From: a virus
Taxonomy: Duplodnaviria > Heunggongvirae > Uroviricota > Caudoviricetes
Strand: one strand, 5' to 3'
Virus record (IMG/VR): IMGVR_UViG_3300044673_000278
Location: 32,001-96,000 of that record
DNA: 64,000 nt
Shown: positions 1-64,000 of the stretch, in pieces
Layout: every line of letters starts with the position of its first letter
Position numbering within the stretch: the stretch's first letter is position 1
The notes under the pieces: generated by a model
Databases searched by the model: none
Told to the model about the DNA's origin: nothing
What the model saw: only the letters and a program-made list of their open reading frames with translations
Translations under genes and position numbers: made by a program

Positions 1-87
1 CGTAATGTAGACAACCAACGAGCATTGCGTCAGTTAACCAACGACAGCCGACATCGTGACATGGTCGAGCAACAATACAGGAGATAA
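1..87 (+). CDS. 3' end of a gene running in from the left edge
   Basis: Open frame RNVDNQRALRQL...QYRR* ending TAA at 85-87; its tail carries the AGGAG SD for the next gene. Confidence 0.6.
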   Translation, partial: RNVDNQRALRQLTNDSRHRDMVEQQYRR

Positions 88-89
88 AA

Positions 90-707
90 ATGTCAGACAA
101 CAAAGATATCAACGCCAAGATTGATGAAGCTGAAGCAGCGATGAAAAAGTATGCCAGCAAAGATACCGTGATATCCATTGGTGGCTACGAATTTACGCCG
201 GCCAAACTCATGGTAGCATTTACACTGGTAAGTTCAACCCTGGGTGGACTGTACGGCGCATTTGAAGTGTACAAAGACTATCAGTCAATGAAGAAAAAGA
301 TTGCCGAATACTCTGCACCTGATTTGAGTGGCTTTGACAAGCGTCTGGCAGTGATTGAAGAAAACAGTCAAAAGACCAGCGACTACACTCGTGACATCAA
401 AGTAGATCTAAAGAACGATCTTCGTCGCAATGAAAGTGTCACAGAGCAAGTAGAGCGCAGTGTCAAACAGGCTCAGCGCGAAACCGAAGCTGAAATGCGT
501 GACATGCGCAAGGCAGTTCGCGAAGACCTAGAGCGAGCCCGCGCTGAAGCCAACCAAATTCGCAAGGACATGGAACAAACACGCAAAGAAATCAACTCAG
601 AGTTTACATCTGCACGTAGAGAAATCAACCGCGAAGTTGAAACACTCAAGCGAGAAGTCGACACCAAGATTCAGCGAGCCATGGACAATCCTTTGGCCAA
701 TAAATAA
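90..707 (+). CDS. membrane-anchored coiled-coil protein
   Basis: AGGAG SD; one hydrophobic segment followed by a long heptad-rich charged helix. Confidence 0.75.
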   Translation: MSDNKDINAKIDEAEAAMKKYASKDTVISIGGYEFTPAKLMVAFTLVSSTLGGLYGAFEVYKDYQSMKKKIAEYSAPDLSGFDKRLAVIEENSQKTSDYTRDIKVDLKNDLRRNESVTEQVERSVKQAQRETEAEMRDMRKAVREDLERARAEANQIRKDMEQTRKEINSEFTSARREINREVETLKREVDTKIQRAMDNPLANK

Positions 708-722
708 ATCAAAGGAGCCACT

Positions 723-1238
723 ATGAGCGAAGAAAAGAAACCCCTGAGCCGCAGCGAGCGCGAGGCCAAGATCAAAGACAAAGCAGGATTTGTTATTGTG
801 GTACTGGCAGCACTGCTGGCTATTAACACCATGATCGGCGGACAAAACTCTAGCAAGATCATGAACAATACCATTGCTGCCAATAATCAGTGGGCTTGGT
901 ATCAAGCCAAGAACGTGCGTCAAGTGCTATACGAAACCGCAGCAGTGGAATCTAAGATTCCTGCCAACAAAGAAAAGTTTGAAGCCGAAGCCAAACGCAT
1001 GGCCGATGACAAAAAAGAAATCATGGAAAAGGCCAAGGCTTTGGAAGCTGAGCGCGATGTAGCTCGTAAAAAGAGCCCATGGTTTACATGGGGCGGTAGT
1101 GTGCTACAGATTGGTATTGTGTTGCTCACCGCCAGTATTCTTGCTGTGAGCATGCCTATGTTCTGGATCAGTGTTGTAGTGGGATCTGTGGGATCTGTGC
1201 TAGTTAGCCAGGCTCTGTGGATGTGGCTACCCGTTTAA
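723..1238 (+). CDS. DUF4337-like membrane protein
   Basis: AAGGAG SD; N-terminal TM, 'NQWAWYQAK' motif, coiled coil, two C-terminal TMs. Confidence 0.7.
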   Translation: MSEEKKPLSRSEREAKIKDKAGFVIVVLAALLAINTMIGGQNSSKIMNNTIAANNQWAWYQAKNVRQVLYETAAVESKIPANKEKFEAEAKRMADDKKEIMEKAKALEAERDVARKKSPWFTWGGSVLQIGIVLLTASILAVSMPMFWISVVVGSVGSVLVSQALWMWLPV

Positions 1239-1525
1239 AAAAATATCATCTTAGCCAAGGCCACACTGTCTATTGTTACCAGCAATAGATAGTTGGCCAA
1301 CATACCTGAACTGCGTCGAGTCCAAGCTGCCCAGCCAAAAATTGCACATTGCAAGATAAACAGAGGGTACAGTATTAGAAAAGGTGGCGTGGGCACTGTA
1401 AGCATCATTGTAAAACTACAACCAATACTCAAAAACCACGCCAGAATTTCCAGCACACAGCGAATAGGATTACTGTGCCAATCCTCCCGGACCCAACGTA
1501 CTACCCCTGATATCAATTCACGCAT
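1235..1525 (-). CDS. small multi-pass membrane protein
   Basis: Three hydrophobic segments; overlaps the end of uvsE. Confidence 0.7.
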   Translation of the reverse strand: MRELISGVVRWVREDWHSNPIRCVLEILAWFLSIGCSFTMMLTVPTPPFLILYPLFILQCAIFGWAAWTRRSSGMLANYLLLVTIDSVALAKMIFF

Positions 1526-2546
1526 TCTCTAACCACTGTTGATGTAACTGATCCGTGGCCAAGTTCTTGCCTTTGGCTTCGACTTCAGTGTCGAAATAAG
1601 GACTAAACGACAGAGCCCAGTCGTTCACAGCACGATTCCAGCAGAAGTCACTGTGAGCACGGAGTTGCTGCTTCTTAAAACCTCTAGCAACAAGAGAATC
1701 AAGGTCTGGTCTAGTGTTTGGATCATGGTCAACCAAAAGATCTTCGCGGCTAACACTAAAGTGCATGCCAGGGCGAACGTCACGCCAAGACTCAATAACC
1801 CGCAAAACACGAGAGTCTTGAGGATTGATATATTCTCCTGTTTTGACCCAGTGGTGATGAATATCCAAAACAAGAGCAACATGCTCAGCCACACCAAGAG
1901 TAATGTCAAGCCCATTAGATACCTCGTCGTTTTCGATTGTAATTAAGTTTCGCGCTTCAGGACTCAATCGCTTGAGTGTGCGTAGGAATTTTTCTGGTCC
2001 GCCCTTGCCGCTCAAATGTACGTTGATCATGAATCCATGATCGTGCCATGTAGAACCATAGCCCATCCAACGAGCCATGTCTGCATGGTACTCAAATTCT
2101 AGGATACTGCGTTCTACAATTTCATCCGATTCGCTAGCCAGCACACAGAACTGTCCGGGATGAAAGCTTAGGCGTACACCCAGTCGGCGTGCTGCTTCGC
2201 CTACAGGAGCAAAGATTTTCTCACAGTGATCTTGAATCTCCTGACGTTGCCACCAGTCAATCCACGAGGGTTCAGTGTAGCCTTGCAGCATTTCACTGCC
2301 CAGTCGAACCATGCGCCGTTCGGGCGCCATGGCACCCACACGCTCTACCATCATCAATGCTGCACGAGCATTGTGGTTCATGATGTCCCATTGACGCTGT
2401 TCGGCTTCGTCCTTGTGTTCGCGAAGCCAGCGCATGGTAGTTGATCTGCCGTTGATATCACGGTCCTTGGCATTGACTTTCATGCCGCCAGTTTCACTGG
2501 GGTCATTGAGCCATTTGCAACAGAAGCCAAAACGAGGTGTAGTCAT
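1518..2546 (-). CDS. uvsE: UV-damage endonuclease UvsE/UvdE
   Basis: GFCC, RLSFHPGQF, IENDE, LDIHHH, RAHSD, VEAKGK motifs; start moved to ATG 2546 behind a sigma70 promoter. Confidence 0.92.
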   Translation of the reverse strand: MTTPRFGFCCKWLNDPSETGGMKVNAKDRDINGRSTTMRWLREHKDEAEQRQWDIMNHNARAALMMVERVGAMAPERRMVRLGSEMLQGYTEPSWIDWWQRQEIQDHCEKIFAPVGEAARRLGVRLSFHPGQFCVLASESDEIVERSILEFEYHADMARWMGYGSTWHDHGFMINVHLSGKGGPEKFLRTLKRLSPEARNLITIENDEVSNGLDITLGVAEHVALVLDIHHHWVKTGEYINPQDSRVLRVIESWRDVRPGMHFSVSREDLLVDHDPNTRPDLDSLVARGFKKQQLRAHSDFCWNRAVNDWALSFSPYFDTEVEAKGKNLATDQLHQQWLENA

Positions 2547-2553
2547 AAGTGTA

Positions 2554-2582
2554 ATTATACACTTATTTGAATTATTGATCAA
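2554..2582 (-). promoter_or_regulatory. sigma70-like promoter for uvsE (predicted leaderless)
   Basis: TTGATC-N17-TATAAT ending 7 nt before ATG 2546; no SD. Confidence 0.65.
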
Positions 2583-3490
2583 CCGCGTACAAGATCCAGT
2601 GTTACACAGTGAAATCCACCACCAAGAGTGCGGCTATGGCGCAGAGTCAGCGGAATGACTTCAAACTTATAACTTTTTAATGTACGAATCAGATCGGTTT
2701 GGGCAGCATCCACAATCACTGTATTGGGATCAACCACTAACATGTTCATAGCAATCCATTTTGATGCGTAGGGATATTCGTGGAAGCCTTGAGCAACCAC
2801 ATCACCTACCCAAATCTTTTGCCAACCGTCAAACACTCGCGGGCAGTTATCCAAATTGACTCTGCTGGCATTCAGCATCACAAGACCTTCACGCAATGGT
2901 ACAATGGTCGAGTCGATGTGTACACCAGCATAAAAGTTGCAAAGTTCAATTGTGACATCTGGGAATTGTTCACACAGCCAATTGTAAGCAGCACGATTGC
3001 CCGATGCTGATTCCAAAAACAGCATTTTGTCGCCTAATCTGGCCACATTGGCTGCATCCAAAATCATGCCTTCGTTTCGGGGCATGTGCAAGTAGTTGGC
3101 AGCAGAATCCACAACGTCATGATAGCATTGAAGTTCCATGTTGCGGCATGGATACATCATGGCAGGATCCACAATGGTATCGCCGTACACAAGGAAACGA
3201 TCTCTGGGACAGTAGTTGTACATGCCATCGTGTGCCTGGAAGTTCAGTGATTCTGGGCGCAGGACTTCTACGCCCAATTTGGTCAGTGTTGTGGCCAATC
3301 TATCCAAATCTTCGTTGGCTTCGTCGATGATCCACTGTGGCACAGCACCGCTGGGCACAGGTGTTTCTTTCCATGAAGTTTTTTCGCTTTCCAGTTTGAA
3401 CACTGGATCATGCACAGGCCAGTTGGCATGTGTGGCATCTCCCACAATGATTTTTCGCAGTGGACTCCACTCGTTGTAACTTGATATCAT
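2579..3490 (-). CDS. amidinotransferase (glycine/inosamine-phosphate amidinotransferase family)
   Basis: SYNEWSPL, CPRD, DAAN, HIDST and GGGFHCVTLD (Asp-His-Cys triad). Confidence 0.9.
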   Translation of the reverse strand: MISSYNEWSPLRKIIVGDATHANWPVHDPVFKLESEKTSWKETPVPSGAVPQWIIDEANEDLDRLATTLTKLGVEVLRPESLNFQAHDGMYNYCPRDRFLVYGDTIVDPAMMYPCRNMELQCYHDVVDSAANYLHMPRNEGMILDAANVARLGDKMLFLESASGNRAAYNWLCEQFPDVTIELCNFYAGVHIDSTIVPLREGLVMLNASRVNLDNCPRVFDGWQKIWVGDVVAQGFHEYPYASKWIAMNMLVVDPNTVIVDAAQTDLIRTLKSYKFEVIPLTLRHSRTLGGGFHCVTLDLVRG

Positions 3491-4005
3491 AAATGTCCTG
3501 TTATTTGCAGTGTGTAACGATCTTCTAGGCCAATGTTGGCCGCCATGTGTGGTGTGCTATAAACCCATTCTACAGTGTCCCCGGCACGCCAATTTACATA
3601 ACCTCGACCTTCGACTTCTAAGTAATGCCCGGGCTTCCAGTCCTCTAACAACAGCAAGGCTCTGCGTATGGTGTGCTCTCGACCTTGTAAGTCAAACAGT
3701 TCAATATAGCGTTTGTATAGATCGCTGTGTACTGGCATCACCGTGCCTGTGCTCATACGATAAAAAGCAAGGCCAATGTCCTTCCAACCTTGCTCGGCAT
3801 AGATTTTAATGAAATTGTCGGCCCACTTGGGCAGTCGATGTCGCATGTCACACAGGTCGCCGCAGAATTTTTCTGGATATCCCTGTTGTAGCCAGCGGTT
3901 TACGGTTTCCGGGTCGTTGAACGGTTCTTGAATGTAGTCCAGAGTTTTGAACTCATCATCCCAGAACCGTTCGATGTGATACTTAATGCTTGCGGGTGTT
4001 GCCAT
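3487..4005 (-). CDS. putative Fe(II)/2-oxoglutarate oxygenase-like (cupin-fold) protein
   Basis: HxD (PVHSD), distal His (PHMAAN) and C-terminal R-x-x-L-Q-I-T. Confidence 0.6.
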   Translation of the reverse strand: MATPASIKYHIERFWDDEFKTLDYIQEPFNDPETVNRWLQQGYPEKFCGDLCDMRHRLPKWADNFIKIYAEQGWKDIGLAFYRMSTGTVMPVHSDLYKRYIELFDLQGREHTIRRALLLLEDWKPGHYLEVEGRGYVNWRAGDTVEWVYSTPHMAANIGLEDRYTLQITGHL

Positions 4006-5224
4006 AGTGAATTACTTCAACACCATTGGCAGATTCAAGTTTACGCCAGGGATCAACAATAATGCTGCCTGCAGGAATAGCACAGTATGCCTGAGTGCGA
4101 CTTTGTTCGCCGGTGTATTCGTATGTGATCTGTCGATCGTGTGCCCACAAAATAACCGATGAATCTTTGATACCGTCTACAACGTCTGTGGGGTCGTCTG
4201 CCAATGGATCGATGTATTTAACCGATACACCCAATTCTTTAAGGTAGTGCCCAACCAGGGTTGAGTAACTGCCAATGCAGTAGGGAACGTCGGGCTTGTA
4301 TGCTTTGCCGTGAATTACCACAGGCATGTGATTGTTTGCAACCGCAGTGTCAAACAAGAACTGTGCAAGGTTCTTGGCTTGAATTTCGCGAGCATGCATT
4401 ACAGTGTCAAACAGGTCATAGCCAATGTTGTATTCTTGAGCAAGCCAACGCAGTGCAATGTTGTCACGTGGATGACAAGCACCTGCATCGCCCATACCTG
4501 CGGTCATGTACTTGGGTCCCATGATACGCATGGTACTTCGGGCCAGTGCATTGGTAACAACGTCAACATTGATATTGCCAATCTTCATGGCAAAGTCCTG
4601 CACCATGTTCACAAGACCCACCTTGGCTGAAATGAATGTGTTGTAGAAGATCTTGATGGCTTCGCATTCGTCCCAGGTGCCCACTTCGTAACGAGGATCG
4701 TTTTCCATCACTGTTTTGTAAAGTTCGATCAGCTCACCAGCAATGCCAGTGAGGCTACCGTCTTCGGTACCAATCATGACCATCTCGGGGTTGACCATAT
4801 CCCACTTCACGGAACCCATGGCAATGAGATAAGGATTGTACACAAACTCGTGCTTGGGATCTAGCAAGGGCACAAACTTGCGACGAGTAGTACCCGGTAG
4901 CACAGTGGAGATCAGCACAATTTTCTTGCTGGTCTTGGCATATCGGTTGATGTTGTTGATAGCATCAATCACGGCTTCGTGGCCAAAGTCACGAGGTTCC
5001 ATGTGACTGCTGGGCACACTACCGTCGTAACCTTCGGTGTGCGGAGTAGGCACTGCAATAAAGATCCAGTCGCTGTCGTTGACCAATTCTTCAATTCCGC
5101 AAACTTTTACAGAGTTGCTGGTTCGTGGGTAAATATCATAACCACGCACTTCGTGCTTTTCTGCCATTACTTCGGCACAATCAAGTCCAAGTTTACCAAT
5201 TCCGATAAAACCAATTTTTTTCAT
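3983..5224 (-). CDS. ugd: UDP-glucose/GDP-mannose 6-dehydrogenase
   Basis: GIGKLG Rossmann motif, FIAVPTP, STVLPG, IKIFYNTF, GAGACHPRD-type catalytic Cys motif (GDAGACHPRD), AYKPD. Confidence 0.9.
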   Translation of the reverse strand: MKKIGFIGIGKLGLDCAEVMAEKHEVRGYDIYPRTSNSVKVCGIEELVNDSDWIFIAVPTPHTEGYDGSVPSSHMEPRDFGHEAVIDAINNINRYAKTSKKIVLISTVLPGTTRRKFVPLLDPKHEFVYNPYLIAMGSVKWDMVNPEMVMIGTEDGSLTGIAGELIELYKTVMENDPRYEVGTWDECEAIKIFYNTFISAKVGLVNMVQDFAMKIGNINVDVVTNALARSTMRIMGPKYMTAGMGDAGACHPRDNIALRWLAQEYNIGYDLFDTVMHAREIQAKNLAQFLFDTAVANNHMPVVIHGKAYKPDVPYCIGSYSTLVGHYLKELGVSVKYIDPLADDPTDVVDGIKDSSVILWAHDRQITYEYTGEQSRTQAYCAIPAGSIIVDPWRKLESANGVEVIHYGNTRKH

Positions 5225-5226
5225 GT

Positions 5227-6510
5227 ATGAATATTCCTTTAGATAGATTATACAATTTCATTGACGGTCTTTGCAACCATGATGTTTTAATTTATGGCTT
5301 TTTCCCGCACGGTTCTAAAAATCTCGACGACCTTGGACTGGTTGTTGATTGCGCGGATTGGTTTGAGTTGATGTCTAAACCAACATTGATTTGTCACGAC
5401 CAGGAGCCTTTGAATTTTGATCTATATCAACTCAGCGATTTTCAACAAGCAATTAAATTGAAAACTCAAAGCCACAGCGTTAATCAACAGATCCAACAAA
5501 TGCATCTACGTAGTTTGATTCGTTTGCCTTATAACTGTTTTGAAAAAACGCTGTTGTTGCACAGCGAAGTCAATAGCACAGAACTAGACAAGTATGAACA
5601 GCACGGGTTCATAGGGGTATACTGGTGGAGCCATGCCATGATAGCAAGAGATTGGTATCGATACGCCGAGTACGATCGTTCGTTACAGTATTCCTCTGGC
5701 AACAAAGATTTTTTAATCTACAATAGAGCATGGTCGGGCACCAGAGAATATAGATTGAAGTTTTCCGAGTTGCTTGTTGATGCAGACATTGTAGACCATT
5801 GCTTGACAAGGTTTAATCCTGTGGATCATGTGCATTATTCTGACCATGCCTACAACAACGTAGATTTTTCTGTGACAAGACTTGACCTAGAGTCGTTTTT
5901 TGAAAGAAATACATACTCATCGGCGTCAAGTGCAGAATACAACTCTTTTGAGTACGCTACCTGCGGAATAGAAGTTGTACTAGAAACACTGTTTGATGAT
6001 TCCCGAAATCATCTTACAGAAAAAATTCTTCGACCCATTGCTTGTGGTTGCCCATTTATTCTGGCCAGCACGCCGGGTAGCTTGCAGTACCTCAGAGATT
6101 ACGGATTTGAAACTTTTGGGCAATTCATAGACGAAAGCTACGATAGTATCCAAGATCCAATACTAAGATTACAAGCAATTGTTCAAGAAATGAAAAGGAT
6201 CTCAATGCTGGATCCTGCCCAAAAACAAAAGTTGTTTAGAGATCTCAGAACAATTGCTGCTAGAAACAAAGAAGTATTTTTTAGTAAAAAATGGGCTGAC
6301 AAGATTGCCAATGAGCTAGTTGAAAATCTCAATCATGCACTAGAAGCAATTTGGTCCAGTAGAACTGGGTCTTTGTGGAAAAAACTCAAAGCTGAAACAA
6401 CTGGTAATTTTTGCAATCAGAAGGGCAATATAATCCACAAAGAAGGTGACACAGATCGTTTAATTGCGTGGCTTGAGCAGCCATTGGATCCATTGAAAAT
6501 TAGTTTTTGA
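5227..6510 (+). CDS. hypothetical protein, possible GT-B glycosyltransferase-like
   Basis: 427-aa ORF; 'LTEKILRPIACGCPFI' resembles the TEK motif of GT10-like enzymes; AT-rich. Confidence 0.55.
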   Translation: MNIPLDRLYNFIDGLCNHDVLIYGFFPHGSKNLDDLGLVVDCADWFELMSKPTLICHDQEPLNFDLYQLSDFQQAIKLKTQSHSVNQQIQQMHLRSLIRLPYNCFEKTLLLHSEVNSTELDKYEQHGFIGVYWWSHAMIARDWYRYAEYDRSLQYSSGNKDFLIYNRAWSGTREYRLKFSELLVDADIVDHCLTRFNPVDHVHYSDHAYNNVDFSVTRLDLESFFERNTYSSASSAEYNSFEYATCGIEVVLETLFDDSRNHLTEKILRPIACGCPFILASTPGSLQYLRDYGFETFGQFIDESYDSIQDPILRLQAIVQEMKRISMLDPAQKQKLFRDLRTIAARNKEVFFSKKWADKIANELVENLNHALEAIWSSRTGSLWKKLKAETTGNFCNQKGNIIHKEGDTDRLIAWLEQPLDPLKISF

Positions 6511-6853
6511 CCACACAACCATCCCACTCATCGGCTGGTGCGGTTTCTTTGTGTTGCTGTACTCGTTGATAGAGATGTTCGTAAAAGGAATCAACTTCTC
6601 CGTTCCATTTACCCATGAGTCCTTTGATTGCTGTTTCAACATATTCCCAATTTTGATCTCGATATGCTTGCATCATGTCATGATGTACCTTTACATATGC
6701 ATCAATCACAGGGAAATCACCCAAGGGAATATTCTCTACAACACAGTAAGATGTAACTTTTTGACCAGTGTTTTGAAACTTAATGGTATCTAGTTCCAAC
6801 ACTGTGAACTTGTCATTTAGGTTTTTTGCTGACTCTCCAAATATAATGTGCAT
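6500..6853 (-). CDS. protein resembling the C-terminal end of class III adenylate/guanylate cyclases
   Basis: LELDTI...VTSY, YRDQNW, Y.RV and P.DEWDG motifs; catalytic core absent. Confidence 0.55.
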   Translation of the reverse strand: MHIIFGESAKNLNDKFTVLELDTIKFQNTGQKVTSYCVVENIPLGDFPVIDAYVKVHHDMMQAYRDQNWEYVETAIKGLMGKWNGEVDSFYEHLYQRVQQHKETAPADEWDGCVVKN

Positions 6854-6877
6854 GTTAAATCCTTTTAAATATGTATC

Positions 6878-7672
6878 ATGAGTATTGCGTTTGATTTAAT
6901 TTCTGATTTGCATGTTGACACCTGGGAACATGAATTTGATTGGACTGGTTGTGCTACCAGCCCTTATTGTATTGTAGCAGGTGATATATCTAAAAATCGA
7001 CAGCAAATGGTCCAGGTACTGCGACACTTAGGTCAATGCTATCAAGCAGTGTTTTTCATTGATGGCAACGACGAGCATGTTGAACACTTGGAACACCTCA
7101 GTCCCAGTTATTCTAGCCTAGCTAGACAAATACAAAAAATTCCCAATGTTGTATACTTACAGGACAATGTAGTTGTAGTGGACGGAGTAGCCGTGGTAGG
7201 AACCAACGGATGGTGGGGCTATGATCTTGATCTAAGCATTGATCCTGTGAGTGTGGCTTCATGGTGGCAGGACAAAGCTCAAGTATCTGACTCTGCTGTC
7301 AAAGCTGTGGCAAAAATGGCCACAACAGATGCAACATACTTGGTCAGCAGTGTGCGTAGATTACAATCGCACCAAGATGTTAAAAAGATTGTGGTAGTAA
7401 CTCACACAGTGCCACTCAGTGAACTAATCGAGCACGACATTGAACTAGAAGGGACCATGCGTTTCAACTGCATGGGCAATGCCTATATGCAACAGGTTTT
7501 AATGGCCGATCACACAGACAAAATACACACCTGGTGCTTTGGACATTACCATGGATCAATTGATCAAATTCGCCACGGCGTGCGCTTTGTCAGCAATTGC
7601 AGGGGTCGGGGTAATACACCCTGGAATCAATATGTGTATCATCCCCGCCGAATTGTTGTGGATCTCAATTAA
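6878..7672 (+). CDS. calcineurin-like metallophosphoesterase
   Basis: SDLH, AGD, GNDE, THT, FGHYH motifs. Confidence 0.88.
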   Translation: MSIAFDLISDLHVDTWEHEFDWTGCATSPYCIVAGDISKNRQQMVQVLRHLGQCYQAVFFIDGNDEHVEHLEHLSPSYSSLARQIQKIPNVVYLQDNVVVVDGVAVVGTNGWWGYDLDLSIDPVSVASWWQDKAQVSDSAVKAVAKMATTDATYLVSSVRRLQSHQDVKKIVVVTHTVPLSELIEHDIELEGTMRFNCMGNAYMQQVLMADHTDKIHTWCFGHYHGSIDQIRHGVRFVSNCRGRGNTPWNQYVYHPRRIVVDLN

Positions 7673-7976
7673 CTGTTTCGGGCTCTAGCTTGATCTGCAA
7701 AGGATAGCTTTGAGCTCGGGCACTGATCAATACTTCAGAACCTTTTTGCTCTGCCACTTCAAACGGTAGCACAGCTACCACAGCAGAACCTTCTTCGTGA
7801 ATGTCCAGAGTAATTTCAGCTGCTGAATCTGCGGTATAATCAAAAAACTCCATGAGGCTTTCGATCACAAACTCCATGCTAGTGGTGTTGTCATTGAGAT
7901 AGATGACTTTGAATCGAGGGGGTTCTTGCACCATTTCTTGGGTGCGAGTGCGACTTTTTGTTTCAGCTTGTGCCAT
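7665..7976 (-). CDS. clpS: Clp protease adaptor ClpS
   Basis: PPRFKVIYLND...MEFV, IHEEG, AEQK, YPL. Confidence 0.92.
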   Translation of the reverse strand: MAQAETKSRTRTQEMVQEPPRFKVIYLNDNTTSMEFVIESLMEFFDYTADSAAEITLDIHEEGSAVVAVLPFEVAEQKGSEVLISARAQSYPLQIKLEPETVN

Positions 7977-7992
7977 GTTGTTTCCTTGATAG

Positions 7993-8018
7993 CAGTGGCA
8001 GCACCATTGCTGCCACTG
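7993..8018 (-). terminator. stable hairpin between hsp20 and clpS (terminator or 5' stabiliser)
   Basis: Perfect 11-bp inverted repeat CAGTGGCAGCA-ccat-TGCTGCCACTG next to a TAAATA box at 8019-8024. Confidence 0.5.
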
Positions 8019-8034
8019 TATTTACACTATTATA

Positions 8035-8481
8035 TCAGTTTTGATATGTGATAGCAATAGCTTTAGGCTTGGCTTCTTCGGGAACCTCGCGCTCAAGATA
8101 TACGCTAAGAATACCATTGACCACAGTAGCACTCTTGACTTCGACGTGCTCTGCCAGTGTAAATGTGTGACGGAAGTCACGGCTGCTGATACCACGATGT
8201 AGATATTGGTGGTCAGCAAGTTCATCGCGTTTGCGTTCACCAGCAATGGTCAACACACGTTTTTCCAAGCTGATGTCAATTTCACCTTCTGCAAAACCAG
8301 CCACAGCCACTTCGATCGTAACTGTGTTTTCACCAGTTTTGATCACATTGTGTGGGGGATAATTAGAGTTGGTTTGTTGAGCTGTGACACGCATGAGTTC
8401 GTCGAACATTGAGTCAAAGCCAATTCCAAACTTGTGCAGTTGGGGAATATCGAAACTACGAAGGGTGAGAGTTTTTGTCAT
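8035..8481 (-). CDS. hsp20: small heat-shock protein Hsp20 (IbpA-like)
   Basis: NYPPHN, AVAGF, YLHRGIS, NGILSV, PEEAKP. Confidence 0.95.
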   Translation of the reverse strand: MTKTLTLRSFDIPQLHKFGIGFDSMFDELMRVTAQQTNSNYPPHNVIKTGENTVTIEVAVAGFAEGEIDISLEKRVLTIAGERKRDELADHQYLHRGISSRDFRHTFTLAEHVEVKSATVVNGILSVYLEREVPEEAKPKAIAITYQN

Positions 8482-8487
8482 GTTGAT

Positions 8488-8548
8488 CTCCTTTATTAAG
8501 CAAGTATGACATAATGTAGCCCGACCATCGGCGCTACATTGTTATTTA
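8488..8548 (-). promoter_or_regulatory. hsp20 5'UTR: TAAATA late promoter, hairpin and ROSE-like SD-sequestering stem
   Basis: AAUGUAGC-g-CCGA-ugg-UCGG-GCUACAUU hairpin followed by CUUGCUU-aaua-AAGGAG. Confidence 0.6.
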
Positions 8549-8812
8549 TTATACATGATTCATTGGTTCTATCAAACGATAATTGAGCAAATAGCTTTCA
8601 AAATTACTGGGTTTGGGATTCCAAGTCAGAGCAAAAAAGCTATAGGTAGTGTTGTCGTCAAACGTAACTCGTTTGGTGTATTTGATGTTTTTGGTGTTGT
8701 AGGCAATGCCGTGTTGCTTTGACCAACGATTGAGTTCTCTAGTGAGAATTTGATTCACATAAATGGCCGCTTGTCCAGCTGCATCTTTTGGCAAGCTGAA
8801 TTCGATGTACAT
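8549..8812 (-). CDS. hypothetical protein
   Basis: 87-aa ORF coupled to the rpsU stop (TGATG). Confidence 0.7.
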   Translation of the reverse strand: MYIEFSLPKDAAGQAAIYVNQILTRELNRWSKQHGIAYNTKNIKYTKRVTFDDNTTYSFFALTWNPKPSNFESYLLNYRLIEPMNHV

Positions 8813-9036
8813 CAGTACAGTTTTTTGGGCAAGGCCTGAGCTTCAAGCTGTTTTTGCCAACGATTTTTGGCAGCACTGCGTTTGCGTTTGCGAGTGGTAG
8901 TAGGCTTCTCGTAGAATTCGCGGTCACGCAAATCATTGAGTACGCCCGATGCTTGAATTTTCTTTTTGAACTTTCGCAATGCTCGTTCAACATTGCCATC
9001 TTGTACTAAGACACTGCGACCGTATAACTTACTCAT
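8812..9036 (-). CDS. rpsU: 30S ribosomal protein bS21
   Basis: V.V.DGNVERALRKFKKK, REFYEKP, RKRK..AA. Confidence 0.93.
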   Translation of the reverse strand: MSKLYGRSVLVQDGNVERALRKFKKKIQASGVLNDLRDREFYEKPTTTRKRKRSAAKNRWQKQLEAQALPKKLY

Positions 9037-10237
9037 TTACTTGTTTTAACTCCTTGGGAGTATTTACCATGTGTTCATCAATTTCTACGCGGTTAATACC
9101 CTTGCGAGCATATTCGGCCAATCGATACATGTGTGGCATCAACACACGTTCCAGTTCGCTGTGCAGGCCTCGGGCACCTGTTTTGTTCTTCATGGTGTTG
9201 TCAGCAATGGTTTCCAGCGCGGCCTGTGTGAATTCCAGTTCCACTTGATCCTGACGGAACAGCCACTGATACTGCTCAATGTAGCTGTGTTTGATATCAA
9301 TGAGAATACGGATCAAATCTTCGCGGGTGAGTTCTTCCAGTGCGACCCAGGCAGGGAAACGACCCACAAATTCTGGAATCATACCAAACTTGATAATGTC
9401 TTCGGGGTTGACTTCGGCCAAGCTAGCTTTGTCGTTGGCGGACTTTACTTGTCCACTAAAGCCAATGCTGGTGCCGCGGGTGCGATTCTTGACCATGGTG
9501 TCTAGGCCCACAAATGCACCTCCAGCAATGAACAGGATGTTTGTGGTATCAATTTCCACAGTTTCGCCTGAAGGATGCTTGCGACCGCCTTGTGGTACAA
9601 TCCTGCACTTGGTGCCTTCTACCAGCTTGAGCAGGGCTTGCTGTACACCTTCGCCCGACACGTCACGTGTGATACTGGCGCTTTCGCTGCGACGGCTGAT
9701 CTTGTCAACTTCGTCCAGGAACACAATACCACGTTCGCAACGTTTGACATCGTAGTCAGCAGCAGCAAACAGTCGGCTGATTAGGCTTTCAACATCGTCG
9801 CCTACATAACCTGCTTCTGTGAGGCTAGTAGCATCTGCAATCACAAAGGGCACATCAAGATAACGTGCCACTGATCGTGCCAACAGAGTCTTGCCTGAAC
9901 CTGTGGGGCCCAACATGAGAATGTTGACTTTTTCGATTTCAGTGTTCTTGTCTGTGTTGTTGATGCGCTTGTAGTGGTTGGCAATGGCCACACTCAGCAC
10001 TTTTTTAGCAGCGTCTTGTCCAATCACGTACTGATCAAGATGCGCTTTGATAGCCACCGGATCCAGTGTGGGTGTGGTAGGAGGCTTGCGCAAATCAATA
10101 TCTTCTTTGAGCAAGTTCTCACAAAGATCGACACATTCATTGCATATAGCAACGTCTGCGCCCACAATCAGTTTGGCCACTGCATCTTTGTGCTTGCCGC
10201 AAAAGCTACAGGTTTCAAGTGTTTCAGTTTGTTTCAT
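9029..10237 (-). CDS. clpX: ATP-dependent Clp protease ATPase ClpX
   Basis: CSFC..C..C zinc domain, GPTGSGKT, GYVG, DEVDK, RDVSGEGVQ, RKH, IGF loop, TGARGL. Confidence 0.97.
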   Translation of the reverse strand: MKQTETLETCSFCGKHKDAVAKLIVGADVAICNECVDLCENLLKEDIDLRKPPTTPTLDPVAIKAHLDQYVIGQDAAKKVLSVAIANHYKRINNTDKNTEIEKVNILMLGPTGSGKTLLARSVARYLDVPFVIADATSLTEAGYVGDDVESLISRLFAAADYDVKRCERGIVFLDEVDKISRRSESASITRDVSGEGVQQALLKLVEGTKCRIVPQGGRKHPSGETVEIDTTNILFIAGGAFVGLDTMVKNRTRGTSIGFSGQVKSANDKASLAEVNPEDIIKFGMIPEFVGRFPAWVALEELTREDLIRILIDIKHSYIEQYQWLFRQDQVELEFTQAALETIADNTMKNKTGARGLHSELERVLMPHMYRLAEYARKGINRVEIDEHMVNTPKELKQVNE

Positions 10238-11679
10238 GTGTTTCTAGTTTGTAGGCGTTGTGCAATCTGCTCGCGTTCGTTGTCGCTCAGCAGGTCGATG
10301 TCGTATTCACCTGTATCAATCTTTGAGATCAAATGATCAATATAGGCTTCGTTGTAAGTATAGTTAGCTGTTTGATTTTTGTCAACTAAAATCCAGTCTG
10401 TGCCATTGTGTTTAAACACCTGATTGGGCATCTTGTCTGTGCGAACATGACTGTCACCCTTTTTGGCATCATCCGGAAATACAGGACCAAACGTGCTCAG
10501 TGGCTCTCTGGGCAACTCATTGTCTGCTACCAACTTCATCCATGGCAGGATGTCAATTTCTCCTCGCACTAGTTTAGCACGTTCTCCTTTGAGAGTGGAT
10601 TCAGGATTTTGTTCCTTCCACAGCTTCATTGCAGCTTTGACATCGGGGTGATCTTCATTGAGCTCTTCTTCGTCATCTTCTGGCTCAGGCTCTGGTCGGT
10701 AAACCATGGGCTTGAGATCTTTGAAGTGATCAAAACCTTTTGTGAGATATGGATGCTGTTCTAGTATTGACTTTTCTGATTCTGGCTCTTTGGGTGGTGC
10801 GAACATCCAACCTGTAGGGTGTGGATCTTCGCTGGCTTTTTGTTCCGCAACATCCTCTGTTGGCGCTGGTACTTCTGCAGGCTCGGGCTCAGCAGGTGCT
10901 AATTTCAATGCTTCAAACACTCGCTGACGTTCCCACTTCAAACTCTCTGTGGCGGCCAATAACATCATGATAGCCAAAGGGTCAAACACCACAACCAACA
11001 GTATGATTACCCAGCGTACCGCTGCTTCCAACAAGTTCGCGTCAGCAGTGTCGCCATAGACCAAGGCGGCAATATATTTGATCGGGCCCACTTCGGCCTC
11101 GACCTTGCGTACTTCAGCTGCAATAGGCGCTCGTTCTTCGTTGAGTGCGGCAATCCTTTTTTGACTCTCTGCAATTTCTTTAAGTAAGCGACCACGCTCG
11201 GCCTGTTGGCTGCGACGAATTTGAACTGCTTTGTCTGCACCTTTTTCATCTGTTGAGCGGCCCATAACTTGGTCCACTGCTTCGTCAAGTTGTTTAAGCG
11301 CCTTACGGTTCGCATCTATGTTGTCCCGTTCTGTTCGTATCTTTTCGTCGTACACAGCAATCTTGGCCTGTACGTCTCCGCTGATCATGCCTTGGTCTGA
11401 GTGTGCCTTTGATAGAAATCCAAAGATACCCATTGATGTGATCAGCATCAACACTGCCACAGCAGGCACTAGGTACACTTTCATCAAGAATCGGCACTGG
11501 CGCCAATACTCGTGTAACCACAGTGTGACTACTACTTTGCCCAGTTCTAGGATTGAACCCATGACAATGATAGGCACAACCGCAGCAGCAAAAATAGCGG
11601 CTAGACCAGCTATTGAGTAGAAAGCGGCGATAATTGACAGGCTCAGGGCTACTGCCAATGTAATGTAACTTAGAAACAT
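10234..11679 (-). CDS. membrane protein with coiled coil and acidic/Pro-rich C-terminal region
   Basis: Three N-terminal TMs, coiled coil, VGPIKYIA, a further TM (VFDPLA). Confidence 0.75.
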   Translation of the reverse strand: MFLSYITLAVALSLSIIAAFYSIAGLAAIFAAAVVPIIVMGSILELGKVVVTLWLHEYWRQCRFLMKVYLVPAVAVLMLITSMGIFGFLSKAHSDQGMISGDVQAKIAVYDEKIRTERDNIDANRKALKQLDEAVDQVMGRSTDEKGADKAVQIRRSQQAERGRLLKEIAESQKRIAALNEERAPIAAEVRKVEAEVGPIKYIAALVYGDTADANLLEAAVRWVIILLVVVFDPLAIMMLLAATESLKWERQRVFEALKLAPAEPEPAEVPAPTEDVAEQKASEDPHPTGWMFAPPKEPESEKSILEQHPYLTKGFDHFKDLKPMVYRPEPEPEDDEEELNEDHPDVKAAMKLWKEQNPESTLKGERAKLVRGEIDILPWMKLVADNELPREPLSTFGPVFPDDAKKGDSHVRTDKMPNQVFKHNGTDWILVDKNQTANYTYNEAYIDHLISKIDTGEYDIDLLSDNEREQIAQRLQTRNT

Positions 11680-11683
11680 AGGA

Positions 11684-11971
11684 TTATTTAGTGCCCGCTA
11701 CACGGGCAATCACACTATGCTTTACTGATACCCAAGTAGCAAAGTTTGGATCGGGTACATCAAACCAAACACGTACAGACTTGCTGCCCCAGTTGTTTAT
11801 GAGTTTGCGTTTGACTCTGGGTTGGCCGCGCCAGTTATGAGTACCGTACAAGGTATTGGCTTCACGAATCAAAGCGTACCATGTATCAGTGTCGGTGATT
11901 TCCACCCACACTCTGTGGTAAGGGTGCATACCAGAAGCCGTTTCTTTAAGCGAATCAAGGGATGATGACAT
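11684..11971 (-). CDS. hypothetical protein
   Basis: 95-aa ORF in the local gene orientation. Confidence 0.6.
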   Translation of the reverse strand: MSSSLDSLKETASGMHPYHRVWVEITDTDTWYALIREANTLYGTHNWRGQPRVKRKLINNWGSKSVRVWFDVPDPNFATWVSVKHSVIARVAGTK

Positions 11972-11999
11972 AATAAAGAGGTCACTATTTTAATAAACA

Positions 12000-12157
12000 C
12001 AAGGTTCTTTCCACTGCTTTGTTCCCATCTGGGCTTACTCCCGGGTACCAGCCCGGTTTTGACTTTCGTCAGGGGCAGTGTCGCACCTACTGGACTTACA
12101 CTGTTAGCCACGGACAGGCGTCCCTGTCCACAGTACCAAATATACTTCCGATATGCA
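12000..12157 (-). ncRNA. candidate structured non-coding RNA or cis-regulatory leader
   Basis: GC-rich intergenic stretch with five stems including UGAC-GAAA-GUCA; sigma70 promoter directly upstream. Confidence 0.5.
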
Positions 12158-12163
12158 AACTAT

Positions 12164-12192
12164 ATTTTATGAGAATGCTACCGGCAAGTCAA
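12164..12192 (-). promoter_or_regulatory. sigma70-like promoter upstream of the structured RNA
   Basis: TTGACT-N17-TAAAAT. Confidence 0.65.
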
Positions 12193-12196
12193 TGAT

Positions 12197-13108
12197 TTAG
12201 GCATTGACTTCGAGAATAATTTGATCCAATTCTTTGCGAATGAAATGTTCGTCGGGGTTATAGGCCACACCTTGCCAACGTTTGATTTTGATCGGCTCTC
12301 CAGGATTCCAATCATTGTGCCAGAAGTTGCCATTCCATACAGCATGGTATTCATGACCGCTTTGGGTTTCCACATTGTATTTGCCTTCGCGCACAGGCTT
12401 GACTTTGCCTGGGAACCAATCGGTCAGTGGATACTTGATGTCGTCCATGTCTCGATAACGTTCGTAGCCCGAACCTTGATTGGAGCCAGCAATGTAGAAA
12501 GCGTGGTCTGAGCCCTTGCCGTTGGTATCGCCGCCGTAGTTTTCTAGTTCTTCGTCGTCGTACTCAACACCAACAATGATTTCGTTGCTGTCAAAGTCTG
12601 AAATATTCAGCAGTAGTTTTTCGGGGTCAAACGGCTCCCGGAGATTGATGTCTGCTTCGAAAAAGGTACCCTTTTCTGATATATAACCAAAGTATACCAC
12701 AGTGCCTGAGTCCTGGCTGTCAATCCACACTTCTTCAAATGTGCTGAGTTGCACATCACAGCCATCCAAGCTGGACAGATCTCGCTCGTAGACTACAGTG
12801 CCATTTTCGTCCAAGACCTGCATGGTGCCAGCATTTTTGTCCACGCCGTGAGCATGACCTATGTTATCACACTCGAACCAGGCGCCAGGTTCAAACGGGC
12901 GCATGTCTTCGGGCACTAAATCAAACTCGTCGCCGCCCCAGGCATAGTCTGGTACGCTGAGCCTGTGCTTTCTAAAGTAGTTGTAGACTTCGGGCTCCAC
13001 GTTGCCCATGACGTATTCACCGCCATAGCCCCACAGTTGAATCTTGTAAGTACGTGGAGTGAATTTTAGATGTTCGATGAGTTTTTGTTGTTCTTCAGCT
13101 GTGGCCAT
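12197..13108 (-). CDS. acidic hypothetical protein
   Basis: Long ORF; start moved to MATAEE behind an AAGGA SD. Confidence 0.75.
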   Translation of the reverse strand: MATAEEQQKLIEHLKFTPRTYKIQLWGYGGEYVMGNVEPEVYNYFRKHRLSVPDYAWGGDEFDLVPEDMRPFEPGAWFECDNIGHAHGVDKNAGTMQVLDENGTVVYERDLSSLDGCDVQLSTFEEVWIDSQDSGTVVYFGYISEKGTFFEADINLREPFDPEKLLLNISDFDSNEIIVGVEYDDEELENYGGDTNGKGSDHAFYIAGSNQGSGYERYRDMDDIKYPLTDWFPGKVKPVREGKYNVETQSGHEYHAVWNGNFWHNDWNPGEPIKIKRWQGVAYNPDEHFIRKELDQIILEVNA

Positions 13109-13562
13109 TTTGTTGTTCCTTTGTGAGTTTGCATACCAGTTGGAACTGTTCGTAGGCATCTCGAACAGCAGGATGTGCCATTAATTTGTCAGCCTCGTCT
13201 TGCATAGCCTGAATGCCTGCTTCAGCAAGATCCCGAGTGCTTGAGAAAGTCAAACTAAAGAATTCGTCGCCAAATGCAGCTTTCATTTCTTCCCAGGCAG
13301 CACGTTGGCGCTCTGTGATAGGATGCTCTTTGGGTCGGGCTTCGCTTTCTTTATACATAGCGGCGCAGATAGCATCTTCGGCCACACGCCCGGCAGCAAT
13401 CATAGCAGCATAGTTGGGATCTATTCCGTAGCGGCGACTGGCGCCGCCTGGGTAGACCATTACTAGATGTGCGCCCTTGGGAAAGCTATCCAACAGCTCG
13501 TTGTCATATTCGCTCACAGGCACGTACCTGCGGCCGCGTTTTTCGTAGAAAATCTTTTTCAT
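13095..13562 (-). CDS. hypothetical protein
   Basis: Start moved to MKKIFY, coupled to the upstream stop (ATGA). Confidence 0.7.
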   Translation of the reverse strand: MKKIFYEKRGRRYVPVSEYDNELLDSFPKGAHLVMVYPGGASRRYGIDPNYAAMIAAGRVAEDAICAAMYKESEARPKEHPITERQRAAWEEMKAAFGDEFFSLTFSSTRDLAEAGIQAMQDEADKLMAHPAVRDAYEQFQLVCKLTKEQQNGHS

Positions 13563-13957
13563 TGATAATCTCGGTCCACACCAATATTGGCTAGGCCAGC
13601 AACGACTTGGAAACGATCCCAAGCGTCTTTGGCCGCAGGGTTGCGTTCTAGTTCAGATTCGGGCAGCACAGTTTCCAACCAGTATTCGGGTCTGCGTCGG
13701 GGATATGCACCAAACTTGCGGGGCTGGTGAATTTTGCCTTCTCCCCACAGTAGCATGACTACAGACTTTACGTCATCGTGCTCCAGTCCTTCCCATTCGG
13801 GATTGAAAGTGGTGTACCCTGCCCAAATACTTTCCCACTGTGCATCCACTGTGGGATCAAAGTCGGTGCGAGTGATCAGCACCAGCACATCGTCGATGTT
13901 TACTCGACCTTCTACGATGTCACGCACACATCGGGAGAGACTGAGACCAATTTTCAT
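13559..13957 (-). CDS. hypothetical protein
   Basis: ATGA-coupled to the ligase gene. Confidence 0.75.
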   Translation of the reverse strand: MKIGLSLSRCVRDIVEGRVNIDDVLVLITRTDFDPTVDAQWESIWAGYTTFNPEWEGLEHDDVKSVVMLLWGEGKIHQPRKFGAYPRRRPEYWLETVLPESELERNPAAKDAWDRFQVVAGLANIGVDRDYQ

Positions 13958-15339
13958 ACTTTGCTTCCTGCTTCAAAGTCGCGGAATCTCAAGAATCGCG
14001 GGAATCGGAGACTGTAGGTTCCGTCTTGGTTTTGCGTGACGGCATCAGCTTGGACTTCAACCAAGTGGCCCAATAGATCATTCCTTGCGATCCAATACTG
14101 ATCCCTGTCGCTATCAGACAAACCGCTACCAACATTAACACGAATACGACGTCCATTGTCTTCTCCTTCACAAATTATAGCACCCAACCTATTTAAATTG
14201 CGACCGGTGCCTTCTTCAAAACCCACAATGGTCAGGTCCACAGTGATTGTGGGTTTCCACTTCATCCAAGCATCTGTTCGCTTGCACCGATAGGGTGCAG
14301 TCAAATCCTTGATCATGATGCCTTCATAGCCTTGCTCCACACTGGCGTCAGCGAACCTACGCATGACATCATGCCCTTCGGCAGTGTCTAAATCTACGTT
14401 CATGCCGGGCATGATACGCAGGCAATCAGTTTGATCGTTGAGGATGCTTTGAGCAGATTCCAACCACTCCAGTCGGCTCTGTTGATCAACTTTCCAGGTG
14501 CCGTCTTTGAAACTGTCCAGGGGAATGATGTCAAAGATATGATACACCATGTTGTCAGTTTTGGCATCTGACTTACGATGTGCCTGGCGCATGAGCTTTT
14601 GAAAGCTTTCGCCCACAATCTCACCGTCCAGCACAAAGTGGCCGCCGGTGCCGCGACCATACTGAAATGCTCGACGCTGATCCAGGATGGCTTCGGCAAT
14701 CTGCGGAAAGTTTGCAAACTCTTTGCCGTTGCGGCTGTACAGTGTACACGAGTTACCACTCACCACTGCCAGCACACGCACACCATCCAGCTTGACTTCC
14801 AGTCGGCGAATACCACGTAGCTTTTTGGGGTGATCCGAACTGTCCTGTGCCAGCTGGCAACCAAACACAGGAATAGCCCACTCAGTTTTGCCCAGGACCT
14901 TGTTTAGGGTTTTTTCTGAAATACCACAACGTAGGTCTTTGGTAATCACAGGACGGCATACCAAGTTCCACTCGTTGTCGTCAAACAGTTCACTGCACTG
15001 CTCAATGGCATCGCGAGCAGCATGCCCGGTCACAGAACGAGTGCGCAGGCTTTCCAGCAGTGCCCAGAACTTGGGCCAGATGTTGGGACGGTTACTGTGC
15101 CCAGATACTTCGGGTACCTGGCGAACGTGAAATGTGTAGAAAGGATTGTAGGCTTGATAGCAGTTGAACAAGAAACACTGTGCATCGGCACTGCCCAGCT
15201 TGGCGGCCATAAGAGCTTTTTCGATAACTTTTTCCTTGTGGATACGGCTATCAGAACTGGCTAGGTCTTGAATCCAACTGGCACTCATAGCGCCATCAAA
15301 CCTCTCATCACTGAAATCAATTTTGTCGATATCACTCAT
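13954..15339 (-). CDS. ATP-dependent DNA ligase (T4 gp30-like)
   Basis: KLDGVR, LDGE, FDI, EGIMIK, KWKP, LRFPRF. Confidence 0.95.
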   Translation of the reverse strand: MSDIDKIDFSDERFDGAMSASWIQDLASSDSRIHKEKVIEKALMAAKLGSADAQCFLFNCYQAYNPFYTFHVRQVPEVSGHSNRPNIWPKFWALLESLRTRSVTGHAARDAIEQCSELFDDNEWNLVCRPVITKDLRCGISEKTLNKVLGKTEWAIPVFGCQLAQDSSDHPKKLRGIRRLEVKLDGVRVLAVVSGNSCTLYSRNGKEFANFPQIAEAILDQRRAFQYGRGTGGHFVLDGEIVGESFQKLMRQAHRKSDAKTDNMVYHIFDIIPLDSFKDGTWKVDQQSRLEWLESAQSILNDQTDCLRIMPGMNVDLDTAEGHDVMRRFADASVEQGYEGIMIKDLTAPYRCKRTDAWMKWKPTITVDLTIVGFEEGTGRNLNRLGAIICEGEDNGRRIRVNVGSGLSDSDRDQYWIARNDLLGHLVEVQADAVTQNQDGTYSLRFPRFLRFRDFEAGSKV

Positions 15340-15351
15340 ATATTTAAACTT

Positions 15352-15759
15352 TTACCAGCTGGAATTATAGAACACTTTTAGACCAAGGAACAATTCTGCA
15401 CGAGCATTCTTGATAAACTCAAGATCCTGTTCGCGATAGTACTCGTCTGAATCTTCGCCGAAGAAGAATCCACTGGTACCAGGCAGTTGTCCATGTGTTA
15501 CTGCACGTTCAAGTTCATCAAGGTCTTGCCACGTTAGCTCAAGTTCGTCACCGTTGAAGTCTCCGCTGTTGCCTCGACTTTCCCACAGCCTACGCATCCA
15601 GCCCTGAAGGTTAGGATGTTTACGCCAGTAAGCAATCTCGCGCGGCTTGGCCACCGGAGTATCCCAGTCCTTGGTATCTTCGTTGTAGGTTGCTGTTTCG
15701 TAATGTTCTTCCATGGCACCAGCCTTGGCGGCCACGTATGCGTATTGATCAAGACCCAT
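15352..15759 (-). CDS. hypothetical phage protein
   Basis: MGLDQY...YWRKH...LQGW...YNSSW; AAGGA SD. Confidence 0.8.
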   Translation of the reverse strand: MGLDQYAYVAAKAGAMEEHYETATYNEDTKDWDTPVAKPREIAYWRKHPNLQGWMRRLWESRGNSGDFNGDELELTWQDLDELERAVTHGQLPGTSGFFFGEDSDEYYREQDLEFIKNARAELFLGLKVFYNSSW

Positions 15760-15915
15760 TTACTTTCCTTGTTGATCTGCACGATAAATGCGTTTGAGCC
15801 AATATTTGTATTTGTTAAAGTAAACTCGAATATCGTAGTTTACTGGTTGTCCGTAACTTTCTGCTTCGGCTTGATGTTCAAGCCATTTTTCGTGTAGCCA
15901 ATGTCTAAAGGTCAT
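15760..15915 (-). CDS. small hypothetical protein (51 aa, not in ORF track)
   Basis: MTFRHWLHEKWLEH...QQGK*; fills the gap exactly, ATGA-coupled, GGAGG SD. Confidence 0.65.
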   Translation of the reverse strand: MTFRHWLHEKWLEHQAEAESYGQPVNYDIRVYFNKYKYWLKRIYRADQQGK

Positions 15916-16187
15916 GCTGCCTCCAACATGCTAGCAGGCACGTTCCAATTGGTATTGCCTTCGCGCACAGTGATGTTCTTGATCTTGACCTTGGCCACAA
16001 CACCAATGTGAACTCGCCCTGTTCGGGGGTGAACAAATTTCACTGTATCGCCGTTCCAGAATTGACGCACATTCTCTTTGGTAATTTGGGCCTTGCGATA
16101 CTTAACTGCATTAAGGATACTCGTCAGTTGATCGTTAGTGAAGTCACCAAACATGATTGCGGAATTAACTTCTTGAATGCTAGTCAT
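15912..16187 (-). CDS. hypothetical protein, possible SH3/KOW-like C-terminus
   Basis: AAGGAG SD; GDTVKF...GVVAKV...WNVP. Confidence 0.7.
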   Translation of the reverse strand: MTSIQEVNSAIMFGDFTNDQLTSILNAVKYRKAQITKENVRQFWNGDTVKFVHPRTGRVHIGVVAKVKIKNITVREGNTNWNVPASMLEAA

Positions 16188-16199
16188 TGCAGTTTCTCC

Positions 16200-16541
16200 T
16201 TAGTCAATGTATTCCAAGTCAGAAAGGATTTCGGCGCAAGCGGCCAGTTCGTACTGCTCAATTAGGTTGCTGGTGGGGCTGGTGCTCTGTGCAGGATATT
16301 TGCTCTTGTGCAGAACACGATCCATCATAGTAGAGCGAATGTTTTCGGCTGTGGCATTGCCTTCTTCCAGGGCGGTCAGGATCTGCTTGAGAACTCGGAG
16401 TTTGGCAGCGGCTTGGAAAGCATCAGTGCCCCAAGTGAGTGCATAGGCAGGATCTTTGGCAAAAGCGTCGGTGAACTTGTCCAGGCGATCCTGGCAAGAT
16501 TGTGCTTGATTAAAATAGCGGGCGATCAACTTCTGCGACAT
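16200..16541 (-). CDS. hypothetical early protein
   Basis: AGGAG SD and its own promoter. Confidence 0.75.
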   Translation of the reverse strand: MSQKLIARYFNQAQSCQDRLDKFTDAFAKDPAYALTWGTDAFQAAAKLRVLKQILTALEEGNATAENIRSTMMDRVLHKSKYPAQSTSPTSNLIEQYELAACAEILSDLEYID

Positions 16542-16573
16542 TTCAAGCTCCTGTTTGTTTACGCTATGTCAAT

Positions 16574-16602
16574 ATTATAGCACTTCGAGAATTTTTGGTC
16601 AA
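16574..16602 (-). promoter_or_regulatory. early sigma70-like promoter
   Basis: TTGACC-N17-TATAAT with extended -10 TG. Confidence 0.8.
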
Positions 16603-16757
16603 ATCTTTTCAAACCACCATCCGTTGAGGCGGAATGTTTCCAGATCGCTGTCATGTGCCCAGGCTTCCATCCACAGGGAGCCGGCTTTCTGAATGTTCAG
16701 GCTAGTGTAGCGCAGGATTTCCAATGCGTCTTTTGTGTAGAACAAAATGCGTGTCAT
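16599..16757 (-). CDS. small hypothetical early protein
   Basis: AAGGAG SD before MTRILFY. Confidence 0.65.
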   Translation of the reverse strand: MTRILFYTKDALEILRYTSLNIQKAGSLWMEAWAHDSDLETFRLNGWWFEKI

Positions 16758-16786
16758 TGCTGGCTCCTTTTTGCTGAACATGCTGT

Positions 16787-16843
16787 ATTATAGCACGAGA
16801 GCCTTTTTTGGGCAAATCGCAAAAAGTAATACTCAAGTACTAC
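16787..16843 (-). promoter_or_regulatory. early promoter with upstream 18-bp palindrome
   Basis: TTGCCC-N17-TATAAT (16787-16815); GTAATACT-ca-AGTACTAC at 16826-16843. Confidence 0.7.
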
Positions 16844-16847
16844 TGTA

Positions 16848-18932
16848 TTAGTTTACAGGTGTAACTGCGTTGGGGGGTGTAACTTCAAGCTGAGTGCTGG
16901 GTGTGATGTCTACTGCCAAACCGGCAGCAGAAAGTTGAGCTTGATTTTCGGCTTCGCGCAAGGCACCGACCACTGCTTGGCCAGTGAGTGTGGTTTGATC
17001 CACAACATTTTGCAAGAATTGGCTAGGACCGCAGGCTTGGTTTTGTGTACCAAATTGACTCAAAGCCTGTGTCAATGCATACACACTGACTTTCTCTCCT
17101 GCCAACAACTGGAAGTAGTCAATGCCGGCTTGATTCTGGTAGCCTTTTTCCCGGTTGAGATAGTTGGCTATGTAGTTCCAATCGGTGTTGAGCACAGTTA
17201 CTTGAGGGTTGGCACTGAGCGCAGCGATAGCAGAATTAGCATTGGCTATTTGTGTAAGCACCCCAGCGTCGTTGACCGCAGACAAAATTGCAATGTACGC
17301 ATTGTTTAGAGCAGTGAGACTGCCAGCGGTTTGCAAAGTATTGACCGCGGTTGTGGCAGTGGTCAAACGACTGGCATAGTCCCAATGATCAATTGCTGTG
17401 CCAATCACATCGCAAATAGTAATAGTACCGTTGGGGCCTGTGCCTGTGGCATTAGCGCTGGCATAACTGGATGCAACAGAACTGGGCACAGCAGAAGAGA
17501 GACTTTCAATCAGCGGCAAGCCAGCCATGGTGCTGAGACCGTCGGGAGTGTATGGTTGCCAGTAGGCGGTGTCAGTGATATTTGTACCCACGGGCACATC
17601 TTGCTGTGCTCTGTAAAAAGTTGTTGTTGGCAACAGTTGTGCCGGTCCAGCAGGAGAAGCCGCTGCCTCGGCAACCACATCATCAACAAGATATGGCACT
17701 GTAGGATCCCAAGCAGTGCGTGGCAGATCAGCAACAGTGGCGGCCAACACAGGGGCAGTGGGTTGATCCACATTGGTTATCTGTTGTAACGCAGACTGAA
17801 AGGCCTTGTTGGCCACAGCTTGATCGGGTGGGATTATCTTGCCTAGTTCATCACAGCCCGACGGTGTAGGCAGAATGGCGTTGACTACCGGAGCCAGTGT
17901 GAGGTTCACTGAGCCGTCGGGTAGGTAAATTGGCATTGGGCCCGATGCTGTAGGCATTTGCAGTGTTTGATAACTGTTGGGGAATATTTTTTGCAAGTTC
18001 AACAGATCCGCTGCGGTGTTGATATTGGGTGTGCTGATATCCAACACAGACAGCACGTCTTGTAAATCTGCACCGGTTACATTAGCAAGAGCTTGATAGG
18101 CAATTTTTTGCAGCTGATCAAACTCTTGTGCAGACAATCCACTGGGATTGAACAAACTCACGCGATTGTCATTGACTAGATTTCGTATTTCAGAATCTGT
18201 TAGTGCTCGTCTACTGTTGGTGTTGTTGGTGTTTTTTAGTTGTGCTACAACGGCTGGTAAAGAACTGCCTGTAGCACCAGACACCAAGGCCAGTTGCTGT
18301 AGCAAGCCTGCAGGTGTGCCAAATAATTCTAATTTTTTTGTGTTTATCAACTGACCTGTGTTGCGCAAATCCACAGCAAAGTCAGGCATGTCAGATGTAA
18401 CCAAACTGATGTTGTTGGTAATCAGGTTGTTCATGTCAGTGAATGTAGGACCGAGATAGGTCTGACTGTTTGACATGCTGTTGATAAAACTGTTTACAGT
18501 GTTTACATAACCCTGCACACCCAAGAATCCCTGTGCAAACTTGCCAACATCACCGTTGCCAAGGTATGCTGAACCAGTTTGTTCAATGAGGTTAGTGAAA
18601 CCTGATGGATCAATAGTGCTGAAATCTGTCACCGTGTTGATTGTGAGATACTCTGCAATCAAGTTTGGATACGAACCCACTGGACTGGCAGGTATGCTGT
18701 TGCCCAGGGCAGGACACACAGTACTACCAATGCTCATGAGTTGATCAAATGTGCTTTCAGTGAAGTAACTTTGTGCTTTGTAAAAGTTCACTGCTGCAAA
18801 GAAGTTTTGCATCACTGTGGTTGCGTTGTACTGATTGATTGCAGACACTAGCGCAGCTGGCAAAGTCTTTAAACCTTGATTGGCCAACAGCCCATTGGCT
18901 GCAATCAACTGCAGAGGTGTAACAATACCCAT
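16848..18932 (-). CDS. putative virion (baseplate/tail) protein with CBM5/12-like insert
   Basis: 694 aa, T/N/A/Q-rich, coupled to PAAR gene; WDPTVPYLVDDVV...YRA...YWQ. Confidence 0.65.
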   Translation of the reverse strand: MGIVTPLQLIAANGLLANQGLKTLPAALVSAINQYNATTVMQNFFAAVNFYKAQSYFTESTFDQLMSIGSTVCPALGNSIPASPVGSYPNLIAEYLTINTVTDFSTIDPSGFTNLIEQTGSAYLGNGDVGKFAQGFLGVQGYVNTVNSFINSMSNSQTYLGPTFTDMNNLITNNISLVTSDMPDFAVDLRNTGQLINTKKLELFGTPAGLLQQLALVSGATGSSLPAVVAQLKNTNNTNSRRALTDSEIRNLVNDNRVSLFNPSGLSAQEFDQLQKIAYQALANVTGADLQDVLSVLDISTPNINTAADLLNLQKIFPNSYQTLQMPTASGPMPIYLPDGSVNLTLAPVVNAILPTPSGCDELGKIIPPDQAVANKAFQSALQQITNVDQPTAPVLAATVADLPRTAWDPTVPYLVDDVVAEAAASPAGPAQLLPTTTFYRAQQDVPVGTNITDTAYWQPYTPDGLSTMAGLPLIESLSSAVPSSVASSYASANATGTGPNGTITICDVIGTAIDHWDYASRLTTATTAVNTLQTAGSLTALNNAYIAILSAVNDAGVLTQIANANSAIAALSANPQVTVLNTDWNYIANYLNREKGYQNQAGIDYFQLLAGEKVSVYALTQALSQFGTQNQACGPSQFLQNVVDQTTLTGQAVVGALREAENQAQLSAAGLAVDITPSTQLEVTPPNAVTPVN

Positions 18933-19222
18933 TATCCTACCCTTACATCAGCACTGCCACCTGCACGAGGATGACCGCAAGTATCAGAATCACCTGTTAC
19001 TACAATGGGCTGGCCACCTGCACGTACACTTGCAACACCCCCGGCAGTTTGTTGACTGCCGTTGTTGTGAGCATTACGCCCACGGCGTGGATATGGCGGA
19101 TGAGGAGTAACTGGTTGTGCAGGGATCATCACAGCTTGACCGTTGATTCGTACAGAAGGAACGCCACCTTGTGCTACTCCTCCTCCTGCATTTGAATCTC
19201 CGTTGCGCTGTGCTGCTGGCAT
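18932..19222 (-). CDS. PAAR spike-tip protein (gp5.4-like)
   Basis: MPAAQRNGD, SVRING, GD.DTCGH, GSADV. Confidence 0.88.
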   Translation of the reverse strand: MPAAQRNGDSNAGGGVAQGGVPSVRINGQAVMIPAQPVTPHPPYPRRGRNAHNNGSQQTAGGVASVRAGGQPIVVTGDSDTCGHPRAGGSADVRVG

Positions 19223-19223
19223 A

Positions 19224-19532
19224 TTATCCCAATATTAGTTTCTTTTCTGGCACTTTGATGCCAGTTGTTGCTTCTAGGTATTTCATTTTGACCGAGTCAT
19301 CAGTCCTTGATACCAGCGCAACGCTGTTAGTATTTAACCGAATTTCTTCCTTGGGATCAGCAGTAAACAAACTGGGCACCAGTCCCATGCCCTGTGGGCC
19401 AGGAGCAATGCTGACTGGCTCTTCTAGGGTGATCCAGTCGCCGCCGGACATTGTTACTTTGGCTACCATTTCTTCGCCAGAGTTCATTTTGAATGTGTAT
19501 ACTTGATTTGGTTCGAGTGCGATTTGCGTCAT
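19224..19532 (-). CDS. hypothetical protein, possible Sm-like fold
   Basis: KMNSGEE.VAK, ITLEEP, Y...TTGI. Confidence 0.7.
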   Translation of the reverse strand: MTQIALEPNQVYTFKMNSGEEMVAKVTMSGGDWITLEEPVSIAPGPQGMGLVPSLFTADPKEEIRLNTNSVALVSRTDDSVKMKYLEATTGIKVPEKKLILG

Positions 19533-19762
19533 ACTGTGCTTTCTGATAATTTGGCTCGTAGCTCCGTGAAACCACCAACAAGCTCTCCGTCAAGGAAAAT
19601 TTGTGGTACTGTGCGAGCTGTTGGCACAGCTTCTAATAGATCTTCTTTGGTATATCCGTCACCAATTTTGCGTTCTTCAAATTCGATGCCTTTGGCTGTC
19701 AACAGGGCTTTGGCTTGATCGCAATAGGGGCAGTGGTACTTGGACCATACAATGGCTTTCAT
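19529..19762 (-). CDS. grx: glutaredoxin
   Basis: CPYC, TVPQIF, VGGF; AAGGAG SD. Confidence 0.95.
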   Translation of the reverse strand: MKAIVWSKYHCPYCDQAKALLTAKGIEFEERKIGDGYTKEDLLEAVPTARTVPQIFLDGELVGGFTELRAKLSESTV

Positions 19763-19772
19763 AATATTCTCC

Positions 19773-20876
19773 TTATAGTTCTGGCAATGCATCGTAGTCC
19801 AGCGTGTCGCTCATGACTCCGATCACATAGTTAGTTGATTCGTTTTCCTGCAATGCAGTTTGTTTCTTGCTAGTGTCAACGTGTTTGTTGAACCATGGAA
19901 TGGGTGTAGATTTGGGTGCAGACTCAAGGTACTTGATGCCAATTTCTTTGAGGGCAGCGGCCGCAGTGTAGTCAACAAAGTCTTTCAAAATCTGTGCGTT
20001 GAGACCAATCACTGGCCCAAACTTGAATAGATAATCAGCCCAGGCTTTTTCTTCACGGATAACATCCATGTACATAGCATAGACTTCTGCTCGGCATTCA
20101 TCGGCAATGGCAGCAAAACGTGGATCTTCCTTGACCACTTGATTGATCAAGTATGCAGTCCAACCCTTGTGTAGTAGTTCGTCTTGTAGGATCAAACTGA
20201 TGATGTTGCCGTTGCCAATGAAGATCTTGTTCTCTACCATTGCTAGACTTGTAGCAAATGATACCATAAAGCGGAATGCTTCCAATGCGTAACTTGCGTG
20301 TAGTGCTAGATAGATTGCACGGATGTGTTCTTTTTCTCCCACCGATAGTGGATCAATTTCCTTCTGGCAATTTAATTTGTGCAGGTCGTCATAGTACCGG
20401 CCAACGCTGGAGGCCATGTCTACAATCTCTTTGGTGTCGTGGATGGTATTGAACACTTCCTTGGGCACGTTGTAGATGTTGCGGATAATGTGGCTGTAAC
20501 TGCGGCTGTGAATGTTGGTTTCAAAGAATGTCCAGTTGTAAACTAAACTTTCCAATTCAGGCAGACTTACCACAGGAGTAAAGATTTGACTTGGGCCGCG
20601 ACCTTGCAAACTGTCGAGAGCAGTTTGTCGCAAGAGATTGCTGGTAAAAATGTGTCGCACTGTTTCGCTGGCTTCTTTGAAGTCCACTGCATCTTTGGTC
20701 AATGAAATTTCTTCAGGAACCCAAAAGAATCCGCGGGCAGTTGTTTCAAAGTCTGCAACCTTTTTGTATTTGACTTCTTCAAACCGTTGAATAGTCACAG
20801 GACCAGCAGGATCCAAAAACATCTTGCGATTGAGATAATCTGTTTTTGTTGTTAAGTTGTATTGTTGTTTGCTCAT
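19773..20876 (-). CDS. nrdB: class Ia ribonucleotide reductase beta subunit
   Basis: FFWVPEE, LDSLQ, ETNIHSRSY, LEAFRF, DELLH, QE.E...Y. Confidence 0.96.
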   Translation of the reverse strand: MSKQQYNLTTKTDYLNRKMFLDPAGPVTIQRFEEVKYKKVADFETTARGFFWVPEEISLTKDAVDFKEASETVRHIFTSNLLRQTALDSLQGRGPSQIFTPVVSLPELESLVYNWTFFETNIHSRSYSHIIRNIYNVPKEVFNTIHDTKEIVDMASSVGRYYDDLHKLNCQKEIDPLSVGEKEHIRAIYLALHASYALEAFRFMVSFATSLAMVENKIFIGNGNIISLILQDELLHKGWTAYLINQVVKEDPRFAAIADECRAEVYAMYMDVIREEKAWADYLFKFGPVIGLNAQILKDFVDYTAAAALKEIGIKYLESAPKSTPIPWFNKHVDTSKKQTALQENESTNYVIGVMSDTLDYDALPEL

Positions 20877-20880
20877 ATCG

Positions 20881-21072
20881 TTACCAATGTCTAATTGTAT
20901 TTGCCATAATAAAGAAGCAGGTTACAATGTGTATTATAACCCAAAATGTCTTGAGCCACAAGGCTATTCGGGCTTCTCGCAAAGTTAGAATGGGAACATC
21001 AGGACGATCATGATCGTCCTTGCCCATGAGGTGGCCAGTGGCTCTGGCCCAGATTTTTTCAAAACTATTCAT
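20881..21072 (-). CDS. small membrane protein between nrdA and nrdB
   Basis: 63-aa ORF with C-terminal TM filling the gap. Confidence 0.65.
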   Translation of the reverse strand: MNSFEKIWARATGHLMGKDDHDRPDVPILTLREARIALWLKTFWVIIHIVTCFFIMANTIRHW

Positions 21073-21073
21073 A

Positions 21074-23392
21074 TCAGAGTTTGCATGCTTCGCAGTCTGC
21101 ATCATCTAACATTTCAATGTTGTTAGGCAACTCAACCAGTTCTTCCTGTTGCTTGCTACCTTGCTTGTTGATCAAGCTGTAGTAGAAAGTCTTGATGCCC
21201 CAGTGATGTGCCAACATCAAGTTACGGGCAATCAATGTGGTAGGAACCTTGCGCTCAGGGAAGTGTGCTGGATTGTAGAATGTGTTAGTAGAAATTGACT
21301 GATCCACGTAGACCTGCAACACAGCGGCTGTCTTGAGATAACCTTCGCAATTGGTTTGATCCCACATCAGTTGATACTTGTTCTTGAGTCTGTGATACTC
21401 AGGCACAACTTGTGTGAATGATCCTGCTTTTGATTCCTTGGTAGAGATCAAACTCATGGGCATTTCGATGCCGTTGGTAGAGTTGATTACCACTGAACTA
21501 GACTCCACAGGAGCAATAGCCATCAGTGTGGCATTGCGAACGCCCCAAGACCGCATTTCTGCACGTAGACCTTCCCAGTTCAATTCTGGTTTAAAATTGG
21601 TCAGTTCGTTGACACCCTCAGAACGACGTTCCCAGGGGAAAATGCCTTGGCCATAAAATGTACGATCACTATCCTTGCAACGGCCGCGCTCTTTAGCAAG
21701 TTCAACACTGGCTTCTGTAAGATAAAACGCCTGATGTTCCATCCAAGTCTTGACTTCAGCAAGTGCATCCGACTCACCGTATTGTAGGCTTCGCTTGGCG
21801 TGCCAGTAAGCAAGATTAGTAACTCCAATGCCCAAAGGCTGGATCTCGTCGTTGGATAGCTTGCTCTGAATCGAGAGAAAGTCCTGGTAGTCAAGGATGT
21901 TGCACAGGCTTCTTTGAAGAATACGGCAAGCGCGGCGCATGTCCTCAGGATGGCGGAACGCACCCCAGTTGATAGATCCAAGTGTGCAAAGAGCGATACG
22001 TCCCTCGGCATCGTCCAGGCGTTTGAAAGGTTTTGTAGGAAGTAGAATTTCACAGCAAAGGTTACTCTGGTAAATGGTATGGTACTCAGGATCAAACGGT
22101 CCCTGGTTCATCACATTGTCGATAAACACAAGATAAATGCGACCTGTGTCTGTACGCTCTTTGAGAATGCCGCCTTTGAACACATCCTCGGCTGACATTG
22201 TTTTCTTTCTCAGCGTAGAGTCAGATTCATACTGTACATACAGTTCTTCAAACTTTGCAGTGTCTTTGTAGAATGCTTCGTACAGGTCCGGGACTTCGTT
22301 GGGGTCAAAGAAGGTAATGTTTTCTTTGTTTTTAAAACGGCGCCAGAAAAATGCACTGAGTACAACTCCGTAGTCCATGTGTCGAACACGGGTTTCTTCT
22401 GTGCCTTGATTGTTCTTGAGCACAATAAGGTCATCAAATTGATGATGCCAGATGGGATAGAAAACTGTGGCACTGGCGTTGCGAATGCCACCTTGTGAAC
22501 AACTGCGTAGGTCACCAAACCACTTCTTCAAGAAGGGAATCATGCCGGTGTGCATGATCTCGCCACCACGAATAGGGCTACCCAGCGGACGCAGACGACC
22601 AATCTCCAAGCCAATACCAGCACGTTTGCTGGCATACTTGGCCATCATTTCGCCACTAGCAAAAATGCTATCAAGGTCATCATCGCTGCGAATAAGAACA
22701 CAGGATGAGAATTGCTTAGTGGGAGTACCAAGGCCTGCCAACACAGGAGTAGCCAAAGTAAAAAGGCCGTCACTTGCCGCATTGTAATACTCTTTGATAT
22801 AGCGCATGCGAGCTGAGTTAGGTTCTTCTTTATGAAACACAGTGGCTGCTGCAACCATGTAACGAACTTGTGGTGTTTCATAGATTTGTCCTGTGGCACG
22901 ATTTTTAACTAGATATTTTTCAATCAGTTGTTCAATGGCTGCATAGCCATATTGCTCATCTTTTTCGTGATCGATGAACTCTTCCATGCGGTTCCAGTCT
23001 GCTTCTGAGTACCATTCCAGCAGCTCAGGAGTGTACAAGCCCACAGCCACATTGCGCTTGATTATTTCGTACAGGTGCGGGGGTTGATAGTCACCATACA
23101 CATCTTTGCGCAGCATTGACAGGCGCTGTTTACCAGCAACATATTGATAGTTGGTATGACCTACGTCGGGATTGGCTTCTACGTCAATCAAATCCACACA
23201 AGCTCGCAGTGTAATACCGTCAATTTCTTTGGTTGTTATACCATCATAAAAGTGCAGTTGAGCTTTGATTTCGATCATTGACTGACTGACGTCAGCAATT
23301 CCTTGGCATACTTTTGCAACTTGAGTTTGCCATTTTTCGATATGCAACGGCTCGCGGCTGCCGTCGCGTTTGACAACTGTAATTTGTTTCAT
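21074..23392 (-). CDS. nrdA: class Ia ribonucleotide reductase alpha subunit
   Basis: ATP cone VVKRDG, FSSC, SQGG, SNLCCE, KTFYY, C-terminal CEAC. Confidence 0.97.
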   Translation of the reverse strand: MKQITVVKRDGSREPLHIEKWQTQVAKVCQGIADVSQSMIEIKAQLHFYDGITTKEIDGITLRACVDLIDVEANPDVGHTNYQYVAGKQRLSMLRKDVYGDYQPPHLYEIIKRNVAVGLYTPELLEWYSEADWNRMEEFIDHEKDEQYGYAAIEQLIEKYLVKNRATGQIYETPQVRYMVAAATVFHKEEPNSARMRYIKEYYNAASDGLFTLATPVLAGLGTPTKQFSSCVLIRSDDDLDSIFASGEMMAKYASKRAGIGLEIGRLRPLGSPIRGGEIMHTGMIPFLKKWFGDLRSCSQGGIRNASATVFYPIWHHQFDDLIVLKNNQGTEETRVRHMDYGVVLSAFFWRRFKNKENITFFDPNEVPDLYEAFYKDTAKFEELYVQYESDSTLRKKTMSAEDVFKGGILKERTDTGRIYLVFIDNVMNQGPFDPEYHTIYQSNLCCEILLPTKPFKRLDDAEGRIALCTLGSINWGAFRHPEDMRRACRILQRSLCNILDYQDFLSIQSKLSNDEIQPLGIGVTNLAYWHAKRSLQYGESDALAEVKTWMEHQAFYLTEASVELAKERGRCKDSDRTFYGQGIFPWERRSEGVNELTNFKPELNWEGLRAEMRSWGVRNATLMAIAPVESSSVVINSTNGIEMPMSLISTKESKAGSFTQVVPEYHRLKNKYQLMWDQTNCEGYLKTAAVLQVYVDQSISTNTFYNPAHFPERKVPTTLIARNLMLAHHWGIKTFYYSLINKQGSKQQEELVELPNNIEMLDDADCEACKL

Positions 23393-23399
23393 TTTATCC

Positions 23400-23825
23400 T
23401 TAACGAATTTTTTGTTTTAATTCTTGCTGACTAATGCGCCGCCGCAAGTTTTTGCTATTTGGACTGATATTTAATGGAGATAGGCCTGACCAATTCAATA
23501 TATATTTCCCCCGACCGATTAGGACTAAATTGTCCCCATCAACCTCGGTCAACACAGCATCCTGCAGATCTGCGCGATCAATCAATGTAATAGTATACAG
23601 GATTCCTAGGCCTCTTGCAAGCCCGCAATAGATATTGTCGTCCAATAATTGCCAGGGATCGGGCCAAGTTTCTCGATCATCCCAATGTAAATGGTAAGGG
23701 CACCAAGGTGTTTGTTGCCACCAAGCATCCAATTGTTTGATACAAGTTTCTAAGTCCGCAGACCCACACTGCTCTCGCAGTGTGTTCCAAGCCTGTAGAC
23801 GTTCAGGGAAAGTTTTATGCCACAT
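23400..23825 (-). CDS. hypothetical protein
   Basis: 141-aa ORF with WPDPWQL motif, coupled to the upstream gene. Confidence 0.75.
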   Translation of the reverse strand: MWHKTFPERLQAWNTLREQCGSADLETCIKQLDAWWQQTPWCPYHLHWDDRETWPDPWQLLDDNIYCGLARGLGILYTITLIDRADLQDAVLTEVDGDNLVLIGRGKYILNWSGLSPLNISPNSKNLRRRISQQELKQKIR

Positions 23826-25606
23826 TAAGCAAAGTGTGTGATGCTGTAGTAAATGGTTCCGTCAAATCCAGTGGATGTAGCAGTGTATGCCACAGTTATG
23901 TCATCACCTGTTTGTGACACTGACAAAGTAATACCAGTTGAACTGTTTTCGCTGTATTCGTCGTTGTAGCTCAGCACATATCCATCAGCAGCTTGAACTG
24001 CCAACACACCGGTTCTCAATGTAAATGCACCCGCAGTGGCTTCGCGTTTTATTGTGTAGTTCATAGAGAAACTACTGAATCCACCGCCGGTGACTGATGC
24101 AGCAGAATCAATTACAAACAGTGTTTGGGTGGTAGCTGCATCTTCCAGTGTGGCTTGTTGGCCAACTTCGCGAGTGTAGCTTCCAACTTGAAACTTGCTG
24201 GATCCGTTGTAGCCCACGCTCAGCGGAATAGTAGAGGTATCTGTGTTGTAGATTTGAATTCTTGGCTGAGTCAGTGCCTGTGTATCATTGCGTTGGAACA
24301 GATCGCCCACGCTGACATTGTTGTCAGCATTGATGCTGATGATTGGTGTCTGTGGCTGTGTGACGCCAAAGAAGTTGTTGCCCACGTCATAGAAAGTGTT
24401 GTAACCGCTGGCATTGAGACCGCAGTTTTCCATTACAATACCTTCGGCAAAGATCTTGTCAAATTCGTTGTGAACAATTCGCACGCCAGTTGGTCCACCG
24501 TTGTCCACAGTGACACCACCAAGATACACACCTTGGTACAGTGTGTTAAATTGTCCGTTGCTGACTGTGATGCCTCTAACTGCTTGGTCGGTGCTGACAG
24601 CATAGGTCGCGCCAAAGAACTTGCATTTGTCCAGGGTGATTTGTGTAGGTGGAACTTCAGCTGTACCGTTGAATACCACACAGCTTAGATCATCAACATC
24701 AGTGTCGAGGTCAACTTCGCCCAACGGTCCAGCAAAATTACAACTGTCAAAATATCCCTGTTGTAGTTGGTTAATACTGCAAATCTGATGATTACCTACT
24801 TCTGTGGTTTGAAAAGTAATGCCCGAGATTTCAACATTTCGAGGAGCAATCGCACCATTGGTACCAATGTTTACGCCAGTTTGTTGTAGACTGTCGGAAG
24901 TTTCAATCACAAATTCTGGCAGGGTAGTTGGATCCCAGTACGTAGTGTTGGTAATCAAAATACCAGTGGGTGGAACTGCGGCCACGGATCTATAGTAGTT
25001 AAACACACCCGGTGTCACGGACTCAACTTTGACCAACACACCTTCGGCATAGGCTGTGTTTGCTGCCCACTCTTGCACTTCAAACAAGAAAATTGTTGAG
25101 TCGGCACCTTCGCCGTAGAGCTTGGCAAAGGGAGGAATCTTTATAGTATCAGTGATAATGTATGTGCCTGCTGGGAAAAACAAGCTGCGGCGTATTTGTG
25201 TGTTTGATTGCACACAGTACATTTGAAACAATGCTCGATTGATAGCAGCAGTGTCGTCGGTGTCGCCGTTGCCAGTGACACCAAACACAGTAGACACAGC
25301 ATAGCTGTCTAGTCTACTTTGTATGCTTTGACTTACAGGATCACCCGAGGTAGGGCCTGTTTGCACAGTGTAGCCAGCAGCTTGACCTTTGTAGGTATAG
25401 GCTGACGCCAGGCTCAACACATCAGTGAATTCAGTTAGAATTTCTGTGTTTCCAACAACCGGAGCACCTTCGGCAATTTCTCCGTTGCCGATAAACAGTC
25501 TACGTTGGTCAACAGCCCAACCAAATTCGGCCGCTGCCAGCGGTTGTGGTAGGTCTTCCAGCAGACCCTGACGTTGGGTTATTCTTGATATTTGTACAAT
25601 TGCCAC
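23825..25606 (-). CDS. tail fibre/spike protein with pectate-lyase-like beta-helix
   Basis: AEFGWAVDQRRLFIGNG N-terminus; FGVTGNGDTDDTAAI..A, FPAGTY; CBM-like WAANTAY. Confidence 0.75.
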   Translation of the reverse strand: MAIVQISRITQRQGLLEDLPQPLAAAEFGWAVDQRRLFIGNGEIAEGAPVVGNTEILTEFTDVLSLASAYTYKGQAAGYTVQTGPTSGDPVSQSIQSRLDSYAVSTVFGVTGNGDTDDTAAINRALFQMYCVQSNTQIRRSLFFPAGTYIITDTIKIPPFAKLYGEGADSTIFLFEVQEWAANTAYAEGVLVKVESVTPGVFNYYRSVAAVPPTGILITNTTYWDPTTLPEFVIETSDSLQQTGVNIGTNGAIAPRNVEISGITFQTTEVGNHQICSINQLQQGYFDSCNFAGPLGEVDLDTDVDDLSCVVFNGTAEVPPTQITLDKCKFFGATYAVSTDQAVRGITVSNGQFNTLYQGVYLGGVTVDNGGPTGVRIVHNEFDKIFAEGIVMENCGLNASGYNTFYDVGNNFFGVTQPQTPIISINADNNVSVGDLFQRNDTQALTQPRIQIYNTDTSTIPLSVGYNGSSKFQVGSYTREVGQQATLEDAATTQTLFVIDSAASVTGGGFSSFSMNYTIKREATAGAFTLRTGVLAVQAADGYVLSYNDEYSENSSTGITLSVSQTGDDITVAYTATSTGFDGTIYYSITHFA

Positions 25607-25635
25607 AGTGTGATTCCTTACAAGGTATCACATAT

Positions 25636-26346
25636 TTAGCGTGTTAGATAGTACAATTCAACTCGCTTCATCCACTCATTGCTCCAGTGAGCAAACTCAT
25701 CTTTGTTGACTTCAAATTCCAAGTATTCCGGAGTGCTATATGTGCCATCTGCCAGCAGTTTGGGCTGACATGCCATCAAAATTACACCGTCTTGTATATT
25801 GGTACCATGCATTTCGTTGTGTGCAGCAGCATAGGCAGCAAGTTGCAAGAAATAGTCTTCGATCCACTCACGCTTTTTGGGCTTGTTGGTTTGTTTGAAG
25901 TCCATGATTGCAGGACGTCCTTTCCACACACCCAACAAGTCTGTGGTGCCTGCATATAACCCACTATAATACAGAGGAACTTCAACGCCCCAATATTCGT
26001 CCACATTCTGCAGGCCTTTGAGAATGATTTCTGCTGCCATAAACCAGCTGGGATGAGCATAGGGGTTTGAAGGCAGTGGTTTCATGTCCCCGGACATGAT
26101 GTAGGTTTCAAGATAGGCGTGCATGCGTGTGCCACGGTTAGCAGCTTCTGTGGTAATTTCTTGAGCACGTTTTTCACCCACTGCCTTTTTCCAGTTGGCC
26201 AAGGCTTCGCGTTTTTCCTGCGGTTTGGTTTTGTCAAGAATTGTAGTTACACTGGGTACCTTTGAACCGTCGGGCAAGCAATAGTGTCGTTTGCCGTCGA
26301 TGGTTGTACGGTCCAGAGGTGTGTAGTTGTATCGAGCTGTGATCAT
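25636..26346 (-). CDS. PD-(D/E)XK exonuclease
   Basis: PSVTTIL, GTRMH, YAGTTD, DFKQ, QLAAY. Confidence 0.88.
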   Translation of the reverse strand: MITARYNYTPLDRTTIDGKRHYCLPDGSKVPSVTTILDKTKPQEKREALANWKKAVGEKRAQEITTEAANRGTRMHAYLETYIMSGDMKPLPSNPYAHPSWFMAAEIILKGLQNVDEYWGVEVPLYYSGLYAGTTDLLGVWKGRPAIMDFKQTNKPKKREWIEDYFLQLAAYAAAHNEMHGTNIQDGVILMACQPKLLADGTYSTPEYLEFEVNKDEFAHWSNEWMKRVELYYLTR

Positions 26347-26792
26347 ATTTTGTTTACTTCAATTCCTGATTTTTGCAGAAAATCAATCCCGCTACTATCC
26401 CTATACTCACTGCCAAACCAAACCCTAGAAATACCGGATTGGTAGATAAGTTTGGCACAATCAAGGCAAGGAGCATGAGTAACAAATATATCAGCACCAA
26501 CCCCGCTGTTATGACTTCTAGCCAATTTTGCAATCGCGTTCGATTCAGCATGTAAAACCTCTGGTCTTGTTCGTAATTCTTTGATTTCTTTTTGTGGCAC
26601 ACCGTCGACCACAGCTACAACCACTTCATGCTCGCAGTTGTTGTCCCAACCTGCTGGCATACCGTTGTAACCATAGCTGATCACTGTGTCATCTTTGACA
26701 ATCACAGCACCTACATGCAAACGACGAGCATGACTGAGTTCGGCGGTGCGTCGAGCCCAGTCCATGTATAAATCAATGTATTTTTGTTTCAA
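26343..26792 (-). CDS. dCMP deaminase
   Basis: GYNG, HAESNAI, PCLDC. Confidence 0.94.
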   Translation of the reverse strand: MKQKYIDLYMDWARRTAELSHARRLHVGAVIVKDDTVISYGYNGMPAGWDNNCEHEVVVAVVDGVPQKEIKELRTRPEVLHAESNAIAKLARSHNSGVGADIFVTHAPCLDCAKLIYQSGISRVWFGSEYRDSSGIDFLQKSGIEVNKI

Positions 26793-27115
26793 ACTCTAAA
26801 ACTTTCTCCGCAACCGCAGCGGTCGCGCTCATTGGGATTACTAAATTCAAAACCTTCGTTGAGCCCATTGCGCACATAGTCCACAGTCACACCTTGTAGA
26901 TATGGTAGACTTTTGGCATCAACCAACACCACAAAATCCGGCTGTGCAAAATTTGTCACGCCTGGTTCAGCTTCGTAACTGTCTACGTATTCTAACACAT
27001 AAGCAAGCCCTGAGCAACCAGTGGTTTTGACACCGATTCGGATGCCCAGACCTCGACCACGTCGTGCTAGTTGATTTCGAATTTTTCGGGCAGCAGCATC
27101 AGTGATTGTGATCAT
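26789..27115 (-). CDS. iscA: Fe-S cluster A-type carrier IscA
   Basis: KTTGCSGLAY, NPN, CGCGESF. Confidence 0.96.
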   Translation of the reverse strand: MITITDAAARKIRNQLARRGRGLGIRIGVKTTGCSGLAYVLEYVDSYEAEPGVTNFAQPDFVVLVDAKSLPYLQGVTVDYVRNGLNEGFEFSNPNERDRCGCGESFRV

Positions 27116-27674
27116 TGATCTTACCTGTCCAATTTTTTAGCCAGGCACGTTGCAGTTTTACCATGTCAGCTGCAAGTTCGCCCTGCTCTCTCACAAAGTT
27201 TGCAGTGTAGTCAAACACAGTGGGCTCGGGTAATTGTACTCGAGCAGTGAGTTCGTGTCCCGATCTGTCCCAGGTCTTCAATCCATGCTTGCGAGCAAGA
27301 TGTTGAATCTTTTGATTCTCTGTGATACAGTGCATGTACACAATTTCCACGCCGTGAGTTTTGCCCCAAGAAATCATGTGACTCATTAATTCATCAGCAA
27401 TGCCACGGCCCTGATACTCACGATCCACACTCACTGCCAACTCCCAGTCCGACTCCTCACGTGCCAAGTGACCGAACCCCACAATCTTAGAGTCAGTGTA
27501 GTATGTAAAAATATGATGATCTGCTTGATTGTAAACAATGTTCAAAATCATCTGATCAATGGCTTGAGTGCTGGCAGCATAGCCAAACCGAGTGTATCGA
27601 TCTTCATCGCTAAGGCTTTTTAGATGCTGAGCATATTCAGCAAGATATTCAATTCGAGTGTGTTGTATTTTCAT
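27099..27674 (-). CDS. GNAT acetyltransferase
   Basis: LS..DRY.RF, ELAVSV, YQGRGIA, EN..I..LA. Confidence 0.88.
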   Translation of the reverse strand: MKIQHTRIEYLAEYAQHLKSLSDEDRYTRFGYAASTQAIDQMILNIVYNQADHHIFTYYTDSKIVGFGHLAREESDWELAVSVDREYQGRGIADELMSHMISWGKTHGVEIVYMHCITENQKIQHLARKHGLKTWDRSGHELTARVQLPEPTVFDYTANFVREQGELAADMVKLQRAWLKNWTGKINDHNH

Positions 27675-28044
27675 GGCGTTTTCTATAATCTTCTACAGCC
27701 GCTTTGATTGCATCCTCGGCCAGGATGGAGCAGTGAATTTTTACAGGTGGTAGGGCCAGCTCTTCAGCAATCTCACTGTTCTTAAGGGCAGCAGCTTCGT
27801 CTAGTGTCTTGCCTTTGACCCATTCGGTTACAAGGCTGCTGGATGCAATCGCACTGCCACAACCGTAAGTCTTGAATCGAGCATCAGTGATGATACCATC
27901 TTCTACTCGGATTTGCAGTTTCATTACATCCCCGCAGGCTGGCGCACCTACCATGCCTGTGCCTACGTCAGGATCGTCCTTGGCAAAGGATCCGACATTG
28001 CGTGGATTTTCATAATGATCGACTACTTGTTGCGAATACGCCAT
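27649..28044 (-). CDS. iscU: Fe-S cluster scaffold IscU
   Basis: DHYENPRNVG, ACGD, YGCGSA, LPPVKIHC. Confidence 0.97.
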   Translation of the reverse strand: MAYSQQVVDHYENPRNVGSFAKDDPDVGTGMVGAPACGDVMKLQIRVEDGIITDARFKTYGCGSAIASSSLVTEWVKGKTLDEAAALKNSEIAEELALPPVKIHCSILAEDAIKAAVEDYRKRHENTTHSN

Positions 28045-28101
28045 GAGAAAGCTCCTTATTGAATTATAAGGTATTTACGCTGAATTGTCTAGAGATTTGG
28101 G

Positions 28102-28458
28102 TTAGATGCCGCGATTTTTTTTGGCAGCTTTTTTGGCAGCAGCAGCCACTATGTCCTGGGCTTTGTTAACAGGCATTTGAGTAGGACCTATGTCGGCACC
28201 CTTGAATGTGATTTGATCAGAGTTGGGATCAAAGGGTTCCAACACATTGTTCAATGGCGGCTTGTCAATGATAGCTTGCAAATTGTTGGCATTGATGTTG
28301 ATGCCAAGATTGCGAGCCATTTGTATAAATGCATCCTTGCTGATCTGCTTAGTAGCATTGGTATCTTCGGCACGACCTGCAAGAAACTCTACCAAGCCCA
28401 GGAGTTTGTCTGGGCTTGGAGTAGGAGCAGCAGAAGTGTCAACTTCAAGTATTCGCAT
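28102..28458 (-). CDS. hypothetical late protein
   Basis: 118-aa ORF coupled to the upstream gene. Confidence 0.7.
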   Translation of the reverse strand: MRILEVDTSAAPTPSPDKLLGLVEFLAGRAEDTNATKQISKDAFIQMARNLGININANNLQAIIDKPPLNNVLEPFDPNSDQITFKGADIGPTQMPVNKAQDIVAAAAKKAAKKNRGI

Positions 28459-29372
28459 TATCGACGTGCGCGGCCCAGTACTTCGCCGCCGGCTTCTTCA
28501 TCATCGAGATCGGCACCAGCGTCAGCAGCCACAGCGTCTAGATCGTCTCCGACATCTGCACCAGCTTCGGCGCCAGCAGCAGCACCTAGTTCAGCACCAG
28601 CTTCGGCACCTAGTTCAGCACCCAGAGCAGCGGCACCAGGAGCAGGAGCTTGTCCAGTAACTACACCCAGGGCAGCGTCCATTTGCATCTTGGCTTGTTG
28701 CAGATTTTGCATCAATCCGCTGAGAGCAGCAGAGGCGTCTGTGTTGAATTGTTGAGCTTGATCAATGCCCACTTGATTCTTGATTGAATCAACTAGAGCA
28801 GGCAGCTCTTTGAATTGTAGTTCGGAAACATCTTCTAACATGGCTTGCATTTTGTCAACCATGTCTTGTGCAGCCAACACAACCTGAGCTTGCTGAACTT
28901 CGCTTTCTTTCAGCATTTTGTAAGCACGAGCCAACTTGCTTTCAGTTTTCATCAGTGCAGCACCAGCAACCATCTTTTGCTCGTCGGGTGTTAATGTTTG
29001 ACCTTTGCTGGCCTTGGTCAGTGCAGCCTTGAGTTTGGGATCTTTGGTTGTGGCAATTGTAGCAGCAGCTTGGCCAACTTGCTGTTGTTGAGCAGCGCCA
29101 GGTGCTGTGGGAGCCACAGGAGCCATTTCGGCTAGACGTGCAGTCAGTGCCTGCTCAACCATAACAAGCTTGAGATAACCAGGATTGCGTTCGCTGGTGT
29201 GACGAGCTGTTGAGTTACGGTGTTCGGCAATAACTCCTTGCACACGTTTCAACATGGCCTGTGCTTGTTTAGCAGTCAAGCGTTGAACATCAATGCGACT
29301 TCCAAAGTAACTTTCAAATACTTTGGAAATTTGTTGTGTAGGTTTAGCCGCGGCTATGTCTTGCAGTTTCAT
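28458..29372 (-). CDS. putative head scaffold/core-type protein
   Basis: Helical, acidic Ala/Gly tail, L-x-E sites; TAAATA at 29396-29401; start moved to MKLQD. Confidence 0.55.
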   Translation of the reverse strand: MKLQDIAAAKPTQQISKVFESYFGSRIDVQRLTAKQAQAMLKRVQGVIAEHRNSTARHTSERNPGYLKLVMVEQALTARLAEMAPVAPTAPGAAQQQQVGQAAATIATTKDPKLKAALTKASKGQTLTPDEQKMVAGAALMKTESKLARAYKMLKESEVQQAQVVLAAQDMVDKMQAMLEDVSELQFKELPALVDSIKNQVGIDQAQQFNTDASAALSGLMQNLQQAKMQMDAALGVVTGQAPAPGAAALGAELGAEAGAELGAAAGAEAGADVGDDLDAVAADAGADLDDEEAGGEVLGRARR

Positions 29373-29817
29373 TTGAGAATCCTCTAAGTTGTAGATATTT
29401 AGCCGAATTAACACATTTTTCAAGTTCAGCTTTTATGGTATTTAAGTAACGAATCTTGGGCTCTAGTTTGGTTTCAACTATTTCACTAAACTGCTCTCTC
29501 TTGCTGCGATTGGACATTTGCTGTCTAGCATAGATGTCAGCTGAGAGTTGCGCCTTTTTGGCATCCAGAACACGGATATCAAAACTAAGTTGATGTTGGC
29601 GATAACGTTCTGCTACACACCAACTAATAGCAGTACGTTTGCTGCTGAATGTTGCCACAAAGTCTTCGTAGAGATAAACATCGTAGGAGTTACCATTGGG
29701 TTGTAAATTGTATTTTCCAAACACAAGGTATCCTGGATCCAAAGGAATGATTGCATTGTCCAACACATAACGTGCTGATCTGTGTGCAAAAGATTCTAAT
29801 TTTTGATCGTAAGTCAT
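29344..29817 (-). CDS. hypothetical protein
   Basis: 157-aa ORF, ATGA-coupled. Confidence 0.75.
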   Translation of the reverse strand: MTYDQKLESFAHRSARYVLDNAIIPLDPGYLVFGKYNLQPNGNSYDVYLYEDFVATFSSKRTAISWCVAERYRQHQLSFDIRVLDAKKAQLSADIYARQQMSNRSKREQFSEIVETKLEPKIRYLNTIKAELEKCVNSAKYLQLRGFSNETARHSRG

Positions 29818-30080
29818 TTATTAAAAACGTGTGTGGCCAACAAATAACCAATGACAGTAATCAATGTACCAATGACGCCTATGCCCCAGTTGATTAGCTG
29901 TGTGTTTCTTTTTTCTGCCAACTTGTTTACCAAGTCATGGGTTTTTTCTGATAGTTCTTTGACTTCACAGATGTCTTTTTTTACTTCGGTGAACTGAGTT
30001 TCCAAGGCACGATAACGTTCTGCACAAAGCTCAACGTGTGCTTCTAGGCTTTTCTTTTCAATGTCAGTGGTCTCGGCCAT
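29814..30080 (-). CDS. small coiled-coil protein with C-terminal TM
   Basis: LEAHVELCAERY coiled coil plus TM; GGAG SD. Confidence 0.75.
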   Translation of the reverse strand: MAETTDIEKKSLEAHVELCAERYRALETQFTEVKKDICEVKELSEKTHDLVNKLAEKRNTQLINWGIGVIGTLITVIGYLLATHVFNK

Positions 30081-30085
30081 TTCGT

Positions 30086-30514
30086 TTACTCCAATCCTAT
30101 ATTTATGGTTTCAAACCAAATGTTTTGATCCGTTCCTAGCGCACTCAGCACTGGCTCAATGTCACTGGATTCGTTGAGATTCACAATCATTGGCACACCT
30201 GTGCAGTTTTGTTTCAAACCTCCCAAGGGGTCAGAACTGTTGTTGGCAAACACATCAGCAGATTCCACACGAAATTCAAACTGCCAAACGCCGTCGTTGC
30301 ACTGCGGAGGCACAATGTCTTGCGGTTGTGTATTCAAGCTGATCAACTGCATTATGGTTTCCCAGTTGCGTTGTTGATTTCTAGACTTGTTCCAGTCTGC
30401 AACTTCGTTTATTTTTTGTCCAGCACGATCAACAAAAGGAATCTGCCCAGCCTTGAAGTTGCCGGTGACTCCTGTGTAGGTGCAATCAAACAATGTTTTA
30501 CATATGATCTTCAT
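30086..30514 (-). CDS. hypothetical late protein
   Basis: TAAATA box 6 nt upstream of ATG. Confidence 0.75.
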   Translation of the reverse strand: MKIICKTLFDCTYTGVTGNFKAGQIPFVDRAGQKINEVADWNKSRNQQRNWETIMQLISLNTQPQDIVPPQCNDGVWQFEFRVESADVFANNSSDPLGGLKQNCTGVPMIVNLNESSDIEPVLSALGTDQNIWFETINIGLE

Positions 30515-30531
30515 TGTTGATATTTACGCCC

Positions 30532-30561
30532 AAAAGAAAACCCTGGAATAAATCCAGGGTT
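30532..30561 (-). terminator. rho-independent terminator
   Basis: AACCCTGGA/TCCAGGGTT stem followed by TTCTTTT on the minus strand. Confidence 0.8.
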
Positions 30562-30583
30562 GACTGTTAACTAAGTTTAAAAA

Positions 30584-31000
30584 TTAAACGTTAGTGAATG
30601 TGGCTGAACCAGCAACGTTGGCAGTAGGAATACCAATGTTGAGACCGCCGGTGGCGTTGGCTGTTTGAGCAGCAGCAACCAGGGTAGCGGTGGTGTAAGC
30701 GCCAGTTGGGTAGATAGCAATGTTCAACACAGCAGGTGCGCTAGGTGTAACTTGGTACATAGCGATTGTGCCGTTTTGCTGAATAGCTTGCAGAACGTTG
30801 TTGATGTAACCAGTAGCGTTGGCAGCACCAGAAGCGCTGAGGGCGCTGTTGGCTGTCAAGCTGAAGAAGTCCAGGTGAGGACCGGCAACTTGTACTGGGC
30901 CTTGAGCAGCGATGTTAGCTGTGTTAGCGATTGTACCGTTCTGTACGTCGATGGCAAACACCGGTTGGGTGGTGCCGTTTACTTTAGTGATTTGTGCCAT
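30584..31000 (-). CDS. small A/T/N-rich putative structural protein
   Basis: Perfect TATAAATA (31040-31047), AAGGAG SD and own terminator. Confidence 0.7.
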   Translation of the reverse strand: MAQITKVNGTTQPVFAIDVQNGTIANTANIAAQGPVQVAGPHLDFFSLTANSALSASGAANATGYINNVLQAIQQNGTIAMYQVTPSAPAVLNIAIYPTGAYTTATLVAAAQTANATGGLNIGIPTANVAGSATFTNV

Positions 31001-31065
31001 TTTAAGCTCCTTAATATGTGGTCTCGGTGGACCTGCTTTTATTTATACAACTGACAAAAAAACGG

Positions 31066-32997
31066 TTACTTGGGGTTGTTTCTCTGTCGGTTTTGAGCAG
31101 CAAATGCTTGGGGATCAAAGCGGCTCACAGCCTTGGCATAGCCTGCAGGGGTAGCCATGACCCAGCCTTCTTGTCCAGGATGCTGTGTATCTGCTTGGCG
31201 TAACAAGTCCATTTTGAGTTCGTGCAACAGTTCAAACGCCACAAAAGTTGAAGCCAATGCTTCTTGGTTAGTACTGGGATTTTTGAGATATTCCACAATG
31301 TTGTTGAACTTGCGTGGAGTTACTCTGCCTTGCAGCCACTCGCCAAATTCCACAATAAGCTTGTTGGCTGGGTCCAATGGGCCGCCTACTTTGGTGTTGA
31401 TAAAATCCACAGCCAATTTAAACAAGTCAGTGACTTGTTGTGCTCGCAGCTCAGCAGGGTTAAACAATGCTTTCATGTTTGCGCCCTGTGTTCTTGCAAT
31501 GGTTTTTAACTGCTTGACAATGGCTTGATTTAACTCAAGTGTGTTTGGGGTAGCAGGACGCTCCAGCATCAAACCTGGAACATCGTTGAACTTGACTCCG
31601 CTCAGGGGTTGACGTGGTTCACCTGCATCAGCATACATGGAGTGTACTGCAACACCAATGTTGCTGTTGCCTATGCGTTGACCCAAGGAACTTTTTACAG
31701 GAATCTTGTATGTCACAGTGTTGGGGCGGAACACATAGTTGCCTGCTTCAACAGGAGGCGTGTCCATGTACAGCAAATCACCCTTGACGTAGCCACGGAA
31801 GTTGGTGGGCAAACTGGCTTCCAGCACTGGCCACAGTGTCTTATACAAGTTGATTAGGCCTTCGCGTTCACCTGCACGTCGACGCTGTATGTCAGCCATC
31901 ATGGCAGGGCTGGTAGCAAGACCATCATAGCCTTTGGCTTCAAAACCTGATCCGTCAGTGAGTACAAATTCACCTGTGGAGGGCTTGCGTCCCCAGATCA
32001 CAGCAGGCTTGCCGTCCCATTTGGCTGTGACAGTTCGGGGCTGCTCTGTGGCATGTTGAGCAATGTCCAGAGCTTGTGTGATACCTGCTGCACCGTGACG
32101 GAACACAAGATCTTCCAAGTGTTCAATGCCCTTGGCTCTGCCACCCACTCCGCCTGCTTCTGCTTCGTACAGTCGATATGGGTTGGCTGAATCTGCTTCG
32201 ATCAGCGGGGTCATGCCTTGGTTCACAATACGATCACGCAGACGTGCAAGGAAGCCCACGTCGCTTTCGCTTACAGTGTCGGGCTCTTTGACACCTTCGC
32301 GGGCTAGATATTCACGGAAGTCTTTGAGTTTGGCATCACGATCGGGATGATTGGCCAGGGCTTTGTAAATGCTTTCAACGTTTTTCAAATTGCCACGCTT
32401 CATGCCTGGGCCCAACAGTATTTCTGCTGCGCGGTCAGGGTCCATGGTAATCACGTTGTCTGTGGTTCTGCTGGTAATGCCCTTGGCACTGGCCTTGAGT
32501 CCCTGTGCTTTGGCAATAGAGCTCATCAGCACATTTCTAAACATGCCTTTGTATTGAGAGTCCACACCACCTGCCAGGAAAAATGCACCCCAGTCAACAT
32601 TGGGCATGAACATGAAATCTGTTTGTACAAACCCGTTGTTGGCATCGCCGCCAATAGGGGTTTTGAAATGCACCGCTTCACCGCTCATGCGAACAAAGTC
32701 TCTGGGATCTTGCTTTTGCTGTGTGACATAACGGTCCAGGGCTGCTTTGAGTTCGGGCTTGGTAATCTTGCTGGTTTCTACAGCTAGGTCCAAGTCGCCG
32801 GAGTCGGGCTTTTTGCCTGTGCTGCCCAACCATTTGGTGGGATAGCCTGTGGCAGGGTCTGTTTCGCCGTGTAGATCCAAATTGGTAACAGATTCCAACC
32901 AGTTGATTGTGTCAGGAATTTCAGCCTGTTTGATGCGTCGGGTCAGCGGTACACCCATTTTGTCTTTGAATACATTGCCGCCTTCGAATATGTTCAT
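31066..32997 (-). CDS. fusion of a Pol-beta-type nucleotidyltransferase domain and a DUF6267/ligase-like domain
   Basis: LGSTGKK..SGDLDLAV and VQTDF; then HLEDL, TAKWDGKPA, KGDLLY, EGWV; start moved to MNIFEGG. Confidence 0.7.
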   Translation of the reverse strand: MNIFEGGNVFKDKMGVPLTRRIKQAEIPDTINWLESVTNLDLHGETDPATGYPTKWLGSTGKKPDSGDLDLAVETSKITKPELKAALDRYVTQQKQDPRDFVRMSGEAVHFKTPIGGDANNGFVQTDFMFMPNVDWGAFFLAGGVDSQYKGMFRNVLMSSIAKAQGLKASAKGITSRTTDNVITMDPDRAAEILLGPGMKRGNLKNVESIYKALANHPDRDAKLKDFREYLAREGVKEPDTVSESDVGFLARLRDRIVNQGMTPLIEADSANPYRLYEAEAGGVGGRAKGIEHLEDLVFRHGAAGITQALDIAQHATEQPRTVTAKWDGKPAVIWGRKPSTGEFVLTDGSGFEAKGYDGLATSPAMMADIQRRRAGEREGLINLYKTLWPVLEASLPTNFRGYVKGDLLYMDTPPVEAGNYVFRPNTVTYKIPVKSSLGQRIGNSNIGVAVHSMYADAGEPRQPLSGVKFNDVPGLMLERPATPNTLELNQAIVKQLKTIARTQGANMKALFNPAELRAQQVTDLFKLAVDFINTKVGGPLDPANKLIVEFGEWLQGRVTPRKFNNIVEYLKNPSTNQEALASTFVAFELLHELKMDLLRQADTQHPGQEGWVMATPAGYAKAVSRFDPQAFAAQNRQRNNPK

Positions 32998-32998
32998 G

Positions 32999-33247
32999 TT
33001 AACTGTCCAAGTGTGTACGTTTGACTGATCTGGAAAACTTGCCAGCATCCTTGGATCTAATGGCATTCAGCAGTTTGCGAGTTAGATTTTCTGCTTGTTC
33101 AGAGGAATATTCTGCTTCGATCTGTTCGATAAGACGAATAGCAGACTGTATAACATTGGTAGCACGATTCTCGATCAGTATTTTACGATCGCGCTCAATG
33201 TACAAACTATCTAATTCTTCTAGCAAACTGCGGGTCTTTTTTTGCAT
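32999..33247 (-). CDS. hypothetical late protein
   Basis: 82-aa helical ORF; TAAATA at 33268-33273. Confidence 0.75.
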   Translation of the reverse strand: MQKKTRSLLEELDSLYIERDRKILIENRATNVIQSAIRLIEQIEAEYSSEQAENLTRKLLNAIRSKDAGKFSRSVKRTHLDS

Positions 33248-33321
33248 GGTTTCGGGGACCTTTGTATTATTTAGCGATTCTGGGCTGGGAATAAATATCT
33301 AATGCTCCACAAGGATATCTT

Positions 33322-34950
33322 ATGACCAGTCAAATCAATCCCAACAACATCGATGGGACTTACCCAGTAGCCGGCGTGCCCAACAACACGCAAGGCATGC
33401 GTGACAATTTTACTAATACTAGAACAAATTTTCAATATGCAGCGGACGAAATAACCGAGCTTCAGAGCAAAGCCCTGCTCAAAGCTGCTATCACCGGAAC
33501 CACTCTTGACAACAACATGAACAATCAAGAGATCTATGCTGTTCAATTGCGTGATCTCAGTTATGCATATTCTCAACTCACAGCCACTGCTGGCACAGTT
33601 AACATTGACTTTTCTGTGGGCCAATTTCAACAAATCAATCCTTCTGCACCTGTAAGTTTGAATTTTTCAAACTGGCCCACAGCAGGCACAGCAGGCTTGC
33701 TGTATCTTTTGATCAACATTACCAATGTAAGTCAAACTGTTACATTCCCCGCAGCAGTAAATCGCGGAATTGAAAAGATTGCTGGATCTCTGCCCGGCAC
33801 AGCCGGAGTATCCAATACTGTTACTTTTGGTGCAACAGGTTATTATGCATTTCAACTTTTGAGCACAGACGGTGGCGCCAATATCTGGATTTTTGATGAT
33901 GTTCGGCCCCCAGATACCTTTACATCCAACATTACCATTGCCAACACTTCTGTGAGCACTAGTACCAGTACTGGCGCCTTGGTAGTAACCGGTGGCACTG
34001 GTATGCAAGGCAATCTCAATGTGGGCGGCAACTTGAGAACTTACACCAGTGGTGGCAACATTGCATTCCAAGCCGATGTCAATGGGTTTGTCACTATCAA
34101 TGCCCCCACTGTTCCTGCCAACACCACAGGTGCATTGCAGGTAGTGGGCAGTGCAGGTGGTGCTTATCAACCAATTCTCAATGCCGGCGGTATGGTACAC
34201 GTAACCGGCAATGACGGTTCTGCATCTAGAATTACCAACGACAGTTTTGGTGCTGCTGCCAATGCTTATCCCCTAATGGTCCAACGTCGTGGTCGTGGCA
34301 CTGCTGCCTCGCCAACTGCTGTGCAAAGCGGGGATATACTGGCTCGCTACGGCGGAACTGGCTATGGCAACGTTGGTTATGTATTGGCTGCTGGTAACGT
34401 TGCGACCAACACTATGGATGTTGTGGCCTTAGAAAACTACACCACAGCCAATGGCGGCGCCTCTTTTCAATTCTACACTAGCCAAATTGGTGTGGTCAAC
34501 CGTACGCTCAGTGCCAACATCACTGCCAACGTTACCACATTCCCTGCCAACGTAGCCGCGGCCAACGTTGTGGTTTCTGGCACAGGCGGTGTATTCCTTG
34601 TCGACGGCGGCACCATGGGTTACGGTGCGGGTGCAGGTGGTACTGTGAGTCAAACTGGTAACAAGAGTTCAGGTGTTACATTGAACAAGCCCGCAGGCGA
34701 AATTACCATGCAAAACACAGCATTGGGTGCCGATGCTACAGTTCAATTTACTCTAACCAACAGCGCCATTGGCGCCCGAGATGTGTTGTTAATGAACATT
34801 GTAGGTGGCGTTGCTACAGGTGCTGCATACAACCTGGATGCCAACTGTTCTGCAGGTTCTGCTGTTGTCAGTGTGCGAAACATCACCGGCGGCTCGCTGA
34901 GCGAAGCTATTGTGCTGCGCTTTGTTGTGATCAAAGGATCAATTACTTAA
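33322..34950 (+). CDS. tail fibre-like virion protein
   Basis: MTSQINPNNID..YPVAG..N.TQG.RDNF; STSTSTGALVVTGG..GNLNVGG fibre motif; G/T/N/A-rich. Confidence 0.75.
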   Translation: MTSQINPNNIDGTYPVAGVPNNTQGMRDNFTNTRTNFQYAADEITELQSKALLKAAITGTTLDNNMNNQEIYAVQLRDLSYAYSQLTATAGTVNIDFSVGQFQQINPSAPVSLNFSNWPTAGTAGLLYLLINITNVSQTVTFPAAVNRGIEKIAGSLPGTAGVSNTVTFGATGYYAFQLLSTDGGANIWIFDDVRPPDTFTSNITIANTSVSTSTSTGALVVTGGTGMQGNLNVGGNLRTYTSGGNIAFQADVNGFVTINAPTVPANTTGALQVVGSAGGAYQPILNAGGMVHVTGNDGSASRITNDSFGAAANAYPLMVQRRGRGTAASPTAVQSGDILARYGGTGYGNVGYVLAAGNVATNTMDVVALENYTTANGGASFQFYTSQIGVVNRTLSANITANVTTFPANVAAANVVVSGTGGVFLVDGGTMGYGAGAGGTVSQTGNKSSGVTLNKPAGEITMQNTALGADATVQFTLTNSAIGARDVLLMNIVGGVATGAAYNLDANCSAGSAVVSVRNITGGSLSEAIVLRFVVIKGSIT

Positions 34951-36413
34951 CCAGTTTTGATCTTGCCCAACAACTGCTTGAGTTTGGCACTTTGAACATC
35001 AGCAGTGACTTTGGGCGCATCATCTAACTGGGCCATGGGCTTGTCCCAGGCATGTGTTCCCCCGGTAGGTTTTTCCCAACCCGGGGGTTTTTCTTCTCCG
35101 CCTTCTGCAGGCTTTACACTGGCCTTGGCTTTGATTGCTTCCATTACGCTGGGCTTGGGGCCTCCACGGAAAGTGTCTTGCTCGTCGCCGCCTGCGTCAG
35201 TGATGCGCATGGTATCAATGTTGTACTCTAAATCGATCTTCTGTCCCACGCCTGTGGAACTACGACTCTTCATACACTGAATCTGATACTTGCCACGCTC
35301 TTTCATAGCACGACTTGTAAAGATACCAAACACGTTGTCTGCTGTGTTGATCTTACTAATACCACCTGAAATATGACTGTGGTCAAATTCAATTTCTTCC
35401 ACAGCTGATCGATTCAACTGCGATGCTGTTACCAGCAAGATGCCCAGCTCTTTGGCCAAGTTACGCAGTTCTTCAGAAACATACTTGTCCTTAACAAACA
35501 AGTCGTTGGGGCTGACTTTTGCACTCACAGGCATCAACAAGTCCAAGTAGTCTACCATCATAAAGTCTACTTTGTGCCCGGTCTTGATCTGATACTCTTT
35601 TAAAAACGCACGGATATCGTTGATATTGCTCTGTGCTGGCAATGCTTTGACTTGATAGCTACCTGCTTTCTTGCCCACCATTTTGACTTTGAGTGCTGCT
35701 GTGGATTTGTCCTTGCGAATGTCTTTGGTTGACATGTCAGTCAACATGGCCGCGGTACGCAAGCCAGTTAGCTCTTCTGAAAGTTCTAAACTGATATATA
35801 CACCATGTAGTCCCATTTGCACCCAGTTCAGTGCAATGTTCATCATCACTAGACTCTTACCAGAACCCGAGCCACCAGCAAAGATGTTGAGTTCGCCTCG
35901 ACTGAATCCGCCATACAGCAATCTGTCCACTTGTGGCCAACCTGTGCTTACCTGTCCACCTGCATCAAAGTACTTGGTGAACATGCCTTCGGGATCAGCC
36001 CAAAAGTCTGTGCCAAGATCCTTGGTCAACGAGATCTGCACAGCATCCTTGACCAGTTTCTCCACTGGTTCAAACTCGCCTTTTTCCAACAAGTCTGCTG
36101 CTTTTAAGATCGCACGTTCCAGTTCTTGACGCTTGGTAAAGCCTTCAAACTCTTCCATGAACCAGTTGTAGTGACCCTCGTTGAGATCTGGCACTGGTTG
36201 TAGTTTGATACCTGTGGCTGCTGCAATCTGTGTTCGGTCTGGCAGTGTACTGAACTTGGCACTGTGTTCTTTGATAAACTCTGCTGCCTTGCGCAGACTG
36301 CGGTCAAAGTTTTCTGGATTGTAGATATTCTGAACACGCACATAGCTCTGTGCATCTTCTAACATCATTTCCAGGAACAGTCTCTGTACGTCAACTCCGT
36401 AGTCTTTTAACAA
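34947..36413 (-). CDS. DnaB-family replicative helicase (gp41-like)
   Basis: GGSGSGKS, SLELSE, VDYLDL, TASQLNR, MKSR. Confidence 0.95.
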   Translation of the reverse strand: MLKDYGVDVQRLFLEMMLEDAQSYVRVQNIYNPENFDRSLRKAAEFIKEHSAKFSTLPDRTQIAAATGIKLQPVPDLNEGHYNWFMEEFEGFTKRQELERAILKAADLLEKGEFEPVEKLVKDAVQISLTKDLGTDFWADPEGMFTKYFDAGGQVSTGWPQVDRLLYGGFSRGELNIFAGGSGSGKSLVMMNIALNWVQMGLHGVYISLELSEELTGLRTAAMLTDMSTKDIRKDKSTAALKVKMVGKKAGSYQVKALPAQSNINDIRAFLKEYQIKTGHKVDFMMVDYLDLLMPVSAKVSPNDLFVKDKYVSEELRNLAKELGILLVTASQLNRSAVEEIEFDHSHISGGISKINTADNVFGIFTSRAMKERGKYQIQCMKSRSSTGVGQKIDLEYNIDTMRITDAGGDEQDTFRGGPKPSVMEAIKAKASVKPAEGGEEKPPGWEKPTGGTHAWDKPMAQLDDAPKVTADVQSAKLKQLLGKIKTG

Positions 36414-37377
36414 GATTTTTCTTCCTTAATTCAATTTTGATTCTGCTGGTTTCTCTAGCTTGCATGATACTTAGTACGGTGGCCAAGCGACCATACTTCT
36501 TCACAGCATCATTGACATCCTTGCAATCTTCCCAATTGGGTATGCTCACTGCCCAACCCAACTCCACTGCACGATCAATCAGTTCCAAACCTGCTTGGTC
36601 TTGATCAGGTACCACTGTGACTTCTCGATCCAGGCTGCGAATCAGTCTGGCCTGCGCATCACTGATGGTGTTGTGCATCACTGCCAAGCCGCCAATGCTG
36701 AGAGCATCAAATATACCTTCCATGACCATGACATGTTGCCAAGATTCATGCTGTTGATCTATGCCAAACACATAGCCAGGTTGACTGTGATTGATGTACT
36801 TTGGTGATTTGTTGTCTAAGAATCTAGCAGTCCAGCCAATCAGTTTGTTGTCATAGGTGAATGGCACAGTGACATGTGGGCGAACCCAATGGATTCCATC
36901 ATTGCGTATGGCCGTGAGCATAGGAAAGTCTTCAGGCACACGTCGATCTCTAATGTAGTTCCAATACAAGGGCATGTCTGGTGTTATCAACTCCGATCCC
37001 GGTGGCAAATCATCTGACTCTTTGAACTCGATGCCTTGGATAGCATCTGACACACGCTTGCGATCATCGATGATGCCGTGTATGCTGCGATGCCTCAAAC
37101 TTTCCAAATTCAACACATCTATTTCAGCTTCGGGTACGCCCAACCAGCTCAACAGTCTACGAGCTTTGAAAGTTACTGTGCGCCCAAGAATAAAACTGGC
37201 TGTGTATCCGCAGTTGAAGCAATGATAGCTCCAACCCGATTCGTTGACTTTGAGTCCGCCGCGCTGACGTCGATCTGGATTTTGTCCGTTGTGTTGACAA
37301 CATACCGCATTGAAACTGATCCAGCCGCTGGGGCTGGATTTACGTTTTGCTGGCAAGTAAGTTTGTATGTCAAGCAT
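36391..37377 (-). CDS. DNA primase (gp61-like)
   Basis: Zn-binding CC.H...HCFNC; TOPRIM EGIFD, PDQD, KDVND. Confidence 0.9.
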   Translation of the reverse strand: MLDIQTYLPAKRKSSPSGWISFNAVCCQHNGQNPDRRQRGGLKVNESGWSYHCFNCGYTASFILGRTVTFKARRLLSWLGVPEAEIDVLNLESLRHRSIHGIIDDRKRVSDAIQGIEFKESDDLPPGSELITPDMPLYWNYIRDRRVPEDFPMLTAIRNDGIHWVRPHVTVPFTYDNKLIGWTARFLDNKSPKYINHSQPGYVFGIDQQHESWQHVMVMEGIFDALSIGGLAVMHNTISDAQARLIRSLDREVTVVPDQDQAGLELIDRAVELGWAVSIPNWEDCKDVNDAVKKYGRLATVLSIMQARETSRIKIELRKKNLVKRLRS

Positions 37378-37383
37378 CTGCTT

Positions 37384-37412
37384 ATTTTAACAGATATTGA
37401 CAGCGATATCAA
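37384..37412 (-). promoter_or_regulatory. sigma70-like promoter for primase-helicase (predicted leaderless)
   Basis: TTGATA-N17-TAAAAT ending 6 nt before ATG. Confidence 0.6.
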
Positions 37413-38479
37413 CGATATTGGAGATTGGTTATGGTACCGTTGTCAATCAAAACTGTGGCTGCTACAGTGCCCTGATACTGCAAAGGCAAGTAACCTGCTC
37501 CACCGCTGACAATGAATATACCTGCCACTTGACTGTTGTCGCCCAAAGTGGTATAGGCCTGTGCACCAGCGCCATTGCCCAAAATTTGCAGTCGGGGTGG
37601 TGCAACATAACCTTGTCCAGGATTGGTCAGTGTGATAGCAGTGACCACACCGTCTGTGACAGTGGCATTGGCTGTGGCACCAAAACCTAGGCTGTTGTTG
37701 AATGCCAAACGAATCAAAGGATGAAATCCTTCTACGTTCAAATGCCAACGTTTGGTTTCGTTGAAGAACTCGTAGCTGGCAGTGACATCGTACCAAACAC
37801 CCAAATAATCCTGTGCTGCTTGAGCTTTGATTGTGCCAGTGTAGTGGTCCAGATCCATGCTGATGGTTGTGAGTTGCTGGCCATTGGTTGGAAGTTCGCT
37901 GCTGTAGAATTCTGTGTTCTGTGTGGTGTTCACAGGCTCAGGTTGCAGTGCCCAATCTGGCCAATTTGTGGGGCCGGGCTGTAGCTGCTGTGCTTTGCCA
38001 TAAATGGTAGGAATGGTCAGCTCTTGGCTGGGCACAAACTCTGGGAATACTGAGTCCACAATGTTGCAGTTGCCGCGGGCACCCGAATTGTCGTCCACAA
38101 ATGCCGATTGTACATAGCTGCCTGCTGTGCGCTGAATGCTGTAGCTGCCGGGCTGTGCAACGACTTCAATGGTATCTGCACTGTTGAGCACAACTTTGAC
38201 CCGCCCAGTGGTTGCACTGAGTATGTCCATGTTTTTTTCCAGGATCAGTCTGTCCCCAGTTTGGTTCAGCAATCTAAAAACAAAACTGGATCCAGTGATG
38301 TTTACAGGCTTTTGGTCCTGATTAATGAATTCAAAGAGTAACACATTGTCTACTCCTTTGTTGATAGTAAGTTGTTTGGCGTACACTGGATCGTACCTCG
38401 CTGTGAAATAGCCACCGCCGGTGTCCACTAATAACACCCGAGTGATTTGTTGATATAGATAAACGGTGGTAGAATACAT
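37409..38479 (-). CDS. putative virion protein (BppU-like Ig N-terminus)
   Basis: F..INQDQKPVNITG; C-terminal GVVTAITLTNPGQGY and IVSGGAGY repeats. Confidence 0.65.
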   Translation of the reverse strand: MYSTTVYLYQQITRVLLVDTGGGYFTARYDPVYAKQLTINKGVDNVLLFEFINQDQKPVNITGSSFVFRLLNQTGDRLILEKNMDILSATTGRVKVVLNSADTIEVVAQPGSYSIQRTAGSYVQSAFVDDNSGARGNCNIVDSVFPEFVPSQELTIPTIYGKAQQLQPGPTNWPDWALQPEPVNTTQNTEFYSSELPTNGQQLTTISMDLDHYTGTIKAQAAQDYLGVWYDVTASYEFFNETKRWHLNVEGFHPLIRLAFNNSLGFGATANATVTDGVVTAITLTNPGQGYVAPPRLQILGNGAGAQAYTTLGDNSQVAGIFIVSGGAGYLPLQYQGTVAATVLIDNGTITNLQYR

Positions 38480-38484
38480 CTACC

Positions 38485-38504
38485 TATTTATCCGATTATA
38501 AATA
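38485..38504. promoter_or_regulatory. back-to-back T4-type late promoters
   Basis: TATTTA 38485-38490 (minus-strand TAAATA) and TATAAATA 38497-38504. Confidence 0.7.
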
Positions 38505-38510
38505 CCTCCG

Positions 38511-38888
38511 ATGGGCAATAACTTATTTGAAAAGCTGACTGAAAAATACCCGTTTATAACGCTGTGCATATATGCCAACGTTGAATACATAGGTGTAGTA
38601 CAAAACAGAGATGATGCTGTGACCACTATCTACGACTTTGGTGCAGTGCAAAGTCAGCAAGACAAGTTGGATTTCCTAGAACTGGCCAGTCAATGGTGGT
38701 GGGAAAGCAACAGATCTATACCCATCAACATATTCTTACGCGGTGATTGGGACCGTTTCAAAGGCACCTTGCGTACCTTCTCAAACAAAGATCTTGAAAT
38801 CTTACACGGGCCTATATGCAGCCTTCAAGACATAGCCCGCAAAAAATCTAAACGCAAATCAATTACGCTGGTTCGTCGCATGGACTGA
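38511..38888 (+). CDS. hypothetical protein
   Basis: 125-aa ORF, WWWESNRSIPINIFL motif, basic tail. Confidence 0.8.
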   Translation: MGNNLFEKLTEKYPFITLCIYANVEYIGVVQNRDDAVTTIYDFGAVQSQQDKLDFLELASQWWWESNRSIPINIFLRGDWDRFKGTLRTFSNKDLEILHGPICSLQDIARKKSKRKSITLVRRMD

Positions 38889-39441
38889 GCAGATTCATAT
38901 GCAATGCCACAAGCCTTGCGTATGATACAGCATGTGACTTCTTGAACACAAATCCGCGGCTGGCATCTCCATCCCATACTGACGCAAATACTTCTGCCCA
39001 AGGCCTACGTTGCAAGTGTGCTTTGCCCGGACGAATAATACTGATAAATGCAGCCATTCTGGGAATAGAGTCGGGTCGCATTTGTTGCAGCAAATCTGTG
39101 TAGTTTCCTACGTGTACCAATTGAGCAGCCCAGGCACTGTCAGTCCATAAACGCTGCCAATCGGGTGTTTGTGCTAGCACTTGTTCATAATGCTCAGGAC
39201 TCTGCACCAAACTGTACACACTCATATTCAGCAAGTCGATTTTGAAATAGCCACGCTGTTCTGCTGTTTCATAGTCCAGTGCTGCACATCCATGCACAGG
39301 ATCTTGTGGTATGTCAGTGACATAGATGCCCGAGTTATGATGCCGCGGTCGTCCATTGACTTCTAGGCGTGCAGGTACATGGCGGATCAACGCCAGCAAT
39401 TTATCCCTGTCGGGCATGTCGATGTCAATGTCTGCACTCAT
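38863..39441 (-). CDS. minimal DNA polymerase III alpha (family C) palm/fingers fragment
   Basis: ADIDID, HNSGIY, GYFKIDLL, SIIRPG, FKKSHAVSYA. Confidence 0.85.
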   Translation of the reverse strand: MSADIDIDMPDRDKLLALIRHVPARLEVNGRPRHHNSGIYVTDIPQDPVHGCAALDYETAEQRGYFKIDLLNMSVYSLVQSPEHYEQVLAQTPDWQRLWTDSAWAAQLVHVGNYTDLLQQMRPDSIPRMAAFISIIRPGKAHLQRRPWAEVFASVWDGDASRGFVFKKSHAVSYARLVALHMNLLSPCDEPA

Positions 39442-40190
39442 AACTTTTCCAATTGAGGTATAATAATTTTTTCTGCAAAGGCTCTGTGTGCGTCCACTGA
39501 ATAATGACCAATCAAGGGTTGATCCTTAAAATCGATAGGCTCAAATCCTTGCTGATGGCACCAAGTTGTAAAACTGAACTTTTCAAAGTCAAAAAAGTTT
39601 TCTTCGCTGAGCTGTGATTTAAAAAAGTCCAGTAAATATTCTTCTTTCAGTTCCTCAGACATTGGTCCTTGAAAAATTAAAAATTTAATATCCAACTGTT
39701 TCATCAAAGTCTGAAACATCACAAGATCACACATGAGATTTATGCGTTCTGCATACGGGCTGTAGTAGTATGCACGACCTTGATAGTATTTGTCAAGAAA
39801 ATCATTTTGGTACTTGTTTGCAATCTGTTTTCCTCCCAACAACAAATCTCGCCAATTGTTTTTATGGGAAAACATGTGAGGACAAAAGTTAGACTCTGCC
39901 GGATCGGCGTTTGTTACATCTTCGTGCCATAATTCAAACCTTAATTCAAAAGACAACGAAATCAATGCAATTATTTTTTGTTCCGGATTCAACTGTCTTT
40001 GCTGAATTAGATCATGCACAGAAGTTCTGACGATGCGTCTATTACAGCTTCCCCTGATTGCATTATTAATCACAAACCCATTGAGATGCTGCCCAACCAC
40101 GTGAGCATAGGTATTTTCTTTAAGCGCAGGAAAAAAATTTTGATCGCTGTAACTGTCACCGTTACAATAAACCAGCGGATGATCGTTCAT
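39438..40190 (-). CDS. SGNH/GDSL-like hypothetical protein
   Basis: NGDSYS, NNA..GS.N, C-terminal GH....H. Confidence 0.6.
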   Translation of the reverse strand: MNDHPLVYCNGDSYSDQNFFPALKENTYAHVVGQHLNGFVINNAIRGSCNRRIVRTSVHDLIQQRQLNPEQKIIALISLSFELRFELWHEDVTNADPAESNFCPHMFSHKNNWRDLLLGGKQIANKYQNDFLDKYYQGRAYYYSPYAERINLMCDLVMFQTLMKQLDIKFLIFQGPMSEELKEEYLLDFFKSQLSEENFFDFEKFSFTTWCHQQGFEPIDFKDQPLIGHYSVDAHRAFAEKIIIPQLEKL

Positions 40191-40223
40191 TTTGTACACA
40201 GTTCTATAGTCATAACGGCACGT

Positions 40224-41363
40224 TCATGCTCTAGTAGGGAAATAATCTTGTCTGGTCCCGGTCCTATCCAGATCAGTGGTTACACAGTGTATGCCGCCAT
40301 CCCAAAAATATCTGTGCCTAAGTGGAACCACATGCGGAGTCATTCCGTATCTCCCCAGCGCATCAAATACAGATTTGTTGTAGTTGAAAACTATGACATT
40401 TTTTGGATCGACGATCAACATATTGACATCAAATACTGTTTCCTCCACATACCCTGTCCAATGCTTTAGCCATTGCTCTACCACGTTGATGACATCTTGA
40501 TCGTGTTCAAAACCTGGTATCCACCAACGACCGTTGTTTTTCTGTTTTAAATGAAGAAAAGAACTAACTTTTTCCCAGCTCTGACTTGGTAGGTATACTA
40601 CTTCCCATCCAGGGAACGTGTCTGCATATGTGGGCACGTCTTTAAGACTAATGATCAAGCCTGGCGCAACTGGACAGAATACACCATCGCTATGACCTCC
40701 TGTATTGACTACATGATTTCTAGTGGTAGTGAACTCTGAGTCTATCAATTTCTGATACTGTTGTCTATCTTGAGTGTACGAATCTGTACCAAAATACAAA
40801 TCTTTACCAACCCTGGTTATTAAAGCTCCAGGTGCTGTACTGATCCGCTGATTGCTTACAATCTTATTTCCTGATTTTTCTATTGTATCAAATATTTTAT
40901 CATAACTTGAATAAAATTTCTGAAATTTTGATAGATTGTGTAACTCGTTGCATTCATCTTGAATTCGCTGTGGCAACGAATTGAACTCTTCAACAGAAGT
41001 ACATTTTGGCCAAGACGGATCTTTGACTGCTTCGTAAAATTTCTCAATGTTCAGTTGATAACCTTTGTAAAAAACTTCGCCTATCATGATCATGTGATCC
41101 CTGGGCGTCATTGGTGGAGGCAAATATTTGCCGCCTATAAAGATATCTTTGAACTCAGGAAGCTCGGGCCTCAAAACTCTAACGCCAAATTCTTCGAGCT
41201 TTTTAATTAATAGTTGATAGTCTTCTTCGGTTTCCTGTGCTATCTTCTCAAACAGTTTTCTTACATGTGGTTTAGTTATCCACTGATAGTATTCGGGTGG
41301 GTATGTTTGTCCTACCACACACAATTTTAAAGGATCCCAGTGCTGATATACGCTTAATGTCAT
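40224..41363 (-). CDS. second amidinotransferase-family protein
   Basis: HWDPLK, PRDH, GHSDG, FDVNML, DGGIHCVT. Confidence 0.85.
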   Translation of the reverse strand: MTLSVYQHWDPLKLCVVGQTYPPEYYQWITKPHVRKLFEKIAQETEEDYQLLIKKLEEFGVRVLRPELPEFKDIFIGGKYLPPPMTPRDHMIMIGEVFYKGYQLNIEKFYEAVKDPSWPKCTSVEEFNSLPQRIQDECNELHNLSKFQKFYSSYDKIFDTIEKSGNKIVSNQRISTAPGALITRVGKDLYFGTDSYTQDRQQYQKLIDSEFTTTRNHVVNTGGHSDGVFCPVAPGLIISLKDVPTYADTFPGWEVVYLPSQSWEKVSSFLHLKQKNNGRWWIPGFEHDQDVINVVEQWLKHWTGYVEETVFDVNMLIVDPKNVIVFNYNKSVFDALGRYGMTPHVVPLRHRYFWDGGIHCVTTDLDRTGTRQDYFPTRA

Positions 41364-41713
41364 TTTGTATCAGTGTCGCACAATGCCACAGCAATACGCA
41401 CAGCATCTTCTGCACGATCACGAGCCAACAATGCATCAGCCACAGTGGGATGCTTTTTCGCCATCGCCAGCATGTGTTTTTCTTCTTCCATTTTGCGGCG
41501 TGCCCATTGCACAGTTTCCATGGTAAGCCCGTCAAGTTCGATTTGTGGATAGCTTGATTGCATGGGCAACCATGAGCTGCCGTCATACACTTCGAGATTG
41601 CTACCGGTGTAGCGAACCATGCCCGCACTGGGACGACTCATGTCAACATATGGTTGATTGTAGATATTGCCCGAAATGTGTATACCCGGCCCGCTTGTGA
41701 TATTTCTAATCAT
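41360..41713 (-). CDS. hypothetical protein
   Basis: GMVRY...LEVYDGSSW motif followed by a helical tail. Confidence 0.75.
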   Translation of the reverse strand: MIRNITSGPGIHISGNIYNQPYVDMSRPSAGMVRYTGSNLEVYDGSSWLPMQSSYPQIELDGLTMETVQWARRKMEEEKHMLAMAKKHPTVADALLARDRAEDAVRIAVALCDTDTK

Positions 41714-41714
41714 A

Positions 41715-42389
41715 TTACCATCCTGCTGTTGTTAGTATTTCTCTAGCATAGGCTAGATCTTCTGCACTGGAATCAAACTTGCTTTGCCACACATCACTGT
41801 TGATGTAGGGCCACACAATCTGTAGTTGCTCTGAACTCAACTGTGTCAAGAACTCTTGTCCAGATTCTGAATTGTAAATTACCCAAGGACTGATACGTCC
41901 TGTGGTAATAGCATGGCACGTACCGTTTGCACTGCCATATCTCAAACAATCCTGTGGCCTTGCAGCATTGCGTTCTGCCCAGTCTATGCTGTATTCTACA
42001 CTGCGAGCCAAGGCGTCTGCAACTGATTCGGCCTGCAAGTACCAAATCAAATACTCTGTGTAGATTCGATCACTGCACCATTGATCAATTTTCTTTTGGT
42101 TTTTCAGCAACCAATCGATCATTCTGGCCGGATTGATCACCACCGTGTCCACACAGTAACGTCCGAACTTTACAAATGCTCGGTAGTACGGAGACTCAGC
42201 AAAGTCATCGTAAGTACGTGACTTGGTGCTTTTGTTCATGAGCCTGTAGAACTCAAGATATGCTTGAAACCCAATCTGAACTCCACGTTCGTGCTGTTGC
42301 ATTCTACGCCGCTTGGGCTCGCACATGTGTGCAACAATGGTGCTTTCTCTAGCAAATGTTTTGTGACAGAACTCACACTGGTACGTCAT
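41715..42389 (-). CDS. zinc-finger-containing hypothetical protein
   Basis: CEFC..F......AHMC at the N-terminus. Confidence 0.75.
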   Translation of the reverse strand: MTYQCEFCHKTFARESTIVAHMCEPKRRRMQQHERGVQIGFQAYLEFYRLMNKSTKSRTYDDFAESPYYRAFVKFGRYCVDTVVINPARMIDWLLKNQKKIDQWCSDRIYTEYLIWYLQAESVADALARSVEYSIDWAERNAARPQDCLRYGSANGTCHAITTGRISPWVIYNSESGQEFLTQLSSEQLQIVWPYINSDVWQSKFDSSAEDLAYAREILTTAGW

Positions 42390-42390
42390 T

Positions 42391-42843
42391 TCACTTGCGT
42401 TCTTGGCCTGCAGACTTAAAGTAAGCATCAATTTCTTTCTGTGATACCAACTGCATCATCACATCAATTTCATCGTCTTTGTAAGTGGGATATATTTCTT
42501 GCAGTGCTTTGCGCTTGGCACTGGCCCCGGCTTCTTTTTTCTTGGGCGGGATCCAGTTGTGCTTGGGTGTGCCCATGTCTGGACTCACTGTGGTTGCCAA
42601 CAGCCATTGCAGCTTTTTGTGTGCGGCTGTGTTCACTGCAAAGAAGTGTTTGTTGAGTCGTTCGTTGGTAGAGATCACGTAAAACTCTTGCAGATCACGT
42701 GAACCTTCCACAGCCGAACCCCAACGAATCATGAGATAGGGCGAAAACTTTTTGCGTTCTTCTTCTGTGAGTTCGTCGTAGAATCGTCGATTCTTGCGAT
42801 CGAACTGTCGCATTTCGTTGCCGATGTTTAGTTTATCACTCAT
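42391..42843 (-). CDS. probable clamp-loader small subunit (gp62-like)
   Basis: FSPYLMIRW..S, N..., LQW, NWI.PKK pattern; replication gene context. Confidence 0.6.
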   Translation of the reverse strand: MSDKLNIGNEMRQFDRKNRRFYDELTEEERKKFSPYLMIRWGSAVEGSRDLQEFYVISTNERLNKHFFAVNTAAHKKLQWLLATTVSPDMGTPKHNWIPPKKKEAGASAKRKALQEIYPTYKDDEIDVMMQLVSQKEIDAYFKSAGQERK

Positions 42844-43081
42844 TGGGTTTCTTTAGATTATACAACACAAACAGCTTGTCTAGCAACTCCCGCATTTCCG
42901 GATCTGACTCACACATCTGCAATATATCATTCATTTCACTGGCGTATTCACGCATGGCCAGGCTAGTTGGGGTGTCAGTCCAGCCCACCAACTGACGCTT
43001 GGTCTCACCGAACTTACGAGCATATACTCTGTTGTCTACACGCTCATAAACATAGGTTGCGCCCGGAGTCAGTGTACCCAT
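42836..43081 (-). CDS. hypothetical protein
   Basis: 81-aa ORF coupled on both sides. Confidence 0.75.
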   Translation of the reverse strand: MGTLTPGATYVYERVDNRVYARKFGETKRQLVGWTDTPTSLAMREYASEMNDILQMCESDPEMRELLDKLFVLYNLKKPNE

Positions 43082-43416
43082 TAGTGATTCCTTTTGCCGT
43101 CAAACACACAGTTAAACAACAAGTTCATTTCGCCGTCATTGATCACACGATGAAATGCACCGTCGGGAATTAGTATAACGTCACCAGCATTGACTCTAAA
43201 CTTTTCTTCGTCCACAATCATCATGCCTGTGCCTTGCACAAAGAAATAAACTTCTTCTTGTCCAGCATGACTGTGTCCGCGAGTGGCCTGACCTCGATAC
43301 AGTTTGGTAGAACTCAGCACAAGATTTTTCAGTGTCTTGTTGTCTTTGAGCAAGTAGGTTTCGTTGTCTTTGACAACTTCGCCGCCGACGTCGTGTATAG
43401 TGTATTTGATATTCAT
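43081..43416 (-). CDS. cupin-domain protein
   Basis: GHSH..QEEVY and GD.ILIP.G.FH. Confidence 0.9.
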   Translation of the reverse strand: MNIKYTIHDVGGEVVKDNETYLLKDNKTLKNLVLSSTKLYRGQATRGHSHAGQEEVYFFVQGTGMMIVDEEKFRVNAGDVILIPDGAFHRVINDGEMNLLFNCVFDGKRNH

Positions 43417-43417
43417 G

Positions 43418-43918
43418 TTACCAGGCCTTGTTGTAATCTACAATTTCACAGTTGCGACTGACATCTTTGACAAAGTAAACACACGCAGGTTTATCGCCGT
43501 CGTCAAGAGGTACAGCCAACATCTGTCCATTTTTTAACTTGGGTGCATACCAGTTTACTTCGTGATACACATCCAGGATCTCGATGTCTGGAAAACTGGG
43601 TCTAAAGCTCGAAAGAGGATTGAATTCAAATACCTTGAATCCTCGATCATTGATTGATGTCAATGGTAGCACTTCTAGGTCACCAATCTCAGGTTCACCA
43701 ATTAAGATTTGCCAGTCCATAGGCATGCGGATTGTGTTGTGACCTATTCTCAGTACCAGTGCAGGAGATGTAAAGCTCTCTAAAAATATCAAGGGTATAA
43801 AGTGATAGTCCGGGTCTGCTGGATTGGAATTATCTAATATAGCAAAACGCATGTCATCTATTTCATCGGGCAAATGATCTAGATCATAATGTTGATTGTC
43901 TAAGGTTAATATACGCAT
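43418..43918 (-). CDS. hypothetical beta-rich protein
   Basis: 166-aa ORF behind TTGACA-N17-TAAAAT. Confidence 0.8.
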   Translation of the reverse strand: MRILTLDNQHYDLDHLPDEIDDMRFAILDNSNPADPDYHFIPLIFLESFTSPALVLRIGHNTIRMPMDWQILIGEPEIGDLEVLPLTSINDRGFKVFEFNPLSSFRPSFPDIEILDVYHEVNWYAPKLKNGQMLAVPLDDGDKPACVYFVKDVSRNCEIVDYNKAW

Positions 43919-43926
43919 ATGGTTTT

Positions 43927-43955
43927 ATTTTACTTGGTTCATTTCACATTGTCAA
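43927..43955 (-). promoter_or_regulatory. sigma70-like promoter (near-leaderless)
   Basis: TTGACA-N17-TAAAAT ending 8 nt before ATG 43918. Confidence 0.7.
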
Positions 43956-44634
43956 CAATTTTACGATGTATGTTGGCAGCAATGATCTCCTGAGTTGCTC
44001 GGTCAGTATGAAATGGGGAGTCGTAATCTCTGTTGGCAGCACTAAAATCGTATGCTGCTTGTCCAATGTCTGCATCTTTGAAATTCAATGGCAAGATTCC
44101 TGTGGCTTGAATTCGATTGTGCCAGTACTCAAAAACCCACTCGTCGCGTTGAGCACAAACTGAATCATTGTACATGTATTTGAGATATAGTTTAACTGCT
44201 TTGATCTGCTCAGCAGTTAAATTAAAAAATGGGTTGTTTTCAAGGTCTTGCCACACTGTACTGACTACCATACCTCCGTCGGTTTCTACATCGTCAAACG
44301 AGCCAACATACGGTGTGCCAGAGCTAGAGTAACAAGGATTGTAGTATATGAAGTTTTTTAGAGGAGCATGTTGATTATAAAATTTATCTTTTAAATATAC
44401 CTCGACCCTGCTGCTCCAAGTTTTTCCATACACAATTACACTGGGATTGAGTTTCAAAGCCTGATCAATTTGAAACCAAATAGCAGTATTGCTCATGCCT
44501 CCGTGTGCAAGATTCGTTACTTCGTAACCGTACTGGTCTTCTAGTATCTGACTAAAATGAGCCCTGGGCCCAGTGGTCTGAATTGTTTGAACAGTGCTGG
44601 CACAAAAACTATCGCCGCATACAACGATCTTCAT
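43939..44634 (-). CDS. SGNH/GDSL-like hypothetical protein
   Basis: CGDSF, NLAHGG.SN, C-terminal PFH. Confidence 0.65.
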   Translation of the reverse strand: MKIVVCGDSFCASTVQTIQTTGPRAHFSQILEDQYGYEVTNLAHGGMSNTAIWFQIDQALKLNPSVIVYGKTWSSRVEVYLKDKFYNQHAPLKNFIYYNPCYSSSGTPYVGSFDDVETDGGMVVSTVWQDLENNPFFNLTAEQIKAVKLYLKYMYNDSVCAQRDEWVFEYWHNRIQATGILPLNFKDADIGQAAYDFSAANRDYDSPFHTDRATQEIIAANIHRKIVDNVK

Positions 44635-46100
44635 GCCAGTTTCATCCACTCTAGTTTTTCAGCAGTAAACGGGTAGTTGGCTTCCTTGTAGTAGGCCTTG
44701 CGCTTGGTCAAATGGCGCTTGGCGAACTTGCATGTTGAAGTTATGTCCCAAATTTCTACGTGGTCTTTGTCCTCGGCTTTGCGGATACCACGACCGATAC
44801 TTTGAATAACCCGCACAAAACTCTTTCCTGGCTCCACCAGAACCAAGTTAAAGATCCTAGGTATGTTAATGCCCACAGCAGCCACACCGTATGTTGCCAC
44901 AATGATTTTGTCTGTTGCTTCGGCCACTGATTCGTATTCTGTTTGCCTGTCTTTGGATTTGGTTGCGCCAGAAACAAACACTGCACGATCACCCAGTCGT
45001 TCAACCAAGGCGTGTCCAGCAGCTACACGATCCACCAAGACCAGGGTATTGCCAGTTTCGTTGACCTGTTGAATCAGTGCTGCCATTGCGTCCAACCTGC
45101 CAGACTCTTCCAACAGGTATTTTAACTCACTTTGATAGTCTTTGAACTCTACATGGTCCACCAACTGCACAATATTCACATGGCACTGTGCCAGTACACC
45201 TTGCTGTTGTAGTTCGTTGGCTGACAGTTTGCTAACAACAGGACCCAAGCTGACCAGCAGTGCTTGGCTTTCGAACTTCTCTTTGGGCACTGTGCCTGTG
45301 AGGCCCCAGCGAATTGGCACTCTCGCCATTACACCTGTGAGCAAGGTTTTTAGTGCATCAGCTTTGGCCATGTGTACTTCGTCAACCATGACGCATACTA
45401 CATCTTCAATGAAGTCTTGTATGGTGATGTCTGCTACACCGTTCTTGGTATTCTTCATCAGCACGTTGAGGCTTTGCCATGTGCAGATGGTGTGTCTGTG
45501 CCCGTGTTCTTTTCTATCGCCAAAGTACACACCCACGTCCAGGCCAACGTTGCGATAGTCTTTTTCTGTTTGTCGCACAAGATCTTTGTTGGGCACAATC
45601 ACTATGCTACGACCAAATGGCTCCACTGCGGCGCTCAGCGTGGCAGTCATGATTGTTTTGCCTGCACCCGTGGCCACTTCCTGAATGCTCTGTGGATTTT
45701 CCAAGAAGTTGTTGACAATCTCCACCTGATAGTCGCGCAACATAATAGGCTGTCCTTCTGCAGGATGCCCTTTGGGCCATGTCTTGTGTGCCCAGCTGTG
45801 TTCTGTTACTTGTGTAAATTCAAATGTGTTGCTGTAGTCTCGTTGATCATCTAAGTCAATGTCGTATCCCAACTGCTCTAGCACAGGAACGATATCCGGC
45901 AAGAGATTTGTAAAGGTACTTCCGCCCAGTTGGAAATAGCTGACTTTGCCGTCCCAGCGTCCTAGCCTCACAGCAGGAAGGTAACGTGCATATGGCACAT
46001 CGTATTTGAAAGCGTTTACTAAACGTTTGCGAGCGTCAAGATCCAATCCTTCGATTTTGATGTTAACCTCGTCCTTGATAACTATGGTTGCTTGTTTCAT
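44631..46100 (-). CDS. uvsW: SF2 helicase UvsW
   Basis: WDG, LRDYQ, ATGAGKT, DEVH, LTGT, QSIGRGIR. Confidence 0.93.
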   Translation of the reverse strand: MKQATIVIKDEVNIKIEGLDLDARKRLVNAFKYDVPYARYLPAVRLGRWDGKVSYFQLGGSTFTNLLPDIVPVLEQLGYDIDLDDQRDYSNTFEFTQVTEHSWAHKTWPKGHPAEGQPIMLRDYQVEIVNNFLENPQSIQEVATGAGKTIMTATLSAAVEPFGRSIVIVPNKDLVRQTEKDYRNVGLDVGVYFGDRKEHGHRHTICTWQSLNVLMKNTKNGVADITIQDFIEDVVCVMVDEVHMAKADALKTLLTGVMARVPIRWGLTGTVPKEKFESQALLVSLGPVVSKLSANELQQQGVLAQCHVNIVQLVDHVEFKDYQSELKYLLEESGRLDAMAALIQQVNETGNTLVLVDRVAAGHALVERLGDRAVFVSGATKSKDRQTEYESVAEATDKIIVATYGVAAVGINIPRIFNLVLVEPGKSFVRVIQSIGRGIRKAEDKDHVEIWDITSTCKFAKRHLTKRKAYYKEANYPFTAEKLEWMKLA

Positions 46101-46107
46101 TGATACA

Positions 46108-46136
46108 AGTATATAGTTATCTTGCACAAAAGTCAA
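46108..46136 (-). promoter_or_regulatory. sigma70-like promoter for uvsW (predicted leaderless)
   Basis: TTGACT-N17-TATACT ending 7 nt before ATG 46100. Confidence 0.7.
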
Positions 46137-46161
46137 AAAAGCAGGCACCGAAGTGCCTGCT
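46135..46161 (-). terminator. rho-independent terminator with cUUCGg loop
   Basis: GCAGGCAC-UUCG-GUGCCUGC-UUUUUU. Confidence 0.9.
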
Positions 46162-46206
46162 GTAAAGCCCAGGGCCGGAGCCAACCGTTTGTTGCCCTGG
46201 GAAAAC

Positions 46207-46317
46207 TTAACTCATGTCCGCTACACGAACATCAAATCCTGACTCTGTGTATGTATCTGCTTCACTGGCGTCATCTACAGAAAACAAGAACAAATCACCA
46301 TCCCAAATCTCGTACAT
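46207..46317 (-). CDS. 36-aa acidic peptide (not in ORF track)
   Basis: AAGGAG SD; MYEIWDGDLFLF...DMS*. Confidence 0.6.
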   Translation of the reverse strand: MYEIWDGDLFLFSVDDASEADTYTESGFDVRVADMS

Positions 46318-46326
46318 ACTGTCTCC

Positions 46327-46479
46327 TTAAAAAATGGCATTTGCGGCGGCCGCAGCATTCCACGCACTGAAAAAAATATTCATCCAGCCTAGCTTGTTGT
46401 TGCCGGCTTCAAAGTCTCGTTCAGCCCATTTCCACATCAGCCAAGCAAGAAAAATATTGATCACAACCCAAAAGCTCAT
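46327..46479 (-). CDS. 50-aa membrane peptide (not in ORF track)
   Basis: MSFWVVINIFLAWLMWK...; ATGA-coupled. Confidence 0.6.
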   Translation of the reverse strand: MSFWVVINIFLAWLMWKWAERDFEAGNNKLGWMNIFFSAWNAAAAANAIF

Positions 46480-46583
46480 GCCATCACCGCAATCAAAAAG
46501 ATAAAAAACGCTGCCACAGGATAGCCAAACAACAGGGCCATCATTGCTAGTATGGTTCCAAAGAAAGCCTTGTCACTGCTCAT
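46476..46583 (-). CDS. 35-aa membrane peptide (not in ORF track)
   Basis: MSSDKAFFGTILAMMALLFGYPVAAFFIFLIAVMA*. Confidence 0.55.
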   Translation of the reverse strand: MSSDKAFFGTILAMMALLFGYPVAAFFIFLIAVMA

Positions 46584-46585
46584 AA

Positions 46586-46708
46586 TCAATGCACTTGAAA
46601 CTTGAACCAATTGTGTTCAACGATTAGCAATATCGAAGTGAGCAGCAAACCCCAAATCAGATTACCCGACAGAGCCAATGCCAACACCGCAAGCCATCCA
46701 GTAATCAT
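46586..46708 (-). CDS. 40-aa membrane peptide (not in ORF track)
   Basis: MITGWLAVLALALSGNLIWGLLL...; tiles the gap. Confidence 0.55.
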   Translation of the reverse strand: MITGWLAVLALALSGNLIWGLLLTSILLIVEHNWFKFQVH

Positions 46709-46709
46709 G

Positions 46710-46874
46710 TTATTTCTCTCTACGGTTTGCAAACCAGACCAGCGGAGCAAAAATCACTGCCATAAAGATCAACCACGGCACAATCACTTCAACAAACATT
46801 GAGCCACCCAACACCCACAGCATATAGATGCTGAACGCAGTAAAGGTATAGATCAAATATACAGTGAGACTCAT
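46710..46874 (-). CDS. small two-TM membrane protein
   Basis: Almost entirely hydrophobic; AGGA SD. Confidence 0.6.
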   Translation of the reverse strand: MSLTVYLIYTFTAFSIYMLWVLGGSMFVEVIVPWLIFMAVIFAPLVWFANRREK

Positions 46875-46876
46875 GA

Positions 46877-47059
46877 TCAGTCCTGCTTCAAGCAAACAAA
46901 CCGGACTTCTTTGGTAGTGCGTTTACCAAGTGCTTCGCTCTGTTTACCAGCAGCCAGACAGGCAGCTTCGGACTTGAACCCTGGCACTGTAGTCAGCGCC
47001 ATTGAATCTTTTTCACTGAGCATGCCTGCATGCAAAAATAAAATCAAAACGTATGTCAT
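46877..47059 (-). CDS. small protein with signal-like N-terminus and a Cys pair
   Basis: MTYVLILFL...F.SEAAC..AG...C. Confidence 0.65.
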   Translation of the reverse strand: MTYVLILFLHAGMLSEKDSMALTTVPGFKSEAACLAAGKQSEALGKRTTKEVRFVCLKQD

Positions 47060-47265
47060 TCTTCGACTCCGAAACCAAAATGTTCCAAGATGCCCTTAGG
47101 GCCATCAAACGCAAGTGTAGCACATTCCCGAACAATCAACTCGGCGAACTTGGCCACATCCAGTTTTTCTGTGGGCTCGTCCAAGCCCTTGGATAGAGCG
47201 TAGTCCTCTGCTTGATCGGCAGGAACGGCACTCAGCTTGATCAGTTCTTGAATTCGTTCGTTCAT
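47056..47265 (-). CDS. MNxRI...KFAELIV...HFGVEE family paralogue 1
   Basis: Shares three motifs with neighbours. Confidence 0.75.
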   Translation of the reverse strand: MNERIQELIKLSAVPADQAEDYALSKGLDEPTEKLDVAKFAELIVRECATLAFDGPKGILEHFGFGVEE

Positions 47266-47510
47266 TGTTCAACTCCGAAATGTTCCAGCAACTCTGTTCG
47301 CACATCGTCGCAATCCAACATCTGGTTACCGTCGTCGTCACAAGTAACCAGGTCATCAATATGGTCAGCACATTCCTTGACAATCAACTCGGCGAACTTT
47401 TCTTTAACCACTTGAAGATACTCCTTGCCTTGATATAGCCCATTGGCATCGCAAACACCCAAAGCATATTCCACGGCCTGCGCATCAAGTTCTCGAATTC
47501 GTTTGTTCAT
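47262..47510 (-). CDS. MNxRI...KFAELIV...HFGVEE family paralogue 2
   Basis: Shares three motifs with neighbours. Confidence 0.75.
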   Translation of the reverse strand: MNKRIRELDAQAVEYALGVCDANGLYQGKEYLQVVKEKFAELIVKECADHIDDLVTCDDDGNQMLDCDDVRTELLEHFGVEQ

Positions 47511-47513
47511 AGT

Positions 47514-47636
47514 TTAACTCCTAATTCTACGCCATACAACTTCAAATGTAGTTGGCTTTAACATAACTTCCCAACCTTGAGGAATATGTTCAGGGAATAG
47601 ACTTGTTTTACCGTTGCTGTGTTTGTACAGTTTCAT
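47514..47636 (-). CDS. 40-aa hypothetical peptide (not in ORF track)
   Basis: MKLYKHSNGK...RRIRS*; ATGA-coupled with GGAG SD. Confidence 0.55.
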   Translation of the reverse strand: MKLYKHSNGKTSLFPEHIPQGWEVMLKPTTFEVVWRRIRS

Positions 47637-47827
47637 TCTTCAACTCCACAAAGTTTTAAAATCTCTGCTCTATACCGGCCGCCTTCAAAGTTGTCGGCAA
47701 TGTGATACATTAGTGTATAGCAACCCATTGCGGCTATAGCATCGTGCTCTGGACGATATTCAACACCGGCAAGACTGGCAAACTCTGGCCCCCAGTATTG
47801 TTTGCGGTCCTCAATGTAGTTGCTCAT
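47633..47827 (-). CDS. hypothetical protein ending in GVEE
   Basis: Unrelated body but the same 3' junction as the paralogue family. Confidence 0.65.
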   Translation of the reverse strand: MSNYIEDRKQYWGPEFASLAGVEYRPEHDAIAAMGCYTLMYHIADNFEGGRYRAEILKLCGVEE

Positions 47828-48018
47828 TCTTCAACTCCGAAATGCTTATTCAGTTCATCAAATGCTGATTCGTGCCCAGTAATGAACAAAGTTTGCATCA
47901 CCTCTTCTAACAATAAATCGGCGAACTTTTCAACGTTAACCTCGTTCATCGGACCATCATCGCTGTCGTAGTCAGGATTGGTGGCCTGCTTGATAAGTTC
48001 CCGAATTCGTTGGTTCAT
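47824..48018 (-). CDS. MNxRI...KFA.L...HFGVEE family paralogue 3
   Basis: Shares three motifs; AAGGA SD. Confidence 0.75.
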   Translation of the reverse strand: MNQRIRELIKQATNPDYDSDDGPMNEVNVEKFADLLLEEVMQTLFITGHESAFDELNKHFGVEE

Positions 48019-48077
48019 TTGTCATCCTTTATCGAAACGGGACTTATTGGCACTGCCCGTTACGCACACGGCAGGGG

Positions 48078-48257
48078 TTAACCCTGGAATCCCACACAGG
48101 ACTCGAATACTTCAATGAGTTCTTCGTCCGTCATGCCGTCAAGTTCGGCTGGGTCAGTGATATGATCTTCCTCGTCACAATCAAAGCAACGAGGAATTCC
48201 ATAACCATCACTGTCTTTGACAAAGGCTTTGAGACGATTGATGACAAGTTCACGCAT
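48078..48257 (-). CDS. 59-aa acidic hypothetical protein (not in ORF track)
   Basis: AAGGAG SD; MRELVINRLKAF...GFQG*. Confidence 0.65.
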   Translation of the reverse strand: MRELVINRLKAFVKDSDGYGIPRCFDCDEEDHITDPAELDGMTDEELIEVFESCVGFQG

Positions 48258-48267
48258 GGTTCTCTCC

Positions 48268-49296
48268 TTAGTCAGCAGCCTTCATGCATGTGGTCTCTGC
48301 CAAACGCTTCCAGTTCAGCGGGCTCAGCTTGCGCAGGTCTGCAATCTTCAGCGCCATACGCAGGCTCATTTCACGCAGACGAGTCTGCTTCTCCGACATG
48401 AAGTCGATGATCTCGTCTTGCACACACTGATCAAAGTCGTAGTCCTGGAACAACACACCGTCCTTGGCAATCTGACGAATGCGCAGGATCTTGTCACGCA
48501 TGGTGTCCAAGGTCAGGTCCAGATAGTGACAACGGCTCTGCAGAGCGTCAAGGTGATCGCGCAGTTTCTGGCTCTTCATCTTGTCGAACTTCAAGTTGGT
48601 AATGAAGATCACCGAGCCTTTGAATTCAAAGCTGTCGGGGATGCCTTCTTGGCGCAGGATGCGGCTGTCAGCCAGCCACGAAATCTTACGCTTCTTGCCA
48701 GAGTCCAGGGCACCCTTCAGCAGGTTCAGTGCAACGTCATCCAGCAAGATGCTGTCACAGTCGTCAAACACAACCACGCAATTGGGGTCACTATATTTGT
48801 ACAGAGTTTGATACAGGCCAATGGGAGTGGCCGAACCTTTGACAACCTCAGCTCGCAGTCGCTTGCCGGCAATCTTGTCAAACATGCAAGCCTTGTCAAT
48901 CTCTTGCTCCACGCCAAAGCTCTTGCCAACACCCGGAGGGCCTGAAACAATCATAGCACGGATGTCGCCGCCGACACAGGCACGGCTCATTTCAGTCAGA
49001 ATGTCAAAACGCTCACGGATACGATCCATGGCTTGTTCGTCAGTTTCTTGCACAGCCACAGCAGGCTTTTCGATGTGAATGGTGTTGTCTTGTGTCATGC
49101 CGCTAGTATACTCGATATCTGCGATGTTGTCAACGCGGACACGAATCGTATCAGGGCAACGAGGAAAATTGTCACCGTTTTTCACAGTAACGTAGCTACC
49201 TTTGGCTCCAGTTTGAAAGCCAGACACCAGTTCAAACACAGTGTCTTTGATAGCAATACCGCGGTAGTTACCGTTGAGAATTCGAATGGTGGACAT
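48268..49296 (-). CDS. AAA+ ATPase
   Basis: GPPGVGKS, VVVFDDCD, IFITN, ALQSR. Confidence 0.88.
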   Translation of the reverse strand: MSTIRILNGNYRGIAIKDTVFELVSGFQTGAKGSYVTVKNGDNFPRCPDTIRVRVDNIADIEYTSGMTQDNTIHIEKPAVAVQETDEQAMDRIRERFDILTEMSRACVGGDIRAMIVSGPPGVGKSFGVEQEIDKACMFDKIAGKRLRAEVVKGSATPIGLYQTLYKYSDPNCVVVFDDCDSILLDDVALNLLKGALDSGKKRKISWLADSRILRQEGIPDSFEFKGSVIFITNLKFDKMKSQKLRDHLDALQSRCHYLDLTLDTMRDKILRIRQIAKDGVLFQDYDFDQCVQDEIIDFMSEKQTRLREMSLRMALKIADLRKLSPLNWKRLAETTCMKAAD

Positions 49297-49324
49297 TGTG
49301 GCTCCGTTTTGTTACTGTTCTTGT

Positions 49325-49353
49325 ATTATAGCAAATGATGAATTATTGGGCAA
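49325..49353 (-). promoter_or_regulatory. early sigma70-like promoter
   Basis: TTGCCC-N17-TATAAT. Confidence 0.75.
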
Positions 49354-49483
49354 CCGTTTGCTGTTGCTCAAGCTCTTGTTGCGAAAATACAACACCGCCG
49401 TAGGCTTGTTGGAACTGCTCTGCTACTGCACGAAGGAAAAAAGTGTATACTTTACCTTTACTGGTAATCAGAGTGTACTGCAT
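49343..49483 (-). CDS. 46-aa early peptide (not in ORF track)
   Basis: AAGGAG SD; MQYTLITSKGKVYTF...TVAQ*. Confidence 0.7.
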   Translation of the reverse strand: MQYTLITSKGKVYTFFLRAVAEQFQQAYGGVVFSQQELEQQQTVAQ

Positions 49484-49510
49484 GTGGCTCCTTTTTGCTA
49501 CTGTTCTTAT

Positions 49511-49539
49511 ATTGTAGCAAAAAGGTTATTTTTGGTCAA
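49511..49539 (-). promoter_or_regulatory. early sigma70-like promoter
   Basis: TTGACC-N17-TACAAT. Confidence 0.75.
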
Positions 49540-49753
49540 CCGTTTTGTTGAATTCTGCGTCAAATTTTGCTTGGGTCAGTTTGATATCGTAGATCATTTT
49601 GGTGCCAAAGCACAGGGCCGCGATGCCCAAAATGGTACCCAGTACCTGCATTGGTACAAGAAAAATTATAGCAGGCACTGCCACGCTGATAGCTGCCAGG
49701 CCCAGGCAAGTTTTGGCTGTTTCTTTGATGGCTGTTTTTTGGATCTGATCCAT
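49526..49753 (-). CDS. small two-TM early protein
   Basis: AAGGA SD; two hydrophobic helices. Confidence 0.7.
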   Translation of the reverse strand: MDQIQKTAIKETAKTCLGLAAISVAVPAIIFLVPMQVLGTILGIAALCFGTKMIYDIKLTQAKFDAEFNKTVDQK

Positions 49754-49779
49754 GATGATTCCTTTGTGTCTATGCGCTA

Positions 49780-49835
49780 ATTATAGCACTTGCCGAATTA
49801 TTGGTCAAACTGCAAAGGTAATACTCAAGTATTAC
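49780..49835 (-). promoter_or_regulatory. early promoter with upstream perfect 18-bp palindrome
   Basis: TTGACC-N17-TATAAT (49780-49808); GTAATACT-ca-AGTATTAC at 49818-49835. Confidence 0.75.
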
Positions 49836-50035
49836 TGAGCCAGAGTTTGCAGGAACATGTTTTTGAGCTCTTCTACGTCCTCGTACTCAACATAAAAGTC
49901 GGTAGTAGGATCGTAGTACTTTCCCTCTTTGGGATCGTAGTACAAGACCTGACCGTTGGGGTAGAAGAAAGGACCTTCCAGACCCTTGCGTGGTTGCCAT
50001 TTTGTATCACGCTCACGCAGAACTCGATATCCCAT
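49832..50035 (-). CDS. small early protein
   Basis: AAGGAG SD; GLEGPF...YYDPKEGKYYDP. Confidence 0.8.
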   Translation of the reverse strand: MGYRVLRERDTKWQPRKGLEGPFFYPNGQVLYYDPKEGKYYDPTTDFYVEYEDVEELKNMFLQTLAQ

Positions 50036-50063
50036 GTCAGGCTCCTTTGTTGTTACAGCCCTA

Positions 50064-50093
50064 ATTATAACCGAAATTCGATTATTTGGTCAA
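50064..50093 (-). promoter_or_regulatory. early sigma70-like promoter
   Basis: TTGACC-N18-TATAAT. Confidence 0.7.
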
Positions 50094-50354
50094 CTCAGCA
50101 GAAAGTAGTATCAAAGTAAGATCCGCTTCGTTGCGAAACGAAATCCAGTAGAGACGAGGGGAAAAGGGATCAGGGCGAGATCCGTAACGGCCGTGCCAGG
50201 GACCTTGTGCGTCCCAACTGCTGGTTTTGAACTTTTCTTTACAGATCCTTTCGATCTCCCTGGCGTTGCGATTAAACTCAGTGAACCGCAGAGCCACAGT
50301 GTGCCTGTGCTCTCGGAACATTTTGTATCTGCCGTTTAACTTGACAATTTTCAT
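50082..50354 (-). CDS. hypothetical early protein
   Basis: 90-aa ORF directly behind a promoter. Confidence 0.7.
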   Translation of the reverse strand: MKIVKLNGRYKMFREHRHTVALRFTEFNRNAREIERICKEKFKTSSWDAQGPWHGRYGSRPDPFSPRLYWISFRNEADLTLILLSAELTK

Positions 50355-50360
50355 GCCCTA

Positions 50361-50389
50361 ATTGTAGCACTGAGCGAATTATTGGTCAA
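50361..50389 (-). promoter_or_regulatory. early sigma70-like promoter (predicted leaderless)
   Basis: TTGACC-N17-TACAAT ending 6 nt before ATG 50354. Confidence 0.75.
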
Positions 50390-51123
50390 CGCCAGTGTGC
50401 TTCAACAATGGGATCATTGACTTGATGTGGTTTGGGTTGACCGTGAAACACAATTACACTGGCATTGGGGTCGTGCTGTGCAGGTGTGCCCGGTGCGCGA
50501 TGTCTGCGGCGTGGGAAATCATAGCCGCCTTCTTGACACTGCCAGCGCCAACTTTGAAAATGTTGATCGGGCCAAAAACGTTTGTATTGATGTGATATCA
50601 CAGTGTCAAGATAGTCCTGGTCGCCGTGGTATCTTTTTACAATCATTTCTCTGGACTCACGATTGAAGTCGTGCCATACATGAGCAAACTTACTGACATT
50701 CCACCACATCATGCTGGAGTTCATTTTACTACAGGGATGCTGTAGATATCTAAAATCTCTTATGGTCCAAAAGTAATCTGTATTTGATTGTGCAACCCAA
50801 TCAAGGCTGTTGACAACGACCACATCCAAGTCCAAGTACAGCAAGTTACCGGCGAAGTGCTCAGGATTGAACAATTGCATTTTGTTCCACCAAGATTTTT
50901 TCGGTCCCTGAGCTTCGGGCCACGGTTCCAAACAATGCTTGATCATGTGTGGGGGCACTGGCCTGTCTGCTTCGGTGTACACATGAAAATTGATGCCTAC
51001 AGACAACTGTCGACTCAACATACTGTAAAGTCGTTCAACGTAGTCCCAACTGTAGCCAGACCCGTGTATTACACAAGCACAGTTTATGGGACCTGTAATG
51101 CTGGGCGTATTCTGTTTAGCCAT
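50386..51123 (-). CDS. GT-A glycosyltransferase
   Basis: WWNKMQLF, YLDLD, NSS, GDQDY, FHGQPKP. Confidence 0.85.
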   Translation of the reverse strand: MAKQNTPSITGPINCACVIHGSGYSWDYVERLYSMLSRQLSVGINFHVYTEADRPVPPHMIKHCLEPWPEAQGPKKSWWNKMQLFNPEHFAGNLLYLDLDVVVVNSLDWVAQSNTDYFWTIRDFRYLQHPCSKMNSSMMWWNVSKFAHVWHDFNRESREMIVKRYHGDQDYLDTVISHQYKRFWPDQHFQSWRWQCQEGGYDFPRRRHRAPGTPAQHDPNASVIVFHGQPKPHQVNDPIVEAHWR

Positions 51124-51935
51124 GTTCCTGTTATGATTTCTTCTACTGTGTATTCTGTGTGACAAATTTCTACCAACCACTGAGCGCGATCTACATCGTA
51201 GGGCTGTTCGATGTTGGCAAGATTGATTGCCACAGGTGCAGCCAAACTTGATTGATCAACCACGGGTCTACATCCTGCAACAGCAGCTTGTATACCCGGG
51301 CCTGAATTGTAGTTGATCACAGCATGACATCGATAATGCATGTCGTAGCTGTCGTAGGTATTGGTTAATTTTTGTGGTTGCACAACCTTTACACCTGCTG
51401 GTAACTCGCCGAGCGGAAGTCTTGACCTAGGATGTGGACGCACAACAATGGGCCTGTCTGACACTGCACGAATATTTGTAATTTGTTGGTGAACCCAAAC
51501 AGGCATGTTGATATTTTCAGTTTGCAAACTCAGCGGGTGTTGTGCTGCAATTACAATTTCTTCTGTGTGGACGGATTGTGTTGCTAGGCTGATGTTTAAT
51601 TTAGCAGGACGATCCCAATCTAAATCTTCAGTGTGTCCATAATACCCTGCTGAAGTTATGTTATTGACTGCAATTTTCCAAGTATGCCCACGATACAATG
51701 CGCCTACTTCCACAATGATCACGGGTTTGTTTTGAGTGCGATAGTGACGATACACTGCTCGATTGGCTGTCATGCGCCCATTCCAAAGCACAGACCAAAT
51801 CACTGCTGCATCTGCTGACATTGAGTTTTCCTGTAATTTGATTCCTGCGCCCACGGCACTGTCTAGCACAGCTGACATCACTGGTCCAGAATTCAACGCA
51901 CACTGCAAAGGAAAATAAGCCAAAGTCTTGATCAC
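51084..51935 (-). CDS. capsule-modification (KpsS/KpsC-like) GT-B protein
   Basis: VVRPHP, INYNSGPGIQA..AG; start codon uncertain. Confidence 0.65.
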   Translation of the reverse strand: MIKTLAYFPLQCALNSGPVMSAVLDSAVGAGIKLQENSMSADAAVIWSVLWNGRMTANRAVYRHYRTQNKPVIIVEVGALYRGHTWKIAVNNITSAGYYGHTEDLDWDRPAKLNISLATQSVHTEEIVIAAQHPLSLQTENINMPVWVHQQITNIRAVSDRPIVVRPHPRSRLPLGELPAGVKVVQPQKLTNTYDSYDMHYRCHAVINYNSGPGIQAAVAGCRPVVDQSSLAAPVAINLANIEQPYDVDRAQWLVEICHTEYTVEEIITGTWLNRIRPALQVP

Positions 51936-51947
51936 TAAATATCCCAC

Positions 51948-52751
51948 ATGAAATACACTGTAGTTACCACATTTTCAGCCGACGGTTATAAACGTTATGG
52001 CCAGCGCATGATACAGACATTTTTGCAAAATTGGCCACAACAAGTTGATCTGCTGGTCTATGCAGAAAATTGCACAGTCACAGAAACAGCACCCAATCTG
52101 CAGGTGTTTGATTTGGCCACTGCCAGCCCCGAACTAGTCCAGTTCAAAACAAAATGGCAAGGAGTGCCCAAGGCCAACGGTGACGTCAGCGACGATCCAG
52201 TCAGACGCCAGAGAAAAGATGCTGGCAAAGGTTTTAAGTGGGACGCTGTGAGATTCAGTCACAAAGTGTATGCTATATTTGCTGCTGCTCGTGTATGCAA
52301 AACAGATTGGTTGATCTGGATGGACGCAGACACAGTGTGCCACAGCCCGCTGGACATTGAATTTCTCCATCGTATGTGCGATACCAAAAGAGATATTTGT
52401 TATCTGGGTCGTGCCAAAAAATACACCGAGTGCGGACTGTACGCAATGAACCTCCGCAGTGCAGCCACACAAAAATTCTTACACGAGTTCCAACGCTATT
52501 ACGACGATGCAGAACAGGGAATCTTTACTCTAATGGAGTGGCACGATAGTTTTGTGTTTGATCATGTTAGAATCAACACTGGACTACAGGGAACAGACTG
52601 GAGCAGCCATTTGATTTCAGGTGAAGGCCATCCACTGATCAACACTGAATGGGGTGCGTACCTTGATCATCTCAAAGGTGATCGCAAGGATCTAGGACGC
52701 AGCAAAGTCAAAGACCTAAAGGTAATAAGAAAAGAAGGCTATTGGCAGTGA
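51948..52751 (+). CDS. GT-A glycosyltransferase-like protein
   Basis: RFSHKV, WMDAD, ECG, WHDS, DHLKG. Confidence 0.75.
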   Translation: MKYTVVTTFSADGYKRYGQRMIQTFLQNWPQQVDLLVYAENCTVTETAPNLQVFDLATASPELVQFKTKWQGVPKANGDVSDDPVRRQRKDAGKGFKWDAVRFSHKVYAIFAAARVCKTDWLIWMDADTVCHSPLDIEFLHRMCDTKRDICYLGRAKKYTECGLYAMNLRSAATQKFLHEFQRYYDDAEQGIFTLMEWHDSFVFDHVRINTGLQGTDWSSHLISGEGHPLINTEWGAYLDHLKGDRKDLGRSKVKDLKVIRKEGYWQ

Positions 52752-53425
52752 AGTCCTATATCATACATCTCAGTCGTGTACCTGCTAGCCTAGCATCTGC
52801 TGAACGATTGCAAGCAGAATTAAAAGACTTTGGCCAGGAATCTGAGTTGTTTGAAGGCAGCTACGGGGATCAAACACTCGAACAATATCAAGAAATCAAT
52901 AGGCAATGTCACGACTGGGGACTCAAGGGGCCCGACAATCCATTTACAGCTGAACACAAGGTCGAACTTACCACTCCTGGTATTGTGGGCTGCTTTGACA
53001 GTCATTACAGACTTTGGCAACACTGTGCGGACATACAAGAACCCATAATGATATTCGAAGATGATGCGCATGTTATACGACCGTATGTGCCTGTGTTGTG
53101 GACTGACGTGTTGATTGTGGCTTCTAGTCATACAAAGAAAATGGGCAGGTATCAACAGTACATTAACAATCCAACTGAAGATCCTCCACGGGCCATGCCA
53201 TATGGACAAAGCACACTGCCCGGCGCTGCTGGATATGCACTGCACCCTGCTGCTGCTGATAAATTAGTAAAATGCTATCGTCGATCTTTTTTACCAGCCG
53301 ACAATGCTGTGAATCAATACCTTGTGAGAATACAAATACACAGCCACATGATAGGTTATGCAATAGACAGAGACAAAACTGACGGCAAAAGCAGTTTGAT
53401 ACGAACAAAATACTGGGACAAATAA
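52742..53425 (+). CDS. GT25 (LPS biosynthesis) glycosyltransferase
   Basis: YIIHL, GCFDSHYRLW, IFEDDA, GY, PAD. Confidence 0.85.
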   Translation: MAVKSYIIHLSRVPASLASAERLQAELKDFGQESELFEGSYGDQTLEQYQEINRQCHDWGLKGPDNPFTAEHKVELTTPGIVGCFDSHYRLWQHCADIQEPIMIFEDDAHVIRPYVPVLWTDVLIVASSHTKKMGRYQQYINNPTEDPPRAMPYGQSTLPGAAGYALHPAAADKLVKCYRRSFLPADNAVNQYLVRIQIHSHMIGYAIDRDKTDGKSSLIRTKYWDK

Positions 53426-53976
53426 TGGGATATAGTTTAAGCACAGGCAAAGCCGAAACACTGGCATGGTTCCAACAGCACGGACCATTTCAAAGAATAC
53501 TAGACATTGGTGCTGGATCAGGCACCTATATCAATTTGATTAAGATAAAGAATCGTGTTTGTCAAGACGCAGAGTGGGTAGGTATCGAAGCCTGGGCTGA
53601 ATATGTTGAAAAATTCAATCTACAACACAAATACAATCGTGTGATAAATCAGGATGTAAGAACTGTGGACTGGAACAGCATGGGTAAATTTGACGTTGCC
53701 ATTGCCGGAGATGTGTTGGAACACATGACCAAGTCCGAGGCTGTTGAATTGGTAGAACACATATTGGATCATTGTGCCACGCTGATCATCAGCATACCTA
53801 TCATACACATGCCACAGGATGCAATTGAGGGCAATCCCTATGAAGTGCATGTCAAAGACGACTGGAGTCACGACGAAGTAATGGCTACCTGGCCCCAGTA
53901 TATTCAGGAACACTATCGCAAAAGTGGCAAAAGCAAAATTGGCGTATACTGGTTATCAAAACAAAATGCTCATTAA
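53425..53976 (+). CDS. class I SAM-dependent methyltransferase
   Basis: ILDIGAGSG, GIE, DVLEH. Confidence 0.9.
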   Translation: MGYSLSTGKAETLAWFQQHGPFQRILDIGAGSGTYINLIKIKNRVCQDAEWVGIEAWAEYVEKFNLQHKYNRVINQDVRTVDWNSMGKFDVAIAGDVLEHMTKSEAVELVEHILDHCATLIISIPIIHMPQDAIEGNPYEVHVKDDWSHDEVMATWPQYIQEHYRKSGKSKIGVYWLSKQNAH

Positions 53977-54490
53977 ACAACACCTACATCACTATCAACG
54001 AATCAAATCATACTGTGCAGGCAAGTCCATGCTGATGCTGGGCAATCAGTATACCAAAGTGGGCCCAGCAGCTGAGTTGTTTGAACTCAACAAATACAAG
54101 ACACTGGATCCTGACGGCGGAGACTATGCCATTGACATTCAAAGCGATCTATCGTTCATGGATCAGCAATGGGATGTTGTTTTTAATTTGGGCACTATTG
54201 AGCATGTGTGGGACGTTCACCGGGCATACAGCAACAGTGCAAGGCTTGTGAAGGTAGGTGGATATTACATAGGACATGCACCTGTGGAAAACTACAACAA
54301 TCACGGCATTCACGTTACCAATGCCAAAGCCATTCTTAAATTCTTTGAAATGAATGGATTCGAAATGGTTGAATACTGGACCAGTGACTCTGTAATTTTG
54401 TGGCACGTTGCTCGCAAGATCAAACATGTGACAGAATTTGTTAGACCGCAACAGGTGTGGATTGATGGCGAAGCAGACCATTTTGAATAA
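53966..54490 (+). CDS. methyltransferase-fold protein
   Basis: WDVVFNLGTIEH, LVKVGG. Confidence 0.7.
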   Translation: MLIKQHLHHYQRIKSYCAGKSMLMLGNQYTKVGPAAELFELNKYKTLDPDGGDYAIDIQSDLSFMDQQWDVVFNLGTIEHVWDVHRAYSNSARLVKVGGYYIGHAPVENYNNHGIHVTNAKAILKFFEMNGFEMVEYWTSDSVILWHVARKIKHVTEFVRPQQVWIDGEADHFE

Positions 54491-55133
54491 ACCACTAAAC
54501 GTAGTATGTGTACTGCGCCAAGGTGGCAAAGTAGGTTACAGTGCATCGTGGGTCGAAAAGCTCATGCATGGTGTGCAAAGAAATCTCACACTGCCGTATC
54601 AATTCACTTGCTTGAGTGACTGCGATGTGCCTTGCAACAGAATACCACTGGAATCCACTGGCACAGGATTTTGGTCCAAGCTACAATTATTTCGTCCAGG
54701 GCAGTTTGACGGCCCTGTGCTGTACATTGATCTGGATGCTATTGTATGTCAGAACATTGATGAAATTGTACACAGAGTCCAAGATCAGAATTTTGTAATG
54801 TGGCTAGAACCACGTACACACGCACATTCAAGTGCAATCATGTGGTGGCAAGGTGATCACAGTCACTTATGGGATCTGTACAAGTCCCAACCCGAAAGTC
54901 ATTGGCAGCAGGCGCACACTGAGAAACACAGTTACGGCGATCAAGGGTTCATTGCCGACCACGTCAAACACACGTTGTTTCAAGATCACATGCCCAACTC
55001 ATGGTTTCATCTTGCTAGCAAACGAGACAATGAGTTTGACTTTGCAGAAGTAAAAATTCTACAGTTTATCAAAACTCACACCAAACCCAGTACACTGCCC
55101 GATCACCCCATGGTGCAGCAACACTGGCATTAA
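54465..55133 (+). CDS. GT-A glycosyltransferase (paralogue of 50386-51123)
   Basis: FWSKLQLF, YIDLD, SSA, GDQGF, KP. Confidence 0.82.
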   Translation: MAKQTILNKPLNVVCVLRQGGKVGYSASWVEKLMHGVQRNLTLPYQFTCLSDCDVPCNRIPLESTGTGFWSKLQLFRPGQFDGPVLYIDLDAIVCQNIDEIVHRVQDQNFVMWLEPRTHAHSSAIMWWQGDHSHLWDLYKSQPESHWQQAHTEKHSYGDQGFIADHVKHTLFQDHMPNSWFHLASKRDNEFDFAEVKILQFIKTHTKPSTLPDHPMVQQHWH

Positions 55134-56023
55134 ACGTACTGTCGGAAATGACGCCACGCTGCACCTGACGCCAGTTCAGGCTTGCTCCAATGACACATTG
55201 CCAGTTTCTCAATCCACTGCTGACGATCTGGCATATGTGGTGACTCAATCCTAGACAAATCAGTGTTGGCCACAGCATGTGCCTGACTGTTGGCTGGTTG
55301 CGGGTCTGTGATAAAAGCAGGTATGCCTTCGATTGCAGCAGCCACTGCTGGTGTGGAGTTGTATGTGACCACTGCCCAGGCATTGGCAAAGTCATTGACC
55401 AACTCAACGTTTTTGCTGATGTCTCTGCCAGCTAGGTATTGGGCAGCAGATTTATCTCCCGGATGTGCTCTAATGCGTATGGGACGATCCGAAAATTGAC
55501 GTATGGCAGCAATGGTTTGATCTAACCAATTCACAACATTTTGACCTTGCATGCTCCAACCACCATTGCGTTGAGTACAAATCAAAATATGACTGCCTTG
55601 TGTTCGCCAGTCTCGCAGCACAATGCCAGTGTCCTTGCTGACTTGTTGCCAACGAGCAGGATCCACGGTGTTCCAGAAGTATGTGCCGGTGGTAGGAAAC
55701 ACACCGTCAAAACTGTATCGGTGGTAGGCATTGTGGCCGCGATAATTAAACAAGTTGCTGTCTACTACCAGTAATCGTCGGTTCCTGGCACGTTGATAGT
55801 CAATAACCTGCTGTCTCAGTGCAAGATGCGGGGCAGACTTACCGTGTTCGTGTTGCCAACCTTGTATGAACGCCACATCACAGTCCACTAGATTTCTGCC
55901 TGTGTGCAATATACCTTGGTCGCCGGATGCTGAAACACCCTGAGCAAACAAACGCAGCATTTCGGCCTTTTCTGGATTTTTATTGCTAGGCGGTATTCCC
56001 GCCAAATACGATACAACTTTCAT
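55130..56023 (-). CDS. capsule-modification (KpsS/KpsC-like) GT-B protein
   Basis: IRAHPGD, VVTYNSTPAVAAAIEGIP. Confidence 0.7.
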   Translation of the reverse strand: MKVVSYLAGIPPSNKNPEKAEMLRLFAQGVSASGDQGILHTGRNLVDCDVAFIQGWQHEHGKSAPHLALRQQVIDYQRARNRRLLVVDSNLFNYRGHNAYHRYSFDGVFPTTGTYFWNTVDPARWQQVSKDTGIVLRDWRTQGSHILICTQRNGGWSMQGQNVVNWLDQTIAAIRQFSDRPIRIRAHPGDKSAAQYLAGRDISKNVELVNDFANAWAVVTYNSTPAVAAAIEGIPAFITDPQPANSQAHAVANTDLSRIESPHMPDRQQWIEKLAMCHWSKPELASGAAWRHFRQYV

Positions 56024-56916
56024 CGTATGGCCTCCCAGAAATCCTGTGTAGCAGATTGACATTCGTCTAGTGCATCGCTGTGTATCACAGCATTGTCAAT
56101 TGCATCGCGCCATTCTGAAACTGTGTCAACAAAGGCTGGTTGATGTTTTAGATACTTGAATTTTGAGCTCCAGGCGCCAACTACAATCACTTTGCGTTTG
56201 AGCAGTGTTGCCCAGTATGCACCATGATAACTGTTGGTCAGCACAACCTCTGCTGATCCCAACAGCTCAATGGTCTGTTCTATATTGGAACCCGAGTTAA
56301 CAAATCTCGGAATTGAATCGCTGCCAAATACTTTGTCTTTGATCAACTGTTTTTTGTGTTCGAACCAGATCACAGGATTTCTAATGCTGTATGTTTTGTC
56401 AAATGCTGGATGCATACAACTGGCACAAGGTGCCCACTCATAGTATTGCCCAAAGTCTCTTATGCCCACACGATCGAACTTTTTCATTTCTTCAGGATAC
56501 TCAAAGTCATCTGCAGAACTATTTTGTCCGGCTCCCCAAATATATCTAGGTGCAGTTGGTTTGGGCAGTTTGTCTCGGATTTCGTTAAGCAAATCACTGT
56601 AGGTATTTTTGAATTTTTTATGCAAATCTCGATTGCGATCGTCAATTACATGCCAACGTGCTGCCGACAGTGCATCGATTTGTAATCTATCGGGTGTGCT
56701 CAGTACTTTGGCTGCAACATTGCCCATGAATTCGTTGCCTATCAATCCACCGCCACCTAATATCAGCGGAACATTCAATGGGTAATCCACCCCGCCAAAG
56801 TCAGCAGCGTCAATGGATTGATACTCATCGGGCTTGAGAAAATACTGCAAGGGATTGGATGCCATATCCCCAACATTGTTTTGATCTCGGCGATGAACTA
56901 CTACAAATTTAACCAT
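56020..56916 (-). CDS. polysaccharide pyruvyl-transferase-like protein
   Basis: NVGD, LGGGG, WGAG, GIRD, TNSYHG. Confidence 0.72.
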   Translation of the reverse strand: MVKFVVVHRRDQNNVGDMASNPLQYFLKPDEYQSIDAADFGGVDYPLNVPLILGGGGLIGNEFMGNVAAKVLSTPDRLQIDALSAARWHVIDDRNRDLHKKFKNTYSDLLNEIRDKLPKPTAPRYIWGAGQNSSADDFEYPEEMKKFDRVGIRDFGQYYEWAPCASCMHPAFDKTYSIRNPVIWFEHKKQLIKDKVFGSDSIPRFVNSGSNIEQTIELLGSAEVVLTNSYHGAYWATLLKRKVIVVGAWSSKFKYLKHQPAFVDTVSEWRDAIDNAVIHSDALDECQSATQDFWEAIR

Positions 56917-57682
56917 ATTGTTTTAGAATCCTTAGTGCTGCACCATTGTTTAATTCTGATGTGTGAAACTGACCGTAAGCAAGATGACATGCCCACTGGT
57001 ATCTCAAGTCATCGTCTGCATACAATGGTGTTTCAATCTTGTTGAGATCAGATAACGCAACGGGTGCAGCAGCATGTGTGGGTGCTAACACAAATGCTGG
57101 TATGCCGCTGATTACACTTTCGACTGCTGCAATGCTGTTGAACGTAACCACAGCAAATACATCCTGTGTCAACGCTTGTGCAAAACTATTGATTTGACGA
57201 TCACTTCTTTTTGGCGCACGTTCTCTAACAATTATAGGACGGTCTGTGACAGATTTTAAATGACTGATGGTTTTATCAATCCATTGCTGTCGATCTATGC
57301 CATAAAATCTACAAGGCTTGTCATCGGGCAGAGCTAACAAAATGTTCTTTCCGCTGCGATTCCACGACTTCATTTGTATACCTTGGCGGCGCCAACGATC
57401 GTCTGGCACAGTTCTTAGTTCACTGTGTTGTAAATCATTGCGTACTATGCGGTGCCATTGCTTGAACCCAGTGTTGCCAAAATAACCTGTGTCCATGTAG
57501 TAGAAATCACGACGGTCTTTCCAGCAACGTTGCATGATTTTGTATTTCAGTATGCCTCTCAATACCAAAGGCTCCGTGCTGGATTCATACACAAAGTCGT
57601 TGAGATTGATAGCACGTTGCCCGCAGCCCTGGGCAAACGTATTGATGTATTCGTCCTGGCCGTCCTTGCTGATAAAAATCAT
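56909..57682 (-). CDS. capsule-modification (KpsS/KpsC-like) GT-B protein
   Basis: DTGYF, RPIIVR, VVTFNSIAAVESVISGIP. Confidence 0.7.
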   Translation of the reverse strand: MIFISKDGQDEYINTFAQGCGQRAINLNDFVYESSTEPLVLRGILKYKIMQRCWKDRRDFYYMDTGYFGNTGFKQWHRIVRNDLQHSELRTVPDDRWRRQGIQMKSWNRSGKNILLALPDDKPCRFYGIDRQQWIDKTISHLKSVTDRPIIVRERAPKRSDRQINSFAQALTQDVFAVVTFNSIAAVESVISGIPAFVLAPTHAAAPVALSDLNKIETPLYADDDLRYQWACHLAYGQFHTSELNNGAALRILKQYG

Positions 57683-58362
57683 ATGTCCCGCTGCTGACAG
57701 TATTCGGTGAGAATGCGTTCCCGGTGCCATTCGTTGCCTTGCGGTGTATCAGCAAACTCCTGAAAGCATGGCGTGCCAAGTGTGTAATGCAGTAACTTGG
57801 CGTCGGCATTTGGCCCGTATTCATCGGGCAACCAGTTCCATTCTTTGGGGAGTTCACCAATTCGAGCATCATCTAACCACGAGAAGCGGTGGAGGAAACT
57901 GCCGGTGCTGTGTTGGACGAAGTCAGGGGTAAGTTTCCGGTTAGGAAAGCTAGCACAATTCCACAGAATAACACTACTCCAATTTTTTCTAGGATAGTTT
58001 TCATTTTTTGCCCCAAGGTATTTTACAGGCATGCGAGTTTGGTAATCGTGTTTGACCACTTGCACATCACAGGTATGATCACGCATGTTCCAGAGTTCGG
58101 CAATGTCGCCACGCACGATCATGTCTCCGTCAATGAAAATAGCATGACCTTCGTAGTCTTGTAGGTATGGTACTAGAAAACGTGTGTAGATAAAGTGATT
58201 GCTGCCGTCGGTGTGCGTTTCAGAATATTCTTTGAACAGATTCAGTGCAACTGGTACGATGGCCACTGGTTGGCTTGAGTTGCGAATAATAGAGTTCGCA
58301 CACACATGATAGGCTATGGCTTCTCTGGGATCATACCCTATGAATACTGGAATTGGTTTCAT
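57679..58362 (-). CDS. GT-A glycosyltransferase (GT8-like)
   Basis: FIGYD.RE, TRFLVP, FIDGD, YPRKNWSS, HYTLGTP. Confidence 0.85.
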   Translation of the reverse strand: MKPIPVFIGYDPREAIAYHVCANSIIRNSSQPVAIVPVALNLFKEYSETHTDGSNHFIYTRFLVPYLQDYEGHAIFIDGDMIVRGDIAELWNMRDHTCDVQVVKHDYQTRMPVKYLGAKNENYPRKNWSSVILWNCASFPNRKLTPDFVQHSTGSFLHRFSWLDDARIGELPKEWNWLPDEYGPNADAKLLHYTLGTPCFQEFADTPQGNEWHRERILTEYCQQRDI

Positions 58363-58789
58363 TGTTACACACTGACAAAATATAACTGCCGTGCCTATGA
58401 TGTTCTACTGTGGAGAAAAATTTACGCAGTAACTGGTCAATGCTGACATCGTCAAATGCTTGTCGCCACTCGGGCTTTTTCTTTACCGCCAATGTTACAA
58501 CTACAAAACTTTTGGCACAACCTGCAATGTTATTTAATGTCGCCGCAGGATCGTCAAGGTATTCCAAAACTCCCAACAACAAGCCAAGATCAAATTGTTC
58601 TTGTAGTTTCACGGGTTGATCAAGGTCTGCAACAATGTCAGCAGTGTCACAGCGATCAATACCCAGGTACTTGGAAGGTTTTACGTAGTCTAAAACTTCT
58701 CGATTGCCGCAGCCAAAATCCACTATGCTAACGTTGTTGGGTATGTAGTCTTTGACAAATTCCCAACGATCGCTCCAGGGATTTTTCAT
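58331..58789 (-). CDS. class I SAM-dependent methyltransferase
   Basis: VDFGCG, YLGID, GVLEY. Confidence 0.82.
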   Translation of the reverse strand: MKNPWSDRWEFVKDYIPNNVSIVDFGCGNREVLDYVKPSKYLGIDRCDTADIVADLDQPVKLQEQFDLGLLLGVLEYLDDPAATLNNIAGCAKSFVVVTLAVKKKPEWRQAFDDVSIDQLLRKFFSTVEHHRHGSYILSVCNNETNSSIHRV

Positions 58790-59550
58790 CTGCGTTCAAT
58801 GTCCTCTTCTACGCAATTTGTACCGTATTGGATTTCGATCAGTTTCAGTGGTTGGTCAGTTTCGTTGCACAACTGATGCCATTCTTGACAACGGATGAAA
58901 GTATGCTCATGCACGTCAAGATGACACTTGACTTCAGGATCAGTGCTGGCTTGATCCAGTGTGTACACTGTGGCTGTGCCTTCGGCCACAAACCAAAATT
59001 CAGCACGTTGGTCATGTCGTTGCATGCTCAAACATGTTTTGGGCGCTACTGTAAGTTCTTTGAGTTTGGTATTGGCACCTACTTCGTGCAGCACACGATA
59101 GTAACCCCAGGTTCGTTGAGTCTTGGGCTTTTTCCAATCTTCAAGAATCCAGCTAGAACTGTTCTTTTTGTCCTCGCCGCCTACCCCAAACACAAAACTC
59201 AATCGAGATCCTGCAAGATCCATCTCGGGGATATTGTCCTTTGTACGGTCACCACCGTTGGCAAAGATAATTTCTGCATCAGGATACTTTTGTCTCACAC
59301 GGATTATAGCATCCTTGCTGGATCCGTCATCGTCGTTGTATGTAACAACTTCGTCAACAATGCGCAAGGCGCTGACCAGTGCAAAACGTTCGCTCATAGG
59401 CATGAATGGTCGACCTTTTTTACGAGTCAACCATTCATCTGAGTTGAGTCCCACAACAAGCTTGTCGCCCAGTTGTTTGGCTGCATGAAAGTATGCTAAA
59501 TGCCCGCTGTGAATGGGATCAAATCCCCCGGTAACGATTACGATTTTCAT
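58786..59550 (-). CDS. cytidylyltransferase (TagD/RfaE-like) fused to a type II mannose-6-P-isomerase-like cupin
   Basis: GGFDPIHSGH, NSD, FANGGDR, SSS; then WG.Y, LSMQRH, IEIQYG, EEDIER. Confidence 0.9.
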   Translation of the reverse strand: MKIVIVTGGFDPIHSGHLAYFHAAKQLGDKLVVGLNSDEWLTRKKGRPFMPMSERFALVSALRIVDEVVTYNDDDGSSKDAIIRVRQKYPDAEIIFANGGDRTKDNIPEMDLAGSRLSFVFGVGGEDKKNSSSWILEDWKKPKTQRTWGYYRVLHEVGANTKLKELTVAPKTCLSMQRHDQRAEFWFVAEGTATVYTLDQASTDPEVKCHLDVHEHTFIRCQEWHQLCNETDQPLKLIEIQYGTNCVEEDIERR

Positions 59551-59575
59551 AGTGCTATTTACAGGCTTAGCTGTA

Positions 59576-60028
59576 TCACACTGTAATATCTTCCATGCCT
59601 GCTGTGCGCAGTTTGGTGATGTGACCCAGTTGCCATTGCTTGGTATCTAGCCCTTTCATGATACCCAACCAACGATTGCGCAACAGTGCTACTTCGTTGA
59701 TAATGGTTTCAAAGTCAATGACTTCATCCTCACCGTCTACGTATTTTTCAGCGTCCCTGCTGGTCAGCGCACGGGCATAGGCTTCCAAGTACTTTTGGAA
59801 GTGCCTACGACGAATTTTTCTCAATTGTATATTGAGAAAATTGAGCACCGCTTCAATCTCTTGTAACTGATTAAAACGGTGCTCTGTGATACCCGGCAGC
59901 TCTTTGACGTTTTTTTCAACCAAGCCGCCAATGCGACAATCGCGTTTGGCTTCTTCGAGTTCGCGTTCATAGTGCTGAATGAAATCAGGTATGTTACCTA
60001 GGTCAGCTACTACTTTGCTATACCACAT
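59576..60028 (-). CDS. uvsY: recombination mediator UvsY
   Basis: Helical ~150 aa, YLE.Y...L...D..KYVDGE, KQWQL; downstream of uvsX. Confidence 0.75.
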   Translation of the reverse strand: MWYSKVVADLGNIPDFIQHYERELEEAKRDCRIGGLVEKNVKELPGITEHRFNQLQEIEAVLNFLNIQLRKIRRRHFQKYLEAYARALTSRDAEKYVDGEDEVIDFETIINEVALLRNRWLGIMKGLDTKQWQLGHITKLRTAGMEDITV

Positions 60029-60276
60029 TACTCTTCCCAATCTTGGTCGTAGTCTTCCTCGTCCTCGTCGACTTCTTCTTCTTGGTCGTCTTCGATATAT
60101 GACGCAAGGGCTCGTTTGATATCTGCGTCGCCTTTGAACGCATCACGAATATCCCCAGCATCCTCATCATGATCGATCAACAGAGAAACAAGAGTTTCTG
60201 CTGCTTCGGCTCGATCCACAGTGTTGACGTACCGCTTGAGTTCGCCCCAAATTTCACTAGCAATGTCTGAATACAT
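60028..60276 (-). CDS. small acidic protein
   Basis: 82 aa with D/E tail; TAATG-coupled on both sides. Confidence 0.75.
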   Translation of the reverse strand: MYSDIASEIWGELKRYVNTVDRAEAAETLVSLLIDHDEDAGDIRDAFKGDADIKRALASYIEDDQEEEVDEDEEDYDQDWEE

Positions 60277-61337
60277 TAAACCTCCTCGTTTTCAGAATCA
60301 GTGGTACTTACCTTGTCTGCTTGATTGGCAAAATCTGCCATGATCTTGTCCAAGCATCCATCTTCGTTGTTTTCCCAAGCTTTGCGGAACTGTTTGATAA
60401 TCTCGCCATCGCTGGTCACAAACATCAGTCGGTTACCGTCCTTCTTGAGCATGCCCTTCTTTTCAGCAAGATCAACTAGACCGCTGTAAGGGCTCATACC
60501 TTGCTCATAAGGGATCTTGACCTGCACACCTTCAAAGGGCTTGGCATAGCGAGTTTTCATTACTTTACAGGCCGAGCGAATACCCATGACGTCTGTGACT
60601 TTGTTGCCATCTTCGTCTTCTTTGAGTTTGAGCTTGCGCATAGCAACCACAATAGAGCTGGCGTAAATGAAGCCTTGACCGCCTGAAATCTTGTCATCAG
60701 GATCAAACATGTCCTGGCTTGCATATGTGTGGTTAGTACACACCAGACCAACGTTGTAGCTACCAAACATGTTGACACAGTTACGAACCAATGCAGTCAG
60801 AGCTTTGGGTTTACGGCCTAGGTCACCTTTGAGGTCGCCGCCTTCAAACTGGTTGATGTCGGTAGGAGTCAACAACATGCCCAGAGAGTCAATGACAAAA
60901 AGAACTTTAGGACGTTCACCATCAGGCAGGGCTTTGTAATCGCTCATGAACGTAGCAATGGTCTTGGCTACATCGTCAATCATGGCCATGCTTAGTTTCA
61001 GCAGTTTGCTTTCATCTGTGCTTACACCCAGGGCATGCAGCCAGGCTTCGTCCAGTGCGTTTTCACTGTCGATTAGCACAACATAGATGCCTTGTTCCTG
61101 TGCGTTCTTGATGATGTTGCCGCTGCAGATGTAGCTTTTGCCTGCGCCGGATTCACCAGCAAACACTGTAACTTTGCCCAGCGGCACACCTTTGTTGAAG
61201 TCGCCTGAAATAAGATAGTTCAGTGCATAGTTGCCTGTTGAGATCCAGTCTGTGGGATCGTTGAAGCCGATACTAAGGCCGTCAATGCTTTTAGTGATTT
61301 CCTTACGGAACTTTGAAATGTCAAATGGTTTACCCAT
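60276..61337 (-). CDS. uvsX: RecA-family recombinase UvsX
   Basis: STG..ALN, GESGAGKS, DSE, IDSLG, NH, SGG, KTR. Confidence 0.95.
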   Translation of the reverse strand: MGKPFDISKFRKEITKSIDGLSIGFNDPTDWISTGNYALNYLISGDFNKGVPLGKVTVFAGESGAGKSYICSGNIIKNAQEQGIYVVLIDSENALDEAWLHALGVSTDESKLLKLSMAMIDDVAKTIATFMSDYKALPDGERPKVLFVIDSLGMLLTPTDINQFEGGDLKGDLGRKPKALTALVRNCVNMFGSYNVGLVCTNHTYASQDMFDPDDKISGGQGFIYASSIVVAMRKLKLKEDEDGNKVTDVMGIRSACKVMKTRYAKPFEGVQVKIPYEQGMSPYSGLVDLAEKKGMLKKDGNRLMFVTSDGEIIKQFRKAWENNEDGCLDKIMADFANQADKVSTTDSENEEV

Positions 61338-61339
61338 GA

Positions 61340-62638
61340 TTAGTCCTTTGTGTATATCCAACGAGATAGCTCATTGCTAAATGTAGATTTTACATCCAAT
61401 TTATGCCTTTTGCTATATTCTAAAACAAAATTTTTGAAATCAATTTGTTCTAAATGCGAAGTACTGGGCGAGCCCAGCAGTGAAACAATTTGATCTATGT
61501 TGATTGCCAATAACTCAGAATCTAGATTTTTGCGATGTTGTTGTACCCACGATTGAAGTTGCTGCATATAGTATTTTTTTAAATGCTCAGGCAACACAGA
61601 TATCGCTTGAAAATTAGGCCATCTTACAACACTGACTTTTGAGCTGAGTCGATTGGGCCAGCGGCGTTTGATTTCCAAATACCAGTTACAATAGTCAATC
61701 AACCCATCCAGTGCCAAAATATTTAAAGTTCCCAAAAAGTCTAAGTTGACTTCGGGATACTTTGTTAGCACATGATGCACGTTGGTGTTAAACTCTTGCC
61801 AGTCTAAGCCGTATCGAATGAACTCGGATTTTTTATCAGTGCCATCAATGCTGATAGACAACTTAATTTTTTTAAACCTCGAACGATATGATAGAAATTT
61901 TTCAATCATCGCCTGGTTACTAAAATTTGTAACAATCTGAAGATTCAAATTACTGGTGTCATACCCTTCCAATCGATCCATTAGTTTCCAAAATTTTGGA
62001 TTAATGGTTGGTTCGCCGCCTAGCACATTTAACTTCCTGATGGTATCTAAGTTTTTTGTTATCATCTCAACCACGCGATCAAACAGCAGATTTTGTTGTT
62101 GTTCGTCGAGTCGGTCTTTTGATCCCAATCGTTGATACGTTTTCTTTGGATCAGTGGCCGTTTTGTATGGTCCGTTGATTTTTAAATCTGTGGCCCAGCT
62201 TGTGCTTTGAGTTGGATCGCAATAGCTACACACAAAATTACAATAATTATCAATCATTATAGTGATAAGTTCCGGGACAACTGTATTACTGAGATCAAAC
62301 TTGGTGAAATCTTTGTGTTTGTGGTGTTCGCTGTAATAGACCCTATCGCTGATCACATCGCTGTTGGTGTTTTCGATGTTCCAACAATTAGAGCATTCCG
62401 CCGGTTGAACACCCAGTAGCATTTGCTGGCGTTGCGAAATCTTTTGCCTGGTGTTGTGTACTGCCAATAGATTTGACTCAATCTCCAGCAGATCAATTGG
62501 ACCGGGCACAGGATAATGACAACTACTAGTCTGACCAGTATGCAAATATATGTCTGTAGACATCCATTTTGCAGCACAAAAAGTTGGGCTAACAGGATCT
62601 AGTCTTTCAATTTTGAAAGTTTTCAGCTGCTGACTCAT
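61340..62638 (-). CDS. radical SAM protein with N-terminal Cys-rich (twitch/SPASM-like) domain
   Basis: CNFVCSYC, GGEP, SIDG, IRYG; N-terminal C...SC...CSNC. Confidence 0.9.
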   Translation of the reverse strand: MSQQLKTFKIERLDPVSPTFCAAKWMSTDIYLHTGQTSSCHYPVPGPIDLLEIESNLLAVHNTRQKISQRQQMLLGVQPAECSNCWNIENTNSDVISDRVYYSEHHKHKDFTKFDLSNTVVPELITIMIDNYCNFVCSYCDPTQSTSWATDLKINGPYKTATDPKKTYQRLGSKDRLDEQQQNLLFDRVVEMITKNLDTIRKLNVLGGEPTINPKFWKLMDRLEGYDTSNLNLQIVTNFSNQAMIEKFLSYRSRFKKIKLSISIDGTDKKSEFIRYGLDWQEFNTNVHHVLTKYPEVNLDFLGTLNILALDGLIDYCNWYLEIKRRWPNRLSSKVSVVRWPNFQAISVLPEHLKKYYMQQLQSWVQQHRKNLDSELLAINIDQIVSLLGSPSTSHLEQIDFKNFVLEYSKRHKLDVKSTFSNELSRWIYTKD

Positions 62639-62644
62639 AGAATA

Positions 62645-62670
62645 TATCAAGGCCCTTGCGGGCCTTGATA
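62645..62670 (-). terminator. hairpin/terminator downstream of gene 32
   Basis: Perfect 11-bp stem TATCAAGGCCC/GGGCCTTGATA with GCAA loop on the minus strand. Confidence 0.7.
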
Positions 62671-62673
62671 ATT

Positions 62674-63684
62674 TTACTTGCTTTGTCTTGCGCGAATCAT
62701 TGCAAGAATGTCTTCGGCTTTCTGTGCAGGCTTGGCTGCGGATTGCACAGGTGCTGTAGCAGCAGGTGCATCGTCCACATCAAATGGAGGATCTTCTGCA
62801 ACTGGAGCAGCCTTGGTCACTGCGGGTGCTGCTGCACGTGGTGCAGGTGCATCTTCATCAGTGTGTGCTGCGCCGCCGCTGGAACCAGCAGGGGCCTGCA
62901 GACCAGCAGGACGGTAGTACTGACCCCAACGATCGGGATCATAAGGTTGACCGTCAACACTTGCTTCGAACATTTCCTTGATCACGCGAAGCTCAACGTC
63001 AGTGGGCTTCTTGGGCAGGAATGTGCTCAAGTCAAACAGACCGTGTGCTTCCACAGCAGCTTGTTCTGCTTCTGTGAGTGCAGACTCTTTACGTGCCCAC
63101 TTAGAAGTGTTGTAGTCAGCATAACCACCTTTGGAGGTCTTGGTAATGCGGAAGTCCAGACCACGCATGTAGTCGGTTGGCAGTTCTTCCAGATCAGGAT
63201 CCATCAGTGCGGATTTGATCAGGGTAAACAGTTGAGGTCCGATAATGAATTTACGGATTGGGTTTTCGGGAGTGACGTCATCACTCAAGGGGTTCTCACG
63301 AACAAAGCCTTGGAAAATGTAGCTGCGCTTCTTCCAGTACTTGCGACCCATTTCTTCAAGGCTCTTGTCCTTGAACCAGGTACGCACTTCGGTGAGGATA
63401 GGACAGGTTTCGCCCCACATTTCCACGCAAGGGACCTGAACCATAACTTGTTTGGATTCCATTTCGCCTTTGATGCCCGAGAAGGGTAGACGAATCATTG
63501 CTCGTTCTTGCCAGAAGAACGTGTTTTTGGGGTTGCCGTCTGGAAGAAAACGGAGTGTGGCGCTTTGGCCTTCTTCCATGTTCCAGTGAGGGTAAATCGA
63601 GCGATCGCCGCCGCCTCCGGAACTGTCTTTGCCTTTTGTTTCAGCTGCCTGTAGTCTTGCTCGAATTTCTGCTAATGATGCCAT
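62674..63684 (-). CDS. single-stranded DNA-binding protein (T4 gp32-like)
   Basis: LRFLP, C......CPI, KRSY, G.DF.I.K..KGGYADY..S; TAAGGAG SD; upstream of uvsX. Confidence 0.9.
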   Translation of the reverse strand: MASLAEIRARLQAAETKGKDSSGGGGDRSIYPHWNMEEGQSATLRFLPDGNPKNTFFWQERAMIRLPFSGIKGEMESKQVMVQVPCVEMWGETCPILTEVRTWFKDKSLEEMGRKYWKKRSYIFQGFVRENPLSDDVTPENPIRKFIIGPQLFTLIKSALMDPDLEELPTDYMRGLDFRITKTSKGGYADYNTSKWARKESALTEAEQAAVEAHGLFDLSTFLPKKPTDVELRVIKEMFEASVDGQPYDPDRWGQYYRPAGLQAPAGSSGGAAHTDEDAPAPRAAAPAVTKAAPVAEDPPFDVDDAPAATAPVQSAAKPAQKAEDILAMIRARQSK

Positions 63685-63703
63685 AGTATTTTCTCCTTAA
63701 TAA

Positions 63704-63751
63704 GTTGCCTATGTAGTGTTGCCTATCTAAAAATTTAGATCTAAGTTGCCT
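63704..63751 (-). repeat. three AGGCAAC direct repeats in the gene 32 leader
   Basis: GTTGCCT at 63704, 63718 and 63745 on the + strand. Confidence 0.8.
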
Positions 63752-63821
63752 GTGACACACAAACAAGAAAGCGCATACACCCAGTAAGTATATGCGCCTT
63801 GTGCCTTGGTGTCAATACTAT

Positions 63822-64000
63822 TTATGTTCTTTTGACAAAAGCTAATTTTTTCAGTCTGTCCAGATCTTCGTAGAAGCTGTCTGTGACTGCACCGCGGTGA
63901 TCCATGGGATCGGTTGAGTCTTCCGCTGCTACTTGTCGATCTTTGACGATTCTGTAGGTTCCCATTTTGGTCTTGACTACTCTGCCGCCAAACTCATTGG
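63822..64000 (-). CDS. 3' end of a gene running in from the right edge
   Basis: Open frame ...NEFGGRVVKT...DLDRLKKLAFVKRT*. Confidence 0.6.
   Translation of the reverse strand, partial: NEFGGRVVKTKMGTYRIVKDRQVAAEDSTDPMDHRGAVTDSFYEDLDRLKKLAFVKRT

Follow-up and report, generated by a model that had tools for sequence, protein, structure and literature searches.

Early and late promoters placed for predicted leaderless mRNAs in a clade of T4-related jumbo phages

In an uncultured freshwater jumbo myovirus with T4-type replication and late-transcription genes, about 30-40% of the recognisable promoters, belonging to both the early and the late class, are probably placed so that the first gene behind the promoter would be read from a leaderless mRNA. 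Both T4-type late and host-type early promoters appear to yield leaderless mRNA clade-wide, as judged from promoter geometry. The early class would consist of host sigma70-type promoters (TTGACA, 17 nt, TATAAT) and the late class of gp55-type promoters with the core TAAATA. We propose that RNA polymerase would begin transcription on the A of the first gene's ATG or no more than about 3 nt upstream, and that these SD-less AUG first genes would most likely be translated leaderless, with the ribosome and initiator tRNA recognising the 5'-terminal AUG. The remaining promoter-proximal genes would have leaders of about 10-25 nt and a strong AGGAG-type site, intermediate lengths being almost absent. 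With box-to-ATG spacers of 7-8 nt, the transcript may have a leader of 1-3 nt and not of zero.

The window, a stretch of 64,000 nucleotides, is a section of a 252-kb IMG/VR contig (72% complete) from a T4-related jumbo phage, to which Sinorhizobium phage Phosso and Agrobacterium phage Atu_ph07 are related. Gene starts were assigned by a simple purpose-made caller using coding potential only, without upstream information. A clear SD was missing at about 45% of all predicted starts, and the absence of an SD is therefore weak evidence on its own. The first-pass annotation had described the leaderless arrangement as pervasive. Both promoter classes do have such starts, but these account for only about 26 of 291 genes (about 9%), or about a third of the recognisable promoters.

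Promoter boxes adjoining start codons

All 12 promoter-box sites cited in the first-pass annotation were present in the sequence as claimed. The five sigma70-type sites, all on the minus strand, share the layout TTGAyn, 17-nt spacer, TAnAnT, 6-8 nt, ATG. An independent consensus scan gave 10-11 of 12 matches, with a 17-bp spacer, at four of them.

2544..2582, minus strand: early promoter adjoining the UvdE gene; TTGATC, 17 nt, TATAAT, 7 nt, ATG 2546
37375..37412, minus strand: early promoter adjoining the primase gene; TTGATA, 17 nt, TAAAAT, 6 nt, ATG 37377
43916..43955, minus strand: early promoter adjoining the phrog_11279 gene; TTGACA, 17 nt, TAAAAT, 8 nt, ATG 43918
46098..46161, minus strand: terminator hairpin (46161-46140) and uvsW promoter; TTGACT, 17 nt, TATACT, 7 nt, ATG 46100
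50352..50389, minus strand: early promoter adjoining a 90-aa ORF; TTGACC, 17 nt, TACAAT, 6 nt, ATG 50354

The gene at 2546 has a Pfam UvdE match, and its ATG was favoured over TTG 2582 because the alignment with the PHROG endonuclease profile begins at residue 6 of the product, which falls on profile position 3. In the primase orthologue of the relative G001, 6 nt again separate the -10 box from the ATG, and the two proteins align residue 1 to residue 1. Residues 1-154 of the 43918 product align to positions 1-154 of the phrog_11279 profile, and the N-terminus of the uvsW profile agrees with ATG 46100. Hairpin, promoter and an ATG at 6-8 nt are kept together before uvsW in about 20 distinct relatives; in other relatives uvsW adjoins an upstream ORF, again without an SD, and is apparently re-initiated there. 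The ORF at 50354 is the weakest case, having a low coding score, no family match and no box before its G001 orthologue.

Three other sigma70 matches (window 16781; contig 1571 and 3363) were unclean. An in-frame ATG led by a strong AAAGGAG-type site lies 24 nt downstream of each, which marks them as leader cassettes. Such cassettes would favour the view that the start codons are wrong throughout, the true starts lying downstream with an SD and the box-adjacent ATG being just the first triplet of a short leader. Extended to the whole set, this is extremely unlikely: a strong-SD in-frame start was present downstream in only 11 of 78 box-adjacent genes, a rate similar to that in other genes (100/649), and the box-adjacent start was the first possible start codon of the ORF in 66/78. 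Orthologues, moreover, align residue 1 to residue 1, and PHROG profiles start aligning at residues 1-9 of the box-adjacent gene products.

The seven TAAATA sites, two of which form a bidirectional module, have 5-6 nt between box and ATG.

6866..6880, plus strand: late box of a metallophosphoesterase-like gene; TAAATA, 6 nt, ATG 6878
11677..11690, minus strand: late box of a 481-aa gene; TAAATA, 5 nt, ATG 11679
30512..30526, minus strand: late box directly after a hairpin with a T tract; TAAATA, 6 nt, ATG 30514
38477..38513, both strands: bidirectional late module in a 31-bp intergenic gap; reading on the plus strand, CAT, 5 nt, TATTTA, 8 nt, TAAATA, 6 nt, ATG
51936..51950, plus strand: late box of a 267-aa gene at the head of a sugar-gene block; TAAATA, 6 nt, ATG 51948
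59548..59561, minus strand: late box of a heptose kinase/adenylyltransferase-like gene; TAAATA, 5 nt, ATG 59550

For the gene at 6878, the spacing is also 6 nt in G002; the G001 orthologue starts with ATGATG, its box lying 3 nt ahead of one ATG codon and 6 nt ahead of the next. For orthologues of the 11679 gene the box-to-ATG spacing is 4 nt in G001 and 5 nt in G002, with protein alignments that begin at residue 1. Residues 1-113 of the 59550 product align to profile positions 1-107, and the box lies 5 nt before the ATG of its G001 orthologue. At 30514 the coding-score caller favoured a TTG 21 nt downstream, which has no SD. The bidirectional module serves genes starting at 38479 (minus) and 38511 (plus), the latter start agreeing with the profile N-terminus. 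Modules of the same form (28-31 bp) occur at two more places in G001, and box pairs in the same layout were seen in G007 and G008; the size of 28-31 bp leaves no space for a leader. The genes named earlier as SD-led examples (gene 32, iscU and the gene at 31000) have the SDs claimed for them.

Spacing, conservation and the late sigma factor

The proposed close spacing was upheld, the box-to-ATG distance being enriched over background and its distribution bimodal. In three clade genomes, the TAAATA-to-start distance was 4-7 nt in 53 cases, 8-15 nt in 4 and 16-31 nt in 74. For TTGACA-17-TATAAT promoters with a score of at least 10, 25 starts lay at 5-9 nt (mode 6) and 59 at 16-33 nt, the interval of 10-15 nt being empty. 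With modal spacers of 5 nt (TAAATA) and 6 nt (-10 hexamer), the A of the ATG falls on the expected +1. Among leadered late promoters, an A is found at positions 6 and 7 past the box in 57% and 54%, respectively, which is where box-adjacent genes have the A of their ATG.

In the source contig, an ATG follows 24 of 87 TAAATA sites at 4-7 nt, where the 8-40 nt background would predict about 7. Of those 24 ATGs, 15 are starts that the caller predicted from coding potential by itself (odds ratio 69, P = 6.5e-19). At 46 of the 87 sites, a co-oriented start follows TAAATA within 45 nt; for the inverted word this is so 8 times. An unbiased hexamer scan of the region 4-7 nt before predicted ATG starts returned TAAATA as the sole non-SD word in the top ten, with counts of 15, 22 and 16 in three genomes versus about 0.2 expected. 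The reversed pattern in the same genome was used as control for the box-to-ATG enrichment, with the following counts.

G000: pattern 24, control 4
G001: pattern 33, control 4
G002: pattern 29, control 11
G007: pattern 43, control 16
G008: pattern 35, control 13
T4: pattern 16, control 20
Phosso: pattern 8, control 6
Atu_ph07: pattern 36, control 56
PA5oct: pattern 39, control 58

By this comparison, the enrichment is absent in T4, Phosso, Atu_ph07 and PA5oct.

Individual boxes are conserved in the clade as well, and hundreds of relatives in this widespread group retain the design. Of 67 distinct upstream regions of the portal gene, 59 keep the box (58 with a spacer of 7 nt, one with 5 nt), with a conserved A at -3 in the spacer. 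TTGACx-17-TAnnnT is found 5-9 nt before the ATG in 37 of 38 distinct upstream regions of 43918 orthologues, where spacer sequences are unrelated between groups though the -35 and -10 boxes are kept. The box-adjacent starts in G000 all have anti-SD duplexes weaker than -3.5 kcal/mol (median near 0), and the median duplex of leadered late genes is -5.8 kcal/mol. Every box-adjacent start is an ATG (53/53 late and 25/25 early, 78/78 together), compared to 727 of 964 genes overall (75%). The first 36 nt also fold more weakly in box-adjacent genes (mean -1.8 versus -2.8 kcal/mol, P = 1.4e-4).

The boxes might still not be start-defining promoters, in which case the genes would be read from polycistronic mRNA and the AT-rich box would be an unstructured, SD-independent site in RNA for ribosome landing or re-initiation. 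Many box-adjacent genes, such as portal and 11679, indeed lie within about 20 nt of an upstream stop codon, uvsW is without an SD even where relatives have no promoter before it, and a clear SD is missing before about 45% of abutting genes. As many box-adjacent genes closely follow another gene, re-initiation on longer transcripts is also possible for them. We nevertheless consider a landing site an unlikely explanation of the boxes, since in the early cases a complete -35 box is present with a spacing of exactly 17 bp, in many instances right after a terminator hairpin, and since TAAATA with the same flanking preferences lies 16-31 nt before SD-led late genes, where a ribosome site is impossible. 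Among AT-rich hexamers, enrichment at the box-adjacent position is limited to TAAATA, and the near-empty interval of 8-15 nt and the exclusive use of ATG fit a 5'-terminal AUG, not an internal landing pad.

Transcription from the boxes themselves, the reading we prefer, agrees with the gene content of the contig. A gp55-type late sigma gene is located at contig 162897-163781 (phrog_12791, E = 6e-76; phrog_234, E = 2.5e-23), and tblastn of T4 gp55 against the contig gave E = 6.5e-7. In T4, late promoters are served by the co-activator gp33 and the sliding clamp gp45 in addition to gp55; T4 gp45 and gp44 had no tblastn match at E < 0.01 in the contig, which is 72% complete. Portal, virion proteins and a baseplate wedge protein are encoded behind TAAATA boxes, other structural-region genes sit behind leadered boxes, and the sigma70-led genes belong to DNA metabolism, with UvdE, primase, UvsW and an exonuclease among them. 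In T4, the late box occupies the -10 position, about one helical turn before the start site (PMC2988020). On comparison with the TATAAATA-type T4 late box, the TAAATA core is invariant by selection, and the two bases preceding it are mostly G or A, not TA. The earlier division into two promoter classes was borne out in that each has SD-less first genes adjoining the box, as seen in the bimodal spacing, the exclusive use of ATG, the conservation in orthologues and the gp55-type sigma.

Phage bS21 and the two kinds of start

On the ribosome, protein bS21 is a neighbour of the anti-SD, and bS21 genes of other phages show late expression (PMC9723584). The first-pass annotation had linked the bS21 of this phage to the split between leaderless and SD-led genes. 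The gene itself belongs to the SD-led late class.

8812..9066, minus strand: phage bS21 gene; TAAATA box 24 nt upstream and an AAGGAG SD

The same layout of box and SD is present in G001 (74% identity), and bS21 is encoded in G004 and G005 too. A late box before the gene, its presence in these relatives and the position of the protein on the ribosome would suit a late translational switch, in which ribosomes with phage bS21 favour either the leaderless or the SD-led class of mRNA. We regard such a switch as very unlikely, since the distribution of bS21 goes against the link: Phosso has bS21 with SD leaders of 20-30 nt and without the box-to-ATG enrichment, and G002 has 16 box-adjacent late starts, yet no bS21 was found in its 262 kb (about 75% complete). 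Leaderless early genes, besides, would be translated ahead of the late-made bS21, and the contig has no genes for IF1, IF3 or S1.

In this abundant freshwater clade, the arrangement could also represent two deliberate, parallel channels of initiation, with the leaderless first genes of early and late units staying translatable when the phage, or stress of the host, alters SD-dependent initiation, for example by a ribosome remodelling in which phage bS21 takes part. This seems improbable to us. If true, the box-to-ATG design would be a second regulatory layer and would mark a host lineage with ribosomes well suited to leaderless mRNA.

Comparison with known systems

The leaderless middle and late transcripts of Thermus phages phiYS40 and Lalka27a are a precedent (cited in PMC3594737 and in bioRxiv 10.64898/2026.04.20.719267). 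These too are large lytic phages, and their mapped promoters make the initiator codon the 5' terminus of most transcripts within one temporal class. Start sites have thus been mapped there, whereas ours are inferred from promoter geometry, and the late boxes differ, Lalka27a using TAGGGT, as against TAAATA here. Their hosts belong to Deinococcus-Thermus, in which leaderless mRNA is the norm (PMC12340547). The source phage further differs from them in being T4-related, and in having the predicted arrangement at about a third of its promoters, in the early and late classes, with SD-led genes interleaved.

T4 late promoters resemble the late class described here in their short TATA-type -10 box, the lack of a -35 element, the gp55-type sigma and the structural genes downstream (PMC2988020). 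However, T4 has no excess of TAAATA 4-7 nt before ATG, and the core in the source phage is without the leading TA. The UvsW proteins of Phosso, Atu_ph07 and Pseudomonas phage PA5oct, which are the closest relatives in culture, are 51-54% identical to that of the source phage. Phosso also shares the gene order UvsW, mini-DnaE, primase, helicase, TAAATA before late genes, and bS21, but in its sampled region TAAATA is mostly 20-30 nt before the start, most often followed by an SD. In lambda cI transcribed from PRM, and in leaderless genes of Actinobacteria and Deinococcus, the -10 box likewise adjoins the ORF, with no SD and a 5'-terminal AUG (PMC10491246, PMC4633059, PMC4007540). The former is a single regulatory gene and the latter a host-wide habit, whereas in the source phage a conserved part of two temporal promoter classes would be involved. 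No description of a leaderless design of T4-type late and host-type early promoters was found in the literature searched.

Gene callers that expect an SD will misplace box-adjacent starts, and the empty zone at 8-15 nt supplies an easy criterion by which starts and promoters can be called across hundreds of related contigs. The leaderless design may narrow the search for the host, since bacteria differ in how efficiently they translate leaderless mRNA. If the start sites are confirmed, the bidirectional late modules of 28-31 bp would rank with the most compact units known for expressing two genes.

Phage relatives and promoter boxes next to ATG codons

The 64-kb window covers bases 32001-96000 of an IMG/VR contig (251,693 bp, 46% G+C) that is rated 72% complete, and near-complete members of its clade of uncultured freshwater T4-related jumbo phages are 330-350 kb long. 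Genes in the window lie mainly on the minus strand and encode UvdE endonuclease, both ribonucleotide reductase subunits, ligase, DnaB-type helicase, primase, a small DnaE-like polymerase, UvsW, a gene-32-type SSB and bS21. Megablast of 20 kb revealed no DNA-level match with cultured phages. By UvsW protein, the closest isolates were Sinorhizobium phage Phosso (54%), which has the same gene order locally, followed at 51% each by Agrobacterium phage Atu_ph07 and Pseudomonas phage PA5oct. Closer relatives number in the hundreds in IMG/VR and metagenomes: UvsW was seen at 78-89% identity in at least 598 loci, and the portal in at least 581.

The first-pass annotation had cited 12 sites at which a promoter box ends a few nucleotides before an ATG with no SD (box-adjacent starts), and all 12 were present in the sequence as described. 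The five early (sigma70-type) sites read TTGAyn, 17 nt, TAnAnT, 6-8 nt, ATG. Four of these were recovered at 10-11 of 12 matches by an independent consensus scan, where uvsW showed a terminator hairpin immediately before its -35 box. The gap between TAAATA and ATG was 5-6 nt in the seven late sites. Several of the proteins matched PHROG profiles from their first residues, thereby supporting the chosen ATGs.

Four further sigma70-type sites, none of the first three being in the original list, were observed:

Window 16757-16810, minus strand: early cassette (at 16781)
Contig position 1571: early cassette
Contig position 3363: early cassette
Window 49098-49133, minus strand: TTGACA-17-TATACT (11/12 matches), 6 nt before an in-frame internal ATG of ORF 48268-49296

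In each cassette the -10 box lies 5-6 nt before a first ATG; 24 nt further on there is another ATG in the same frame, and this one is SD-led. They were therefore dropped as leaderless candidates, being real leader cassettes; either the first ATG is merely the leader start or both ATGs are in use. ORF 48268-49296 is a phrog_1250 gene with a well supported full-length start, and its internal site could give a shorter isoform from a predicted leaderless transcript.

Box-to-start spacing and its conservation in the clade

Genes were called in the whole contig (G000) and in two 260-300-kb relatives (G001 and G002), the proteins of which are 39-89% identical to those of the window phage. Since the caller uses coding potential only, its starts could not be biased by upstream motifs. 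The TAAATA-to-start distance was bimodal in all three genomes: G000, G001 and G002 had, respectively, 15, 22 and 16 starts 4-7 nt after the box and 28, 25 and 21 in the 16-31 nt range, with 0, 1 and 3 in between (8-15 nt). Sigma70-type sites behaved similarly: 25 starts followed after 5-9 nt (mode 6), the 10-15 nt range was empty, and a further 59 lay at 16-33 nt. The short spacing was enriched over chance; a box was found at 4-7 nt in 15 of 215 predicted ATG starts of G000, whereas among the other ATGs 9 of 8350 had one (odds ratio 69, P = 6.5e-19). The top ten hexamers at that position in an unbiased scan were SD words and TAAATA only. An artefact of TAA stop codons was ruled out, as no other TAA-containing hexamer was enriched, and the signal is thus no by-product of TAA stops or AT-richness.

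We counted TAAATA, 4-7 nt, ATG and the reversed form of this pattern as control in each genome, including two more members of the clade (G007 and G008).

Occurrences of the pattern and of its reversed control
Genome, pattern, control
G000, 24, 4
G001, 33, 4
G002, 29, 11
G007, 43, 16
G008, 35, 13
T4, 16, 20
Phosso, 8, 6
Atu_ph07, 36, 56
PA5oct, 39, 58

The clade genomes were enriched whereas T4, Phosso, Atu_ph07 and PA5oct were not, indicating that the design is specific to the freshwater clade. Phosso also uses TAAATA boxes, but in the region sampled these mostly lie 20-30 nt before the start, and most are then followed by an SD.

Divergent gene pairs at three unrelated loci share a predicted late-promoter module of 28-31 bp that reads CAT, TATTTA, 5-8 nt, TAAATA, ATG:

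Window 38477-38513, both strands: bidirectional module
L087:19014-19050 (G001 99014-99050), both strands: bidirectional module
L096:12454-12487 (G001 272454-272487), both strands: bidirectional module

Read as promoters, boxes so arranged would leave no space for a leader. Box pairs resembling these modules also occurred among the pattern matches in G007 and G008.

Most box-adjacent genes kept the same box distance among G000, G001 and G002, while flanks diverge and proteins align from residue 1. TAAATA was retained in 59 of 67 distinct metagenome sequences upstream of the portal gene (58 at 7 nt, one at 5 nt); seven others were boxless at the script-chosen start, which in at least one case is an ATG upstream of the shared start. 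For the 43918 gene, TTGACx-17-TAnnnT preceded the ATG by 5-9 nt in 37 of 38 distinct upstream sequences, with spacers unrelated between groups. The uvsW gene gave a mixed picture: hairpin, promoter and ATG are kept in about 20 distinct relatives, and elsewhere the gene abuts an upstream ORF with no SD. Late boxes in the uvsW flanks were too scarce among 80 loci to bear on the late class. No SD was seen before uvsW (window 44631-46184; L002-L081) in any relative examined, with its own promoter or an abutting ORF, and its upstream neighbours have been replaced many times among clade members.

Boxes as promoters and the genes they precede

At 46 of its 87 sites TAAATA had a co-oriented start no more than 45 nt downstream, as compared to 8 for the inverted word, and its flanking preferences were the same at 5 nt and 20 nt from a start. 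In the leadered class, where the box is farther upstream, the sixth and seventh nucleotides downstream of the box are A in 57% and 54% of cases; in the box-adjacent class, the A of the ATG occupies this same place. A late sigma factor of the gp55 type is encoded in the contig. The T4 late promoter consists of a TATA box of 8 bp at position -10 (PMC2988020), and the geometry of the TAAATA boxes fits this.

In G000, no box-adjacent start carried an SD, and leadered late genes did. All 78 box-adjacent starts of the three genomes used ATG, as compared to 75% of all predicted starts, and their first 36 coding nt fold more weakly than in other genes. A strong-SD in-frame start downstream was found in 11 of the 78, which is the background rate; the three cassettes listed above are among these 11. 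Among the TAAATA-led members are those for the portal, virion proteins and a baseplate wedge protein; DNA-metabolism genes make up the sigma70-led ones. Protein abundance gave no clear rule for the box-adjacent/SD-led split: an SD also precedes several very large late genes, and the major capsid gene is SD-led while the portal gene is box-adjacent, as is its neighbouring 72-aa gene. The gp23-type capsid gene lies beyond the window (G000 145874-147070; Pfam Gp23, E = 1.7e-97), with SD TAGGAGA and no TAAATA box within 70 nt.

Translation initiation and bS21

The phage bS21 gene (window 8812-9036, minus strand) is SD-led behind a late box, and bS21 also occurs in relatives G001, G004 and G005. 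Its suggested tie to the split was not supported, as Phosso carries bS21 but lacks the design, and in G002, where the design is present, no bS21 was found. Genes for IF1, IF3 and S1 were not found in the contig. The nearest cellular bS21 matches, in a search limited by peptide patterns, were Gemmatimonadota MAGs of lake and sediment origin (61-67% identity over 44-48 residues); such likeness would be too weak to indicate the host. Genomes of this kind have a much higher G+C content than the phage. Neither psbA nor WhiB was found as a host clue, and an Atlas look-up with IscU gave none either. The phages with bS21 that Chen et al. described belong to a separate low-G+C clade infecting Bacteroidetes (PMC9723584). 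About 45% of genes abutting or overlapping an upstream gene lack a recognisable SD in G000, G001 and G002, by the simple caller's starts, and SD-less initiation through coupling may be common in the clade.

Leaderless transcripts have been mapped for lambda cI (PMC10491246) and in Thermus phages phiYS40 and Lalka27a (PMC3594737; bioRxiv 10.64898/2026.04.20.719267). Jumbo phages phiKZ and AR9 showed none (PMC8244752, PMC5312081), and the PA5oct study does not mention them (PMC7318152). In the literature that we searched, no leaderless transcripts were described for late promoters of the T4 type.

The box-before-ATG arrangement is real and conserved. From it we infer where the transcripts start, by which route they are translated and what regulatory part the split may play. 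The box-adjacent starts are best explained by mRNA that is leaderless, or nearly so, and this reading is quite probably the correct one.

Follow-up and report, generated by a model that had tools for sequence, protein, structure and literature searches.

The C-terminal unit of a split minimal DNA polymerase III alpha in an uncultured jumbo phage

Introduction

What can a phage protein of 192 amino acids be, if it carries the catalytic motifs of the bacterial replicase DnaE, the alpha subunit of DNA polymerase III? The question is raised by a reading frame in the stretch of 64,000 nucleotides analysed here (the window, positions 32001-96000 of a viral record of 251,693 bp). Proteins of this kind are already known, and were published in 2021 (PMC7824862). 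In that work Iyer, Anantharaman, Krishnan, Burroughs and Aravind (Viruses 13:63, PMC7824862) described a split minimal Pol III alpha in the group 2.2 (T4-related) jumbo phages; they predicted from the sequences that its N-terminal unit binds the NTP and its C-terminal unit binds Mg and the template, and proposed that this enzyme and the one of family B may act together in synthesising one strand or in repair. We found no report in the literature on the enzymatic activity of any member, and both the PA5oct omics paper and a 2026 review of jumbo phages are silent on the split enzyme.

Homology, fold and conserved catalytic residues identify the reading frame in the window as the C-terminal unit (C-unit) of such a split minimal Pol III alpha. 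We consider it likely that it belongs to a DnaE-like enzyme whose active site is rebuilt across two chains, a predicted nucleotidyl transferase. The window copy is one more member of the family to which we add supporting computations, and not a discovery, as the idea has been in print since 2021 (PMC7824862).

The reading frame and its motifs

A first-pass annotation, made from the letters alone, had described the frame as a reduced DnaE with the motifs in DnaE order, heavily shortened spacers, a coupled start, a clean stop and all three catalytic aspartates. This description held in every point, and only the strand, which is the minus strand, was missing from it. The coordinates are collected in Table 1. 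The start codon ATG shares letters with the stop codon TGA of the upstream reading frame (ATGA), as can be read directly from the sequence; a short GGAAAAG lies upstream and the C-unit's own stop codon is clean.

All five motifs could be located by comparison with E. coli DnaE (MG1655 record): A3-DIDID-M9 pairs with P400-DFDVD-F406, H34-HNSG-38 with K510-HAGG-514, F66-KID-69 with V552-KFD-555, I136-RPG-K140 with F638-RPG-P642 and F166-KKSH-170 with F756-NKSH-760. In other words, the catalytic metal ligands D401 and D403 of E. coli are present as D4 and D6, and the third catalytic aspartate, D555 of E. coli, is present as D69. It is conspicuous that all four spacers between the motifs are shorter than in E. 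coli DnaE, i.e. 31, 32, 70 and 30 residues vs. 110, 42, 86 and 118. About 79 residues are gone at the position of the thumb and about 88 within the fingers, and the deletion in thumb and fingers totals about 190 residues. The GRGS motif and the PHP, clamp-binding and OB domains were found neither within the reading frame nor adjoining it, so the first-pass annotation was also right in listing them as missing.

Table 1. Coordinates of the C-unit, its motifs, the neighbouring genes and the colinear segments of the record. Positions are those of the window unless kb values of the record are given.
Feature	Position	Strand	Evidence or remark
C-terminal unit of split minimal Pol III alpha (P0001, 192 aa)	38863..39441	-	ORF, PHROG 11778, profiles, AF2, VIA-align
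Codons D4-I-D6-I-D8 = E. coli D401/D403/D405	39418..39432	-	motif position, conservation
Codons H34-H-N-S-G38 = E. coli K510-HAGG-514	39328..39342	-	H35 and G38 at least 90% conserved
Codons K67-I-D69 = E. coli K553/D555	39235..39243	-	invariant; aligned to E. coli VKFD
Codons R137-P-G-K140 = E. coli R639-P-G641, fingers	39022..39033	-	profile alignments, conservation
Codons F166-K-K-S-H170 = E. coli F756-NKSH-760, fingers	38932..38946	-	profile alignment; K167 and H170 at least 90% conserved
DnaB-type replicative helicase, conserved downstream neighbour	34947..36413	-	PF03796 E 5.1e-21, PHROG 19 E 6.5e-65
Toprim DNA primase, conserved downstream neighbour	36391..37377	-	PF13155 E 7.3e-7, PHROG 47 E 1.6e-31
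125-aa ORF	38511-38888	+	PHROG 11637 E 7.4e-31; converges on the C-unit gene, 26-nt overlap at its 3' end
253-aa gene without family match	39438-40199	-	between the C-unit and the 117-aa and zinc-finger genes
379-aa gene	40224-41363	-	PHROG 25854; between the C-unit and the 117-aa and zinc-finger genes
238-aa C2H2 zinc-finger protein, conserved upstream neighbour	41715-42431	-	PHROG 11058 E 1.1e-57
Own record, colinear with G001 213-341 kb	1-143 kb		protein-level colinearity
Own record, colinear with G001 2.5-94 kb	155-241 kb		protein-level colinearity
G001 ~95-213 kb (roughly 119 kb), without counterpart in own record			protein-level colinearity

Sequence homology to DnaE

With an E-value of 2.5e-51 the protein falls into PHROG 11778 ("DNA polymerase", profile length 197), residues 3-186 being aligned to profile positions 7-192. 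Searches with the single sequence are blind to the wider relationship: no Pfam family was matched at E-values up to 10, and phmmer found no match in the PDB. Profiles were therefore needed, and a profile of 81 diverse homologues with 29-63% identity to the query (A1) was used. Its nine best matches in the PDB are all Pol III alpha, among them the E. coli (2HNH, E 2.9e-6), Thermus aquaticus (2HPI, 2.2e-5) and Mycobacterium tuberculosis (5LEW, 4.7e-5) enzymes, and the KxD, RPG and KSH motifs are aligned in these matches. When A1 was compared with the proteins of 379-2000 aa in a collection of 5.8 billion sequences, 20 of 20 matches were full-length DnaE (best E-value 3.8e-8) that carry PF07733 and PF17657. 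Finally, hhalign placed residues 55-140 on E. coli 541-642 with an E-value of 2e-5. The likeness to DnaE is far beyond chance. We note that the protein does not fall within canonical DnaE, since it has no PF07733 match, its thumb is gone and about half of its fingers is deleted.

Structure model of the C-unit

The AF2 model of the C-unit, built with A1, is compact and has a mean pLDDT of 95.4 and a pTM of 0.88. The Foldseek search ranked 17 chains of C-family polymerases at the top, with probabilities of up to 1.00 but with an E-value of only 2e-3, which is weak, so the fold assignment rests on VIA-align and on the sequence profiles. VIA-align gave Z-scores of 9.7 to PolC (3F2B, residues 970-1295), 9.4 to the Taq enzyme (3E0D, 460-837), 9.1 to M. 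tuberculosis DnaE1 (418-807) and 8.2 to E. coli (2HNH, 399-780). Over the C-family polymerases as a whole the Z-scores lie between 6 and 9.7, the alignments span residues 1-190 and each includes about 185 of the 192 residues; the best unrelated fold reached a Z-score of 3.6. The whole chain can be superposed on the C-family polymerases in this way, and the model thus corresponds to DnaE residues 399-780 minus the thumb and half of the fingers. D4-D8 lie on the strand formed by residues 5-9 and D69 lies on the strand 68-72. The first-pass annotation had proposed a comparison with the DnaE palm by HHpred or AlphaFold, and both the profile (2.9e-6) and the superposition on E. coli (Z 8.2) speak for its reading.

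In terms of domains, the C-unit keeps the second half of the palm (Pol-beta fold), i.e. the DxD strand and the strand of the third aspartate, together with shortened fingers that include RPG and KSH. It is without the PHP domain, the thumb, most of the fingers and the clamp-binding and OB domains. Measured against the Pol-beta superfamily, the DxD and the third aspartate are found in the C-unit and the GS motif is not in this chain. According to the models described below, it is predicted to be supplied in trans by an N-terminal unit.

The partner unit and the fused form

The N-terminal unit (N-unit) is a separate gene of 170-180 aa in relatives of the phage. It bears GVGRGSS and lies tens of kb from the C-unit in GAP32, PAC2 (PA5oct-like) and Phosso; in GAP32 and PAC2 the distance is 34-44 kb, and the gene adjoins GroES and the clamp loader. 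A tblastn search with the N-terminal half of a fused homologue (P0172, see below) detects it as a gene of 170-175 aa in the jumbo phages that have the C-unit, where it carries the annotation Pol III alpha. PF07733 matches the N-unit above the cut-off in Phosso, PAC2 and GAP32, and the family is also matched in the metagenomic relatives G001 (342,865 bp, 99% complete), G002 and G003. All six of the relatives that are at least 58% complete have the N-unit, which supports the proposal of the first-pass annotation that we are dealing with a streamlined or split family C polymerase with a partner encoded elsewhere.

The alignment of the N-unit family (A2) shows an invariant G-x-GRGSS and falls on E. 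coli residues 318-394 (hhalign, E 8.8e-7). The Foldseek E-value of the N-unit is weak, 0.16, and its assignment rests on PF07733 and hhalign. The N-unit of G001 (P0291, 176 aa) ends in EFLR. The unit ends at the equivalent of E. coli residue 394/395 and the C-unit starts at the equivalent of 399, so the break lies between E. coli residues 395 and 399; the cut falls inside the palm, with the nucleotide-binding GS element on one side and the strands that bind the metal on the other. As there is no room for intein halves, a non-covalent association of the two chains is to be expected.

A natural fusion of the two units exists. P0172 (375 aa; L098:1066-2193, plus strand) is encoded on an AT-rich metagenomic contig of 2.4 kb; its first ~186 residues carry VGRGSSSAS, the second half is a C-unit, and the linker is about as long as in DnaE. 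It is the sole fused form among the best 150 C-unit representatives at 50% identity, and a search of viral contigs gave no relative of it. It may be the ancestral unsplit form or a secondary fusion.

The complex was predicted from the C-unit of the window (with A1) and the N-unit of G001 (with A2), i.e. each chain had its own alignment; the C-unit of G001 itself is 80% identical to that of the window. The ipSAE was 0.91 in three runs, as compared to 0.01 for the best of three controls, and solved complexes attain the mark used for this score in 58 out of 80 cases, mismatched pairs in 2 out of 110. At least 96% of the contacts are shared between the runs, and the pLDDT of the partner is at least 90. 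Residues 137-150 of the N-unit (IWGVGRGSS) touch residues 2-10 of the C-unit, i.e. the DIDID strand, as they do in a palm of the Pol-beta fold. The model supports the pairing of the two units, but its high score may simply reflect the likeness to solved single-chain DnaE structures.

Gene neighbourhood

The gene order zinc-finger protein, C-unit, small opposite-strand gene, virion protein, primase and DnaB helicase is kept from Phosso to GAP32. The window keeps the synteny of Phosso, PAC2 and GAP32 apart from two added genes, which encode the 253-aa and 379-aa proteins of Table 1. Both are missing from the C-unit locus of G001, in which a homologue of the 379-aa gene is found at ~130.7 kb. This suggests a local insertion or rearrangement, and the ATGA coupling of the C-unit is in consequence lineage-specific.

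The first-pass annotation had placed the frame in a T4-type replisome. This setting is supported by the primase and DnaB helicase nearby and by the presence of a family B polymerase in five of the five relatives searched (GAP32, PAC2, Phosso, G001 and G002); in the record of the window itself no family B polymerase was detected (see below).

Some further neighbours deserve mention. A small opposite-strand gene, as seen in the window, likewise follows the C-unit in Phosso, PAC2 and GAP32. The C2H2 zinc-finger gene directly adjoins the C-unit in PAC2, and its product may serve the thumb-less enzyme as a partner that binds DNA. Exonucleases of the DnaQ/epsilon type are encoded in GAP32 (NC_019401.1, 208086-208601) and PAC2 (PP408249.1, 164451-164912). 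None was found in the record of the window or in the 99%-complete G001, so an exonuclease of this type can be ruled out as an obligatory proofreading partner, and no fixed proofreader is apparent.

Predicted function

The mechanism that we propose runs as follows. Since the GS half of the palm (GVGRGSS) is a separate protein of ~175 aa, the C-unit would be unable to bind the nucleotide by itself. The two chains would associate non-covalently, the GS strand lying against the DIDID strand, and one active site would be formed over two polypeptides. Most likely such a rebuilt enzyme would be active as a nucleotidyl transferase, and it would probably be a DNA polymerase that fills short patches or extends primers, at work alongside the primase-helicase encoded nearby and the replicase of family B. 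It is difficult to see, however, how an enzyme that has neither a thumb nor domains for clamp binding and proofreading could synthesise DNA processively. The position of the C-unit near the primase makes a role in primer extension possible by analogy. The fuller proposal, namely that the predicted two-chain polymerase and the adjacent primase-helicase serve in primer extension, in lagging-strand synthesis or in repair with a handover to the family B replicase, is a tentative one to which we give a rather low probability. If true, these phages would have a two-polymerase replisome that mixes bacterial-type and archaeo-eukaryotic-type enzymes.

The two chains might also form an active enzyme that is no templated DNA polymerase but a template-independent or specialised nucleotidyl transferase, acting for example in tailing, in nucleotide modification or in the synthesis of a small nucleotide product in phage-host conflict. 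The first-pass annotation had named priming, repair and nucleotide modification as candidate roles. The Pol-beta fold is common to many non-polymerase transferases, the C-unit has lost the thumb, the clamp-binding domain and roughly half of the fingers, and the relatives that were searched already carry a family B replicase, all of which would fit such a role. On the other hand, the RPG and KSH motifs that are retained in the fingers are those of DnaE and are strongly conserved, and in very distant phages the C-unit is fixed beside the primase and helicase and the N-unit beside the clamp loader. We consider a non-polymerase transferase unlikely for these reasons.

Conservation of the catalytic residues

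K67, D69 and P138 are invariant in A1, and D4, D6, D8, H35, G38, R137, K140, K167 and H170 are at least 90% conserved. In a set of 78 sequences, made up of 77 close relatives and the window copy, none of the twelve key residues varies.

This pattern bears on the idea that the protein derives from DnaE but has fallen catalytically silent, a scaffold or decoy which binds DNA or parts of the host or phage replisome without any chemistry. A protein so much reduced could be suspected of having such a role, and the literature that we found reports no activity. But the three aspartates and the adjacent lysine are invariant or nearly so at 29-63% identity, as well as in each of the 78 closely related sequences, and the C-unit is without the regions by which DnaE binds the clamp, tau or epsilon. 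A silent scaffold is thus very unlikely, and we retain the reading as a probably active two-chain enzyme.

The missing part of the record

The first-pass annotation had suggested a search of the full genome for a separate GxGRGS reading frame and for a gp43-type polymerase. In the 251-kb record the outcome was negative for both, and in the relatives it was positive. More specifically, no N-unit was detected in the 251,693-bp record by PF07733, by GRGS-type motifs over all reading frames, by phmmer with the N-terminal half of P0172 or by an HMM of four N-units; the record also yielded no family B polymerase (PF00136) and no GroES, clamp loader, MazG or PhoH.

The record is estimated to be 72% complete, and its colinearity with G001 indicates which part is missing (Table 1). 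The block of G001 that is without a counterpart holds the family B polymerase (at 141 kb), and besides it PhoH, ClpA, the clamp loader and GroES together with the N-unit (186-191 kb, the N-unit at 190 kb). In other words, the record is most probably without an N-unit because it is without the equivalent of this block. It is a fragment of a genome of ~340 kb, and the absence of the N-unit is best taken as a limit of the assembly and no evidence of loss. For the phage of the window we infer the pairing from the N-units of its relatives.

A true loss of the N-unit, with the C-unit acting alone in this phage, would fit the empty searches of the record just described. It is highly improbable, given that the whole block with the N-unit, family B polymerase and clamp loader of G001 is lacking from a 72%-complete record, that the colinear G001, 99% complete and with a C-unit 80% identical, has the N-unit, and that the same is true of six out of six relatives of at least 58% completeness.

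Selection and spread

Among the loci of close relatives in viral contigs, 77 out of 80 have an intact reading frame of 184-195 aa. The dN/dS ratio (Nei-Gojobori) has a median of 0.08 and a 95th percentile of 0.15 over 1094 unsaturated pairs. The first-pass annotation had named neutral decay or frameshifts among the homologues as what would speak against its reading; what we see is purifying selection, with nearly all loci intact. That the frame is a decaying remnant of a full-length dnaE, as its length of one sixth of the normal might suggest, is refuted by the low dN/dS (~0.08) together with the fixed length (184-195 aa in all 78, window included), in addition to which there are thousands of intact homologues and a compact model of high confidence, and this possibility has a negligible probability.

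The C-unit is widespread. By tblastn a homologue was found in 96 phage records, all of them jumbo phages, including the PA5oct-like phages, Atu_ph07, Phosso, the GAP32/Rak2/121Q-like phages, XaC1 and SCTP-2; some of these records are annotated as "DnaE-like DNA polymerase III alpha". The metagenomic homologues form at least 7960 clusters at 90% identity and 352 clusters at 50% identity, and nearly all of the latter are 185-215 aa long. The N-unit and the C-unit are of similar abundance in the metagenomes (at least about 7972 and at least 7960 matches, respectively).

Comparison with known systems

Compared with the split Pol III alpha of Iyer et al. 2021, the window copy is alike in family, in length, in starting with the DxD strand, in the synteny with primase and DnaB and in the separate N-unit of its relatives. 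Nothing essential differs: it comes from an uncultured phage, the block with the N-unit and the family B polymerase is missing, and two genes are inserted.

With the full-size enzymes, i.e. DnaE/Pol III alpha (2HNH, 2HPI/3E0D, 5LEW) and PolC (3F2B), the C-unit shares the palm strands, the three aspartates, the adjacent lysine and the RPG and KSH motifs, which are homologous. It differs from DnaE/Pol III alpha in its size (192 aa vs. about 1160 aa) and in being without the PHP, thumb, clamp-binding, OB and tau-binding parts, and the GS half of the palm of the phage enzyme is on another polypeptide.

Split DnaE proteins are known from cyanobacteria, e.g. DnaE-n and DnaE-c of Synechocystis, whose full-size halves are joined covalently by a split intein. 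Both systems make a DnaE from two distant genes, but the phage units have no room for intein halves. A replisome with two polymerases is known from B. subtilis, which uses DnaE and PolC. There too a DnaE-type enzyme stands beside a different main replicase, and the likeness is a functional analogy only, as the main replicase of these phages is of family B.

Should the split enzyme prove active, no smaller family C polymerase core would be known, and its active site would be the first of family C to be divided between two non-covalently joined chains; it would offer a minimal model for the working and the evolution of Pol III alpha. One would then also have to ask what makes large phages, in their thousands, maintain another polymerase of bacterial type when they have a replicase of the T4 type.

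A further possible instance of a split gene concerns the family B replicase. In PAC2 (PP408249.1, 202949-206726) PF00136 is matched in two open frames of 825 and 379 aa, so that the family B polymerase of this phage seems to be split as well.
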